Assembly (NCBI GenBank): GCA_013239625.1
Contig: MU053156.1
Coordinates: forward strand, 250,467-314,466
Length of the DNA: 64,000 bases
Direction of reading: 5' to 3'
Origin: Lama guanicoe
Lineage: Eukaryota
The translations under genes were made by a program, and so were the position numbers. Below are positions 1 through 64,000 of the stretch, one piece after another. The first letter of the stretch is position 1. Each line of letters begins with the position of its first letter. The notes beneath the pieces are model-generated. The model did no database searches, was not told where the DNA came from, and worked only from the letters and a program-made list of their open reading frames with translations.

Positions 1-104
1 GTGCTGCAGGGGGCCAGTGCAGATGTGTGAGTCCGATCTGCACATACAGGAAGCCAGAGATAGAAACGTGGGAATCGTCAATATGTATTTCAAACCCTGG
101 GAAT

Positions 105-400
105 GTATGAGCAGCACTAATAGAAATTCAAGCTGTATCCATCAATTCTGAATGTTTCAACAGCCACGTTAAAAAAAGATGAAGTTAATTTCAATAATAC
201 ACTTTAATTTTCCAGTATATCCATGGTATTACCACTTAAACATGTTTTCAGAACAACAGTGAGATACTCTGCACCCTTTTTTCACACTAAGTCTTCAAAA
301 CCCATGTGTGTTTGATGCTTGCAGCCCATCTCGATTCAGACTGGTGGCTCTGAAGGCTTGGTGGCCGCCAGTGGCTAGTGGCTGCCCTAAGGACAGAGCA
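105..400. mobile_element. MER33/MER3-like hAT DNA transposon fossil in a PRODH intron
   Basis: Recognisable motifs gttaatttcaataatacactt, cacactaagtcttcaaaa and gtggctagtggctgcc. Confidence 0.6.
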
Positions 401-785
401 GCCAGCGAGGGGAGAGTGAGAGGCTGGAGGTGGGGTCGGGGGGCTAGCAACATGGCAGTGGAACTGAGGGGCTCGAGGAAAGGATGGGGGAGGGCTGAGC
501 GCTTCCTGGGGCCACACCAAGTGCCGGCCACTGGGTGGGTCTCCCTCGCTGCGTTAAGGTGGACAGCAGGGAAGGGGCCATTGGGGAGCAAGCGCAACAG
601 GAGGGGAGGCTGGCTGGGGCTGGAGAGAACTTGGTGTCCAAGGGCCAAGGACAGGAGCAGCAGGGCGGAGGCATGGTCTAGGCAGGACAGAGCCTACACC
701 TGCACTCCCCCCTGCAGGGGATGGAGGCTGGGGACCCAGGGGGGGAGGGAGGGAGCAGCTCACCCACCACTTCGCTTGTTCACAG

Positions 786-874
786 GATGGAGGAGCTGGG
801 CCTGCACCCTGCCGACCGCCAGGTGTACTTTGGTCAGCTTCTGGGCATGTGCGACCAGATCAGCTTCCCACTGG
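786..874 (+). CDS. PRODH: Proline dehydrogenase 1, penultimate coding exon (89 nt)
   Basis: Flanked by cacag|GATG and CTGG|gtgag. Encodes MEELGLHPADRQVYFGQLLGMCDQISFPL, matching the recalled PRODH C-terminal domain. Confidence 0.96.
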
Positions 875-955
875 GTGAGCCGGGCACCCCTCGGGGGTGG
901 GGGTGGGGGTGGGGCGGCAGGGGCCGGGACTCACCGCTGCCGCCCATGTGTGCAG

Positions 956-1143
956 GCCAGGCGGGCTTCCCCGTGTACAAGTACGTGCCCTACGGTCCTG
1001 TGATGGAGGTGCTGCCCTACCTGTCCCGCCGAGCCCTGGAGAACAGCGGGGTCATGAAGGGCGCCCAGCGGGAGCGGCAGCTGCTGTGGCAGGAGCTCAA
1101 GCGGAGGCTCCGCACGGGCAGCCTCTGCCACCGCCCGGCCTAG
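956..1143 (+). CDS. PRODH: Proline dehydrogenase 1, last coding exon
   Basis: tgcag|GCCAG acceptor after an 81-nt intron. Encodes GQAGFPVYKYVPYGPVMEVLPYLSRRALENSGVMKGAQRERQLLWQELKRRLRTGSLCHRPA; TAG at 1141-1143. Upstream exons lie outside the window. Confidence 0.97.
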
Positions 1144-1535
1144 CACCGCAGCCCCCACCTCCAGATGCTGCCTCACCTGGGCTGCGACTCAGGGGCCCTC
1201 AGGGCAGGGGTCTGGGGTGTCTGGGTGGCCCCCAGGCGGACACCGACACTACAGCTACACCGCCAACCCCAACCTCACACGGATTTACCTTTCACATCCC
1301 AAATGGTGAGACCCTGCTGGCCCTGCCCAGGATGTGGGCACTCAGGTGTGGGCTGAGCCCCATACCTGCAAGAGCCACTGGGAACTGTCAGGACCTGCCC
1401 TTCAGTGAGTGAGCATGGCTGCGACTCTGCCCACCCCCAGACCTTGGACCAGGAGAACCGCCTTCTGCAGGGTCCAACCCACTCGCGCCGAGCCCCACCG
1501 TTGGGCAGTGGCCAGGCTGGAGGAACTGGCCTGTC

Positions 1536-1541
1536 AATAAA
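1536..1541 (+). terminator. PRODH polyadenylation signal
   Basis: AATAAA about 390 nt after the stop codon. Confidence 0.8.
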
Positions 1542-2131
1542 CCACTGTGTTTGCAGCTGAGAGCCCTCAACTCCATGCCTGCGATGCTTTTCCCCGCAGA
1601 GCCCTCACCTGCGGTCAGTGGCACGGAGGGAGGGGTTCCGATGGCCGAGGAGTCTCCCCGTCAGGCACTGCCTCTCCAGCAGCACGTGCCTCGGCACACC
1701 ACGGCAGGGATCCCAACACCTCCCTTCTGGCTGTACTGCAGACCCAGCCGTGCACCCCCAGCTCCACAACCAGGCTCACACCAACGCAGACAGACACTCC
1801 TGGGGGGGCTGGTGCTCTCCTACCCTCGGTCTCTCCCTCCCTGACTCTCCCTGCTACTCCGTGTCCTGACCCCAGCGCTCCACACCAGGCTCCTGCCGCT
1901 CTGACAGGGGCAGGCCCTTGGCCACCCCGTTCCCCATGAAGCAGACTGGAGGTGGCCCTGGCACCCTGGAACTTACCCCAGAAAGGGCCTCTGTAACATG
2001 AGGAGTGGGGCAAGTTCTGCCAACTCCTCTCTAAGGCACGGAGCTCCTAGACGAAGGCCTGGGTGGGCCTTGCTCACGACAGGCACCACAGAGGTGTCAC
2101 ACAAGCCACGTGCATGCCATACTGGGCCCTC

Positions 2132-2137
2132 TTTATT
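2132..2137 (-). terminator. DGCR6 polyadenylation signal
   Basis: TTTATT on + (AATAAA on -), about 360 nt after the DGCR6 stop. Confidence 0.75.
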
Positions 2138-2498
2138 TCTTGGGGGTCACATACAACTTGGGAGCCTTTCCCACTCTGGGGCTGTAGTTGCCAGGGGTGG
2201 AGCCGAGACAAGAACAAATAGGATGCCTGGGGCAGACAGCTGAGGGTTGGGCCCACCGTTCCTTTTACCTGACCACCCTACTTTGGACAAAATCCAGATG
2301 GAGGTGGGTGGGTGGTAGGTGCAGCCCAGGCCCACGTGGCCTCTCCTCATGGGAGCCCCTCCTGCAGCAGCTGGGAAGGTGGGGGTCAGACTTCAGGAAG
2401 ACGAGCACCACTCAGCTTTCCGCTGCCTCTGGCAACTGAGACAGGGCTGTCTTCTCCGCCGCGGTGGGCAGCTGGTCACTGGCAGGAGTCCCGCCTGA

Positions 2499-2609
<111 letters not shown>

Positions 2610-2918
2610 CTAGAGTGACACGTGGTCCCCTTTAGCCATGGCAAAGGACCCAGGAAGCAGCCTCCTTTCCCCAGGGACCCAGGGCACATATCAAGGCCTA
2701 GAGAGTACCAGGCAGTGAGTCCACGGGGCTGGCTTCCAGGGAAGCCTGGCTACCACCTGCCAGAAAGGGGCAGAAGCCAGGACTCCACCCACGGCAGGGC
2801 AAGCAGTTGCCCCAGCTTGACGTAAGTGGAGGTGTATGCAGGGGAACTGCAGACAAGGGCCCTGTGTGGTGCAGCGAGCCTGGGGAAGATGGACGATGCC
2901 CTGCAGTCAGCTGGCTTA

Positions 2919-3527
<609 letters not shown>

Positions 3528-4010
3528 CTATCAGGCTGGCCACCATCTCTGGGCCTTGAGTATGTCTCTTCTGCACTGGAGCTGTGGCCGACCCCAGCTT
3601 GGCACCTCCTCCCTGCACTCTGGCTTGGGGGACATGTCTCTGCCCGCTCCCCCACCCGCCGTGTCTTCTTCTTTACATGTGGGCCTGTGGGTTGTTCCCA
3701 GAATGGACCCCTGCGGGCTAGCTCCTTCATCCCACCATCACCTGTGCATCTCCAAGTCCTCGTGGCACAACGGCCCCCACTCATACCTGCCCTGCGCAGG
3801 CCCAGCCCACAAGGAGCTGAGTCTCCAGAGCAGGTGGCAAGGAGCAGGGGGATCACACACCCTCCACCCAGTCTGAGCACACCCCAGCCCCCTACAGTGA
3901 AGAGCAGCACGAGGGCTCATCAGGCCTTCAGTGGCCCTTCCCAGGCTGAGCCCCCTCTACCTGGCCCCATCAGCAGAGCCCAGGTGGTGCCCACCCCGCC
4001 CACACCCTAC

Positions 4011-4111
4011 CTCTAGTTCACGCTGCTGAGCCGCCTGGAGCACAGGCAAGTTGTGGGGCCGGCAGGCCTGCTGGGCTTCCTGGTGTTTCTGCCGCAGCGC
4101 CTGCCTGAGCA
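4011..4111 (-). CDS. DGCR6: DGCR6/DGCR6L exon 3 (101 nt)
   Basis: cccag|TGCTC ... GAG|gtagg; encodes (V)[33 protein letters not shown]. Confidence 0.96.
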
Positions 4112-4849
4112 CTGGGAGGGGAGGAGACCAGAGCATCAGTAGGTGGTGGAGGGGTCGGGGGGGCACCGAACATCTCCCACCCTGGCGCCTGCTCAGCTGT
4201 CCCCCAACCACGGGGCAGCAGGCAAAGGTGTGGACATGATGAAGGCTTGCACTGGGACACCCAGCCCCCAGGCCACTCAGGCCTGCCCTCACCCAGGGTA
4301 TGGCCTTTCTCCAGCAAGGTTCCAGGGCACTCCGGAAGGTGCTGGCACAAGAGGAGAGTGAGACCAGGCGTGCTGGCATACGGGTGGGGCCAGGGCTGCA
4401 GCCTAGGCTCGGCAGACTAATGGAGGAGGGGAGACTGTGGTCTGGGGCTTTCTAGGCTCAGATGGCTACAGGCTAGGAGTCTGGTGTGAACTGCCCATCA
4501 TCCACGGACAGCCACTGGCATGTCCAAGAGATGAAGCAAGCAAAGGCCTGGAAAAGGAGGACGAAGAGAGTGGCCTCTGTCCCCAGGGGTGCGGCAGTGT
4601 CGCTCCCTCTCAGTGCCGTCCCTGGTGGACGGGGGCGGGGGTGGGGTGGGGCATGCAGAGCCACCCTGCACCACCTTATCCACAGCTCCCAGAGGGAGTA
4701 GGGTGCGCACAGACCCTGGAAGGCTCAAGGATGTGATGAAATAAAAGCCACATGTAATGTAAGACAAGAAAAATTTAAACATAAAACTACCTCTCTACTG
4801 TCACTCTGGGCCTCCCTCCCTCCCTCCAGGGTGCACTGTGCAGCTGTAA

Positions 4850-6000
4850 TCATGTGTTAAGACAAAGGCAGAAACACCTGCTCAACAATAAAGGTCAATT
4901 TTCCTTCTGGCGCCAGCCACGTAACTCCTTAGAAGATAACATTCTTTTCTCAGTTCTGTAAGGGTTCACGATGACCCGCCACGCACCTTGTACGTACACT
5001 CTTCGGTGGACTTTATGTACGATGCCAAGGTATCATTTCCCTCAAAGACAGTGCCTGGTGCAGAACAGACTGCTCAGACGACCCGGGGAGATGCTGGGCC
5101 GCACCTAATGGAAGTTCTTATTTTCAGTACTTACTTTTGACCTTATTAATGTCACTATAGTACTTGTATGTGACCTATCTTACAAGATTACTGTTTCCTG
5201 CATGGCCAAGTGTGTGCTGAGTCTCCGATAAAAATAATGACTAGGTGACCTGAAACAGCTGACCAAGACTGTCGTCCTCCAGGATGAGTGGTTGTAATAG
5301 TGACTCTCAACGTGGGAAGAAGCCACGGAGGGTGCCGTGTCCTGGACTGGAGCAGGCCAGTGAGACAGGCGGCCCCGAGGCGCTGGCTGCTGTCAGTGAC
5401 CAGGCCCTTGCCCGGGAACAGCGCACGGAGCAGCTGGCCTATCAGCCAGGGCTTCACCTGACCTGGGAATGAGCAGCCTCGGGACAAACTGGTCATGAAA
5501 TGCCTCCCACGCCTTGGTCATAACCAAGCCTGAAAGGAAGGGGACTGTAGATAAAGAACGTTGTCCACCATCCTGTCCTACAAGAATCCGGTCATCGCCC
5601 ACTGCAGTCGTGCACCTACAGCCACCTGGGAGGGAATTCAGGGCGAAGATCGGGATGAGGCACTTTGTGCTCTGGGAAAACTGGCAGAACTGGCCCTCAG
5701 GTAGGTATTTTCAGGAGAAAATTTTATGAACCAGTTTCCTGCATCCTCGCACATAGAAAAGCACTAAAACCATTAACTAAGCTATCTATTCTTCGTGAAC
5801 AGCAGTGACCCTCAACCAGGATGAGTGCTCGACTGCACGCACCCTCTTTGCCAAAATCACACATACTGGCCTCCCCGCTTGCTTTGTGGAACTGTCCTCA
5901 GAGCTTTCTGAAAAACTGCCTCTGGGTTATACTTCTCAGGCTGGCTCGACTAAAATTTTCCATTTCTTTCTTAGGTTGACTACTGATTATTTTTTGACAC
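4850..6000 (+). mobile_element. ERV1-type LTR sequence in DGCR6 intron 2
   Basis: TG...CA-bounded LTR-like block resembling the LTR at ~19990-20420 (opposite strand); family not assigned. Confidence 0.55.
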
Positions 6001-7189
6001 ATGGGAGGAGCTGGCAGACGCTGTGTGCCGGGGAGTCCGTGTTGCTCCGAGAGGGGCCCAACACAGCCTCTGAGCAAAGCGCCACAGTCCCCAGTAACTG
6101 TGCAGGCCTGGGCAGAGGAGAAAGGCGGCACAGGATGGAAAGCCAGCCAGCCACAAAACAGAACACTCAACGCCATTCAACCCAAATCCTGGACTAGTAA
6201 GTGTCAATGGCTAGTCTCCCCTGTAAGGAAATAGCGCCCGCTCTGTCCCAGGCAGAGACCTCACGTTACAGCTCTTCTCCGCAGGGCCCCCGAGGTGCCC
6301 CTGCTGCACCCAGAGCCTCTGCCAACCTGTCTCCTGGCACTGTGCGCACACCTCAACCATGGCATTTATCACACCAAGTGAGTTTGAAGCTGAGAGCCGC
6401 CTTCAAGACATTTCCACAAACACAGAGACAGAAAGACACTCCCTAGCTATGTTTATACCACGTGGAGGCAGAATGTGAGCAAACAGACAAATGCAGGGAA
6501 ATGTCAGCTTCACTCCATTTATCACACGTCACCACAAATCCCAGGTCAACTTCCAGATTCCACTGGCTGAGCAACCAGAGGCAAAAAGAGCTGCACCCAC
6601 TGCCCAGGCCGAAGAGGACTGGCCTCAGCAACGACCAGCCGAACACCACCTGCTAAGCCACAGAACGAAGCAGAAAGTCACTGCTGACAGCAAAGCTGCT
6701 GAACCTTCCAAAGGACAAGCAGCAAAGTGTCTGGAGAGCTATCAAAACTCCCCATTGAAAAGAACCAGGGCTCTGTGGAGAGGTGGCTTGCTTCCTCTTT
6801 GCCCCCTTCCCCCCTTTAAAAAATTACTGGGTGCTTTATTTGCTCCCTGAACTAGTAACCTCTGGAGAGAAACAGATCACCAAAATGGGAGCAGATGCAT
6901 TTGGCAGAGACTCAATCACAGGCAGGAGGTATGGGAAAGATCTGTGGTGGCAGCAGGGAAAGGCCGGTCCTAAAGGAAGGCTGCTGGTGTGGGGAGCTGG
7001 AGGCAGCTGACAGAAGAGGGGCTGAGGCTGGGAAAGAATGCCAGATGAGCCTGAACACCTTCCTGTACCAGAAAGTGTTCCAAGAATGATGGGGGCACAT
7101 CAGAAGGACACAGGGGCCAGCCCACTGTTCTCCCACTGGCCAAATGTGGCCCAGTTTGAGCATTAAAAGGAATGAGCTGTGTACTTTGG

Positions 7190-7600
7190 CTCTGTGAGTA
7201 TGCATCTTATTCTTCAATACAAATGTGTACAAGGACAACCACCCAAACATTTAGGGAGGAAGCAGTACCAATTCTAAAGAATCTGGAAGACCAAAGAGAA
7301 CACTTCTCAGCTCTGTGAAGTAAGCACTACCCTGCTTACCTAAACCAGACAAACATGTTACAAGAGAATGACAGCCCAATGTCCACCGTGAGCACAGAGG
7401 TAAAAATTCTTAACGAGATTTCAGCAAATCAAATCCAACAGACAAAAAAGACAGTACATCATGACCAAGCAGTGTTTATCCCAGGAATGCAGTTTATCCC
7501 AGGAATTTAAAAAGCCAATGTAATTCACCATAGTAACCAAAAAGCCACTTGATCATCTCAATGGATGCAGAAAAAGGATCTGACTAAACCCAGCACCCAT
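7190..7600 (+). mobile_element. Old L1 ORF2 fragment
   Basis: L1 motifs ttagggaggaagcagtaccaattc, catcatgaccaag and tttatcccaggaatgc. Confidence 0.65.
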
Positions 7601-8030
7601 TCCCGACAGAGACAGCAATCGGGGGCAGATGTCTATCACGTCATTAGGAGGAATTTTTGCCACATGTTTAACGTGTGTATTGTCATGCCTCCACCTGCTG
7701 CTCAGTTTACAGGAAACACGGAGGGTGGAGAAAGGCAAAACGTCAGCACGAGGAAGCAATCCAACAGACCCAGAGTGGGGACGGCCCACGGCAGAAGGCA
7801 CGGACTCTTCAGCAAGTCAGTGCCACAGTAAATGCTGGGGACTATTCCAGAGGCAGAGAGACCAAAGTGACCAACCGCAATGCATAACCACACACCGGAT
7901 CCTTATAAATCAACAGAAAATTTGAGATAATTTCCAGTATGTGGCCATGGACTAAAGATCAGAACATACCCTGGAATGACTAATTTCTATCCATTGTTGT
8001 GGCTACAAAGGAGCGTGTTCTGGTTCCAGA

Positions 8031-8223
8031 GCACTGGTTCTCAACCCTGGGCCAAGGACGCCTGGGGACATTTTTGGTTGTCACTACTAGGGGAAGGTGC
8101 CACTGTCATCCAGCAGTTAGAAGGCAGGGATACTGTTAAACAGCCTGCAATACACAGAACAGTGTCTCACCATTAAGATCTGTCCAGCCACCAACATCAA
8201 CAGTACTGCTGTTGAAAACCCGG
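8031..8223 (+). mobile_element. MER20 DNA transposon
   Basis: ctggttctcaacc ... ggggacatttttggttgtcac ... gggatactgttaaaca ... gttgaaaaccc matches the recalled MER20 consensus. Confidence 0.75.
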
Positions 8224-9011
8224 GACAAGAGGAAAGCTGAAGAGCCCGATGAAGCCCTGCGGTGTTGCATATACTTACTTATGACATAAAGATCTGTGTC
8301 ATAACTTCAATTATCGAGTGTAGATGGGGAATGTGCAGGTAATCATACTATACTTCCAACTTTCCTAAATGTTTGAACTTTTTTTTAATAAATAAAAAGT
8401 TGGGGAAAAATAAAATAACAAACGTGGGAAATCTGCGGGGGCAGGAAGAGCTGCTGAGCGTATCTTACAGGAGGGGGCTCCAGAGGCCCCCCCACCCCGC
8501 CCCGTAGTAAGGACGCCTGGGAGGGGACAAGACTCACGACGCTTTGGCCAAACATGTGTCTCAAGTAGAAAAGTCTTCGCGTCCCGGAGGGTGCCACAGG
8601 GAACAGTGCATGGGACTTGACGCGCAGCAGAGGGAACTGACCGTAAAGGGCGCTGCCCAGTTGTCAGCACTGCGGGGCATCACTGCTAGCGGTCAGCCGC
8701 CGCCACGATGACCTGCCCCTGGGCTGACCAAGCACAGAGACCTCGGGCCGTCCTTCCTAGAAGAGGGTGAGGGCAGGGGAAGCGCGAGCAAGGAATTTCT
8801 GGATGTCCTGCTAACAAATGACCGTGCAACTGACAAAGTAAAACGGGCTTGACCCATTTATCACCAAAGGCTCCACGCCCTTGATCTGGTCATTTTCAGG
8901 GACTTCTTCCGAGCGGTACCCGGGGAAGGGCTCGGCCAGCCGAGACCCGGAGCCGCCGAGCACGCCGACCTCCCGCGGAAGGAGCTCTGCGGCCCCGCCG
9001 CTCCCGCGCAC

Positions 9012-9172
9012 CTCGGTGTTCGTTCTGCAGCCGCAGGCGCTGGTTGTACAGGCTCTTCTCGGTGAGATGCTGGATCTCCAGCAGCCCCTGCACGATCTCG
9101 AACACGGTGCCGTCGAGGAGCGCCAGGGCCAGGTCGCTGAGCGTGGTGTAGGACAGGCGCTGCTGGAAGGAG
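9012..9172 (-). CDS. DGCR6: DGCR6/DGCR6L exon 2 (161 nt)
   Basis: ccgcag|CTCC ... CGAG|gtgcgc; encodes [53 protein letters not shown]. Confidence 0.96.
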
Positions 9173-9280
9173 CTGCGGGCGGAGGGCGAGGTGAGCCGGG
9201 TGGACCGGGCCTCCTCGGCCGACCGCCCCCGCCCCGCCCCGCCCCGCCCCGCGCGCCCCGCGCGCCCCGCGGCCGCGCAC

Positions 9281-9390
9281 CTGGGCAGCTCCTTGACCAG
9301 GCCCTGCAGCGCCGACAGCAGCTGGTAGTGCCTCTCCTGCTGCCGGGCCCCGTCGACCGCCTCCTCCAGGGCGCCCGCGTAGCGCTCCAT
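9281..9390 (-). CDS. DGCR6: DGCR6/DGCR6L exon 1 (110 coding nt)
   Basis: Kozak-context gccATGG; encodes [40 protein letters not shown]|gtgcgc donor. The five exons sum to 597 nt (198 aa plus stop) with consistent phases. Confidence 0.96.
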
Positions 9391-11924
9391 GGCGCCCGCG
9401 CCGCGCGCCCCCTTACGCCGGTCTTCCGCGCGGGGCGCCCCGCCCCCTTTTACGACAGCTCTGAACGCGCCCTGCCTTCTGTGTCATCCGGTGGGAGACT
9501 AGCTCCGCCCCTCCGAGGAGGCTCCCGCGTTGTCACCGCCCCTTACCCTGCTACCCGGCCCACACGACCTCAGAGGCGTAACCCGACAGCCTCCAGATCG
9601 CGAGATTTCTGAGAAGCCCTTCCCGGCCCGCACTGAGGCCCCGCCCCGCCCTGGAGTTTAGACCGTGGTCCGGAGAGCAGATGCCCAGCCCGAGTTGGGT
9701 ACCACTGATGGAGGGTAGGTCTTCCAGACTTTAGGGTTGATCTCAGCCTCTTGGGTGTTGCTGGGATTCAGTGTCTCTGTGGTTCGCTGGCTAAATTGAG
9801 GGTTTTTTGCTTGTTTTACCTCTTACGCTTTTTTTTTTTTAAAGTAACTGAGTCATTTTATCACAGAATACTATGTGGCTACTTAGTTGGAAAAACGTGT
9901 ATATTGCCCTAAATTGGTAAATTTAAGCTGTTGTAAAAAAAAAACTGTTGTAAAAAACTACTTCATAGTTGTGTTTACCTGTCTTTTAACTGACAGTCAA
10001 GCCTGATTCTTTCAGAGGGAAAACATGAGTTCCATTTATCTGCTAACACTTCAAATTGAAGGTCTTGATGTTATTCTGATTGACTTGAAGAGACATCTGC
10101 AGTATATGGATGTTTGGGGACATAATATTAAATAAATGATGTTTGTGAATTTTGTTACGTTAGGTGGCTTGGCTAAATATCTTCCTATAACTGTATATGG
10201 ATTTCATTTTTCAAAAACCACATTTGCCTTTACGCTAGGTTGTAAACACTCTTTATAATGCATAAAGCATGTTTTCCCTTATGTTAAATCTTTTATAACA
10301 TTTTGTATTTACATATTGTTGGTCTGTGATTATTTAAACCAGAATTTGTTAAAATATGTATATAGATAGAATACATGTGAAATAGGTTGGTGTTTATCTT
10401 ATAAACATGCATAAAGGAGGATCACAAATTATTTTCCTGTGCTTAAGCACCTTACGCCAGAGTTTGGTATGAGACGCTACTTTCTGTTTTCGAACAAATG
10501 AATTATGTATAGTCTGTGTTTTCTGCAAGCTCTATATTGTAAACTACATTCCAGACAACTACTGACTGTTATGTTTTTAGTAGTCTCTAGTTTTATATGT
10601 GACTTTTGTCCTGAAAGTAGTAAAGCCATATAGACATGTGCAAAACTAATATCATATTTGTAAATATTGAGTATGTAATATAGAAATCAACTGCGTATTT
10701 AACTGGTCTGGAACCTTCAGGGGATTAATGCAAGAAATTTGAAACAAAGATTTTAATGAACTGGTATTCAAAAGACACCAATAAATGTAGTTAAGACATT
10801 TTAGCCTCCTTGACATTGTTCCATGAATGTGGAATATTTTTCTGTGAATTTAGGTCTTAATTACTCTCAACAAGCTATTGTAGTTTTCAGTGTACAAGAC
10901 TTGTATTTTTTTTCCTTGCCTCTATCAGATGCTGATTCAGAATGTACACGACCTCCTGGAGGACCTTGCCCCTACCCTGCCATGTGCTGCCACTTAGAAG
11001 GCCTGTGAAGTCACCATAAGGTTTTGTCCTTTACTTGATTCTTAATTCTTTAGAATTTATCATTTTACTCTCATAAATGCCTGTTGTTCTTGTAACAAAT
11101 CTTTTAAAAATGAAAATATTGTACTTTAGATGAATAATGTACCATAGATGAATAATGAATGGATCACATGTAACATATGATTTTAATCCTTTTAGAATTA
11201 GTAGAGCAATAGACACATTATAAAAAATTGCAATACCACCTAAAGAAGAGATTTGCAAATGTCACCTACAGAGGTGACTGTCATGAATGGTTTGGTGCAC
11301 ATCTCTCAGTCTGTGTCTCTCTCATTCTGTCTCTCTGTTTCTGTCTCACACACTCATAATCAGATTCATTTACATCTATGTTGATTTCACACGTATGGGG
11401 TCATACAGATGGGACCCTCGATGCAGACGGTAGGTTCAGGTGCTTCCACCCTGAGGGCTCCCCTGACATCAGGTAGAGACCCTGCACCCACTTCTCCAGC
11501 TGTGCAGCATTCATTCATCCACATGGACCAGAACTGATGGATCCCATCCCTTCTTCACGAACATTAGTGTTGCTTGCAACTCCCTGTTCTTTCAGCCAGT
11601 GCTGTGATGAACATCTTTCTTTGAAAAGACATCTTTGAAAACTTGTGCAAGAACTTTGGTGGGGTCAGCTCGAAGGATCAGCACTGCTAGGAAAGGGATG
11701 CACCTGTGGAAACTTAATGGTCCTGCACCCTGTTCTCCCAGAGAGGAGTGTCTGTTCACTCTTCCCTCCAGGGGATCTGCTGGGGCCTCTGCCTCCTCAG
11801 GTTGTCACCAGACTAAAGACCTGTCAGTGTGATGTGACCAATGCTGTCTCCACAGTGTGTACATCTGCCTGAGCCCTCACCTGAGAGGTCAAGCATCTGT
11901 AACATACACTGGCCACCTGCATTG

Positions 11925-12305
11925 TCGATTTCAGGAGTAAATCTTTTAGTTCTTCAACATTGAGCATGATGTTTGCTGTGGGTTTTGCATAATGCTCTTT
12001 ATCATATTGAACACATTTCCTTTTACTTTCTTGAATATTTATGAACATGAAACATCACTGGATTTTGTGTAAAGTTTTTTCTGCATCAGTTGATATAACC
12101 ATGTCTTTTTACGTCACTTAGTGACTGGTGTATTATATTGCTTGGTTTTAATATGTTGAAAAACCTGGAATTTTGGTGAAGAGACGCTTGTAGTGCATAA
12201 TGCTTTTAATGTGCCTTTGGTTTCATATTGCTATCATTTTGTGGAGGATTCTTGCATGCATATTTAGGAAGAATTCTGGTCTGTAGTTTTCTTAACATGT
12301 GTTTG
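11925..12305 (-). mobile_element. L1 ORF2 fragment
   Basis: Antisense L1 motifs ttgagcatgatgtttgctgtgggtttt and ttttctgcatcagttgatat. Confidence 0.7.
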
Positions 12306-12319
12306 TGTGATTTGATTAG

Positions 12320-12685
12320 ATTGGGGTTGGTATCAGTGGCTTAGAGGCTTGGGGCTCGGGCTGAGGCGGGCACTGGTGCTGCAACTGGGGCTGGGTTAAG
12401 GGTTTTGGCTATGGTTATGATTCACTGTTAATAGGGTTGGTTATGGCTTCCAGTTTTGGCTATCTGGTCTTAGTCATGGATTCTGGTTCTGGTTTATGGT
12501 TTCCAGTTTCTGATTTCAGGTCTCAGGTTTGGGCAAGGGCTCAGGGTTAAGGTCTAGTGGCTAGAGTCTGGGCTCAGGGCTCCACTTGGACTTGGAATAG
12601 GGTTTGAGGATTGGGATTATACATCCTGCTAGTATACACTGGGTTGGGGTTAGGGGTTAGGGTTAGGATCAGGAGTAGGGGCTTA
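12320..12685 (+). repeat. Degenerate G/T-rich hexamer array, telomere-like
   Basis: Periodic GGGTTR/GGGCTC/GGTTCT-type units with perfect TTAGGG at 12650 and 12657, followed by TTAGGA. Confidence 0.55.
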
Positions 12686-12696
12686 ATAGTTAAGAA

Positions 12697-13023
12697 AGGT
12701 TTATTGCTGGGTCAAGCAAGGAGAACCAGCAGCTCATGAACCCAGAACCCTGAACTCCCTGAAGGGTTTCAGCTGAGCAATTTTAAAGCCTCCCTGGGTG
12801 ACCAGCTGCGTGCAGTTCTCTGGCTTTCAGTGCCGGAAGGTCTGGGGGCTGTGCACTCATGACCACCCAGCAGTTAACTCCTTCCATTTGATGGTGGTTC
12901 TTAGCACTGGAAGAAGTCAGGAAATATGCACGAGATACTGTTATCTTCAGAGAGGAGCTACAGCAGAGGATTTAGGAGAGGGATCTGTCCCAGAAAGGCC
13001 CCACAGGGTCCTGCTTGGTTACA
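12697..13023 (-). mobile_element. Partial ERV LTR, same family as 13346-13845
   Basis: Shares tttattgc, cagctcatg, gggtttcag and the end gaaaggccccacagggtcctgcttggttaca with the neighbouring copy. Confidence 0.7.
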
Positions 13024-13345
13024 CTGTTATTTGGTGATTATCCCACAGCCCCAGGGGCATTAAAAACACTGCCTGGCCCCTCTACTGCCCCCACCCCAAT
13101 AACCAAAGGAGTCCTACCAGTGTGGGGTCTGGGGAAAGGCAGCCCACATTCCCTAAGCAACCCAACCTCCCTTGGACGACTGCCCCAAGTCGAGCCCCCC
13201 ATCCACATCTCAAAAACCCCTGCTAGGACTCATGGCAGGCCCAACCTCCCCACATGAAGAAGACTGACTGTCCCAAGGAGACCCTGACCCAACCCAACCC
13301 CGAGCCCAGCCCTCATCCAGAACACCCCAGTGAAGTCACTGGCCC

Positions 13346-13845
13346 TGTTACTGGACCCAACTTGGGTCTGCTGGCCACGTGAGTGCACAGGAAAGCCAGT
13401 CTACTGACAGTGGGGCTGTGAGGAAGGAAAATGCAACGTTTATTGCAGGGCTCCAAACACGGAGTCTAGGGCAGCTCATGCTCAAAATGACCAAACTCCC
13501 CAAGGGGTTTCAGCAAAGCATTTTTAAAGGCAAGGTGAGGAAGAGGAGTCCCAGCATTTGTGATCAGCTTGTGCACAATTCTGATTGGTTGATGGTCAGG
13601 TAACAGGGCAGTGTCACAGAGGTTAACATTAGCACTCTTTGGGTGCCAGTAGATCTGGCAGCTACATGCTTATGGTCATCAAGTAGTTTATTTCTTCCAC
13701 TTGGTGGGGGGTTTGGCATCTGTAAAACAACTCAGGAATGTGCCTCAGATACTATTATCTGGGTACTTCAGAGCGGAGGGAAAGCAGAGGGTGTCAGGGA
13801 GGGGGTCTGTCCCCAGAAGGCCCCACAGGGTCCTGCTCTGTTACA
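13346..13845 (-). mobile_element. Solo ERV LTR
   Basis: TGTTA...TTACA termini, AATAAA on the minus strand (tttatt near 13440), CCAAT box (gattgg). Confidence 0.75.
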
Positions 13846-14366
13846 ACCCCTCCTCTCACAACAAAATATACATCTTCAGAGCAAGAGGTCTCAGGGGCAG
13901 AAATGCCCTCTACCTCCTATACTGCTCTGGCGTCTTGTCCACTCCGCCTCTAGCCAACGGACCCTCAAAGTTTACTGGGCACCTCTGCCCCACCAGAGGA
14001 GAAGCTGCTACCCCAGCAAACTAGGGGCCTCAGTTACTCAGCAGGCCTAGAAAACTCAAGCACTGACTGCCCCAGCTGCACGCGTCCACCCTGCCAGGAG
14101 GCATAGAGCCTGGGTGGCACTCTGACCTGGGATCCTCGGCGGTGCCACACCCATTGCCTTTCTCTGGAGTACTTTTGGAATCTCGTCTCCCTCCCCCAGC
14201 AGAAATACCGGGCCTGAGGCCTGTAAGCGCTTCCCACCCCAACAGGCCTTGCCCACACAGCCACAGGGTCAGCCTTGCACAGACCTCCTACCCCGTGGGA
14301 AAAGCACGTAGGAGAGAGGAGTGGGGAGTCCTGCTTCTCAGCGCGACAGACTGGGAACAGGGACGG

Positions 14367-14535
14367 CGACTAAAGCGCCTCCAGGGGTCCAGGAGCACAG
14401 CACCCAGAATCCCATGTGTGGCCTGGGACTACAGTACCCAGCATCCTCAGCATGCCCCGTCCCCATCCGGGGACTACATACCCAGAATCCTTGGCGTGCC
14501 CCCATTCTTGGACTACAGCATCCAGAAATCCCAGC
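14367..14535 (+). promoter_or_regulatory. Cluster of ZNF143/THAP11-type ACTACAnnTCCCA(G)-like motifs
   Basis: GACTACAGTACCCAGCATCCT (14427), GACTACATACCCAGAATCC (14472), GACTACAGCATCCAGAAATCCC (14511), plus weaker copies near 14367 and 14395. Confidence 0.55.
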
Positions 14536-15014
14536 GTACCTGGTTGGTGGCCAGTCTGGCGCCACTGTTTCCTGCTCCAATTTTTTCCCTTGAAGGTGGG
14601 CAACCAGGACCCGTGAGCATGGGCCTGCAGTGGCCTGGGCAAACCGTGTGCCATGGGCCTGTTCCTGGTTAATGCAGGGCGGACTGAGGCCAGGGGACTC
14701 CCCCTGCTGCCGGCTGGACTTTATCTCTGTGCCCCTGTGGGGCCCTGAGTCCTCTCCCCTGCCATTGGGCTCTCATGGGACCAGTGATGGTCACCTGGCA
14801 CCAGAGGCATCTGCGACTCAACCCCAGGTTTCTGCCCAGCCCAGTCTTTGAACCTCTGTGACTTCCCTGCCAGCCCTAAGGCTTGAGAGCCATACCCGCT
14901 TCCGTCTGTTGGGAAGGCCTTTCCAGCTTAGCACTCTCTTGCTTCTCCCTCCTGGTTGTTACTGAATTGGTTGAGCCGGGGCCAGGACCCCTTGCCTAGG
15001 CCAGGAAGATTCTT

Positions 15015-15550
15015 TTTCCGATCAGATTCTCACAGCTGAGACAGATGAGACAGATGCTGAGACTGGAAGAGCACGAGCTTTATTCAATGGCCAAAGACTG
15101 GCAAAGTGGTAACCTAGCTCGCAAATAAAACATCTCAACCCAACTCGGTTGCAGACACCAAATATATAGGGGGGTCAAAGTGAAAGGTCTGCGAGGGTGC
15201 ATGGAGATTGGAAAGAGTGGGAGGAATATTAATGACTTAACAGGGATGTGGTTGGACCTGGCACTGATGCAACTCCTTTTCAATCCTTGTATGGGACTTT
15301 TGGGTTGTTGTCGTGGCAATTGTCAACTGTCATGGTGCTGGTGGGTATGTCATTTATCATGCTAATATATTACCGTGAGTATGTAATAAGGCTCAAGGTC
15401 GACTGGAAGTCAAATCTTCTGCAGTCTTGGGCCTAGTTGGTTGTAATAAGTTTTTGTGTTTTTCTCAATGCAGCTTCTTCCTAAAACATAGATAAGAGTA
15501 ATTGGGTTCCATTCAAGGAAGGGGCAGGGGTATGAACCTGGGGCAAAAGA
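15015..15550 (-). mobile_element. ERV LTR
   Basis: Minus-strand AATAAA (tttatt near 15080) and TATA-like box near 15165; LTR-like length and composition. Confidence 0.55.
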
Positions 15551-15559
15551 GTGATATTT

Positions 15560-17250
15560 CAACATTTTGATCTATCTTGTGCCTTTTCTGTTGTATGAAA
15601 AATTCTGAAGTTGTATGATTTTGAAAAAAAATCAAAATTGCATGTGTTTTTAAAATTAAACTTGAGAGTCTACAGTCTTTAGGAATATTCACTAGCTACT
15701 TAGAACTCCTTATTTGATATAAGTGGGACAAATCTCAGACAATGAGATTTTTGTCTGGTTGCATTGTGTAACGTCTTCTGAGGTACCAGAAGACATTTGA
15801 TATTTCTGCTGTCTTAGCAAAGGACTTTCCACTCACATATGTTTCCCTGACCATGCCCTGCATTTTATGTTTGTTTAGAATCCTTTTTTTCCAGGGGGAG
15901 GTAATAAAGGTTATTTTGGGAGATACAGTTAAACAAAATTAAAATCATGTACATTAGCAACATAACTCAACATCCTTAACTTGGTATAAGAGTAACACAT
16001 TTTCTTGCTTTCCTGTATTCTGTTAAATCACCATAAGCTAACAGGTAAGCTGAATTTCATCTTCACTGTTTTGCTTATGCTCTGATGCCAAACCAAACTT
16101 TTCATAAGTTTCTTTGATCTCTGAGTCCATCTCATCATCAATATCATCCAAGTATGTATCACCAGCCCCTGATAAATCTGTTCCATTTTCTTTTTAATCT
16201 GGAAAAAAAAAGTCTTCTCTTTTAAGTAATTCTCAATATTTCCCTTGATAATCTGAATCAACTGCAGGGAAAGGAATGCCATCAGATGTGTAGGATTTTG
16301 GTTCACTCATAAAATAGTCTCATCTTCAGGTGCTGCTTCTCTGTTGAGGTTGCATGGATTCTACCCCAGTTACTTGAGCAGAGTTCTACAAGATTCTTGA
16401 GCATCTGATTTACATCTCTGTGGCCATTTGCATCTAGGATGACGCTTTTCAATTCTTTACATAATTTCTTGGATACCAATCTTTCCTTTTTCCTTCCAGT
16501 ATCTTCCCAGGTGACCCTGTCAACTTCAGTAACAGTACTGCACACATTAAGTTGTTGTCCAGAGGGTTAGAAAAAAGGGCATCCAGCATCTCCTGAAGAG
16601 GACCTGCTGTCATAACCTGGTCCATTTGTTCCCTTGACCTCCAGGTTAAGATAAATTTCTTCCAATAAGAGTAAAAATGCATGGAATCATTTTCAAGTCA
16701 CTTCATTTTTTTTTTGCATCTTGTTTCTTGACTTCATAATAATTCTGATATCTTTAAAGTAGGAATTGGTGGAAACTGCCACTCTCTGAAAGTTGCCAGT
16801 TGCTAGGTCTCATGTAAGAGGATTTGAGATAGACGTGGCCTGTTTTGTTTTGTTTTGTTTTGTTTTGTTTTGTTTTGTCATGGCCTGTTGATACATGACT
16901 TCTCCATGTTCTTGCAGAACATCATCTATTGTAACACAGCCATTCACAGTGTCTGCAAACCATTCAGTTTCAGTTTCCAAACCTATGAAATGGTTTGTAA
17001 GATGACTGAAAAAGTCCTGAACATATTCATACAGAGTGGGATAATCCTGACAAGCATCCTCATAGGATTCTGTATAATTAGAGGAACAAATTAGAGGGTA
17101 AAATTCGGGGCATTCACAGACAGCTTTGACATGAATAAGGAGCCACAACCACCCGGGGCTTGGCCAGCGCTGACCCCGAGTTCTGCCGTGGCGTGTCAGC
17201 CTGTGAACTCAGTTCGTTCCCAGGAGGGCTCTCTTACAGGGTGGTTCTCA
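15560..17250 (-). pseudogene. PAIP1: Processed pseudogene of poly(A)-binding protein-interacting protein 1
   Basis: Intronless with several frameshifts. Peptides PEFYP..SSNYTESYEDACQDYPTLYEYVQDF, LDALFSNPLDNNLMCAVLLLKLTG and VILDANGHRDVNQMLKNLVELCSSNWGRIHATST match recalled PAIP1. Ancestral stop at 16065-16063, followed by probable 3' UTR down to ~15560. Confidence 0.92.
16841..16878. repeat. (TGTTT)n microsatellite inside the PAIP1 pseudogene
   Basis: Directly visible; flanked by a 9-bp direct repeat TGGCCTGTT. Confidence 0.9.
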
Positions 17251-17429
17251 GCGAGAAGCGCCTATAGTCCGTTTCTAAATTTTAGTATTTTATGTTATCT
17301 GGAGCGACAGGGAATTGCCCAAGTCCTGGCCCCTTTTTGTTTAATGGTCCTTTTAGCTGTTTCTCTCTCTCCTTTTTGCCATTTAGTTTAAGCAGCAAGG
17401 AGGCAGCAGCCAGGAGACACTCAGGACTT

Positions 17430-18620
17430 TCTGGAAATCTTAACTAGTTCACCCAATGCTTGGGCTCATTTTGAATTTTCCACATTACTGTAGGAACACT
17501 TTTACTAAACTTTCTGACACGATATAACAAAGACCCTCTTTCCTCTAGTTTGTAGTCAGATTTTTTGATTCTGCCCTTTAAGTCCTCACCAACAGCCTCC
17601 TCAAAATATGGACTTCTGTTGATAGTACGTTCACACCAAGTCAAGCTTTCACTGACACTTCTGAAATTCTTTTCGCTTTCTCCCGCTGCCTGATACCAAA
17701 GCTACTCCCACATTTTAGGTTTTTGTTATGACAACCCACTGCTATAGGTAACAAAACCTGTATGAATTATGTAATGCTGCTTAACAAATTACCATGCGGT
17801 TTGTCAACTTAGAAACACTTACGTTCTCCCACAGTTTCTGTGGGTTCAGTATCTGGGAGGGGGTTAGCTGGGTGGTTCTGATTCATGACCTCTCATGAGG
17901 TTGCAGCCAAGTCATCATCATTATGGTCTGGTCCTGGAGGATCTGCCTCTAAGGTGAGTGTTACTCCTTTGCCTGGTACATTATTGCTGGTGGAGGGCAG
18001 TTCCTCCTGGTTCCCTGCGTGTGTTTGCTTGCGTGTGCTCAGTGTGTGGCTCCAGGCAGCCCCCCGAGTCTGTGAACCGAGAGGGACAGCAAGGAGGAAT
18101 ATCCTGTGCTTTACACCTGTTCTCCAAAGTTCCAACCATCACATGCTTTAAAATTTTTATTTTTAGTTTTTAACACCTTTACTGTGGTATGGTTCCTGTA
18201 CAGCAAACTACACATATTTCAAATGTACAATCTGATGAATTTTGATAGATGTATGAACCCGTGAAACCACCACCACAATAAAGACAGCTACCATTTCCAT
18301 CACTCCCCAAGAAGTGCAAATTTTGAGCTCCTGATTTATCCCTTCCCACCCCGCTTACCCCCTGGTAACCATAAGTTTGTTCTCTATGTTTGTGAGTCTG
18401 TTTCTGTTTTGTCATTAAGTTCATTTGTGTCCTTTTTTTTTTTTTAAGATTTCACATATAAGCGATATCATATAGCATTTTTCTTTCTGTTTCTGGCTAT
18501 TTCACATGACTTTTTGTTTGTTAAATGCAAAACTCCAAATTCAGCCCACACTCCAAGGTAGAGGAATTAGGCTCCCCCTCTTGAAGAAATGATCAAGGAA
18601 CTTGTGGGCCTATTTAAACC
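17430..18620 (-). mobile_element. MaLR (MLT1-type) LTR plus internal fragment, interrupted by L1 3' pieces at ~18160-18505
   Basis: MLT1 motifs taacaaattacc, cacagtttctgtggg, ttagctgggtggttctg and ctcatgaggttgcag. Confidence 0.65.
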
Positions 18621-19107
18621 ATCAAGCAGGACCATTTTATATCTCTTTCCTCAAGGGTCACAGTCTTTTCTGCCTGATGTGCAGTTTCTGAAAACACTTG
18701 CTTCATATACTTGGTCACTCTTCTAGTTGCCGATGGCAACGGGCTAGTCTCCTGCTGGCTGTATCAGAGATCTCAGCGTACTGCTTTGGACCTTACGTGC
18801 AGATTTTCTTCTTTCTGGCTTCAATTTCCTCACCTTTAAAGTGAAAATTTTTGACATAAGAAGAGACAGCAACAGAAAGATATTGTTTTGCTCTCTGCTT
18901 CCATTCCCAAAGCATTCAATTGTTTCCTTATTTACCTTTGAGTCTCCTTAGACTTGGGAAGAGAATGTTAAGTAGCAGCAATAGTCTACTTTATCATATA
19001 AATTATCTGCCCTTTTATCGTACAAATTATCTAACATTTGACTCTGGCTGCCTACTGCCTAACACAGGCCCAGGCATTACAACAGGCACCAATAGAAGTG
19101 TGAACAA

Positions 19108-19715
19108 CTCCTGGGCATATATCCAGAGGGAACTTTAATTTGGAAAGACACCTGCACCCCAATGTTCATAGCAGCACTATTTACAATAGCCAGGATATGG
19201 AAACAACCTAAATGTCCATCAACAGATGGCTGGTTAAAGAAGTTGTAGTATATTCATACAATAGGATACTTCTCAGCCATTAAAAAAAATACAATAATGC
19301 CACTTGCAGCAACATGGGTGGACCTGGAGATTATAATTTTAAGTGAAGTAAGCCAGAAAGAGAAAGAAAAATACCCTATGATGTCACTTATATGTGGAAT
19401 ATTTTTTAAAAAGACAAATGAACGTATTTACAAAACAGAAACAGATACAGACATAGAAAACAAACTTACAGAAATGAAGCGGGGAAAGGGAGTGGAAAGG
19501 GATAAGTTGGGAGTTTGAGACTTGCAGATACTAACTGCTATATATACAAAAAAAAATAAGGTTCTACTGTAAAGCACAGGGAACTATATTCAATATCCTG
19601 CAGTAAGAATATATGAAAAGGAATATATGTATGCATATGTATGAATGACCTGTTATGCTGTGCACCAGAGATTGACACAGCATTGTAAACGGACTATACT
19701 TCAATTAAATAAAAG
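19108..19715 (+). mobile_element. 5'-truncated L1 (ORF2 end, 3' UTR, A-rich tail)
   Basis: MPLAATWVDLEIIILSEVSQKEKEKY L1 ORF2 C-terminal peptide; ends gactatacttcaattaaataaaa. Confidence 0.9.
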
Positions 19716-19989
19716 TGTGAATGACTCGGTACTGCTCTCTTTCTCTGACTTGTACTAGCTCTGGAATGTGAGCACAAGGAATAGGGCAATACAGAAGTAC
19801 GACAGGGGCTGGGACGCTGGCTCAGGGAGATGTAGCTCTGGAAAGGTGTGTGCAGCTCACGTCTTACTGTTAAAGAAAACTGATTATGGTCCGGACGCCG
19901 ATACTTCTCCATTTGTGTGCTCTATGGAACCATGTTTGGGAAGTATTGGAAAGGGGCTCCCAGGCCCCATTTGATACTTTCACACTTGT

Positions 19990-20420
19990 AGATGTCTAAT
20001 GAAAAAAAGCACAACCTAAAAGTTGAGAATTATGTTTTATTTGGGGATGTGGCTGAGGACTGTAGCCTGGAAACAGCTCCTCGTGTAGCTCTGAGGAACT
20101 GTTTCAAAGAGGTAAGGGAGGAGCCAGGTTATATAAGAGTTTTTGTTGAAAAAAAAAGAATTTGAACATTACAATATTATTGCTAATAATGAAAAACATA
20201 CACTTCAGGTTAAGGATTTTAGTGTTTGTCTGTGTATGGGAAGATTCAATAATCTGGGCTCATTGAAATTATTCCTTTGATATGCACCTTAACTGTCTAG
20301 GGTCAGTATCTTGGTTTTTCTTATTTTTTTAAATCCTAAATTCCCCTCAGGGTGCACCTTTGGGAAGGGGCTGCTGATGTGGCTGATGGCTTGATGGAAG
20401 CCTAATCTGTTGTCTACATG
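19990..20420 (-). mobile_element. ERV1-type LTR
   Basis: Minus-strand poly(A) signal and TATA; motif gctctgaggaactgtttcaaagaggtaagggaggagccagg. Confidence 0.6.
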
Positions 20421-22302
20421 GACCTGTACCCATGTTATTATGTCTGCACACATAATCTGTGTCTGTACATGATGAGTGATCTTTTTCTCTTCTTCTGGGC
20501 CCTAAAACATCCCACCAAAGGGATTTATGGTAGGTTGACTCTTGGTCTGTTTCCTGGGAATAGAAGCCATTCTGACATGGTAATTGATAGCTGTAGTCAT
20601 TCCTCAGAAATTTCTGCTTATATTCAGATAAGGGGAGCTCCAAGAAGGCTTTTTTCTGCATCTAAATCTCAGGTATCTTCAGCTTAAAGATATACCAACT
20701 ATGGGGTTCCACCTGGCTTTCCATGCCTCCAAATTTGTTCTTTTTCAGGATTCCTTGATCTATTCTGAGCCCCTTGCCTTTTCTATATCAGTTTTAGATT
20801 GCTTGTCAATTTCTGCAAAACACCACCTGGCATTTTGGGAGGACAAGCTGACAGTCACCATGGCACAAGGAAAGTGGGGGACTGGGAAACCCCAGGTGTC
20901 TAGGCTCAGCAACAAGGGAAGGCGGGGCTGCCTCCTGGGGTGCGGGGAGTGGCAGGATCACAGCCCTGTGAGGGGCCTGTCAGTCTCAAGGTGAGAGGGG
21001 GACACAGTGGTTGGACAGATGCATTTGGCCTGAGAGAGGGGTCTGGGGGAAAGAGAGAGCCCAGATGGCAGGTGGATTACAGCAGACTTTGATTACTTTT
21101 CCTTTGTAAGTAAACTGTCACTTCTGCCTTGAAGTTTGACACCTATTTTTCTATGCGTCAATCTAGCTTGATCAATCTAGCTAGAGAGTTAATATGCAGG
21201 CCCTTTCTCCAGCTCAGAGAAATACGCTACTATTTGATTAATTATTGCTTCTCCTCCGTGTGTTCTTTTTACTCTTTCTAGAGCTGCTATCATTCAAGGG
21301 TTAGACCAACTCAGTCTATTCTCCCAGATACTCAGCTTTCTTCACCATGTCATTGCCTAATTCATCCACTAAATTCTTCAAGAAATAACCCATGAGCTCC
21401 TGCTGTAGGTAGTTATTCTTCCGGGTAGATGCATATTTTGATGAACAAATCCCTTTCCCTCACGTGGTTTATCTTTTAGTGAGAGATGACAGAAAATAAA
21501 AATTAGGTGTATTTCGAGAGCAACATAAAGCAAATGAAAGTGGACAGGAAGCACTGGTAGTTGCTTTTTTCCCAAAGTTTGCCAATGACAGCTTCATGGG
21601 CAAATGACCATGAGCCCGGCAGAAATTTATAGTAAGAGTCACGTATACAGCATGGAGGTCAAAGCAGATCCCCATCTCTTTATTTTTAACTCCGCTTTAA
21701 AATAGTTCTTCCATTGAAACATTCTAGATTGCTGTAACTTGAATCACTATTTCCTTTGGATTTGTAAAATTAACTGTTTAATTGAAAAGTATGGTTTGTA
21801 ACTGCAGCCTGGTTGTGTACATGTAATGTCTTTGCTCTCCTTTTGAAACTCTTTACATATTTTAACTATAGTTATCTAAGTTGTCCTCTCTTTCCTCCAG
21901 AGAATCTAATCCCCTCAAATTGTATCCATTTTATTCTAACTCATTTTTATCCCTTCTGTCCTAAATTCAAAACTGAGTTGATCCTTTGTGGCAAAAGAGA
22001 CGAATACCTAAGCAGACTGATTCTGACCCACCCTCACATAGTCATTGTGTACTGATAACGTAGCCACTCTCTTCTGGTTATTGTCCCACTGTTCCTTATA
22101 CTAACTTACAAATGCTTACTTAGCTGACAAAGTCAGAAAAGTCTGCAGAAATTGCTCTGTTGAGAGAGGCTAAGACCTAACTCATTTTAGTCACACAAGG
22201 TTTCCACCAACCATTTTGGTCAAAGAAGGCAGTTGCTTTAATTATGAGGAGAGAAATAAGAAACCCATTTCAGATAGTTATTTTTCTAGAATATCCAATG
22301 GA

Positions 22303-22632
22303 TAGTTGAGAGACCAAGCAACACTTGGAGGGTTGGAGTACTCAGGTTTATTTCACCTGCGGGCCCAGAGGAGTTAACACTCCAAGCTCTGGACCCCATT
22401 TGTAGGTTTACACAGGCTTTTATAGAGTTTTAGGTTTCGATTAAGTTTGTACCATATGCAAATGAGGTGTTAGAAATGGGCCAATCAGGAGTGAGCTACT
22501 GAGAACAAATGGAATTTTAGGGGTAAGTTTCATCTTCCTACAAGCAAGCAGCTTTACAGAAGCACAAAAATGGGAAGGCAATGGCCCTGCCTGGGAGGTC
22601 TTGCTGGTCCTTTTGTGGGTTTTTCCCCTTCA
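22303..22632 (-). mobile_element. Short solo ERV LTR
   Basis: On - it begins TGAAGGGG, has a CCAAT element, then TATAAAA and AATAAA, and ends ctctcaac. Confidence 0.6.
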
Positions 22633-24249
22633 TAAGTATTAGGAAACAGAAAATATTTTGGGGAGACTAGAGGGTAAGTGGGATATAAATGATTATAATG
22701 AATAGGTTTAAGGTATTATTTTCAGTGGTAAAAAGGGAGATAATATATGGAAAAGTAGAGAGGAATTGCAAAGATACACATAAAGGAAGAAAAGATAGAC
22801 AATGAAAATAAAATATCTCAGTGAAAAAGCTAGGAGAAAAGAAAGAAAACAACTTTATCTTCTCCCTCTTTTTTTTTTCTCAAGATGATTTCCTATAACT
22901 GCCTTAAATGCATCTCCATTATTAGGTTGCATTTTTGTCAGTTAGGCCAATACTTATTGGACAATAGGCTTTACTCTCTTTCTTGGACAGAGTACCCCAA
23001 ACTTTGTTCAATTACCAATGGAATACATGCTACTCATTTTAATGAGAAGTGTCAGGCCATGTTGGGGACACAGCATCCAGCAAGGCAGAATAATGTCAGC
23101 AACACCAGAGCAAAATGGCATCACTGGCATTGTGGTAAATCCTTCAGTAACACAGAAATCCTACCATTAGTTGCAGCTGCTTTTTTTTTAAGTGTAGAGA
23201 ATTCATAAAATGAAATAAAAAACCAGTGAATATAAACATTTAATATATTTCAAATACAAGTTGTTAGAATAGACGTTTTTTCAAAATATCAAGGAAATCA
23301 TAAATTTCATAAAATAAAACAATGTGTAGTGCTATTATAACAAGTGACTGGTAGAAAATTATTGAGGCACTGCATTAACTAATGAAGTAACCATAAAACA
23401 TAGAACAAAACAAAGAAACTTGAAAATTAAATATTATTTGATTTTTTAAACAAGCTTGCTTCAAAGACAGTATGCATCAAAGACAGTGTCCCTTTTGGAT
23501 ACTTAGTATATTCTTGCTTAAAAGTGTCCAGCTGCTGAAATAGCTCTTTCAAACTCAATACTATTCCTGGAAATTGAAAGGAGATAGTTGTAAAGTAACT
23601 CAAAATTGTTTTCTCTGATTCTGTAATCTTGAAATATTCTTATCACTTGTTTGAGGACTTGGAGGAGGTTCTTGGTACATTCTTTTTTCTGGGAACTGAA
23701 CCATTCTATTATAAGTAAGACGTAATTTTTGTCTCAAATAGAGCATTGTGTTTACTTTTGTCATCTTTGGATTCATCACGTATAAACAAAGATTCTGATG
23801 CAGGGTTACTTGTATCAATTTCAACACTGTCGTGTTCCACTTCTTAGAAAAAGCGTTTGAAGTAAATAAAAACATTCTTAAAACAGAAGCTTTGCAATAC
23901 TGCTGGATCCTCAGACTGAGACTCTTACGGGCACAGACAAATGTATAACAATAGATCACTCATTTCATCAATTTATCTTTTTGGCATAAACTGGACAACT
24001 GAGTCACTATCCAGATCTCAAGACATGAAGCATCATGTTTCATAGGTTCTTCAAACCTTAAAATGAATTTATTAGACCAAGTCTCTGTATTTTGTCTATT
24101 CAAATGAGCATGATATACTTCAATCCTAGGAGACAGAAAGTCAGTATTAAAAATATTAAAACCAAAATGTCTCTGGCTTACTGTGTGCTTAGACTGTGGC
24201 ACAGAAAATCATAAATGCATAAAACATAATTATAGACTGTGATAAGGGC

Positions 24250-25330
24250 TATAAAATCCAAAAAATAAGGACAGGTTAAAGTAGAGAGAGTAGTTGAGAA
24301 GAGCTATTTTTGGAATGTTTATTAAACACAACTGGAAATACACCTTTGAGGAGATGATATTTGAGTAAAACTCTAAATGAAATGAACACTGAGTACCATA
24401 ATTTCTGGTTAAAATGTTCCATAGATAGAAAACCAACACATACAGGGATTTGAAGTAGATGCTTAAGGTATTCAAGAACCTTCTTGTAGACCACAGGGGC
24501 TGAAACTGAGTAATCAGAGGCACCGTAGTAGAAGGTAATGGTGGAGGGAAAGGCAGAGACAAAATACAGCCAGCACGATACGCATTTAAAGTACTTTAAA
24601 TTTTATTTAAATGTTACAGGAACCCAGTGAGGGAGAGTGGCAGGGGAGTAACATGATTTTAAAACAAATACAGTCTCTTGTGTACAAAAGAGATGATAAG
24701 GAAGAAAAAACATTTCTGTTCTGCTTTATCTGTAGCTCTCACCATTCAAATGATGGCAATTCGGCCTTTTACTTGCTCAGCTGAAAACTATAGAGTCATT
24801 AATTATACTCTTTTTAACTCAAACCAGTATAAGGGACTATCCTATCAAGTCCATCTTAAAGCTCTCTCCAGAATCTAGCCACTTCTTACACGGCCCCTCT
24901 CCCATCCTGCTTTGAATCGCTATCTTCTCCTGCTCAGAGCACTGCATTAGCTCTTAACTGAGCTCTTCGCATCGGTCTGTCCTTCTCTACAGTTGTTCTT
25001 CAACATGGCAGCCAAAGCATCGCTTTAAAGTATAAGCAAAATAATTCACCCACTTGCCAGCAACACTGCTGTGCTTCCTATTCACCTTAGGGTAAAAGTC
25101 AGTGACCTGAAAATGGCATTTGCGGTCAGCACCTGCCCGCCGCTCCAGTTTCCTGTCCATCCACACTGCTTCCCCTTGTCTTCCCCTGACCTGTCACACC
25201 AGCCTCATTAGTAGGATCTGAATAGACCGGGGACTTGGCATTGGGTGCTCCCTCTGCTGTGGACACTCGAGACAGTGGTGTGTCCGGTCACCTCACTCAA
25301 GCCACCGCCCAGACACTCGCTTTCTCAATG
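24250..25330. mobile_element. L2 LINE fragments
   Basis: L2-like motifs ccagaatctagccacttctta, gcactgcattagctcttaactg and cacactgcttcc. Confidence 0.5.
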
Positions 25331-25619
25331 AGACATTCACTCACCATCCTACGTACACTTGAATGGGGAGTCAAAGCAGGGAAGGAACATGGGAGGCTAA
25401 TGAGATTTCCAGATGAGAAGTTTTGGTAGTTTTAACAAGAGAGTCAACTTTGTAATGATAAAAATGTTCATATGCGTGATACATATTTATGAGGAACTTA
25501 AAAGATTTACTGATATACCAGAAGTAGGCTGAAAGACAAAGAAATGAAAGAAACCATGGGTCAAATAAAGAACACTGACAGAAAAGCAAGTTTAATCCTG
25601 GGATTAAAAATCAACCACA

Positions 25620-25784
25620 GGGGAGGTATAGCTCAAGTGGTAGAGCGAATGCTTAGCATACACAAGGTCCTGGGTTCTATCCTGAGTACCTCCTCTAAAA
25701 ATAAATAAACAAACCTAATTACCTCCCCCACCAAAAACAAACAAACAAACAAAAACCACCACCACCAAAAACAAAAAACCAAGC
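25620..25784 (+). mobile_element. tRNA-derived SINE (camelid vic-1-like)
   Basis: A box TAGCTCAAGTGG, B box GGTTCTATCC, A/C-rich tail; 12-bp target-site duplication AAAAATCAACCA at 25606-25617 and 25785-25796. Confidence 0.85.
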
Positions 25785-28299
25785 AAAAATCAACCATTAG
25801 TTCAGAATATATGAAGTTTGAGATGCCACATCAGGTTTGTATGGAAATGGGAACAGGTTTACCTGGTTAGATGCAGGATTAAACTCGTTTGGTGTTTTCA
25901 GGTCAAGAACATGAAATAAGGGAGATACAGAATTTGAAAATGAATATAGAGGTATGCTTTGTAAAAAGGTAAATGGGGACCTGCTGAGGGTGATGAGCAG
26001 AGGAGAGGAAGTTCCACCAGATAATTAGAGGTACCTGTTGGTGGTAGAAAAAATATACATAATTTCAATATTAGAGTATGTGACTGAGTGAGCTTGAAGT
26101 ACATGAAGTGATGATCAGAGAGCGTAAACATTTAAATCAAGGTGTTACAGGGCATGTAATTACGGGTCATGAAGAATTAATAGACATGACCATGGGAAAT
26201 GGGCCAAAATCGGGAGGAAGAGGGGAAAAAGATCATAAAATAATTGTCAAAGGATTTAAGCAACCAAGATGGGTGGATTTGCAAGATAGATACTGACGTC
26301 ATGAAGAATGATGACAACAGTGTTAGAGAAAGGGACACAAGCCTGGGGATGGACAGGAACTAAGAGGAGAGGAGATGCTTGAAAGGAACCTTGGGAGAAA
26401 GAAACAGAGCTCGAGAGAGAATGGTCCACAGTCTAGCCATTGATGAACATGGACAGGCTTTTGAGGTGGAAGAAGAGAAATGGTGTAGATACGGCAGCAA
26501 ATGAATAGAGCCACCCAAGAGGACTACATGTCCTCAGGTTTCATTCAGAAAAAGAAAGGAAAAAATGCAAAGAGAATGTGGCATTGGAAAATTTGCTGCT
26601 GACAAAATGAGGTCCTGGGGGAAAAGTGGAAAGGGTATTGGATATTGAAGTGTCGGAGGCTGTGCAGAGCAGACTGGGACTAAGATGCATTTGATCAGGT
26701 GACCCCTGGAAGATGTAGAGGTTACATGGTGCTAATTCAAACCTTACATACATAGCTCCGTACTAACTTCTGTCATGGTGTTTTATTATTTATCATTTAC
26801 AGAGAAATGAGTAGGTCTGGGACTAATGGAAGAAAGGATTATACATGTATTTTCAAAATGAACCACTAGGAGGCCAGGTGTAAGGGTGACTTCTATATCA
26901 GTTCCCGGGGAATAAAAAATTATATTGATAGTGGCAGAAGCTACTCTTGACGGTAAAATGTCAATGATGTCACAGATACTTTCAATTGTAGCAGAGTTTC
27001 AAACCATAATCTGAAATGTTAATACTGTACTTAAACTTTAACAAACTTTCTTTCTCAGTTAAGTTTCAGAATGATTTAATTGAAAGGGAAAGTTAGTCTT
27101 ATATATACGGCTATTGATTTCAAGGAAAGGAAAATGTAGCCACCAAGCTTTTGAGATAATTAACCCCAAGAGAGTGAGGCTTCCTGTTAGTTAAGAACTA
27201 GAGAGCCACCAAGTGGAAACATTCCATTATTAGCAAACTCCTCATCCAAAAGTGTGATTGCTATTTTTCTCCAAAATTAAGGTAAAAATGTAACTTTATT
27301 ATATGTTGAAAGGAAATCTGTCCACCTATACATTTCTGTGATACAACACTCTATTTCAAAGTCATGATGCATGCTTAATTAGATTGATTTGTGACAGAAA
27401 CTGAAAACCCTAACTCTCTCCAGGGCTGACATAGTGAGACATCACACAGACTAATGAAATGCTGAAACTGACTTGAGGAAAAAAACACACATTAATACAC
27501 TGAATTGACACATAAGTTGGGCAAGCTATAATTGCAACTCCGTGAGTAGGAAACAGGAAAAAAACAAAACAAAACAAAACAATAAGCTGAGAGAATAAAA
27601 TAGAACATCATTATTCCAGGAAATATCTTTGAATTTGAGGGGAGAAAATAAAAGGTTCAGAAAGCAAAAATCTGTATATAGGACCAAAATTCTGATATCT
27701 TTAACAGCATAGTGCTTATTTTTCCAATATCGAGTTTCTGGCATATTTTACAAAGGTAACTCTCAGTAAATATTTGTTTAAATGATTGAGTTTCAGGCTG
27801 GAAGAAAAAAACAAACTGATGTAAGAAAAAGACACTGAGTAGTTTCATTAACATAATTTCCTGATATATGTTTCTTTGTTTCATTCCAAATATTTAGAAT
27901 GTGATCATCTTTACATATAGAAAATATTAGAGGCATTACATCCAGTAAATATTAAAATAGGCAAGTGTGTGTCTCTGTGCTGTGTATGTGAGTGTGTGTG
28001 TGTGTCAGATGGCAGTACCAGCAGTGTCTCCAAGCCCTCGTGTGCTCTAGTGGTCCAGGCCCGTCCCACTCTGGTGCGCAGCGGAGAACTCAGAATCTGC
28101 CTGCTGGGTCGTGATGCCCCTCCGGCCACTGCCCAGCGCTCCTCAGAGGGCTGACCCGGAGCCTCTGCACTGCCTCTGGAGGAGCTTCCGGGCTGTCTGT
28201 TGAGCTCCCTGAGCACCTGACCAGCCCTCACACCCCTGACTTAATGCTGATTCTTGCAACTGCCCCACTCTGATCTATCTTTGAGGCCGCCAGCCTGAA

Positions 28300-30250
28300 C
28301 CCCTAATCACCATTCACCACAGAAACCTCCCAGTCATGTTCCATCCTCCTCCTTAAACATCACAGTTATTCGAAGATGGTGCCTCCGCGGTCTCCTCCTG
28401 TGCTGTCCTTAACAGCTAACCCTCCTGGGCATTCTTCTCACTCTAATTCTTCAGTGATTGACAACTGGTCCATCACACCTTCCTCTGATACAATCCCAGT
28501 CTCATTTATTTATTTCAGTATCTGCAGAGTTGACCCAGTTAGAACCCTAGCTTCTCAGGGGAGGGGACCATCTCAGCTCAAAGATCTCAGTCTTCATCCT
28601 ACCTCCAACCTACTCCCACTGCAGGGTTCTCCATGCTCCCAAACCATCGCACGTGATATTCCTGCCATCATCTTAATGTCAAGGATCTCACGCTCCACCA
28701 ATGGCCTCATTCTCCTTTTTAGCTCACTCCTCGTGCTCTGAAAACAACTCTTCAACCCCATAATCCATTGCCCCTACCAACTCTCAAATGTCTTTTAGTC
28801 TGTCCCTGTACCCTTACTTATTGAATTAGATTACGTGGCCCATATCTATACTCACTGCTTGCATACGCCTACAAATCCCCTGCCCCCTTCTCTCCATTAC
28901 TGTAGCCCGATCAAGACCCAAATCTAGTTGAATTCAACACCCAAGCTGTTTCGTGTGAACATGTGAGTAAGTACACGTATCTGAGGATGCTGCACTGTAC
29001 TGTAGACTGAACTCATTTCTAATCCATGATCACTAACTTCAAGGAGTCCCTTATTGCTGCGTATCAGTAATGCTCCATTTTCCTCCTACTCATATGGATA
29101 ACTATTTCACACCTTTTCATTTCACATGACTTCTTATTTTGCTTGAGAAATAGAACAATCAGAGGACACTTTCCAAATGATTCAACCCCACATATTCAAA
29201 ACACCTAAATCAGTACAAATATCCTGCTTTGTCTCCATTGTAATTGATGTAGTGTCCGCCGTCCTGCCTAAGCCTGCTCCTCTGTCTGTGTGCCGCACCC
29301 CAGCCCATCTCTCCTGCTGTTTAAAGATGACCAATTTTGAATGTCCTTCAGCTGCCACTCCATTGCTCTATATTTCTACTACCCTTTATAGGAAAAGTCC
29401 ATTTCTTTCCCTCCATTCACCTGTGAAATGGGTCTACCCAATATTTTCCCCACCATTCTGTCCGATCGCTCTTTTCAAGGGAATCCTTATTTCCAATTGC
29501 CAATTGCAAAGATCAGTTCTCATTTACTCTAACTATATCTAGCCACATTGTTTGAGATAATATAGCACTGTCTTAACATTCTTACAATATTTCCTATTTC
29601 CTGTGATGATTTTTATAGCCCTGACTCACTGACTGCCACTTCCTGGTTTTATTTTCCTGTCTTTTAATTTCTTCAAATAGTAGAGTGCCCAGGGTCTCAT
29701 CTGCAGACCTCCTACTTCCCTATCTAAGCTCCCTTCAAGGTAATCCCAGTTTCCTGGTTTTAAATGCCATGTCTTTGTTGCTGGCATTCAAATGCACATA
29801 TGAAGCTGAGACCTTTCCTCTAGAGTGGAAACTGGTATATCTGAATGCCTCTCTCAGGGTTCCCACTTAGCTGTATTAGATATTCCAGCCAACATGTCCA
29901 AACTGACTTCTTGATCTCAACCCTTCCCGACCATGATTCTCTGTACACACATTTTCTCATTTTAGAGAAATATATTTCAACCTTTCAATGGAGCAAAAAA
30001 GAAAGCTTAGCATTATCCTTGACTTCTTTTTTATCTCTTGATTCACATCCAGTCCTTCAGCAAATTTTGAATCTTCCCTTTAGAAATATATTCCAAATCT
30101 GATCCTTAATTATCACCGTCATATGACTTCCTGGTGGCAGTGGCAGTCACCACCATCTCTAGGATGTATGTCATAGTACCTTCCTCACTGGTGTCCTTGT
30201 GTCTTCCCTTGGGGTCATGCAACAACATTCCACTCTAGGAGAAGGATGGG
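28300..30250 (+). mobile_element. Degraded L2 LINE
   Basis: Long C/T-rich stretch with L2 motifs aacatgtccaaactgacttcttgatct and agaaatatattccaaatctga. Confidence 0.55.
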
Positions 30251-33095
30251 ATGGTTCCTCAAAGCAGCACCTGCTGGCTAGAATATAAGTTCCATCTGTT
30301 ACACTTGTCTTTTTTCTACTGCTGTAGAAGAGCGTTTCACTGTTGTGAGAGACTCTTCAAGTATTCTTTTTTTTTTTCATTTTCTGCAATTACTGTAGCT
30401 CATGAACTCCATTTTATTTTCAAATTATTAGCACTCCCAACTAACATATCCTTCAGTATTTCAGAGAATCATTGCCTTTCTGTTCCACCTGCCTGATGAC
30501 TCCAAGCCATCAATTATCCCTTTCCCTTTCCCACCAGGTTGCACTTGTGCCCTCCCTGCTGCCAGTTTGTAGGCACAGGTGAAAAGGAACTCCTGTCTAA
30601 CACTATGTTGTCTGTGGTCAGGAGATGCCAGTTGGATTCTTATGTCTAATGTCTTAGTGTCTTTCTCAAGCAAGCACTTTTATTTCCTCTCTCATCTAAT
30701 CATAGGAATGTAGATCCAGTACATCTGTGCAAGTAGAGAAACTGATGCCATCATCACCTTTCTATTCTCCTCTCTTCATTTACTTCTTCCCCAACTCCAC
30801 ACTCCCCCCACCCCAGATTCAGAATAGAAGAGTAAACGCTTGGGTTGAGGTGTGTGGATATAGCAGGGGAGAAGATAAAGGAGGTCCTCATTGGTGCTGT
30901 TTGAGTTCAGTGCAGCATCTCAAGAATTTGGTAGAAATACACATTTGCAGTCCTCACTGGGACATATTGAATTAGAAACTCTAGGGGCAAGGGACAGTGA
31001 TTTTTGTTTTAAACAGCTCTTCAGGAGAGTCTAACATGGCTAAACTCTGGTGCAGCTAGTGTGAGAATCACTTTTAGAAAAATATACATTTTAAGATAAC
31101 AATGCACAGATAATTTTTTAGCTAAAGGCATTTAAGTCAAAAGGCTTCTATTTTTCTTATTTTCAGTGACTCTCATAATTTCCTTTGAGAAAAGAAAAAT
31201 AGACTTCCAGACTAATTTTTGTCACCGTTTTAACTTCATGCTTTATTAGTTTATATTGATGACATCACCATCACTTCATCTGAGTCAAAGTTAGTGAATT
31301 TTTTAACTATCCATGGTGAGTCGTGGGAGGGATAAGAATCTGGGTGCTGGAAATCCTGTTTTTGTGTTTCAAATTTCACCACATTCTTACTGATTTCTGA
31401 GCTCAGATTTTCACTCTTCATTTGAATTGGACTGTGTTATTTCTGACTCATTAAAGCAGTTCAGTTTTTACTCTCCTATCAATTCCCTAATATTTCCTAA
31501 TATCTCCTGTCAAGCTCTATTAACAAGTAGTCTAATTTAGCCAAAGGAAGAGACAATGTTTTTAATTATGTAGATTCAAATGAGCACAATGTATGTTGTG
31601 CTCAGTGTGAATTCTTAAAAAACATGGGCAATCCCAACAATTAGAACCCATATGCTGGCACATAGTAATTTCATGAGTTGTTTGTTAATCTCAAAGTTGT
31701 TACAGCTTGTTACCTACTTGATGTATCCATCCTAGAGAAACCCAGCTTGCGTCCCGGTAACATTCATCCTACCCAAAACACACTTTATAAAGCATTCAAG
31801 GTCAAATTCCATAATTTTAAGTATATTAATAATAGAAAAATAAACTGAGGAATGACAGTAATACCTCCAGCTATCTCATTTTCCCTTTGATGATAAAATT
31901 TAAAACAAAGCCATCTAGACGACCAGAATAATGTTAATAAGGACCAATAAAAGTATCATACTTGATAAAGAATAAATTTTATATATAAAGGTACATTTAC
32001 CCCATTTATATAATGCTATCCATATTTTTAAAAGTGCATTACTTTTCTAAGTAGATTCACAAATATACTAGCACTATAAAGCTTAGAACCAGAAACTATA
32101 ATTAAAAAGTCAATCATCTTTAAAAGGATGGATTTATCAGTAAGTGAATATAAGATTGAATGCACTCACTAATTTCACGGGATGGGTAAGATCTAAGGTA
32201 GTGAAATGATGAGGTTTCTCTTCATTCTCTTTTGAAAATGTGAAATTTTAAAAACTGAATATGTTGTTTTTGTAAATGTGTGTTTAGATTCCTTTGAAAT
32301 TGATGAAAGTACCGTTCACTGTACATCTGTGATGTACATGAAAGTTTCTTTTCAGTGTGTTTTAAGGCCTTCCTGTACCAGAACTTTTAATTTTTTTGTA
32401 TGAATATTCAAAAATTTTGAGGCTGTTTACTGCCCTTAAATAACGCCCAACAGTACTTACTTTAAGCAGCTGGATAAAAGTCAAGCAAGTGAGAAGAGTA
32501 CAAATTGTAATTCTTAACAGTGGGAGAAAGTATCTACAAAGCTATTTAAAATGGTCTAAAATTATAGGCCCAAATAACAAGGTCACTTCTGTCATTTACA
32601 AGTGGGTAATTTTTAGCAAGTTTTTATTTAAATAAGGCACTGCTTCCTGAAACTTTGCCTAAAGATCCTAAATGAATATCAGCTGAGGTCTGTGAATTGC
32701 AGAAAGAGATATTACTCTATATTTTCATAATATAATATTAATGCTGTATGTATGCAGTAGAAATGATACTGTGGATACTTACATCATCTCTTCTTTCTAA
32801 ACCTTCAAATATTATTCAGTTATCCTACAAATTTCCATTATAAAACAAAATACATTTTATAACTGTATGCTCAAATTATGTCTGAGAATTTCTCAAGTAT
32901 TTATTTAAAACCAATACCGCAATGTTTAAATAGCCCATAAAAACACATTCACATTTTTCTACTTTAACTGGAAATAAAATATTGTAAGTCATTATATAAA
33001 ATTTAATCTTGAAACAGAGCGTTGTTTTATTTCTGCCCACATGGCTTTAAAATTCATATATTTTTGTTTAAAAATAGGAAATTAATTAATCATAC

Positions 33096-33223
33096 CTGCA
33101 ATGATCATCTTTGTCATATTTTATACTTGTGGCATCAGTCTTGCAAGGAAATGACTCGTGTGGTGTTTGAAGTCGCTTACAAAGCTTGCCTGTCAACATT
33201 GGTGAACACATGCATATGATATC
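33096..33223 (-). pseudogene. EYS: EYS exon copy (equivalent to human exon 7, 128 nt)
   Basis: ttttctag|GAT ... GCAG|gtatg. Encodes DIICMCSPMLTGKLCKRLQTPHESFPCKTDATSIKYDKDDHC, versus recalled human EYS DVMCICSPIFTDLLCKSIQTSCESFPLRNNATCKKCEKDYPC. Confidence 0.85.
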
Positions 33224-33344
33224 CTAGAAAAGATTAAAAGGTAATTTTTTACAAAAATGTTTAGGTATTTCAAATATAATGAACAGATTCTTACATGGGG
33301 AGGGAGAAAACTATTTACATAAGCAGGTAGTAGAATTTCTCGGT

Positions 33345-33690
33345 GTGACATTGTGGAATATTCTATTTTCCAGAACATCCCAACATCATTTCCCATGTCA
33401 CAACCTGTTCCTACTACGGTATTTCAACACTCCCCTAACTGAGAGTTGAGGACTACACTTCCCTCCTTGAGTGTAAGCAAGCTGTAACTCTGGGGAAAAG
33501 ATGTTCTGTGACTTTCAAGGCTAGGTTTAAAAGACCTCTAATTGTCTTGGGGTGCTCATTATTGGAACCCAGCCACCGTGCTGTGAGGAAGACCAAGCCA
33601 CATGGAGAAGTTATATTTAGGGTTCTGGCTGAGAGTTGGACCTGGTTGACAGCCAGCATCTACCACCAGGCATGCAAGGAAGTCATTAAA
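33345..33690 (+). mobile_element. MLT1-type LTR in the intron between the EYS exons
   Basis: Motifs ctgtgactttcaaggctagg, ggaacccagccaccgtgctgtgaggaag and gacagccagcatc. Confidence 0.7.
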
Positions 33691-34135
33691 ATATGAATAT
33701 GAATTCATATTACAAATCCAAGTATGAATCTTATTAAAAGGAAAGATATTCATTTGTAGGAATTATTAAATGGCTTCCTAGTCTTACCTCTTTGACTGTT
33801 AAATTTAAAACTTAAAATGTAATAGTAAATATAATGAAATAATAAAGAAAAATTGTTTCAAATAACTAAAAATGAAAATTTAGACAATTACATTGTTCAC
33901 AGGGAGAATTCTGGCAGAAGAACAAAAAAATGAAATTGAAGAGTATTTTTGAATTTATGGTTTCTATTTAAAATAGGAAAAATGAAAGTAAACAAGTTAA
34001 GTAGCTTTTCTGATTTTTATGAATTAAAAAATTATAATGTTAATTAGAACTCTAATTACTTGTACTTTTCAGACAGGTTAGGAATGATAAAAACTGTTTT
34101 CAAATATCTCCCTTGTATGACAGATTCACACTTAC

Positions 34136-34328
34136 CTTTGGAATATGAATGCAGTCAGTATCATTCTGACATGGTATCGGTGAACACTCAATGACATCAG
34201 TTTCACAATTTTGATTGAGAAAGCCTCTGGGCATTCCCCAGTGTAAGCAGAGCTCTCATTTTGACTAATTCCTCCTTTCCAGCAAGACTGAGAAACACAG
34301 TGTTCCATTGACTCCTCACAGATTGGGC
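34136..34328 (-). pseudogene. EYS: EYS exon copy (equivalent to human exon 6), EGF-like repeats, with a 1-nt frameshift
   Basis: ttttaag|GC ... AAG|gtaagt. Encodes GPICEESMEHCVSQSCWKGGISQNESSAYTGECP/[frameshift]/GFLNQNCETDVIECSPIPCQNDTDCIHIPK, versus recalled human GPFCEVSAKPCVSLLFWKRGICPNSSSAYTYECPKGSSSQNGETDVSEFSLVPCQNGTDCIKISN. Confidence 0.87.
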
Positions 34329-37260
34329 CTTAAAAGATGATGCACACAGAAAAAGTAAATACGATCATAGACATGTAGCCAAGTTAGTATAGAAAAAGGC
34401 TCTGGAGTTCATGATGAAATCTTTTCTAACACATTCATCATGGTGTAATTTACATATCATAGAATTCACCCATTGCAAATCTAGAATCCAATAATTTTTG
34501 CAAATGTGTGGAGCTATTGGACCCTCAGCACCAGTGTTAGCACATCTCCATTATCAAAGAAGAGCTCTTATATGGTCCCTTCTTGTCTCCAGCTCCACCC
34601 CCATGTGACCATTCATCTCTCTGTCTCTAGAGATTGCTGTTTCTGGGCATTTCATACAGATGGAATGATAACAACATACTATCTTTCGTGATTGGCTTCT
34701 TTTCCTTAGAATAAAGTTTTTGAGGATTTTTCATGTTGCATCACTACCTTGTTACTTTCTATTGCCAAAGAACCAATTCAAAACTATACAATATTTTGTT
34801 TATTCACTCACAAGTTGGCAAACATTTGGCTTGTTTTCGCTTTTCGACTTTTTTACTGAGATATAATTGACATATAGCATTATGTTAGTTTCAGGTGTGT
34901 AATGTAATGACTCAGTGTATGTTTATATTGTGAGATCATCACCACCATAAATCTAGTTAACATTCATCATAGCACATGGTTACAATTTTTATCAAATTCT
35001 CCTTTTGTCAATTTCTGTCTTCCTTTGTTTACTTCTTGGTCAGTTCAACTAAAAATATGTCAAGTTTTGTTTTTATCAAAAACCAGTGTTTGTTTTTATC
35101 AATTTCTCTTGTCAGTTTTAATGATTTTGCCATTAATCCTTTCTTTTGTGTCTTCTGGGTTCAGTTTGCTCTTCTTTTCTAGTTATTCAAGGTAGAAACT
35201 TAGACTATTGCTTTAAGACATTTTTCTTTCTTAATGTGGAAATTTAAAACCATAAACTTCCCTGGAAGCATTGTTTTAGTTAAATTTCATAAATTTTGAT
35301 ATGCTGTGGATATGTGTATTCCACTTTCTTTGACTCAGGTTATCTTAGAAATTTGTTTAATCTCCAAATATTTGGAGATTTCTTAAAATTTTTCTGCCAT
35401 GAATTTCTAATTTAATTCTATTAGGATTGGAGAGCATGTATCATATAATGCTAATTCTTTCAGACTTATGAGACTAGATTTGTGGCCATGTTCACTTGTT
35501 GACACATTGTCTACCAACAGCAGAATTGAACGTATGCGCTCTTGGCACTGATTGCAATGTGAGAGTGGATACCTTCTTAAATTTGTACCCCAGGAAAGAG
35601 GCTCCCACTAATCCCCACCCTAAGATTGTGTGAATAGAACAAATAAAGTGGTGACCTTAAGGCCTAAGTCTGGTAGCCCCACTGCAGCTTTCATAAGACC
35701 AGGATCAATATATGTTTCATCTTAGAGTTGGGAGGCGTTTGTCAGCGATGGGTCAGCATGTAGCTATAGGCACTTCCTAGTGGCAATTAAAGGTACCTGC
35801 AGGACTGGCCTGACAAGCCTCACCTTACCTGGTAAGTCCTGGGCTTCAAAATGGAACATACTCCTTTACTCCTTGTTGGCCTGAATAGACAATTCATACA
35901 TGCTGGGGAGAGCTGAATGGGGGCATGTTTGACTTCCTGCTAAAAATGGCATACCTGGCCTCCAGAAATTATCTACAGAAATTAAAAACATACACATATA
36001 TATTTCAAGTTCATAAACCTTGTCAACCAATCACTCTGTAACCTAAGGCCAACACATATACAACATGTTCATTGGAAAAAAAGCCTTATACAAAACTCCA
36101 ATTATTGTTACTTAGCAACAATATATAAGCCCCCCCCCAAAAAACTTAGAATATATGCTGTTAATGGATTTGAAGCTTGAATTGTGTGCCAAATTCTAAA
36201 ATATAAAGGCAATATAAAATGTTGAATGATCACAGTATTGACATTGTTGTATTAAAATAACTCAACATCTAACTTCAGGGTATTAGTACCTGGATAATTA
36301 CTCTGATCACACAAAGAATAATCAATATGTATTTCTCAATGTTGTGATATACTAACATTATCATATTAAATAATTATAGGAAATAAGATTTAATAATATT
36401 TAAGACATAAAGGTTAGTTAGCATCATGGGAAGAATTATTTGAATGATATGACTTCATATGTATGTAATGCTTGCAGTTTCTATGGCACTTACATTCATA
36501 ATATCTGATAAAATCCTTAAGATAAACTTGAGATGTATAACACATCATTATTATCTAGTTTTATGTTTGAATTTTTTTTTAAATGAAAAACTCATTTTGC
36601 TAGCGGTTAAGCAACTTGCAACATGCCAGACGGTTGATTAATGGCAGGTTAATAATAAAAAAGTGTGCATTCCACTTAATCCTATTATAATTCACCTCAA
36701 CATATGCCCGCTAGATTTGTTCTTTAAAAAAGAGATTAAGTTTCAAAAATCACTTGATTGCTAGCGTTAGTCTTTTAGACAGTTAGATAAGGGGGGGGGC
36801 ACCAGGTAGACGAGGTGGAGGAGAGATTGGATGGTCTCTCCTCTCTAGATATTTTAGATAACATATTGTAACAACTCTAAACAATGATCCACGCTCCCCC
36901 CAACCCATGGATTTTTGTCTTTGTTGTTTATTTATTTGCTTGCTTGTTTAGTGACTTGGTTGTGTTAGGTAATTAGGTAAGTGGGTGCACCAGGTAGACA
37001 AGGTGGAGGAGACGGAGGAGGGTCCAGAAAATGGTGACGTGCCTGCCTTCAGCATGAAGGGGCTTTGCTTCCTCTAAATGAGCGTCAGCAGGAAACCGCT
37101 TAGAACCTGACAGCCACAACTGCATGGTAGTGACAAGGACATAACCTGACGTGACCCAATGCTCACTGTAATATAATTAGCATTGTGGTTTAGGCACCAC
37201 CCCCACCGCAGGCCTTTCTGTGTGCATCATGGGTAGGGACATGTGCAAAAGGGGATGGAC

Positions 37261-40200
37261 GGGGAGGAGCCAAGATGGCAGAGTAGAGAGACCCCCAGCT
37301 TGCCATCTGCCACAAATAAACCAAGAATTACATCTACAAGCTCACTGAATCACACAGAACAACTAATGCACTCTGTCAGAGTGTCTCTCATTTCAAAATA
37401 CAAGAGGATTCTCAGAAAATCTGGTAAGAAAAAAAAGAAAAAACTCGGTTCAGGGCCAGTCTTTCAGGGACTGACTGGCACAGGAAGAAAGGCGCCCTCA
37501 CCCTGGGATGCCCCCTCTATCGCCAGGTGGTCAGCGGGGACAGAAGCGGGGCTTCCGTGGTTCAGAGGAGAAAGTGGCAACTGCGTGGCAGACAGAACTA
37601 CGGGAAACTGATGCAGAGGGTCCCTGTGACCCCCAGCCCTAGATGCGAGCCAGCAGGGACAAGCCAGGACTGGCTTCAGGAGATTGCTGAGCAGCCCAGG
37701 CAGAGGGCTGGGCCCCAGTCCACAGAGGCAGCCTCAGGCGACTGGAGGATGGTGTGACTTCTGGCTGGGGGTGTGTGTGGAACAGAACAACCTGGGACCC
37801 TCATAAAACACCACGGCTGGTGTGAGTGAGGGGAGGGGCGCGATGCATCCATGCCATGGCCGCTTTCTCTGCTTCGTTCCGTTGTTACTGTGTCCACATG
37901 AGAAGAGAGGTGGCGCTTGGTCATAGCCATCACTGCTGTGGGGAGGCAGGGCTGAAGCTGAATCCACACCCAGTGGCCCTGCAGCCAGTGGCACAGGCAG
38001 GACTGAGGTTTGTTTACAGTCCCAGGCAGAGAGGGCAGTTATGCTCTTCCTGGACCTTCTGTGGACCCACGCCTCTGGGGTGAACATGCAGTGCGCAGAG
38101 CTCTGACCCATGGTGTGGGCGGGCACAGGTACTCACAACAGGCTGGTGGGCCCTACTGTGTGTGCAGGTGGGGCTGGAGTCGGCACTGAAACCCTGGCAT
38201 GCCGCAGGCTCAGGCTTGTGACTGCACGCCTGCTATGGCAGGTCCTAGCTCCTGACATTGGCAGATCTGGACTCGTGGTTACTGGGGCTCAGAACCTGGG
38301 GGATGGCAGAGCTGGTGGCTGACATTCCTGCAGCTAAGGTGGAGACAAAGGGAGTGTCAATAAAGAGCATCTTGTAAGCCTGTGTAACAAGTGACAGTTA
38401 ACTTCCAAGTGGACACGCCCTGCCTACTCTCCTTCCCAGCTGCAGTGCTCCCACCCCACCTACCACATGGCACAGCTCACAAATGGGTATAGAAGCCGAT
38501 ATTCTAGGGAGCAGACTTGGGCACTGACAAGGCTGTGACAACTACAGAATGAAAAAGGAGGTCCAGCTCAACAACAATCAGGGCAGGCACCGAGCACCAT
38601 GCCCCCAGCCACACGGCCCGTCGTACGAGTGAAATGAAGAAGCAGAGGAACCACTCCCAGTTAGAAGAGCAAGAGAAATCCCATGAAAATACAGTTAATG
38701 AAATAGACCTCAGTAGTCTACTAGATCATGACTTCAGAAAGGGAATGATGAATGCATGGAAGGAACTAAAAGAGACTATCAATAGAGACACAGAATACTT
38801 TAAAAAGGAAATTAAACTATAAAGAAGAGCCAATTAAAAACAAACAACTCAATGTCTGAGATAAGAGCCAAGGTAAAAGCTGTCAAAAGCAGACTAGACA
38901 AGGCAGAGGAATGAATAAGTGTCTTAAAGACAGGACAACAGAAGGCAATCAGAACAGCAGACAGAAAAGCAACTAAGAACCAGTTAAAGCAACATAAGGG
39001 ACCTATGGGATCGTAGAAAGCATGCCGACCTATGCATCGTAGGGGTCCCAGAAGGAGAAGAAAGAGAAAAGGGGATCGTAAAGTATTCTAAGAAATCACG
39101 ACCGAAAACTTTCCAAACCTATAGAAGGAAGCAGATACCCAAGTGCAGGAGGCACAGGGATTTCCAGACAAGAAGAACCCGAACAGACATTCACCAAGAC
39201 ATATTATAATTAAGTAGAAAGAAAGGATTCTAAAGGCAGTAAGAGACAAACAAAGAGTTCGTTACAAGGCAACCTGCATAAGGCTTTCAGCTGATTTCTC
39301 TACACAAACACTGCTGGCTAGAAGGGAGAGGCAAGATACATTCAAAGTCCTGAATGAGAAAGAGCTGCAACTTAGGATATTTTATCTGGCAAGACTATCT
39401 GTTACAGTAGAAGAAAAAGAAAGAATTTCACAGACAAGCAAAAGCTAGGAATTCAGCAATACTAAATCCATATGTTAAGAGAAATATTGAAAGGTCTGCC
39501 CTAAATAGAAAAGAAACAGGAAGCTACAGAAATGAGAAAGCCATAATTGGAGATGTGATAACTACAATGAGTTGCAAGAGCATAAACATGAAGACATAAA
39601 AATAAATAAATAAAAATAAAGAACATAAAAATCATAAAAAGGTGGGAGAGGAAAGCAAGAAAATATAGATTTTTTTCTCTCTCTTTTTCTTTTATTTTTC
39701 TTCTTTCTTTCTTCTTTTTTTAGGATGTGTTTGAGCCTACATGACTATCAGTCTAAAGCAAACAGATATAGTAAGAGGTTAACATACTTGAAAAATAGGA
39801 TAACCAGAAATCAAAAGCATACAACAGAGTCACAAAAGCCAAGAAGAAACCAAGCTAATACAAAAGAAAGTTATCAAACCACAAAAAGGAAAATAAAGAA
39901 ATAAAGAAGAAATACCAAATCAACTGGAAAACAAAAGTCAAAATGGTAGTAAACACACATCTATCATTACCGTAAATGTCAGTGGATTAGATGCTCCAGT
40001 ATAAAGACACAGAGTGGCAGATTGAATACTCCAACCAAAGCTTACAACATGCTGCCTACAAGAGACCCACTTTAAAGTGAAGCACACACACAGGTTGAAA
40101 GTGAGAGGAGGGAAAGATCTTTCATGTAAATGGAAATGACAAGAATGCGAGAATAGCAATACTCATATCAGACAAAATAGACTTTAAAACAAAGGCCATA

Positions 40201-41006
40201 AGGAGAGATAAAGAAGGATACTATATAATGATCAAAGGAGCAATACAAGATGAGGCTATTATGCTCATTAACTTATATGCACCCAATAAAGTAGCACCTA
40301 AATACATAAAACAAATACTATCAGACATAAAGGGAGAAATTAATGGGAATATAATCACAGTGGAGACTTTAACACCCCACTAAGACCTAAACAAGCAATT
40401 CTCCAATGAAGACACACAAATGGCCAATAGGCACATGAAAAAATGCTTAATATGGCTAATTATCAGAGAACTGCAAATCAAAACTGTGAGATGTGATCTC
40501 AGACCCAGTCAGAATGGCCATCATCCAAAGCCCACCAACAATAAATGCTGGAGAGGCTGTGGAGAAAGGGGAACCCTCCTACACTGCTGATGGGAATGCA
40601 GTTTGATGCAGCCATCGTGGAAAACAGCATGGAAATTCCTCAAAAGACTAAAAATAGACTTACCATATGATCCAGCAATCTTACTCCTGTGCATATATCC
40701 AGAGGGAAACTTAATTCAAAAAGATGCCTGCACCCCAATGTTCATAGAAGCACTATTTACAATAGCTAAGACATGGAAACAACCTAAATGTCCATCAACA
40801 GATGACTGGATAAAGAAGCTGTGGTATATTTATACAATGGAATACTACTCAGCCATAAAAAAATAATTAAAGAAGGTCATTTGCAGCAACATAGATGGAA
40901 CTGGAGATCATCATTCTAAGTGAAGTAAGCCAGAAAGAGAAAGAAAAATACCATATGATATCACTCATATGTGAGATCTAAAAAAGAGAAAGAAAGAAAG
41001 AAAGAA

Positions 41007-41037
<31 letters not shown>

Positions 41038-41180
41038 GAAGAAAGGAAGGAAGGAAGGAAGGAAGAAAAAGACAAGCAAACTTATTTATAAAACAAAGTT
41101 ACAGACATAGAAAACAAACTTATGATGACCAGGGGAGGAGGGGGTGGGAAGGGATAATTTGGGGCTTTGAGATTTGTAGA
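37261..41180 (+). mobile_element. L1 with 5' UTR and disrupted ORF1, internally deleted ORF2, truncated 3' UTR
   Basis: Starts ggggaggagccaagatggc. ORF1 remnant from 38634 (MKKQRNHSQLEEQEKS). ORF2 endonuclease from ~39942 jumps at ~40381 to the ORF2 C-terminus ([22 protein letters not shown]). Confidence 0.92.
40981..41070 (+). repeat. (GAAA)n/(GGAA)n microsatellite in the L1 3' UTR
   Basis: Directly visible. Confidence 0.9.
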
Positions 41181-42599
41181 TCACATGTTCCAGGGTGCAA
41201 CTTTAGCTTAGGATGCATGAGACTAAGTACCACCCATCGGGTAAGTTTTCATTTAATGAATGCAAGTTTTTCTAGTAGAGAAACTACATTTCCAATTAGA
41301 AAACTGCTTTTTAGCAACAACAAATTGGTGTTAAAAAAAAGACAAGGAAAGAAGATCTGCCATTAATACTAAAAGTTTATACCTCAAGGTCACAATCAGT
41401 GTATCTCCAGTTAGGTAGGAAAGTAAAACCTCTATAAATCTGATTTAATTTTCATGTTCAATCAAAGCCTTACAGATCTGAACAGGAATCTGCTCAATCT
41501 CTGGCTGAAAGCACGTCAACACCCAAATACCAGACAAACTTGGTTATTTCTCAGTGAAAGTGAGAAAACAAAGAAACGAGATCACACGTGTGAAAAGAGT
41601 CAGTATTTCAAAGGAAGCATTGAAAAGTAGAGCAAGCATCCTTCTCTGGAGCAGAGACACTGGTAGAATGAGAATAAACAGAAATCTACAATTCAGGGAT
41701 TGACAGAGCAAAACAAGATGTTTTTTGAAAAGAAATATTAAAGTCAGTATTTCAGTAATTCGTATCAAATAGTGAAAGAATAGGTCTACTTGACATTCAG
41801 AATATTAAAATGGTGAATTTATATACATATATTTGATTATATGTATTAAAAGGGAGAATGAAATATAACATAATAATTAATAATTCAATACTAAGAAAAA
41901 CTGAAAACTGAAGAAGCATGTATAAAATTAACTCAGAATTCAGAATGGCTGACTATACCAATAACATAAAACATAATCTGTAAAGAAAATAATTGGGGAG
42001 CTACTCAAAAGGAAACTGAGCCAAAATTTTCTGAATCATTAAAGTTTGTCAAAATTGTAAAATTGGATTCATTATGTTCCACAACAGCCTTGTTCAAAGA
42101 AATAAAATACCAAATAAAATTTGAAATTTTCCAGTAGTTACATTTTAAAAAATTAACTAAGCAAATGAAGTTAATTTTAATAATACACTTAACCTACCTC
42201 CAATCAATCCCAAACACAATTATTTCAATCATCATCAATATATGATATTATTGATGCCATATTTTATACTTTTTTATACTGAGCCTTTGAAAACTGAAGT
42301 GGGAAAGTGTGTTCTTTGCACTTACAGCCATAAGTGGCCAGTGATTCTGTCCTGGACAGCACATTTCTAGACAGAGGGAAAATGTAAATCTTCCAATTTC
42401 ATCTCACAAAGCTATTCCAAACTTGAAGGCAAACACCTTACTGAGCATAACATTTAATTTCAGTCCCATGCCTAAGGATGGAGGAAGCTTAAGTGAAATA
42501 TAAGCAATTAAATCTCCTTGACATTGAAAGGTAGTAATAAAACACAACCAAGTTAGGTGTATCCTGAGGTTGAAAATTTTAGAAAACATATGAATATAA

Positions 42600-43860
42600 T
42601 GTCACACCAATAGAAATAAAAGTCTATAAATCTGAGGGATAATGAAATGAAATTGTCCGAACCCTATCCCCGGATCTCATATCTTACAAAAATTATCAGT
42701 ACAATCAGATTGGATATTTACATGTGATGGGTAAAACAATAAAAATTTTAGAAAGTAAGATTTCTTAGATATTACACAAATCATTAAAATTTCATGAAGA
42801 ATAAAAACTTCTTCAAAGACACCATTGAGAGACTGAAAACTAAGAGAGAAAATGGGACAAAATATTTTTAACACTGATAATTAGTGAATAGAGTATTTTA
42901 GGAACTCCTACAGATGAATAAAAATGTAAATTATATGTATGTATATTTATATATTGTGATATACATATTATAAAAACTCTTTAAAGCATTTTATATATAT
43001 ACATAAAAACTCAATAAACAATAAACAAAAAAGTTAGATGCTTCACAAAAAAGATATCAAATGCCCAATAAAGTTTCAAAGCCTCCACTATTATTAATAA
43101 ATATAGAAATAAAAATTAAACCAAAATCAAATTCTACTATGTAGTTGCCAGAGAGGCTGTAATAAAAATGGGTGATGTGCTGAGTGATGCGTATTTGTAC
43201 AGAAAAGGGAAGTTTCATACATGCTCACAGGAGCATAAGTTAGCACAACCCTTTTGCAAACAATGTGTTATTAATTACTAATATTTAAGAAATACATGAA
43301 TCATGACCACAAACTCCACTGATATATATATATGTAATTGGTATACATATATGCACATATAAATATGTATATATACATATACATACATTTACAAAAGAGA
43401 AACAAGATACAGGTGCAAGAAAGCTTATAGTAGAATTATTCATGAAAGTCACAAACTAGAAATTGTCTGAGTGTTGTCCATCATCATTACATTAGATATA
43501 TAATTCTGATATGTTTATACAACTGAAAAGCACACAGTGATGCATTTAGCTAAAGCTAAACTCTTGCAAGCATAACATGAATAAAAAAGGCTAGACAGAG
43601 GAAAAAGCATACTGCGAAAGTTCCATTCATATGAAGACCAAATGAAGAAAAAGAAAGCTAAATTATAAAAATTCAAGAGAGTCTTTACCTTTGGGAGTAG
43701 AGGATCGGGGAAAATTCCCGGGAGGAGGATGGAAAGAGCTTCTGGGATGCTGCAGATACTTTGTTTCTTGATCTATGTCCTTGTCATGTGGAGTTTTACA
43801 TTATGAGAAGTCTGTATTCATAACACTACATGCAATTTAAAAATACATGAAATTAAAGCA
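42600..43860 (+). mobile_element. Ancient L1 (L1M-type) 3' region
   Basis: Degraded ORF2 end and 3' UTR motifs caaagacaccattgagagactgaa, gcttcacaaaaaagatatcaaatg and ttctgggatgctg. Confidence 0.55.
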
Positions 43861-43959
43861 CGCCCAAAATTAAAATAAAAAAAAGGAACTGGTTAAAAAC
43901 ATAACTTCCATTATATGTGACAGGAAAATGCTCCTCCTTGTTTCTAAAGGTTTGCTTGT

Positions 43960-44150
43960 GTCATTGGTAATCTAACGTGAGCCAACCTCAGACTCAACGG
44001 AGGACTTGTTAAAAACAGATTGCTGGACCTCATCTCCCAAGTTTGGGTGTCAGTGAGTCTGCATTCACCGCCTCAAATTGAGAGTTTTCATTTGCAATCA
44101 GTTCCCAGGTGATGCTGATGCTGTTGCTGCTGGACCACACATGATAAAGC
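43960..44150. mobile_element. MER5A-like DNA transposon
   Basis: cttgttaaaaacagattgctgg ... gttcccaggtgatgctgatgctg; a similar fragment lies at ~30930-31050. Confidence 0.65.
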
Positions 44151-45545
44151 CCCAACCTCTGCTATTCTCTTTGAAAGAGACTTCCCTCCTTATAGCCACC
44201 TGACTAACTCATCCAGCCCCAGCTAAACCGCATTAATAGGTTTCCCTGCCCCCAACCACAACTCTTAGAGGACGCTCTTCTGCGCGTCCATAGTTCTTAG
44301 AAACTTACACGTGCCTTTCATTTCTTTGTCTAGGTTTTTAAAATTTCTCTACATTGTCCTGGCATTCCTTAGGGTTTATTTTAATCCTTAGAATTATTTT
44401 GATTTTGCTTGTTGAATAAATAAACAAATCCCACTGAGTTCTCAATTTCCTGTGTGGTTTGAATTTTTTTCTTTTGCGTTCCTGTGTTTCTTGTCTTCAG
44501 TTCTCCCTTTGTCAAATTTCAGCCCAAATTCCTCAGGGCTCCCTTCCTATATCCCTAATGTGTAATGAATTGATGAAACTTGTGTCCAGACAGCCTCCTG
44601 CCCTACTGACTCAGATGGAGACTGCAGAGGGTTTTGGGGGGGTGTTTTCCCCCCTCCTATATATGAAATCCTATTCATCGCTTTCCTGGTTGGGGGCACC
44701 ATTCCTCTCAGTAAATTGCCAGAAAATTGACAATCAGTTGCTCTCCTCTCACTATGCCCTCTAGCGACAGACTTCATTTCTACTTTCCTTTTCCCCTTCT
44801 CTCATCTAATCTTGCTCTGAAGACTTTTCTCACAGTCTGTGAATTATCTCATTTTTTCCTTTATTCCAGCTTTACTTTCCACAAAGACACTTTTATTAAA
44901 TAAATACAGACATCCTCTTGTGTTCAAAATGTGTTTTCTAAGTTTAATGACAAGTCTGTTTTATATTTCATTATATCCATCTTTTTATGAATCAGTACAC
45001 AATTACATTCTTTAGAGGAGAAACATTAGAGAATATATCTTAATTTTATAAATGCTTTGGAATTTTGTTTCTACTACAGAAATATTCAATTACTCTGGTA
45101 TTCAGGTGATGTGTTATATATTAATTTAGATGTGTACAGGTAACAGGTAATATCTGTGAATATTGCAGAAATATTATGCCTTCAGATACCCTCAGACCTA
45201 AAAGCTATTATCAATAAGGGGCAAGGATACTTCATCTGCCTTTCCAACTTTCAATGCATATAAACTATTCCCCTACATTTTCTGCTGAAGTATATTTCAG
45301 GTCAGTAAGATAAACCATAAAGTCATAGGTTGTTTTTCTTCTTTGGTGTCTCTATATCTAAGAGTTTTATTCTAAACACTTATAACCAATGGCAATTGAA
45401 TGACTAATGTAACTAAATGTGCATCTCAGTTACAAAGCTCATTTTTGACCAATTGTCTTGATCAGCTGCAAAGCCTTCGGTTTTATAAATATATATTTGA
45501 TTACAGAGTTAATATTGAATACTGTGGTTGCATATTCCTTCATAA

Positions 45546-45881
45546 GGGCAGGAGATTGCCAAGATGGTGGAGTAGAAGGATGTGGAGCTCATCCCCTCCC
45601 CCAAATACAGTAAAAATACATCTACATGTGGAACAAATCTCCCAAAATACCGACTGAACTGTGGTAGAATATCTCTTACAACCAGAAATACAAGGAAATC
45701 CTCGGACAACCAGATAAACTAGTTTCTACTATATAGCACATGGAACTAGATTCAATATCTTGTAGTAGCCTATAATAAAAAAGAATATGGAAAGGAATAT
45801 ACGTATGTTCATGTATGACTGAAACATTATGCTGTACACAAGAAATTGACACAGCATTGTAAACTGACTAGACTTCAATTA
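45546..45881 (+). mobile_element. Mini L1: 5' end joined directly to 3' end
   Basis: ccaagatgg...aatacatctaca 5' UTR start (compare 37261) continues at ~45715 into the same 3' terminus as the L1 at 19560-19705. Confidence 0.75.
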
Positions 45882-48800
45882 CAAAGGGTAAGAAAACATT
45901 ATTTTGTATATGAATAATAAATAATGACTGGAAAAGTGACATTTCAAAAACCTTGAATTCCAAACTAATTTTGCCCTATATATGTTCTCTGTAATCAGTG
46001 AGGACAAGTTATATGGTTAATTTTAAATATGCTTGTGATGGGCAAGTACCTAAGTAAAACAAGTAAAGTTTTGAAACATTGTTTCTGGTTCAAAGCTGTG
46101 TCCTCTATAGATAGATATTTGTTTTCTTTGTCTTTTGGGAGCACATTAAAACAATGGCAATGATTTGCTTGTATGTTAAGGAATGTGAAATCAGCAGAAC
46201 CATGAGAACAAAGAGACCGAGTAGCTAATTTAAGTCTTTTTGTTTTTCTACAATTGTCACAGAAAATATTTCTGCTTTATAACTAGTAGCTTTGCTACCA
46301 GTCTGTGTGTTTTAGAGGCAAAAACAATGACTAATGGGTTTAAATCAAATCTGGTTTGCTTTTTCTTCTCTCTTTCCTTCTTCCATAAGAAATTTGAACA
46401 ATGAAGCGAGGTCAGGAGCCCCTTTGATAAAATGCTGGCTTTTTACTTTTCATAAAATGCTAGGTGTGATGGGCAAGTTCACAGCTAAGGACTATACTTT
46501 TAATTCTCTTTCCGTCTTCGCCAAAGTCTGTTCATGGATATGGATGTTCATCTCAACAGGCATTGGAGAACTTGAGGCTTTATGACAATATGTTTTTCTT
46601 TCTGCAATACTGATGGCAGAGATATAAGTAAGATATTTTTATGGCTGAATTCACTCATCACACTCAAGTCATACAAACTAGAAGTTATAATACAGAGATT
46701 TCTTAATAAATTAAGCAGAAATTCGATTTCATTGTATTATTATTATCATTATTACTCATTTAGCTTTTCCTCCTTGTAGTAAAACAAAATTTTATTTCCT
46801 TGTCTAATTCCTAGCTAAAACGCAGCAGTGACTTTGTATTTAGTGGTTATTCTATGTGGAAGTAAATCAATAGTTAAATTGCATTCTTATCTTTAATTGT
46901 GAAAACAACACGGGAAAAATGAGACTGTCTTTCTCTGGGTCACAGATAATGTGATACAGTGCCTGTAAGACAGAGCAGATCAGTTCTCCCATGCCACGCT
47001 CAGGAAGGCTGTTACCTGAAGGGACTGGCCTGCTGTCACCCACACTTTTCACCTTTTGTTCCTAAGTGATAGCCATCCTGCCATGTGAGAGGTGATATCT
47101 ATGGGTCTGATTTGCATTTCTCTGATGATTATTGATGCTGAATATTCTTTTCTTTTACTCTCTATGGAGAATCTAGGCTTTCTTACTATTTACCTGGTAA
47201 GGGGGTGACTTTAATGGAAGGCAGTTGTAGTTTTTCCATTTCCCTCCCTCTCTGTACACCAAACATTATTTTTCTTTTGGAAACACTGCTAAATGTATGG
47301 TTAGGTCTCCTTACCTGCCCCCCAAAGTCTAGGGTATTCACTATTTTCAAATTATATAGAATTCCATTAAACTGAGAATTGAAAATACACCAATCACAAA
47401 TTTAGTGAGCATTACTATAAAGAAATAGAAAGTAGTTTTACTAAACTTTTTGTGGTGATTGATGTACAACGTATACCTATATCAAATCTTTATGTTGTGC
47501 ACATGAAACTAATATAATTTTATAGTCAATTACATCTCAAAAATGTAGTAAACAGACAAGCAAAAGCAGTTAAATTGTAGAAGTTTATTATAGATCTCTC
47601 AGAAGAAAGGGTAAAGATAGATAAGATTTCCCTAATACAGATGTATACATTGGCCTAGTGTATACAAGATAATTGGCCTAGCAAGATAAATGATTGCTGA
47701 GGGACAGGTCTAAACTCAGATATCTCCATAAAAGCAATGCATTGAACAAATCCTATTTTTCTTACTAGCAATTCCAATTCCCAGAAGATAGAGAGACTTA
47801 ATAATCTGAAATGATTTTTGAACACAAAGGGACAAAATGATTGACAATTTGGTAACCCCAGGCTCAAGAAACTTGACATACTGTTCAGATTTTTAAACTA
47901 AAACCAAAAGGATGAACAGAAAAAAACTTCCCACAGATTTTACTTAGAGACGAAATTTTCCATGGGAAAATGTCCTGCTTTAATGAGCTACTTGTAGGAA
48001 GTTCTTCCTGGATGAATAGATGTCAGCAGGAGCCAAGGCAGTACTGAAGGTAATCACAGTGGTCGCTGAGACAAGGTTTTCACCCACCCAGCCCTCCCCA
48101 TTCCCTGGGTAAAGGAGGACAGTGCAAAGGAGAAAGAAAGGAGAGTGAAGCCGGAGAAAGGAGTTAGGAGCCAGGGACAAATTCTCCAGAGGAGAGGCGA
48201 GTGGAAAGTCCAAGGAAGTGAAGTGAATGATGGACTTTCAAGAACTGGGCAGTTATATGCAACTGAAAGCAATTAGCAGGATGTCAGGAGGACTCTTTCT
48301 GCACCTGTTTGCAGATCTCTAACAATTCCCCACTCAGAAATGTTGTATGTTCTATACTGAGAAATCTTCTGATACTTAGGTTAGGTTCATGCATTAAAGA
48401 ACAGGGACTTTGTTCTTTATGTAGGAACTTGACCCAAATACCATCATATAAATGTAATTGCACTCACTGGTCATCTAACATATTCTTGTAACTCCTCAAA
48501 CTTTGAAGACTAGTGGAAAAAGTGTTTAAATGAATCTTATCTGGCTCCCACAAAGCCCTGCGATAGCTAGGTTATATTATAAAGCAAATATTGTGGTTAA
48601 CTGTTTTGCATACACAATTCTAATTATTTGGTCCTAATGAAAGCTAATGAATAAGAAATATTCATGTCCAATTTCCAGTGGAAGGGCTTGATGTTCAGAT
48701 TAGCACATGCCCATAAGTATATTTCTAATAGTAACAAGGCTAGTCGTGCCGGACCCTGCAATGGAACCAATGTCTCTCACGCTTAACCTTGTACTTAACC

Positions 48801-51709
48801 ACCATGAAAAGATGCTTTGAAGGTATTTTTAAACTGTATACATGGCTATAATCAATATCAAAACTCATAAGAATACTTTGTTCTGGAAAGTTAGGCATAT
48901 AATTATAGTATACTCAACCTTTTTACATTTCAGAAAAGTCACATAATAAAATTTAAGGGTCTAGAATTTTTAACATTGAAAGTACAAGTCTAGGGGTACA
49001 TTACAACTGTTTACAAATATAAAAATAGACATAGACATGAAAAAATCACTGTGTTTCACTGCAGGGGTAGAACTAGAATTTCTTGTTAAATAGGCAGACT
49101 TGACTCAACAAAAAATACACTCAATAATTAGAAACATTCACTAACAAGAGAGACCACATTATGATGTAGCTGTGTTCTGTTCAGTACTGGGTGGCAGCCA
49201 CTCCTGATTTACTCACCATTTATAATGGAAATCACAGAAGATATTCATTCATATTTGAAATCAATTTAATAGAACGGAAATATAATATGTGGTATATTAT
49301 ATTCAAGATATTATTTATGAAATGATAGTTAATGAAAACAGGAGATTCAAAATTATGTGTTCGGTTTAGGTACATTTCCACTTAGGTAGGCCATGTTAAA
49401 AATAGAATATATAATTAAGACAAAATGTGTATAATACATTTTATGATTATAAAATAAAAATAAAGTGATTTTTATTTCCTTAGGAATAAATTGCAAATTA
49501 AAATAATGAGATGTTATGCATATCAAATGAGCAATTATACCCAGGTTAGCAAATTTATTATAATGATTGTAATGATATTAACCTTTATAGGTAAGGGTGG
49601 TTTATAATGACTTCTTTCATATATCAATAGTAAGATTATAAATTTGCTTGCCAAGTCTTGAAGGAAATTTCTTAGTGTGCGTATGTCAAGAATCTTAAAA
49701 ATACTGATACATGTGATCCAATAATTTCACATCTAGAAATTTATTCTAAATTCAACTATGGAAATAATCAATGATAAAGACAAACATTTGTATTTATTTT
49801 ATAGCATTATTTATGTATTATTATTTATACATATAATGTTTATATATTATTATTTATAGTCAATTGATTTTCCACAATAGTGGAAAAGTCCATTAAATGC
49901 ACAAAGGACAGTCTTTTCAAAAAAATTTGGTTGGGACAATTACATATCAACATGTAAAAAATCACATATGTATATACATTTTAAATGAACATACAACTAA
50001 AGTGATTAAATAAATATATTGACTTAATAGAACACTTAAGTGGCTATTAAATTTTAAAATTACATCACTCCTATAGTGTTTATTATGTGTCAGCCACAGC
50101 AAGAAACTTGTACATAGAAACTTATACTCATTTAAATCTCACATCTGTTGTGTGAAGTAGTAACTGTCATTAAGCTCACTTCAGAAACACTGAGGTTAGG
50201 TTAGTGCCCAAGGTCGCAGGTGGACCTAGACTGTATGCAAGTCCATGCCCCTTCCTCAGTGTCTTCCTTCTTTAACTGTTAGGAGACGAACTCGTGAACT
50301 GGCTACCCCACGGACACCAAATTCTCCTTTGCCTTAAACTTCACCCATGCCTCCAGGCCTTCAATAGCATGAAGACAGCTCTAGAAAATACAGAAAACCC
50401 TGCTTCATTCTTGAGAACCTAGGATCACTGAAGAATTCTCTTAAATATAACGCGAGTTGGATCAAATTGCTCTCAAGATATCCAAACCTGTCAAATGCAT
50501 CGGAGACACCTGAACGCATTGCTAATAAATTCCCCTCTGGAGGCAGCAAGACAGAATTATGGGCTATAAATAAAGGATGTTCTGCACAGACTTCTGGCAA
50601 CTGTTAATTGGAAGAGAAATTCCCTGGGGCCGGCGCAAGGTTTGGGAGCAGAGCACGCTGCTTGAAATTCCGGTTTAACAGCCACTGGGACTTAACACAT
50701 TGGGAAGCAGACTATCGGCTGCATGGCCTGTGGGATTCTAACGTTGGGTTTACACAGTTAAAAGCAAAAAACCAATGAGGCAGGGTTACATGGATTTTTT
50801 CAGCGGCCTGGGGGATGAAGTTTTGTATAGTCAGAGAGAAAGCTAAATACTGAAGTCTGACCTCCACCATAGTGGGTCCAGTATCCGTAAAAAAAGAAGG
50901 ATGAGGTAATAAAATGCACTTTGTAGGATGCTCACTTCTCTGGACACAGACTCACTCCTCTGCCTGTTCATCTACTTTGGTATAAACAACTTTCCTGTTG
51001 ACAACCTAGAAAGACAATGTGGGCACTTGAATAGACAAAAGGGAAGCCGAATCCAAGAGAGCATTTGCATCTTTGTGAGAAATACTGGGGGAGTAAAGAC
51101 TTCTTTCTTACATAGAATGAGTTTCCAGAAAATAAGTAAAACCAATTTGCAGTTGATGAAAATATTCTGGAAAATACATGAAGAAAATAACACTTGGTAA
51201 GCATAGAAAGGACATTTTTTAATGACTGTGAGACAATGTTAGCTAGTATTGTATGGCAGCATTTGTGTTTGCCATGCCAGGCAGGGTTCTACCAGATTTA
51301 CGTGGATAACTGCACTGACCCTCCAGTGCATCGGGCAGCAGCGTCACCCCCGTTATCAATTAGGAAAATGAAGCGAGGAAGTTGAGTCCTTTGTTTAACT
51401 CGGCATAGATCTGAACGGCAAACAGCGTGTGTCAGACCCGAGGATCCAACTGCACATCCTGCTCGTACTGCTTTTCTCTTGCACCTTCTCAACTTACTGC
51501 CTTGACTTTCACTGTTCAGAGTCAAACTTCATGAATTTTCTGACTCCACTGCCTCAAATCTGGATTTCCTTTCCACCATTCCAAGGACGGACAAGATCAC
51601 TAACAGTCGTCATACTGCAGCATCCAGTGAAGTCTTTTTGTTTGTTTGTTTGTTTTTGTTAATGGGCCTGTTAGCAGAGCAGCAATTAAAGTGTGAATTG
51701 TTCTCTACT

Positions 51710-54700
51710 TTTTATTTTTTTTTAATTGTGAACACTTAAAATGTGAGCTGTTCTGTCTGAACAAAATTTCAAGTATACACTATAATATTATTAAATACAA
51801 GCACTATGTTTTACAACAGATCCCTAGAACTTCTTCCCCTTGCATAATTGAAATTTTATAGTCTTAAAAAAAAAACACCCATTTTCATCTCCCTCCAGCC
51901 TTTGGAAACCACCATTTTACACTCTGCTTCTACGAATTTGACTACATTAGGTATCTCATATGTGTGGAATCATACATTACTTTGTCATTCCATAGCTGGC
52001 TCATTTTACTCAGTATAATGTCCTCCAGGTTCATCCTGGTTGCTGTACATGGCAGGGTTCCCTTCTTTTCAAAGGCTGAGCAATATTCCAATGAAAGTAT
52101 ATACCATAATTTCTATATCCATTCATGTGTGAGTGGGCGTTTATGCTGCATTCATATCTTGGCTATTGCAAATAATTATGCAACGAACATGGGAATGAAA
52201 ATATCCTTTGGGGGCTCCTGACTCCACTTATTTAGGCTGTATACTGAGAAGTGGGATTGCTGGGTCATATAGTAATTCTGTTTTTAATATTTTGAGAATC
52301 ATAGTGTTTTCCATAGCAGCCAGGCCATTTTACATTCTCATCAACAGCGTACAAGGTTTCCAGTTTCTCCACAGCCTCTCCAACACTTTTCTTCTGTTCT
52401 TTTGATAACAGCCACCCTAACGAGTGTGAAGAGCTGTCTCACTGTCTTCATCTGCATTTCCCTGACGGTTAGTGATGCTGAGCACATTTTCTTACACCTG
52501 TTGGCCATGTGTATGTCCTCTTTGGAAAAATGTCTATTCAAGATTTTGCTCATTTTTAACTGGGTTATTTGTTTTTTGTTACTGAGTTGCAGGAGTTTCT
52601 TATATATTTTGGATATAAACACCTTATTGAATGTAAGGTTGGCAAGTAGATCCTCCCATTCTCTCAGGTTGTCTTTTCATTTTATTGATTCTTTGTGCAG
52701 AAGCTTTTAGTTTGATACAGTTTCACTTGTGTATTTGGAGGTTTGTTTCCTGTGCGTTTGGTGTCATATGCAGGGAATATTTGCCAAGGCCAGTGTCAAA
52801 AAGTTTCTCCTGTATGTTTTGTTCCAGGAGGTTTATAGTTTCAGGTCTTACATTTAAGTCTTTAATCTATTTTAAGTTGATTTTTACTTACAGTGCAAGA
52901 TAAGGGCCCAGTTTCATTCTCTGAATGTGGATATTCAGTTTTCCCATCACCCTTTGCTGAAGGGTCTACGCTCCCCGCCTTGTGTGTTCTTTCCCCCTTG
53001 TTGAAGATCAGTAGATTACATACATGTAGGTTTATTGTCAGTCTGTTTTGTTCCATTGATTCATATGACTATCTCTAAACCAGTCATACAGTTTTGATTA
53101 CTGTAGTTTTGTAATATGTTTAGAAATCAGGAAATATGATGTGTCCAACTTTGTTCTTTCTTAGTATTTCTTCAGGTGTTAAGGATTTTTTTCTAGTTCT
53201 GTAAGCATTTTTGACTGTCTTTCTATATCTGTAAAAAAATGTCATTGTGAATTTGATGGGAATAGCACTGAATCTGCGGATTGCTTTTGGTAGTATGAAC
53301 ATTTTAACATATTAGGTCTTCTGATACATCAATATATATTTCCATTTATTTCTGTCTTCTTTTGTTTCTTTCTTCAACATGTTGCAGTTTTCATGGTACG
53401 AATCTTTCACCTCCTTGGGTAAGTCTAATCCCAATTATTTTGTTGACTTTGATGTTAGTGTGAACAGGATTGTTTCTTTAATTTCCTTCTCAGATGGTTC
53501 ACTGTGTGTATAGCAATCAATTTTTGCATATTGATTTCAAATCTTACAATTTTATTGGATTTGTTTATTAGTTCTAACACTTTTTTATGAGGCCTTATGG
53601 TTTTCTACATATAAGACCATTTCGTCTGCAAACAGGGTTATGATTACTCCTTTACCAATTTGGAATTCTATTTCTTTTTTTCTTCTTCTTCTAATTGTTT
53701 CGGCTAGGATTCCCAGTACCTTGTTGCACAGAAGTGGTGAGAGGGAGCACTGAGGCCCATGCCTTGTATCCCTAGTTTGTTAAGAGTTCTTACCATAAAA
53801 GAGAGTTGAATTTTGGCAGATGCTTTTTTCTGCATCTATTGAGAAAGTCACGGGATTTTTCTGTCTTATTCTGTTAACGTGGTGTGTCACATTACTGACT
53901 GTGCTTGCTGAACCATGCCTACATTCAGGGGGGATAAGGCCCGCTTTTGATTATGGGGTGTGAGCCTGTTGACTTTGATGGGCTGGTATTTTGTTGAGAA
54001 GTTTTGCATGTATGTTCATTTCATCAGGGATATTGACCTATAACATTCTTCTCTTGTAACACCTTTGCCTGGCTTTGGTCTGTGGGTAACCCTGAGCTGG
54101 TAAAATAGTCTGGAACGATTATTTCTCCTTCAATTTGCTGCAGGCGTTTGAGAAGGAGTGGCAGTAATTCTTTTTTAAAATGCTGGCTGGAATTGACCAG
54201 TGAAGACATGTGGTCCTGGGGCTTTCTGTTTTTGGAGGCTTTTGATTACTGATGAAATCTCTGTACCAGTAATTAGTCTGTTTACATTTTATATTTCTTC
54301 ATTATTCAGTCTTTGTAGGTCGTATGTTTCTAGGAATTAATCCATTACTTTAAGGCTATGTAAGCTGTTGGCGTGTATTTGTGTATAGTATTCTCTTTTA
54401 ATCCTTTCTTATTTCTGTGATATCAGTTGTAGTTTGCTTTTATTTATTTGAATCATCTCTGTTTTTTCTTAGTCTAACTTACATCTGTCAATTTTGTTAA
54501 CTTTTAGAAACCCAACTCATTTTGATTTTTAAAAATATTTTTCTATACTCTGTTTTGTTTATTTTTGCTCCAAGTTTTATTATTTCCTTTCTTAACTTTT
54601 GGCTTAGGTTATTCTTCTAATTCAATAAGGTGTAAATTTAGGTGGTTTATTTGAAGTCTTTCTTCATTTTCGATGTAGGTGTTTATCAATATAATCTTCC

Positions 54701-55250
54701 CTCTGAGTAATGCCTCTGATGGATCCCATAAGTTTTGCTATGTTGCATTTTCATTTTCATTTCTGTTGACATTTTCTGATTTCCCTTTTGAACTTTACTT
54801 GGCTCCATTGTTTGGTAAGGAGCATGATGCTTAATGTCCACATATTTGTGAATTTCCCAGTTTTCCTTCTGTTGTAGATTTCTAGTTTCATTTCTCTGTG
54901 GTCAGAAAATGTATTTACAATAGCAGGATTTCAATCTTCTAAAATGTTGGTGACCTAACATGTGAAAGTTCTTTAAACCTGTCCATACTTTTATATATAA
55001 AGTGTGACTTGTCTACAACATGTAGTGGAGTCATGCTTTTTAACCCGATCAGTATCTCTCGTTCACAATGAATATTTGGCCCATTTAGTATTTCACAGGT
55101 TTGGATTTTAGACTGTTCTCTTATTTGTGTTCTGTTTTTATTCTCTGTTCTTTGTTCCCTGTTCCTTCTTTCCTGACTTCTTTTTTGAGTGGAGTACTTT
55201 TTCATACTTTATGTCATCTTCTCTTACTGCCTTTTTAGCTATTCCTCTCT
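51710..55250 (-). mobile_element. Older L1 (L1MA/L1MB-type), ORF2 and 3' UTR with poly(A) at ~51710
   Basis: Minus-strand ORF2 peptides ISKIYKKLLQL..LNRHFSKEDIHMAN and ILPKAIRRFSAIPIK; T-run at the left end. Confidence 0.92.
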
Positions 55251-56249
55251 TTGTTTCTTATGTCTGTAATTATTTAAATGTATGCTGGGCTTTGTGTATT
55301 TAAGAACAGTTGAGGTGGAAGTGAATCTTGGTTCCCTGTAGAAAGAGGCATGCCTCTTGCTCTTCAGGCCATGGGTGTGTAGAGACTGAGTCAATTTCTT
55401 TTGTAGTTTAGCTGAATCTGGTCTTTGTTTGTTTTGTTTGCTTTGTTTGTTTGACTTAGATCCTATTCTCCACTGTCTTCATAGGTTTTAAGCAGCATTT
55501 GTGGAGACTGGAGCAATCTTTAATACGTGTTGACCAGCCAGCAGCCCATTCCTAACTTCTTGTGCTTCAGGGCCATCTGTGCCCATCCGGCTGCTCCGGC
55601 CCCAGCTTTGCAGAGCCCTGGGGGATCCTCTCTGGGTCTTTCCCTGTCCCACTCTTCAGCCTAGCCACATGTAGCCGTTAGAAGTTGGTTTGGAGTTGGG
55701 CTGGATTCTCCTTCATCAGATCTGTGGCGTTTGCTCTTCTCCCACCGTAAGTCTCTTCTCTTCTAGGAAAGGCTTTTCATTTTCTAGAATTTAGTTAATT
55801 GTGGTTTCTTTAGTCCTCAACTCTCTGATGGGTTTTTAAAAAGCAGTGATTTTGTGGTTTGCCTGCCTGGCTTGTTCTTGATTTTTAGAGTAAGGGCAAT
55901 GGTCTCTTGCAAATTTCTACATTGTTCTTAGAAACAAAAATCCACTGACACTATTCTGAATAAATTCAGTAGTCTTAGGGATTTTAAAGGTTATATTGTT
56001 ATTTGTTGAAAAATGAGTTTCCAGAAAATCTCAGTGCACGTTAAGACAATTTATTGTTAAACATATTTTCTAAAGGGAGGCATAAATAATTTGCTTTTGA
56101 CTTATCTGAATAGGAGCAGGGAGTTAGGCCTGGGATTCTTTATCATGAGTGATCCCCACAGCTTTAATGAGCCGCGGTTACTGAGGAAGGACACCTGAGT
56201 TCACAGGTGCATCGGGCAGAAAAGAGGTTCGCCCCCCCTGCCCCGGGCT

Positions 56250-56432
56250 GGGGCAGAGGTTGGCACGCTGCCTTTGCAAAGGACCCCGTTGTAAAGCTTT
56301 AGGCTTCGTGGGCTTCTGTTACGTATTGTTACTTGGCTTTGTTTTTCACAGTCTTTAAAAATGAAAAAACGTTCATAGCTGAAGCTGTGTAAAAACAGAA
56401 TCTGGGCCAGGACGTAGTTTGCTGATCCCTGG
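56250..56432. mobile_element. MER58-like DNA transposon
   Basis: Terminal inverted repeats cagaggttggca ... tttgctgatccctg; internal ttaggctt. Confidence 0.6.
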
Positions 56433-56657
56433 GCTAGATGATCTTTATAGTCATTTTTGGTCTCAAAGTTATTTTGAATTTCTCTGAACTACTGTGCATT
56501 CGGAATAGTGATGTGTGAAAATACAGAGGCTCTTAACTATAAAGCATTCTTTTCAATAATGGCCTCAACGTATCATACATGTAAACATATTTGATGTTAT
56601 GTAGGCTTTTACATATTCCATCAGATTTAAAGGAAGTCCTTTCATCTTTCTTTTTAG

Positions 56658-56975
<318 letters not shown>

Positions 56976-57366
56976 TGAGATTAATTAGGCTTTGACGTGT
57001 TTACCCTTTTCTTTACAAAGTGGGGGTTATTTTAAAGTGTTTTTAAGGTTTGTTAATGGGTAGGGAAGAACTATTTTCCCTAAATCTGTTCTTTGTGGCT
57101 AGTAAAAAAAAAAAAAAGTCACCTCCCCCAAAGCTCCAACACTTAGTTATATGTGTCAGTAAATGCTGCTTGGGAACAAAACCAAAATTTTAAATTGTTT
57201 TTAAAATGAAAATACTTGGTCTACATGCTTGAGTTTTCCCGACATAACCAAACTTGGCTATATTTTAGTTCAGTGGTTGATGTGAAGGACCACAGAGAAT
57301 TGGATGCCTTTCTGGTATACTTTCGTGTTAATAGAAATTTTTTTGGTGACACAGTTCCAGTTTTAA

Positions 57367-57648
<282 letters not shown>

Positions 57649-57744
57649 TGATTGTGTCATTTATTCTACAGGGCCGTACCTTCCTCGTTTATAAGGCATT
57701 CTAATTTATTTCTGATTGAAGAAGCGCATCCTTGTTTAGAAATA

Positions 57745-57920
57745 GCTAACATGTATTGAGCGCATACCAGCCATTGCTCCAAGTGTTTTTTCCATGTTTA
57801 TTCATTTACTGCAGCAGCATTTTGAGCCTCACACAGTGTGGATTTTCATGTTACGTTGGGAACTGAGACTTCATGGGTTAAGTCACTTCCTGAGGCTCAT
57901 CTTAATTACTGCACTCTCTG
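57745..57920. mobile_element. MIR SINE
   Basis: atagctaacatgtattgagcgc ... ggaactgagacttc ... gttaagtcacttcctgagg. Confidence 0.65.
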
Positions 57921-60603
57921 CCTCCCGTGGCCTTTGATCACAGACAGGCCTAGATTCTGAATCAGAATCTGATTCTGAATTGTGGTTTGATTGTCACCTC
58001 TATGTTGTTTTGTTTCATTTTTTGTTTTGGAGGTTTTTTGTTTTTTAAAGCTGTTAAAGAGGATCTAGTTAAGTAAATTTTTTAAGGGGTGAAGCAGATG
58101 GTGGTAATAAAAATATTCATTAAATACCGTTTGTAAAATAATAAGTTAATTCATGCTGAGTACTGCATAGTGGTGTTTTATAACAAGAGGCCAGTATATT
58201 ATTTGATGAGTGAAATAAAACTGAAGTTGATGAACACCAACCCCCGTCCCCGGTGCAGAAATCTGCGTGTGCAGCTGTCTGCTCACGGTCACCAGCCTTC
58301 CTGGGCAAGCTTTCCTGGTTCTCCAGCCAATCTCTCTCTCCTGTTCTCTTTAATAATTGTTTCAAACCCTTCTTCTCCTCTTAGAAATCTTTGGTCTTGC
58401 CTTCTCTGTTCTCTCTCACTCATCACTGTGTAAGGAACAGTCTTAGGAAAGGAACTCCTCACTGTGTGTCACCAGCCTCCGTTTGTCCTGTCCATGTCTC
58501 TCCTTGTCTGCAGCCCCTGCTCGTCCCCGGGTCTCCCGTCAGAAGCAGAACCTTCCCCTGGCCCATGTCTTTCTCGCCCCACATTTCTGCTTCCTGTGGG
58601 CTCTGTCTTGTCCCCCTTACCAGCTCCTCAGCTCGCCCCAGCTGGGCTGCCTCCCGGCTCCAAGAGCTGCTCCTGCAGGGTCACCAGTGTTGGTCACGAG
58701 GTGCCCAGACGGCACAAGGTCACTTTGCTCTGTTCCTCACTCACATTGACAACACTGGCTTGCCCCTGCTCTTCGAAGCACTCTCCTCCGTCTTACTTGT
58801 CCCTTGTCCCACCCCGTCCCACCCCCACTGTCTCTTTTCTGGATTCTCCTCTTGCTCCCGCCCTGTGCCCCTCTCCCTCACCTGACACACTTCCTGGTCA
58901 CCTCGCAGCTCTAACCAGGGACCCTAGCAACTGTCCTGAGGCACATGACTTCCATCTTTATTCTTCCCTACATGTCACTCCTGAGCCTCATGCCTTTACT
59001 TCTAATCATTTACTGTCAGTATCGCTTTGAAAGGCTCCGCAACACAACACTCCAGATGCGGCCCATGAACTGCTGCCATCATTTCCACGTCCACCGCCGC
59101 CCTCCTGCCCTTACCTGTTCTTGGTGCAAATGGCCCTGAACTCACCCTTTTGCTCAGGTCGTACACCCGGCGCCTGGGGAGTTGATCCGGACTCCTCTCT
59201 CCCTCACGCCTACAGCGAATCAGAGGGTGGAGAGCGTGCGTTCTGAATAGCCTGTGTGTGTTTTTATTCTCCCCACCTCACTTCACCCCCTTGCGACAAC
59301 CATCTCTAGTTTATCTGATTAGAAAGACTATTCTGACTGGTCCTCCACCGTCCAGTTCCATTCACCAGTCCATGCCGTTCTCTTCTCTGCAGCCAAGTCA
59401 GTGTTCAGTCAAGCAGTCTGATCCAGCTCTTGCCCCTGCTTTCAGCCAGCTCTTGGCCTTCTCTCGCACTGAAAAATAGTTTAGACTCAGGGAGGTTACC
59501 GTGGCTCCGGCAGTCCGGCCCCTATGCAGGCCGCTCGTCCTCCTCTCTGGTCCTACTGGATGCTCTTCTCTTTTTGGAATATAAAATGTGTGTTCTCGCT
59601 CACGTTTCTCCCGTCATCTGCGCTCAGCCTGGAGTGCTCCTTCCTCTGTCCTTGCCTTGGTAACTACTGTGTATCCTGCGGGTCTTAAATACCACTGCCA
59701 AAGGCTTTCCCTGATTCTCTAGAACAACCTTCCTTCCTTTTTCTCTTTCTTCCTCTAAATACGGTAAACGCTGCAAACACACAAAACCATCCTGGGCGTA
59801 GCCCAAGCCACCTGGGCCCCCCGACCCCGCGTGTAACAGATGTCAGTGTTGTGCCTTATTTGCCTCAGCTCTTTTCTGATCTAATATTTGAATACTTGAT
59901 ACATTCACATGGTTTAAAAGTAAACATAAAAGAGGATTCAGTGAACAGTCTTCCCTTCTATGTCCTCTAGCCTCAATTTCTAAATTAATGTTACTAGTTT
60001 TATGTATCCTTTTTGAGATATTATATACACATGCAAGCAAATACAAATGCATATTCTTCACCTAACCCTTGTACACAGATGGTAGTGTATTACGCATACT
60101 GTTTCACACCTGGTTTTTCATTTTAACATGTTACACATATATTTAAAAAATTTATATGTATGTATATATGGATCTTTCTGTATCATTACATAGAGAGCTT
60201 TTTCATTCTTCTTGTTTTTTTAAGTCACAGTATTCCATTGTTTAGATATTCTGTAAGTCATATCAGTAGCTCATATTAGCTTATTTCAGTCTTTTTTTTA
60301 CTACCACAAATAATGCCATAATAAATAACCCTCTATATAAATCATCCGCACATGCAGTTTGTCTGTGATAAAAATTCCTGGACGTGAAATTGCTGGGTCA
60401 AAGAACAATGTGTTTGTCATTTTGTTAGCTGTTGTCAAGTTGCCCTCCATGTAGTTTTATCAGTTTAGCTTCCCAGTAGCAGAGTCCGGAGACACAGTCA
60501 GTGTGGTCACCTTTGGAGAAGTCTGAAATGAAAAATGGTGCTGGACAGAGTATAGTTATATTTTGTTCATTTCTTCTTATGCATGAATTTTGAGTAGCTT
60601 CAT

Positions 60604-60765
60604 TAATTTTTTTAACTTTTTTTAATTGAGTTATAGTCATTTTACAATGTTGTGTCAAATTCCAGTGTAGAGCACAATTTTTCAGTTATGCATGAACATA
60701 TGTACATTCATCGTCACGTTGTCTTTCGCCGTGAGCCGCCACAAGATCATGTATATATTTCCCTG
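60604..60765 (-). mobile_element. Short 5'-truncated L1 3' end with target-site duplication
   Basis: Poly(T) then L1 3' terminus; TGAGTAGCTTCAT duplicated at 60591-60603 and 60766-60778. Confidence 0.85.
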
Positions 60766-61649
60766 TGAGTAGCTTCATAATTTAAAAACCATTAGTGTTT
60801 TCTGAGAACTTTCTGTTTTTCTACTGGATTATTTTCAATAGTATTTCTGAAATTTTGATTCTGAGACCACCTTCATTGAGTAAATATTTAATGATCCGTG
60901 CTAGCTACTGGTGCTAAAGACATAGTTTTTGCCTTCCTAACGCTTACAGTGACACAGTAAATAAACAAAACCTAATGTAATAGAGAATAGCTGTTTGTTG
61001 GGTGGACTATATTAATTCAAGTAGGCCCAACTGATAGCAGATCAGTAGACCCCCAAAATCCGGTAGCTAAAGGAATAAAAGTACTCTTTTTTATGTAATA
61101 GTCCTGCATGGGTGTTCAGGTTAGTGGTGTGGCTCTCCCCTACCGTCCTGTGACTGCCCGTCCCCGAGGGCCTGGTTGTCTGCTGCCTCCAGCAGGCAAA
61201 GGACCTGGGAGGTAATTTAGGGGCCAGATCTAGCCATGACATAGGGACTTTCATTCATATTCTTTTGACTAAAACAGTCACATGGCCATGTCTTGTACAG
61301 GGGAGGCTAGTATATGGGGTGCAGTCATGTGCTCAGGAAGAAGAATATGTTTTTTGAGGACAACTAGTAGCCTCTGCTGCAGAAGTTGGGGCAGCATTAG
61401 CCGTGGTGGTGAGGGGAGACTCTGAAACTGAAGGGGTGAGGAAGAAGCATCCAAGCAGAAATTAGAAATCAGAGCATTCTAGGCAGAAGGAAACAATAAG
61501 GACAAATACCCTGAGGCATTTAAAAGATTTTGACCAGGTAGAGGAATGGAAGGAAGACCCTGTATAGTCGGAGCCCAGGTGGCTGGAGGGAAAGGTTGGA
61601 GAGATGAGCATTGTACAGATTGCGCAGGTTGCACATGGGTTTGGGATGG

Positions 61650-63240
61650 TTCTGTTTATCCATTCATTCATTGGTGGACACTTAGGTTGTTTCCATGTTT
61701 TGGCTATTGTAAATAATGCTGTAGTGAACATGGGGTACATGTATCTTTTGAAGATAGTATTTTTGTTTTCTTCAGATAAAGACCTAAAAGTAGAGTTGCT
61801 GGATATGGTCGCTTTGTTTTTAATTTTTTGATGAACCCCCGTACTATTTTCCACAGTGGCTGCCCCAGTTAATATTCCCACCAACAGTGGGAGTCCCTTT
61901 TCTCCACATCCTTGCCAACGTTTGTTATTTGCTGTCTTTTTGATAATAGCCATTCTAACAGGTGTGAGAGGATATCTTGTCATGATTTTGATTTGCATTT
62001 GCCTGATGACTGATGGCGTTGAACATCTGTTCTTGTACCTGTTGGCCATCTGTGTGTCTTCTTTGAAACATGTCTATTCAGATCTGCTCATTTTTTAATT
62101 GGATTGTTTGGGTTTTTGCAGTTGAGTTTTAGGAGCTCTTTATATATTTTGGATACTGGCCCCTTATCAGAGACACGATTTACAAATGTTTTCTCTGATG
62201 CAGTAGGTTGCCTTTTCATCTTGTTGGTTCCTTTGCTGTGCAGTAGTCTTTTAGTATGATGTAGTCCCATGTGTTTATTTTTGCTATTGTTGCTTTCGCT
62301 TTGGTGTCAGATTCAAAACATCATCACTAAGACCTGTGTCAAAGAGCTTACCACCTATGTTTTCTTCTGAGAGTTTTATGATTTCAGGTCTTAGGTTCGA
62401 GTCTTTAATCCATTTTGAGCTAATTTTGGGGTTTGATACCAGATAGTGGTTGAGTTTCATCCCTTTGTATGGCTGTCTAGTTTTCCCAGCACAGCTTGTT
62501 GAAGAGACTGTCCTTTCTTCATTGTATATTCTTGGTTCCTTTGTCATAAGTTAATTGATCATATATGCGTGGGTCTATTTCTGGGTTCTCTGTTCTGTTC
62601 CATTGATCTGTGTGTCTGTTTTTATGCTATACTCTACTGTTTTAGTGACTATAGCTCTGTATTATAGTTTGAAATCATAGAGCATGATGCTTCCATCTTT
62701 GTTGTTCGTTCTCAAGATTGCTCTGGCTATTCAGTGGTTTTTTTGTGGATCACAAATTTTAGAATTATTTGTTCTCTAGTTTTTTGAAAAAGACCACTGG
62801 AATTTTGCCATAGGGATTGCATTGAATCTGTAGATTGCTTTGGGTGGTTTGGACATTTTAACAACATTGATTCTTGCCATCTGCGATCATGGACTATCTT
62901 TCCATTTATTTTGTCTTCTATTTCTTTTATTAGTGTCTTGTTTTCAGTATACAGCTCTTTCACTTCCTTGGGTAAATTTATTTCTAGGTATTTTATTTTT
63001 GATGCCATTGTAAATGGGACTGTGTTCTTTATTTCTCTGTTTGATATTTCCTTAGTAGTGTACAGAAATGCAGCAGATTTCTGTTATTGATTTCATACCC
63101 CACAACCTTACTGAATTCATTTATTAGTTCTAACAGGTTTTTGATGGAGTCTTTATAATATCATGTCGTCTGCAAATAGTGACCATTTTACTTCTTCATT
63201 TCCAATTTGGTTGCCTTTTATTTCCTTTTCTTGCCTTGGG
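61650..63240 (-). mobile_element. L1 ORF2 fragment
   Basis: Minus-strand peptides REMQIK-like, YPMFTTALFTIAKTWKQPKCP and KIKYLEINLPKEVKELY. Confidence 0.92.
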
Positions 63241-63506
63241 CTCCACCTGGTCCCTTCGCTCTGCTTGGATTTTTATGTTGGCAGTTTCTCTCCTGTCATC
63301 ACTTTGGTCATTCAATAAATAATATCAGGACTGAATATTTTAGCTTTTAGTGAGGGGCTACGTAGTAATAACATTTTTTTTAATAAAACTCTTTTATACC
63401 TATTCTATAAAAGCCAGTGCTGTGGTGAGTGCTTGTCCAGCCCCGACCCTGCTGCCCCGCAGTGGTGAAGGGCAGCTTCCCCAGGCCTGGCTCTCTCTCC
63501 TGACAG

Positions 63507-63696
63507 AGACGCCATGGTTGGGGACCTGATGCCAGCCGGCATGGTCGCCCTGGTGGAGTGTCCCTCGTTCTCTTCCTCGGCACCCCCTTCCCACATGTCT
63601 GCCATGGCCAGTACCATGAATGGAGAGGAATGTGTGCTGGCTGTTGATACTGAAGACAGGCTGGATCCAAATCCATGGCAAGAAAAGACGGGGGAG
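63507..63696 (+). other. Unassigned exon-like segment with open frame
   Basis: Polypyrimidine acceptor ctctctctcctgacag|, donor GAG|gtaaaa. Frame DAMVGDLMPAGMVALVECPSFSSSAPPSHMSAMASTMNGEECVLAVDTEDRLDPNPWQEKTGE. GC-richer island between L1 pieces; parent gene not identified. Confidence 0.45.
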
Positions 63697-64000
63697 GTAA
63701 AAGCAGGTGGTAGAGCAATGAAGCAGTCTTAGATCAGGAAGGAAAAGGCAGCTGATTACTAGCTTATTGTAAAGTACATGAAAAAGGGTACAGGAATAGT
63801 CAGATGAAGAGGTGCACAGGAGGGTGTCTGTAAACGTCTGTGAGGTCAAGGTGGTAGGTGGTCTTGTTGAAATCGTCTGTATCTTTACTGATTTCTGTCT
63901 ACTTGTTCTATCAGCTGTTGCAAGTTGGGTTTTGAGATCCCAGCTGTCGTTGTGGATTTGTCTCCTTTTGACATTTCTGTCACTTTTTCCTTCACGTGTT

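Follow-up and report, generated by a model that had tools for sequence, protein, structure and literature searches.

A probably old patchwork of EYS, DYRK1A and PAIP1 fragments upstream of DGCR6, where an ancestral synteny block ended

DNA near chromosome ends and evolutionary breakpoints typically collects patchworks of gene pieces, and in humans the subtelomeric duplicon patchwork contains internal degenerate (TTAGGG)n islands. Segmental duplications are usually defined as sequences of at least 1 kb with at least 90% identity to another locus. One of the described systems closest to the locus considered here is human LCR22-A. In the excerpted text of PMC9690962, the DGCR6/PRODH module forms the distal edge of LCR22-A, and the human LCR22 modules are given as USP18, GGT, BCR, RIMBP3, FAM230 and PI4KA. 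The corresponding part of PMC2681463 assigns human 22q from 17.14 to 30.83 Mb to the 12b-22b protochromosome and the interval of 14.4–17.03 Mb to 12a-22a.

We analyzed a 64,000-nucleotide stretch of a Lama guanicoe contig (MU053156.1), referred to below as the window, which starts with PRODH (+) and DGCR6 (-) arranged tail to tail (Table 1). DGCR6 had been named in a first-pass annotation, and the identities of both genes were borne out by Pfam, with a DGCR6 match on 8896-9483(-) (E 2.9e-39; more exons near 4.0 and 3.1 kb) and a PRODH match (E 1.2e-15). By tblastn, DGCR6 exon 1 was located at ~9016-9390 and other exons at 4011-4112, 3102-3248 and 2502-2588. The closest named DGCR6 was that of Camelus, which also had 14 residues of intron read-through in common with the window sequence; this is in keeping with the annotation's guess of a camelid. 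The fragments described below occupy the promoter side of DGCR6 (start ~9390), and PRODH (end 1143) lies on the opposite side.

We consider it probable, with some reserve, that the 54 kb beyond DGCR6 represent an old patchwork of foreign gene pieces at the end of an ancestral block and not an active hotspot. Like human LCR22-A, this region is a mosaic of foreign gene pieces; it occupies the corresponding place beside DGCR6/PRODH and shares the ancestral block boundary. Unlike LCR22-A, it contains neither high-identity repeats nor detected human modules, and it comprises tens of kb with old fragments, whereas human LCR22-A comprises hundreds of kb with 97–98% identical modules. The annotation had pointed to the site of human LCR22A, and this site indeed coincides with the published ancestral eutherian block boundary, as presented in the excerpts of PMC2681463 and PMC9690962. 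What the annotation took for a reused breakpoint could just be the point where the 12b-22b block ended ancestrally.

Table 1. Features located in the window (coordinates count from its first nucleotide)
Feature	Position	Strand	Evidence or remarks
3' coding end of PRODH (final portion of the proline dehydrogenase domain)	682..1143	+	Pfam Pro_dh, E 1.2e-15, 58.2 bits (cutoff 27)
DGCR6 gene	2502..9390	-	Pfam DGCR6; tblastn with Camelus, pig, dog and cattle DGCR6 proteins
CpG island over DGCR6 promoter and exon 1, then GC drop	8700..9700	.	GC 0.694; CpG o/e 0.80 in 8001-10000
Degenerate telomere-like tract, ~0.4-0.55 kb	12150..12700	+	+ is the G-rich strand, directed away from DGCR6
PAIP1 processed pseudogene, intronless, several frameshifts	16041..17233	-	PDB 3rk6_A/6yxj_B; three-frame reading
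EYS-like exon Y (~lemur EYS residues 364-405)	33096..33223	-	tblastn with P0125, P0126, P0127, P0134, P0137; AG acceptor and GT donor
EYS-like exon X (~lemur EYS residues 299-363)	34136..34328	-	phmmer, tblastn; splice sites present
L1 fragments: ORF1 dsRBD piece and 3' end, (AGAA)n tail	39218..41068	+	Pfam Tnp_22_dsRBD 27.5 bits (cutoff 22.2); self-alignment
Old L1 fragment	51947..53779	-	Self-alignment, 67% identity to other L1 pieces; RVT_1 19.9 bits, under cutoff
GC/CpG-richer block around DYRK1A exons	55451..60100	+	GC 0.458 (0.35-0.375 in flanks)
DYRK1A-like exon A (human residues 414-516)	56658..56964	+	AG acceptor 56656-56657, GT donor 56965-56966; PDB 9krj_A
DYRK1A-like exon B (human residues ~516-557)	57443..57570	+	tblastn; in frame with exon A
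Old L1 ORF2 fragment	61465..63229	-	Self-alignment; L1 ORF2-typical ORF translations, recognized by eye

A shift from GC-rich to AT-rich DNA past the DGCR6 CpG island had been reported, and the composition agrees: GC is 0.579 in positions 1-9800 versus 0.393 in 9801-64000, falling from 0.58 at 8–10 kb to 0.38 at 10–12 kb, while CpG o/e declines from 0.80 at 8–10 kb to 0.12-0.47 further on. GC-rich short tandem repeats were found by TRF within the island (9227-9406). The region had also been said to hold no intact gene, and none was detected when Pfam was run on 600 of the 621 ORFs of at least 40 aa. This screen is insensitive to decayed pieces, as it missed the PAIP1 piece, and with the same insensitivity it revealed no domain of the LCR22 modules (USP18, GGT, BCR, RIMBP3, FAM230, PI4KA) among these ORFs. 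Self-alignment of the window identified no internal duplication with at least 90% identity; the best was 87% over 291 bp and involved an L1 end.

One fragment is a pair of consecutive DYRK1A exons with their intron on the plus strand (56658-57570), the strand on which the first-pass annotation had recognized an intron-containing DYRK1A fragment. The segment 56658-56975 matched human DYRK1A residues 414-516 (PDB 9krj_A) with E 4.2e-56 and 94 of 103 residues identical. A protein search with exon A retrieved 392 proteins at E 0.001; the named ones among the 120 matches listed were all DYRK1A or close homologs, and the best identity among the matches listed was 91%. The start of exon A (EYKPPG) was identical in several unrelated genomic DYRK1A loci. 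A 478-bp intron lies between the two exons, and each of the four boundaries carries its AG or GT. Spliced in silico, the exons give 145 codons with 0 stops and, compared with P0005, 18 mismatches plus one additional codon. No further DYRK1A exons were found by tblastn in the window beyond A and B.

The same segment was 88–100% conserved among the other vertebrate DYRK1A proteins examined; turtle DYRK1A differs from the mammalian sequence at approximately five exon A residues, and sharks and mammals had similar scores against the window copy. Because 17–18 of 144 residues are changed in such a strongly conserved segment, the copy is not the working DYRK1A. Its open reading frame fits neutrality, since the probability of no stop is 0.33-0.47 for 20–30 substitutions, a value that does not by itself argue against use. 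The exons lie within a block of richer GC and CpG, with CpG o/e of 0.39-0.54 in sub-blocks of 55500-60400, but 0.21 in the DYRK1A intron (left flank 0.11, right flank 0.30). On composition only, this block would correspond to the extent of the DYRK1A-derived duplicon. When we searched for the parental DYRK1A DNA, a metagenome scan returned non-mammalian loci only (18 of 29 aligned, at no more than 76% identity and over the exon only), and a scan of genome contigs returned 0 matches.

The second exon pair belongs to EYS. An intron-containing EYS fragment on the minus strand had been proposed and was confirmed as two consecutive exons (33096-34328), although they are small and decayed. Between exons X and Y lies a 0.9-kb intron whose AG/GT sites are kept, and both exons show 68–76% identity to EYS predictions of one lemur and two dolphins. 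In a phmmer search of exon X against 1.84 billion proteins, P0125 (72% identity) and P0127 (73%) were both named EYS, and the start of this exon agrees with an exon end in P0135. Near 34224 the frame of exon X is shifted by a 1-bp deletion, and the exon has two EGF cysteines replaced; its tblastn match is split into two pieces in different frames. Neither EYS exon had a match to Pfam EGF. As introns and canonical exon boundaries are kept, the DYRK1A and EYS pieces must be DNA-level copies that do not fit the definition of processed pseudogenes. They resemble non-processed pseudogene fragments, in which consecutive exons with introns and splice sites decay away from the parent locus, and their protein divergence suggests an origin earlier than that of typical annotated segmental duplications.

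A third gene, PAIP1, emerged from the present analysis. Its retrocopy (16041-17233(-)) is new and probably lies behind one of the further orphan exon-like pieces of the earlier annotation: such a piece does exist, but it is a processed pseudogene and not a duplicon. The matches cover residues 17-74 (E 2.3e-14), 160-190 (E 1.9e-08) and 190-236 (E 1.6e-04) of the PDB chain. Since these segments (chain residues 17-236, at least 220 residues) are colinear inside ~0.7 kb, the piece has no introns. Like L1-mediated retrocopies it is intronless, colinear and frameshifted, and unlike them it has neither a poly(A) tail nor a target-site duplication that we could find, with no T run of at least 8 downstream (14.5–16.0 kb), probably because such features have decayed with age. 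TRF placed an (AAACA)n microsatellite at 16841-16878, where it interrupts the retrocopy.

The window also contains a telomere-like tract, at a distance of 3 kb from the CpG island of DGCR6. In 12320-12690, 89 hexamers are within one mismatch of TTAGGG, compared to 28.9 ± 8.0 after shuffling that preserved base composition only and not dinucleotides, a count reached in 0 of 500 shuffles. A sliding count peaked at 71 such hexamers per 300 bp (window median 8, 95th percentile 18), and the best-kept units, ~3–4 near-perfect ones, are at 12644-12668. No array was reported by TRF at 12.1–12.7 kb, runs of at least two exact TTAGGG units are absent throughout the window, and the telomeric 12-mer with one mismatch had 2 matches, which 6 of 100 shuffles equalled. 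Thus, of the telomere-like array announced earlier, the hexamer excess is real, but a tandem array is not present. As in subtelomeric patchwork, the tract points away from the last unique gene and is followed by pieces from several chromosomes; unlike it, the tract is short with 3–4 good units only. Possibly, although we regard this as somewhat unlikely, it is a relic of the ancestral 12b-22b protochromosome end, and the DNA beyond it is old patchwork of the subtelomeric kind. Human LCR22-A would then have grown on a former chromosome end, and the instability of this boundary would have been inherited from that context and would not have arisen twice.

In the old patchwork that we favor, the non-coding, L1-rich and patchy DNA upstream of the DGCR6 promoter would have gathered gene pieces passively, at the point where the ancestral eutherian 12b-22b synteny block ended and perhaps in a chromosome-end context. 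EYS exons X and Y and the DYRK1A exons (residues 414-557) would have been copied or transposed with their intron as short genomic segments, and the PAIP1 piece would have come via RNA, as a retrocopy made by L1. Working copies of EYS, DYRK1A and PAIP1 should reside elsewhere in the genome, and none of the fragments is able to make its parent protein. The 12% protein divergence of the DYRK1A copy argues for an old event and not for ongoing activity; by its decay, estimated from protein changes only, the events would date back tens of millions of years. Against such an age, CpG o/e in the DYRK1A block is fairly high (~0.5), which speaks for either a more recent origin or low methylation.

The first-pass annotation had instead proposed a lineage-specific duplication hub, which as a camelid counterpart of LCR22A would still be gaining interchromosomal duplicons. 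In its favor, the 54 kb do combine fragments of three unrelated genes with a telomere-like tract and a patchy composition, at a site that coincides with the LCR22A boundary. However, only two of the fragments, both small, are DNA-mediated, whereas PAIP1 is an ordinary retrocopy. Together with the divergence of the DYRK1A copy, the absence from the window of anything repeated at 90% identity or more, and of any human LCR22 module domain in the (insensitive) ORF screen, this makes an active hub unlikely, and nothing seen in the region points to duplication going on at present. We consider it very unlikely that the fragments are not truly beside DGCR6 because unrelated contigs were joined: repeat-rich and AT-rich DNA is prone to such errors, but the window contains no N, the copies are diverged and hence are not misplaced parent loci, and 14 runs (5 organism labels, 5 studies) contain 0.52-0.66 of the sampled words of 54500-61000, flanks included.

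Two other explanations were weighed. One is that transposons carried the pieces: an L1 lying antisense within an intron of DYRK1A, for example, could have read through into flanking DNA (3' transduction) and inserted the unspliced exons here, and both a minus-oriented L1 fragment just right of the DYRK1A block (61.5–63.2 kb) and a (CAAA)n-like minus-strand tail to its left (55424-55452) are in keeping with transposon carriage. This would require a segment of ~6 kb, and usual L1 3' transductions are far shorter; moreover, no target-site duplication was found (the longest shared word, 7 bases, was reached in 261 of 300 shuffles) and there is no suitably placed L1 for the EYS piece, so that we regard such carriage as highly improbable. 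EYS is a 2-Mb gene on a different chromosome from DGCR6, and two of its exons in 1.2 kb by DGCR6 are no conserved synteny. This makes it quite unlikely that the EYS piece is the sole surviving remnant of a decayed EYS, moved by rearrangement and not duplicated, even though its closest matches are EYS predictions from dolphins and a pangolin that have themselves decayed, the dolphin sequences share its Cys-to-Ser change (GGISQN), and EYS has been lost in several species according to the excerpted text of PMC8127272.

Among the L1 elements, the tandem repeat detected by TRF at 40987-41068 is the (AGAA)n tail of the L1 at 39218..41068. A bolder side reading of the DYRK1A exon pair, suggested by its open and splice-competent sequence, is that a camelid transcript might include it; 0.18-0.20 of the sampled words of 54.5–61 kb are present in two RNA runs.

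The sharp compositional drop that the first-pass annotation had placed beyond the DGCR6 CpG island was confirmed: GC content falls from 0.579 in 1-9800 to 0.393 in 9801-64000, and the island (GC 0.694 at 8700-9700; CpG observed/expected 0.80 at 8-10 kb) is directly followed by DNA of GC 0.33-0.41. Its claim that intron-bearing fragments of two unrelated genes, EYS and DYRK1A, adjoin DGCR6 also stood, with introns of 0.9 kb and 478 bp, respectively, and AG/GT sites. The DNA beyond DGCR6 is probably patchwork, old and inert, that lies where an ancestral synteny block ends. Feature coordinates are given in the table.

Features of the window, with the evidence used and, for composition patches, the GC fraction
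Feature	Position	Strand	Basis	GC
PRODH end	682-1143	+	Pfam	
DGCR6	~9390 down to 2502	-	Pfam, tblastn	
GC patch	12.7-15.5 kb			0.54
PAIP1 processed pseudogene	16041-17233	-	PDB sequence search, three-frame reading	
GC patch, surrounding EYS pieces	30-36.5 kb			0.34
EYS exon Y	33096-33223	-	tblastn, DNA reading	
EYS exon X	34136-34328	-	tblastn, DNA reading	
GC patch	36.5-39.2 kb			0.49
GC patch	39-55 kb			0.35
Old L1 fragment	39.2-41.1 kb	+	self-alignment	
Old L1 fragment	51.9-53.8 kb	-	self-alignment	
GC patch, surrounding DYRK1A pieces	55.45-60.1 kb			0.46
DYRK1A exon A	56658-56964	+	DNA reading	
DYRK1A exon B	57443-57570	+	DNA reading	
Old L1 fragment	61.5-63.2 kb	-	self-alignment	

The window is mammalian DNA with zero N. 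PRODH and DGCR6 are arranged tail to tail, with the interval under study on the DGCR6 promoter side. Among named DGCR6 proteins, that of Camelus was closest: the initial 36 residues and the final exon are identical, and the residues upstream of the start differ; 14 residues read from intron in a Camelus DGCR6 isoform were also identical. From this likeness we call the source a camelid, at no finer rank given the upstream differences. The DGCR6 exon 1 frame is open into the intron at 8962-9016 (-), and the same 14 residues occur in the Camelus prediction 'DGCR6L isoform X1', which may be an annotation read-through. Among the composition patches, the GC-rich one at 36500-39200 peaks at 0.61 (37.5-38.0 kb); it contains an A-run at 37429-37436, and each of its strands has ORFs of 109-132 aa, with zero Pfam matches.

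One of the fragments is from DYRK1A, which in human lies at 21q22. ORF 56658-56975 (+) corresponded to residues 414-516 of human DYRK1A (PDB 9krj_A, E 4.2e-56, 94 of 103 identical). A protein database search returned 392 proteins at E ≤0.001 out of 604 candidates; among the 120 matches listed, with sources ranging from mammals to sharks, every named protein was DYRK1A or closely homologous to it, and identity was at most 91%. With full-length DYRK1A proteins, tblastn located a second exon at approximately 57472-57580 and no further DYRK1A exons in the window. AG and GT were present at all four boundaries of exons A and B, and genomic DYRK1A loci from metagenomes, many and unrelated, had the same exon start at EYKPPG. 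Because of the intron, the AG/GT sites and this conserved exon start, the fragment is an intron-keeping genomic copy and not a retrocopy. The metagenome loci (29, found by scanning for a degenerate DYRK1A motif of 45 bases) were used only for showing conserved exon boundaries; as a mammalian parent they were rejected, since the 18 of 29 that aligned to the window did so at no more than 76% identity and in the exon only. The same motif had 0 matches in genome contigs. The contig L002 (3272 bases, environmental metagenome) holds a compact vertebrate-type DYRK1A piece whose exon boundaries agree with those of the window fragment and whose two matching exons are parted by a few hundred bases of intron.

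Spliced in a script, exons A and B gave 145 codons with zero stops. Compared with the DYRK1A protein P0005, this copy had 18 mismatches (17 when one bat-specific residue is subtracted) and a CAG run longer by one codon. One turtle DYRK1A differs from the mammalian ones at only about five residues in exon A; given such strong conservation, the diverged window copy cannot be the working DYRK1A gene, and it lacks residues 1-413, among them most of the kinase domain. When 20-30 random substitutions were simulated, 33-47% of trials left the frame without a stop, so the open frame is no evidence of use. Some 17 replacements over about 330 non-synonymous sites correspond to approximately 0.05 per site; at rates of 1-2.2e-9 substitutions per site per year, the copy may be about 25-55 million years old. 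The CpG observed/expected ratio of the DYRK1A block (about 0.5) counts against so old an age. The GC-richest part of the block, 58401-59700 (+) (GC 0.55, 42 CpG), is strongly enriched in C and T on the + strand and contains long ORFs (166-198 aa), rich in Pro and Ser, with no match in Pfam or Atlas.

The EYS fragment is small and decayed. A word-based protein search with the EYS-like ORF gave zero candidates, and phmmer with ORF 34135-34329 (-) against 1.84 billion proteins gave 13 matches. The close ones were P0125 (72%), P0127 (73%) and P0126 (51% overall), and their source names were a Sousa chinensis hypothetical protein, a Manis 'Protein Eyes Shut' and a Propithecus 'protein eyes shut homolog'; the Sousa protein clusters with a Lipotes 'protein eyes shut homolog'. 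Exon X is split over two frames, with one G lost near 34224, and two EGF cysteines of the fragment are replaced; no EGF domain was detected in the EYS pieces by Pfam or by six-frame EGF regular expressions. No other EYS exons were found in the window by tblastn with EYS sequences of 302-581 residues, none of them full-length. An in-frame stop at the start of exon X proved only apparent, being intronic, and the end of the exon at QFSG in P0135, another EYS-like database protein, agrees with this. At 34262-34270 (-), exon X carries a Cys-to-Ser change (GGISQN) which two dolphin EYS predictions have likewise (GEISQN) and lemur and pangolin do not; it may be older than the camelid-cetacean split or reflect parallel decay.

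The orphan exon-like pieces previously proposed were borne out by one piece, and they include a plain PAIP1 retrocopy. ORF 16813-17208 (-) matched PAIP1 (PDB 3rk6_A residues 17-74, E 2.3e-14), - strand ORFs further along in other frames matched residues 160-190 and 190-236, and a three-frame reading followed PAIP1-like text from about 17233 to 16041. This text appears to run as far as the PAIP1 C-terminus. The copy is intronless, since about 220 residues fall within approximately 0.7 kb; it is frameshifted, an (AAACA)n microsatellite interrupts it at 16841-16878, and no poly(A) relic was seen. Human PAIP1 lies at 5p12. Arrival by retrotransposition, as for this piece, is commonplace and has no bearing on a duplication hub. 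It was picked up by the PDB sequence search and was invisible to Pfam. Of the 621 stop-to-stop ORFs of at least 40 aa, the Pfam screen took in 600 (all except the 21 shortest); its sole match above the curated cutoff was an L1 ORF1 domain, and it missed the PAIP1, EYS and DYRK1A pieces. The overlooked PAIP1 piece shows that decayed fragments escape the screen, and the window may hold further ones. PDB sequence searches with ORFs 63408-63728 (-), 63469-63729 (+), 48070-48273 (+) and 20350-20661 (-) returned 0 matches each, and ESM Atlas matches of the two longest ORFs, 58434-59027 and 14067-14669, were at noise level (scores 0.82 and 0.75, recognition 847 and 872). An amino-acid composition score for choosing coding-like ORFs was discarded as too noisy.

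The telomere-like array of the first-pass annotation was reduced to a worn interstitial telomere-like tract: the hexamer excess is real and the array is not. TRF found no tandem array there, and no run of two exact TTAGGG units occurs anywhere in the window; the 12-mer with one mismatch matched twice (12644 and 12657), and 6 of 100 shuffles did as well. Hexamers at most one mismatch from TTAGGG are by far densest at 12150-12700, where they reach 71 per 300 bp vs a window median of 8. The 89 such hexamers in 12320-12690 exceeded the count in every one of 500 mononucleotide shuffles (28.9 ± 8.0), and exact TTAGGG hexamers numbered 21 vs 2.0. The G-rich strand is + and points away from DGCR6. A signature of head-to-head telomere fusion, considered for 13.0-13.35 kb, was rejected: the stretch is C-rich and not CCCTAA, and it is no inverted partner of the tract. 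Right after the tract are two direct copies of an unnamed repeat, 12690-13100 and 13430-13845 (+), approximately 70% alike (12824-13023 vs 13637-13845), each opening with a sequence like 'gtttattgc...cagctcatg...aagggtttcagc'.

LCR22-A, at the DGCR6 boundary in human, drives the 22q11.2 deletion. We take DGCR6 to lie just inside the 17.14-Mb edge of a human 22q segment in the genome build concerned, which would place it at the end of an ancestral block; presumably it also lies near the end of cattle chromosome 17. PMC2681463 assigns this segment (22q 17.14-30.83 Mb), with distal 12q, to the smallest ancestral eutherian chromosome, 12b-22b, and 22q 14.4-17.03 Mb to a separate protochromosome, 12a-22a; PMC9690962 puts the DGCR6/PRODH module at the distal edge of LCR22-A. 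In a non-primate, orthology to human DNA is not to be expected on the far side of DGCR6, and a chromosome end may lie there. With DGCR6 at a block end, breakpoint 'reuse' is not required. The telomere-like tract might be what remains of a chromosome end, in which case LCR22-A arose on former subtelomeric DNA; this is rather doubtful. Should pieces of foreign genes and a relic telomere sit at the same block end in a distant mammal, this would suggest a boundary that was of chromosome-end type before primates, and would help to explain, by comparison, the formation of LCR22-A at this site. A limited search of titles and abstracts found no literature linking DYRK1A, EYS and DGCR6 in camelids, and PMC3225868, PMC6598621 and PMC13751797 had nothing on this interval.

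The inert patchwork was weighed against four other explanations. An active lineage-specific hub could also bring together pieces of unrelated genes; it is unlikely, and the PAIP1 retrotransposition bears no witness to it. We regard it as improbable that the EYS piece is a sole remnant; EYS is lost in several species according to PMC8127272. An abstract gives 6q12 as the position of EYS. An assembly chimera is very improbable: 14 runs from five studies, under five coded organism labels, carry at least half of the sampled words of 54500-61000 (0.52-0.66), all as contigs, these being word shares and not junction spans. This speaks against an artefact private to one assembly, and in favour of several closely related taxa having the stretch. 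Carriage by a transposon, such as L1 3' transduction of the DYRK1A block, appears most improbable, and no target-site duplication was found. For the same interval, two RNA-seq runs labelled 'reproductive system metagenome' share 0.18-0.20 of sampled words, and two runs of uncertain kind share 0.16; RNA-run word shares (0.06-0.20) were given no weight.

On the patchwork reading, the window holds old, small, inert fragments only, a useful annotation and no surprise; it adds fragments of three pseudogenes plus a single interstitial telomere-like tract. Self-alignment detected no repeats of at least 90% identity inside the window (best, 87% over 291 bp), and the three L1 fragments are 67-70% alike. 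Rfam gave a single match in the whole window, a tRNA-like element at 25622-25789 (+) (Rfam tRNA, 33.6 bits; ARAGORN, tRNA-Leu) with an A-rich 34-bp tandem repeat directly after it; together they resemble a tRNA-derived SINE, head then tail, and not a tRNA gene.

Follow-up and report, generated by a model that had tools for sequence, protein, structure and literature searches.

Introduction

LCR22A drives the commonest human microdeletion syndrome, and the locus described here raises the question of whether the DNA on the 5' side of DGCR6 can become a duplication mosaic in a non-primate as well. Previous reports assign PRODH, DGCR5 and DGCR6 to the distal duplicon of human LCR22A and give USP18, TMEM191B, RIMBP3, PI4KAP1, GGT3P and FAM230 paralogues as LCR22A modules (PMC6724673), describe the LCR22A repeats as primate-specific (PMC8320366) and place a primate-specific synteny break at HSA22 17.03-17.14 Mb (PMC2681463).

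The stretch analyzed, referred to as the window, comprises 64,000 nucleotides of the guanaco (Lama guanicoe) genome on contig MU053156.1 (C243 in our numbering). A sequence-only reading had described the 54 kb that follow the DGCR6 CpG island as a mosaic of fragments of unrelated genes, accumulated independently at the site of LCR22A. Duplicon boundaries and donor loci were mapped against the animal's own genome, as that reading had suggested, and four blocks with sharp junctions were obtained. The paralogue search scored the best candidates only, so the copy numbers given below are lower bounds. The assembly is fragmented (55,231 contigs) and a number of the duplicates are represented solely by contigs of 0.2-2 kb, which makes the copy number and placement of the blocks uncertain.

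Results

The DGCR6 anchor and the change in base composition

The first 9.5 kb of the window are filled by the 3' end of PRODH and by DGCR6, with PRODH tail to tail behind DGCR6, and are followed by the first repeated stretches:

682..1143, + strand: last coding exon of PRODH (Pfam Pro_dh PF01619, E 1.2e-15), single copy
2916..9483, - strand: DGCR6 (Pfam DGCR6 PF07324, E 2.9e-39 and 1.3e-23)
9705..10818: first stretch with a copy elsewhere, 77% to C866:2861309-2862407, the only match among 39 candidates scored
10817..11926: dispersed repeat, more than 15 copies at 77-81% identity
12540..12680 (core 12644-12668), + strand: degenerate TTAGGG-like stretch of about four degenerate hexamers

Exon 1 of DGCR6 lies within 8896-9483, together with the CpG island (CpG o/e 0.86 and GC 0.64 over 8501-9900), and another exon is found inside the ORF at 2916-3527. 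No paralogue of DGCR6 or PRODH was found in the same genome among the 39 candidates scored. The shift from GC-rich to AT-rich sequence noticed earlier was confirmed, GC dropping from 0.58 over 8-10 kb to 0.38 over 10-12 kb, then remaining at 0.30-0.46 over 16-56 kb; the values are 0.579 for 1-9700 and 0.370 for 21086-54965. The low GC is just the composition of the EYS intron DNA brought into the site. In its other copies, the repeat at 10817..11926 directly follows the repeat found here at 20462-20842.

The telomere-like array of the sequence-only reading did not survive closer inspection. It comes down to a pair of neighboring 12-mers at 12644-12668, each with a single mismatch (2 one-mismatch TTAGGG 12-mers observed vs 0.45 expected), at least two matches are reached in 6 of 100 shuffles, and TRF detected no array at these positions. 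An interstitial telomeric sequence was rejected on these grounds, there being no TTAGGG run beyond chance and no TRF array. The G-rich strand of the tract reads outward from DGCR6.

A patchwork of copies in the 5' flank of DGCR6

Beyond the anchor genes, 49,438 of the 54,201 bases of the interval 9.8-64 kb (91%) are covered by four blocks, each also found at other places in this genome: a PAIP1-bearing member of a 6.5-kb family, a 34-kb copy of 5' EYS, an 8.3-kb copy of 3' DYRK1A and the start of a further block, here called block X. The intron-containing fragments of EYS (- strand) and DYRK1A (+ strand) recognized in the sequence-only reading were thus found again, two exons each, with intact parents on C4280 and C4389. 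Both are duplicates inside a larger mosaic, with parents on other contigs, so the objection that they might be the sole copies in the genome, lying in conserved synteny, fails. Among the further orphan exon-like pieces listed in that reading, one could be identified, as an intronless PAIP1 pseudogene (16071-17209, - strand).

The stretch from 9.8 to 64 kb had been said to hold no intact gene, and this agrees with our results. It contains 389 stop-to-stop ORFs of at least 50 aa; 281 of them were run against Pfam, and only an L1 domain was above the curated cut-off. In Rfam a single tRNA-like match was obtained, which is the head of a SINE. The view of the DGCR6 5' flank as a patchwork of old, dead copies of PAIP1, EYS and DYRK1A pieces largely holds, and these pieces are all non-functional; for annotation, EYS-, DYRK1A- and PAIP1-like matches here are pseudogene fragments, not genes. 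Along C243 the mosaic reaches 114 kb or more, copies being present on C5737, C5022, C8444, C7458 and C3571, and its sub-blocks are found again on C3763, C8444, C7458 and C3571 as well as on many small contigs.

The 6.5-kb block and its PAIP1 retrocopy

14537..21087: 6.5-kb multi-copy duplicated block, colinear copies on ten contigs
16071..17209, - strand: decayed, intronless PAIP1 processed pseudogene inside the block (PDB 3rk6_A (PAIP1), E 2.3e-14)

The ten copies of this block (C5737, C4002, C3806, C6768, C8664, C3031, C6804, C7158, C7070 and C4817) are 81-88% identical to it, and none of its ORFs of at least 50 aa contains a Pfam domain, including those of transposable-element proteins. When P0125 was used in tblastn, aa 21-375 fell within 1.1 kb, with stops and frameshifts, while the true PAIP1 is laid out exon by exon on C4027:300104-326822. 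The piece is therefore a processed pseudogene, being intronless and colinear with the mRNA of a source gene that has introns. The same 174-aa open stretch of the PAIP1 copy is present in three of the four block copies compared, namely those in which an ORF reaches 150 aa or more (L027-L029), implying that the decay of PAIP1 preceded the amplification of the block. In this respect the intronless PAIP1 copy resembles processed pseudogenes caught in segmental duplications. The three copies of the block on large contigs of known length end 12-22 kb from a contig end, a hint, but no more, of a subtelomeric or pericentromeric zone.

The EYS block

21086..54965, - strand: copy of the 5' EYS locus (introns and two exons), colinear with C4280:1254492-1288370
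27668..30588: 2.9-kb stretch without counterpart in the parental EYS locus; the sole other matches scored are on four small contigs, at 89-92%
33098..33220, - strand: EYS exon following the one at 34139..34326, its frame still open (tblastn queries P0002 and P0003)
34139..34326, - strand: EGF-like EYS pseudo-exon disrupted by a 1-bp deletion; in the parent (L011:3590-3784) the exon is open and bounded by AG/GT splice sites
37261..41000, + strand: L1 fragments inside the EYS copy, many copies at 72-83% (Pfam Tnp_22_dsRBD at 39218-39445)

The copy and the intact locus differ by p = 0.107 (K2P 0.117) over 28,449 aligned sites, corresponding to 89.3% identity at these sites and 84-90% by BLAST. 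The two exons are separated by an intron of about 0.9 kb. The one at 34139-34326 is frameshifted, whereas its C4280 counterpart is open between its splice sites and shows 70% identity to 'Protein Eyes Shut [Manis pentadactyla]'; the following EYS exon of the parent locus falls outside the duplicon. The stretch at 27668..30588 is either an insertion in the window copy or a loss in the parent. A third EYS copy, on C8021, shares 88-91% identity with the window and 84-85% with the parent, and runs along the parent past the point where the window copy ends.

The DYRK1A block and block X

54966..54970: junction J2 between EYS-derived and DYRK1A-derived sequence (in sensitive BLASTN the C4280 match ends at 54965, and those of C4389 and C3763 begin at 54971)
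54971..63236, + strand: copy of 3' DYRK1A (introns and two exons, last coding exon missing), 93.5% to C3763 and 92.9% to C4389
56658..56966, + strand: DYRK1A exon (PDB 9krj_A residues 414-516, E 4.2e-56)
57443..57570, + strand: next DYRK1A exon (tblastn with P0007)
63237..63259: 23-bp filler of junction J3, at the site of a deletion of 9.5 kb (C3763:60179-69712)
63260..64000: start of block X, 92% to C3763:59430-60179, running on beyond the window end

The intact parent lies on C4389, with exonic parts 97-100% identical to P0007, and a second dead copy, longer than that of the window, is found on C3763. The three sequences are related in a star-like manner, with K2P of 0.061-0.064 among them and 235, 227 and 214 private sites. 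In the window the intron between the two exons measures 476 bp. Relative to the parent, 9 of the 103 residues of the exon at 56658-56966 are changed in the window and 11 of 103 in C3763, and dN/dS between these two dead copies is 1.25. The match of block X proceeds to C3763:50001 and on to 27719, at 90-91% identity and over at least 30 kb. On C3763, too, the DYRK1A piece adjoins block X, and C243 and C3763 stay colinear from window position 54971 up to 94 kb or beyond.

The junctions in the assembly sequence

In the assembly sequence the boundaries of homology are sharp, at 21086, 54965/54971 and 63236/63260. An assembly chimera, in which diverged copies that are themselves real had been wrongly joined to each other and to DGCR6, could be suspected from the fragmentation noted above, with many tiny contigs matching the same blocks, and from the L1 fragments close to J2 (53.7-55.2 kb). 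Such an error appears improbable given that the window contains no N, that the three junctions are abrupt changes of homology and not overlaps in a common repeat, that the DYRK1A-block X adjacency is seen on a second contig diverged by 6-9%, and that J3, with its filler and a short similarity at both ends, resembles a deletion. As independent data for the duplication reading as a whole, 0.33-0.42 of 676 31-mers sampled from 50000-56500 were present in 20 of the 23 runs listed (8 studies, 6 organism labels); by our own arithmetic, parents at 87-93% identity would be expected to have only a few percent of such 31-mers in common.

Segmental duplication or mobile elements

Segmental duplications are conventionally defined as stretches of at least 1 kb and at least 90% identity that are not transposable elements. 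All four blocks (EYS, 34 kb; DYRK1A, 8.3 kb; PAIP1 block, 6.5 kb; block X, at least 30 kb) exceed 1 kb and have a second genomic copy. At 92.9-93.5% and 90-91%, the DYRK1A block and block X are also above the identity threshold; the older EYS block (84-90%, or 89.3% of aligned sites) and 6.5-kb block (81-88%) are duplications below it. For the EYS and DYRK1A blocks an origin in ordinary DNA is evident from exons and introns colinear with intact genes. Transposable elements that Pfam misses could account for, or carry, the 6.5-kb block and the other multi-copy stretches.

This leads to the alternative that the mosaic reflects mostly the traffic of large or composite mobile elements (ERV-like, or L1 with transduced flanks) that carried the gene pieces as passengers. 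At least ten copies of the 6.5-kb block end at the same base, dispersed repeats lie on its flanks, the block carries a retrocopy, and L1 pieces are frequent, all of which would fit. Nevertheless, the EYS (34 kb) and DYRK1A (8-20 kb) blocks consist of introns and exons colinear with single-copy genes and exist in only 2-3 copies, and no RT, gag or env was found in 130 ORFs of 9.7-26 kb or in 105 ORFs of at least 100 aa from the 40 kb downstream, so that we consider this explanation very unlikely. The region 5' of DGCR6 is probably a real segmental-duplication acceptor zone, in which a mosaic was put together in several steps and composite blocks were then recopied elsewhere.

Discussion

Order and age of the events

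The mosaic was probably built stepwise, by pasting genomic pieces from other chromosomes side by side and then recopying the composite blocks. The EYS piece would have been duplicated first and then copied once more, since the window is closer to the C8021 copy than to the parent, and since that copy runs past the window breakpoint. Later, the DYRK1A fragment would have been joined to block X, giving a composite that is now on C243 and C3763 and that, in the window, appears to abut and truncate the EYS copy. A 9.5-kb deletion would afterwards have taken out the last DYRK1A exon in the window.

The blocks differ in age (K2P 0.117 for EYS vs about 0.06 for DYRK1A). With neutral rates of 1-2.2e-9 per site per year, the EYS divergence amounts to roughly 27-58 My. 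This high divergence, along with the description of the DGCR6 flank as an old synteny edge in PMC2681463, would fit a mosaic that is older than the lineage, present next to DGCR6 in many laurasiatherians and not lineage-specific. That reading seems rather unlikely to us, the DYRK1A and block X events being about half as old. In calling the mosaic 'independent' or 'lineage-specific' we infer from divergence and from the literature only.

Relation to human LCR22A

By hg18 coordinates, the break at HSA22 17.03-17.14 Mb would fall between USP18 and DGCR6. By position, the site matches LCR22A, as had been proposed: it borders DGCR6 on the 5' side, and PRODH follows DGCR6 in tail-to-tail orientation. 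The placement of the primate-specific synteny break in human LCR22A therefore makes it a positional analogue (PMC6724673, PMC2681463). Human LCR22A is likewise found directly 5' of DGCR6, with PRODH behind, and is also a duplicon mosaic with pseudogene fragments of unrelated genes and sub-blocks recopied to other sites. An orthologue of LCR22A by content was rejected: the pieces identified come from PAIP1, EYS and DYRK1A, none of them a module named in PMC6724673, and DGCR6 and PRODH are unduplicated. In human these two genes are inside duplicon SD22-5, whereas here they are single copy, and human LCR22A copies are at least 97% identical, compared with 84-94% here. With such identities the copies described here are old and therefore unlikely drivers of recurrent rearrangement today.

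The mosaic is also similar to the pericentromeric and subtelomeric duplication zones of primates (two-step duplicative transposition), in which duplicons from several chromosomes stand side by side with sharp junctions, gene fragments are truncated and contain introns, and composite blocks are secondarily duplicated. It differs from them in that neither the window nor the C243 end has centromeric satellite or terminal telomere repeats; the far end of C243 is ordinary sequence, free of both, and thus nothing places the zone at a chromosome end.

As to the cause, the DGCR6 flank may have bounded a synteny block of the ancestral eutherian karyotype, with human LCR22A arising independently at the same edge. 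It is possible, at a low level of confidence, that the flank has been a duplication acceptor from the time when it formed the edge, perhaps the physical end, of the small ancestral eutherian chromosome 12b-22b; LCR22A and the guanaco mosaic would then be independent outcomes of one ancient fragile site, and the short, worn TTAGGG-like tract at 12.6 kb could be a remnant of that end. If such an independent pile-up in a non-primate is true, it would favor the view that the old synteny edge itself, not a particular primate sequence, attracts duplications, and the guanaco locus would offer a natural second example for studying breakpoint reuse.

Structure of the DGCR6 flank

On sequence evidence, the 54 kb that follow DGCR6 in the window would represent an old mosaic of segmental duplications made up of pseudogene fragments, genuine and ordinary in kind, the interest of which is its position. 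The assembly comprises 2.05 Gb in 55,231 contigs, and the contig analyzed here (C243) is 547,888 bp long; the window corresponds to C243:250467-314466 and has no N. To map the blocks, the window was searched against its own genome, the best places were fetched and local alignments were done. This self-alignment to the source genome, which had been proposed in the sequence-only reading, revealed four blocks with copies elsewhere, covering 49,438 of the 54,201 bases of the flagged interval. The features identified, in window positions, are the following:

First 9.5 kb, + strand: last coding exon of PRODH (Pfam Pro_dh, E 1.2e-15)
8896-9483, - strand: ORF of DGCR6 exon 1 (Pfam DGCR6, E 2.9e-39)
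First 9.5 kb, - strand: another exon of DGCR6 (Pfam DGCR6, E 1.3e-23)
14537-21087: Block 1, a 6.5-kb unit with colinear copies on at least 10 other contigs (81-88%)
21086-54965: Block 2, EYS copy, colinear with C4280:1254492-1288370 on the opposite strand
34139-34326, - strand: first of the two EYS exons in the window (tblastn with two mammalian proteins)
33098-33220, - strand: the next EYS exon (tblastn with the same two proteins)
54971-63236: Block 3, DYRK1A copy, with other copies on C4389 and C3763
56658-56975: DYRK1A ORF, matching residues 414-516 of human DYRK1A (9krj_A, E 4.2e-56)
63260 onward: Block 4 (block X), colinear with C3763:60179 down to 50001 (K2P 0.082-0.084)

Just past DGCR6 exon 1 the GC content drops from 0.58 to 0.38, so that the claimed transition from GC-rich to AT-rich sequence is indeed seen; the shift is explained by the GC of the EYS block (0.370), which matches that of its parent (0.355). 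The EYS fragment on the - strand and the DYRK1A fragment on the + strand that had been described were also found, each with two exons. The telomere-like array of the same reading was not borne out and should be removed from the description. An own-genome search with positions 1-10900 yielded no paralog of PRODH or DGCR6, returning only an old dispersed repeat in a DGCR6 intron and a 77% match for 9705-10818.

The EYS and DYRK1A copies

Block 2 differs from its parent on C4280 by p = 0.107 (K2P = 0.117 over 28,449 sites; 0.106 without CpG sites). The parent contains an open 65-aa exon flanked by AG and GT sites. Four of five candidates passed when this exon was searched against proteins of 115-2000 aa, a range that excludes full-length EYS; among these four, the lowest E-value corresponded to a fish crumbs homolog (41% identity) and the highest identities to a dolphin hypothetical protein (76%) and to "Protein Eyes Shut [Manis pentadactyla]" (70%, with 98% coverage). 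With the dolphin and M. pentadactyla proteins, tblastn located three consecutive exons on C4280, the third of which lies outside the duplicated stretch, and the first EYS exon of the window carries a 1-bp deletion. A 2.9-kb stretch of the block (27668-30588) is absent in the parent, its only other matches being four tiny contigs (89-92%). These contigs, along with C7115, C5716, C2627, C1906, C8021 and more, resemble the window (88-92%) more closely than the parent does. C8021 (21.6 kb) remains colinear with the parent over more than 4 kb beyond the point where the window copy stops; a third EYS copy therefore exists, and the one in the window was truncated later.

Some minor elements were observed within this block. 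There is a weak match to the Dppa2/4 DCR domain (E 0.009, below the curated cut-off) in a 109-aa ORF inside the 2.9-kb stretch (27914-28240, - strand), and a weak NCD3G match, also below the curated cut-off, at 34557-34730. Positions 25622-25789 have the look of a tRNA-derived SINE, with a tRNA-like stretch (Rfam RF00005, 33.6 bits) and, directly after it, an A-rich repeat of 34-bp period.

Among the protein matches of the Block 3 ORF that were examined, all the named ones were DYRK1A or DYRK1B. Judging from its exons, which are 97-100% identical in their exonic parts to a rodent DYRK1A protein from residue 69 on, the C4389 copy is the DYRK1A gene. The copy on C3763 is decayed, with at least seven exons and many substitutions, while that of the window consists of two exons only and is devoid of the last coding exon. 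The three copies are mutually equidistant (K2P 0.061-0.064; 235, 227 and 214 private differences). In the common exon, 9 of 103 residues differ from the gene in the window and 11 of 103 in C3763, and dN/dS between these two dead copies is 1.25. C3763, of 298 kb, carries its decayed DYRK1A copy at 67856-90000 and beyond, and part of block X occurs there twice, at 50-60 kb and again at 250-254 kb. The contig has the appearance of a second zone of duplication.

Block 1 and the PAIP1 retrocopy

Most copies of Block 1 share the same terminal base. An endogenous retrovirus was considered as the identity of this 6.5-kb unit and rejected, given the lack of RT, gag or env domains: the region from 9.7 to 26 kb contains 130 ORFs of 50 aa or more, and Pfam matched none of them at E ≤0.01. 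Like the other multi-copy blocks, the unit may be either a duplicon or a mobile element of an unrecognized kind. The ORF at 16813-17208 (- strand) matched PAIP1 in PDB (3rk6_A, E 2.3e-14), and residues 21-375 of a primate PAIP1 protein could be fitted by tblastn into 1.1 kb of the window, in a reading interrupted by stops and shifts of frame. The true PAIP1 is found exon by exon on C4027:300-327 kb, and intronless copies are present on C7158, C4216, C4002, C3806, C4817, C6804, C8664, C5737, C6768, C7070 and C4001. Three of the four copies fetched (L027-L029 of L027-L030) contain an ORF of 150 aa or more, which in each case is the same 174-aa stop-to-stop stretch; this common stretch argues that the PAIP1 retrocopy was already dead by the time Block 1 spread. 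A functional family of PAIP1-like retrogenes, hinted at by an "open frame 306-375 aa", was also considered and dropped, the fetched copies having only the common 174-aa stretch, without a plausible start.

The distance to the contig end was obtained for three Block 1 copies located on large contigs:

C8664:2408245-2413351: 12 kb from a contig end
C5737:22431402-22438083: 16 kb from a contig end
C3806:8494825-8501474: 22 kb from a contig end

These positions suggest either that scaffolds break at the family or that the family lies near chromosome ends.

Junctions and age of the mosaic

Homology switches abruptly at the start of the EYS block (21086) and at the EYS/DYRK1A joint (54965|54971), without overlap in a shared repeat. 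The joint between DYRK1A and block X (63236|63260) is the scar of a 9.5-kb loss, with a 23-bp filler and short similarity at both ends: the corresponding segment of C3763 (60179-69712) is absent from the window, and with it the last DYRK1A exon and the original DYRK1A/block X joint. Colinearity of Block 4 with C3763 extends further, to C3763:27719.

Since the copies are 6-12% diverged from their parents, they cannot be parental reads that were mis-assembled. The adjacency of the blocks appears supported by the N-free sequence, the sharp junctions and the recurrence of the DYRK1A-X order on a second contig. In addition, 20 of the 23 runs listed (8 studies, 6 organism labels) contained 0.33-0.42 of the 676 31-mers sampled from 50000-56500, whereas by our own arithmetic parents at 87-93% identity are expected to share only a few percent. 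DNA nearly identical to this region is thus present in independent data, a result that is uninformative on the junction itself.

Ages were estimated as K/2µ with assumed neutral rates (1-2.2e-9 per site per year) that were not measured in this species. On this rough estimate the EYS copy would be around 27-58 My old and the DYRK1A copies around 14-31 My. These different ages do show that several events took place one after another, rather than only one.

Comparison with human LCR22A

At the distal edge of human LCR22A lies duplicon SD22-5, formed by PRODH, DGCR5 and DGCR6; the remaining modules carry USP18, TMEM191B, RIMBP3, PI4KAP1, GGT3P and FAM230 paralogs (PMC6724673). None of these is among the pieces identified in this work, and here both DGCR6 and PRODH exist as single copies, in contrast with their location inside a duplicon in human. 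The absence of common modules among the identified pieces and the single-copy state of both genes argue that the zone is a positional analog of LCR22A, rather than a homolog.

The interval 17.03-17.14 Mb of HSA22 (hg18) presumably lies in LCR22A, between USP18 and DGCR6. Kemkemer et al. place a primate-specific synteny break there; in their scheme, 22q from 17.14 Mb belongs to 12b-22b, an ancestral chromosome of small size, and the proximal part (14.4-17.03 Mb) derives from a different protochromosome (PMC2681463). LCR22 duplicates are reported to be missing in mouse and to have arisen at about the time when New and Old World monkeys diverged (PMC8320366). No account of a duplication in the camelid DGCR6 flank was apparent among the papers listed by a literature search. 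Together, the break, the LCR22 age and the present mosaic mark the flank of DGCR6 as an old edge of synteny, where unrelated duplication mosaics would have been built in two lineages.

Sequence beyond the window

Past the window, C243 was sampled in stretches up to 114 kb (window coordinates) and in its last 10 kb. Downstream there are a fragment of L1, copies on C5022, C3763 and C5737, a multi-copy stretch of around 9 kb (C5183, C4610, C8444, C2417 and others), further copies on C3763, C7458 and C8444 and, at 104-114 kb, copies on C3571. The last 10 kb are mostly unique sequence, with no satellite or telomere repeat.

A 137-aa ORF at around 85.6-86.0 kb (L006:1582-1992, - strand) matched Laminin_G_2 weakly (E 8e-4, below cut-off) and had no match in PDB; it is possibly another gene fragment of the mosaic. 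DUF5578 was likewise matched weakly (E 7e-4, below cut-off) at around 110.7-110.9 kb (L023:6659-6931, - strand), within a block colinear with C3571:96553-120778 (84-87%). Close to the contig end, a repeat of around 1.08 kb (L022:7775-8858) has dozens of copies genome-wide with 85-98% identity, and is apparently a young mobile-element family. Finally, an inverted pair of around 1 kb, 95% identical, is formed by L022:8950-9996 (C243:546838-547884) and C243:152192-153593. Its members, around 395 kb apart, bracket PRODH, DGCR6 and the entire mosaic, and could be either a repeat of young age or an inverted duplication through which the interval might be flipped.
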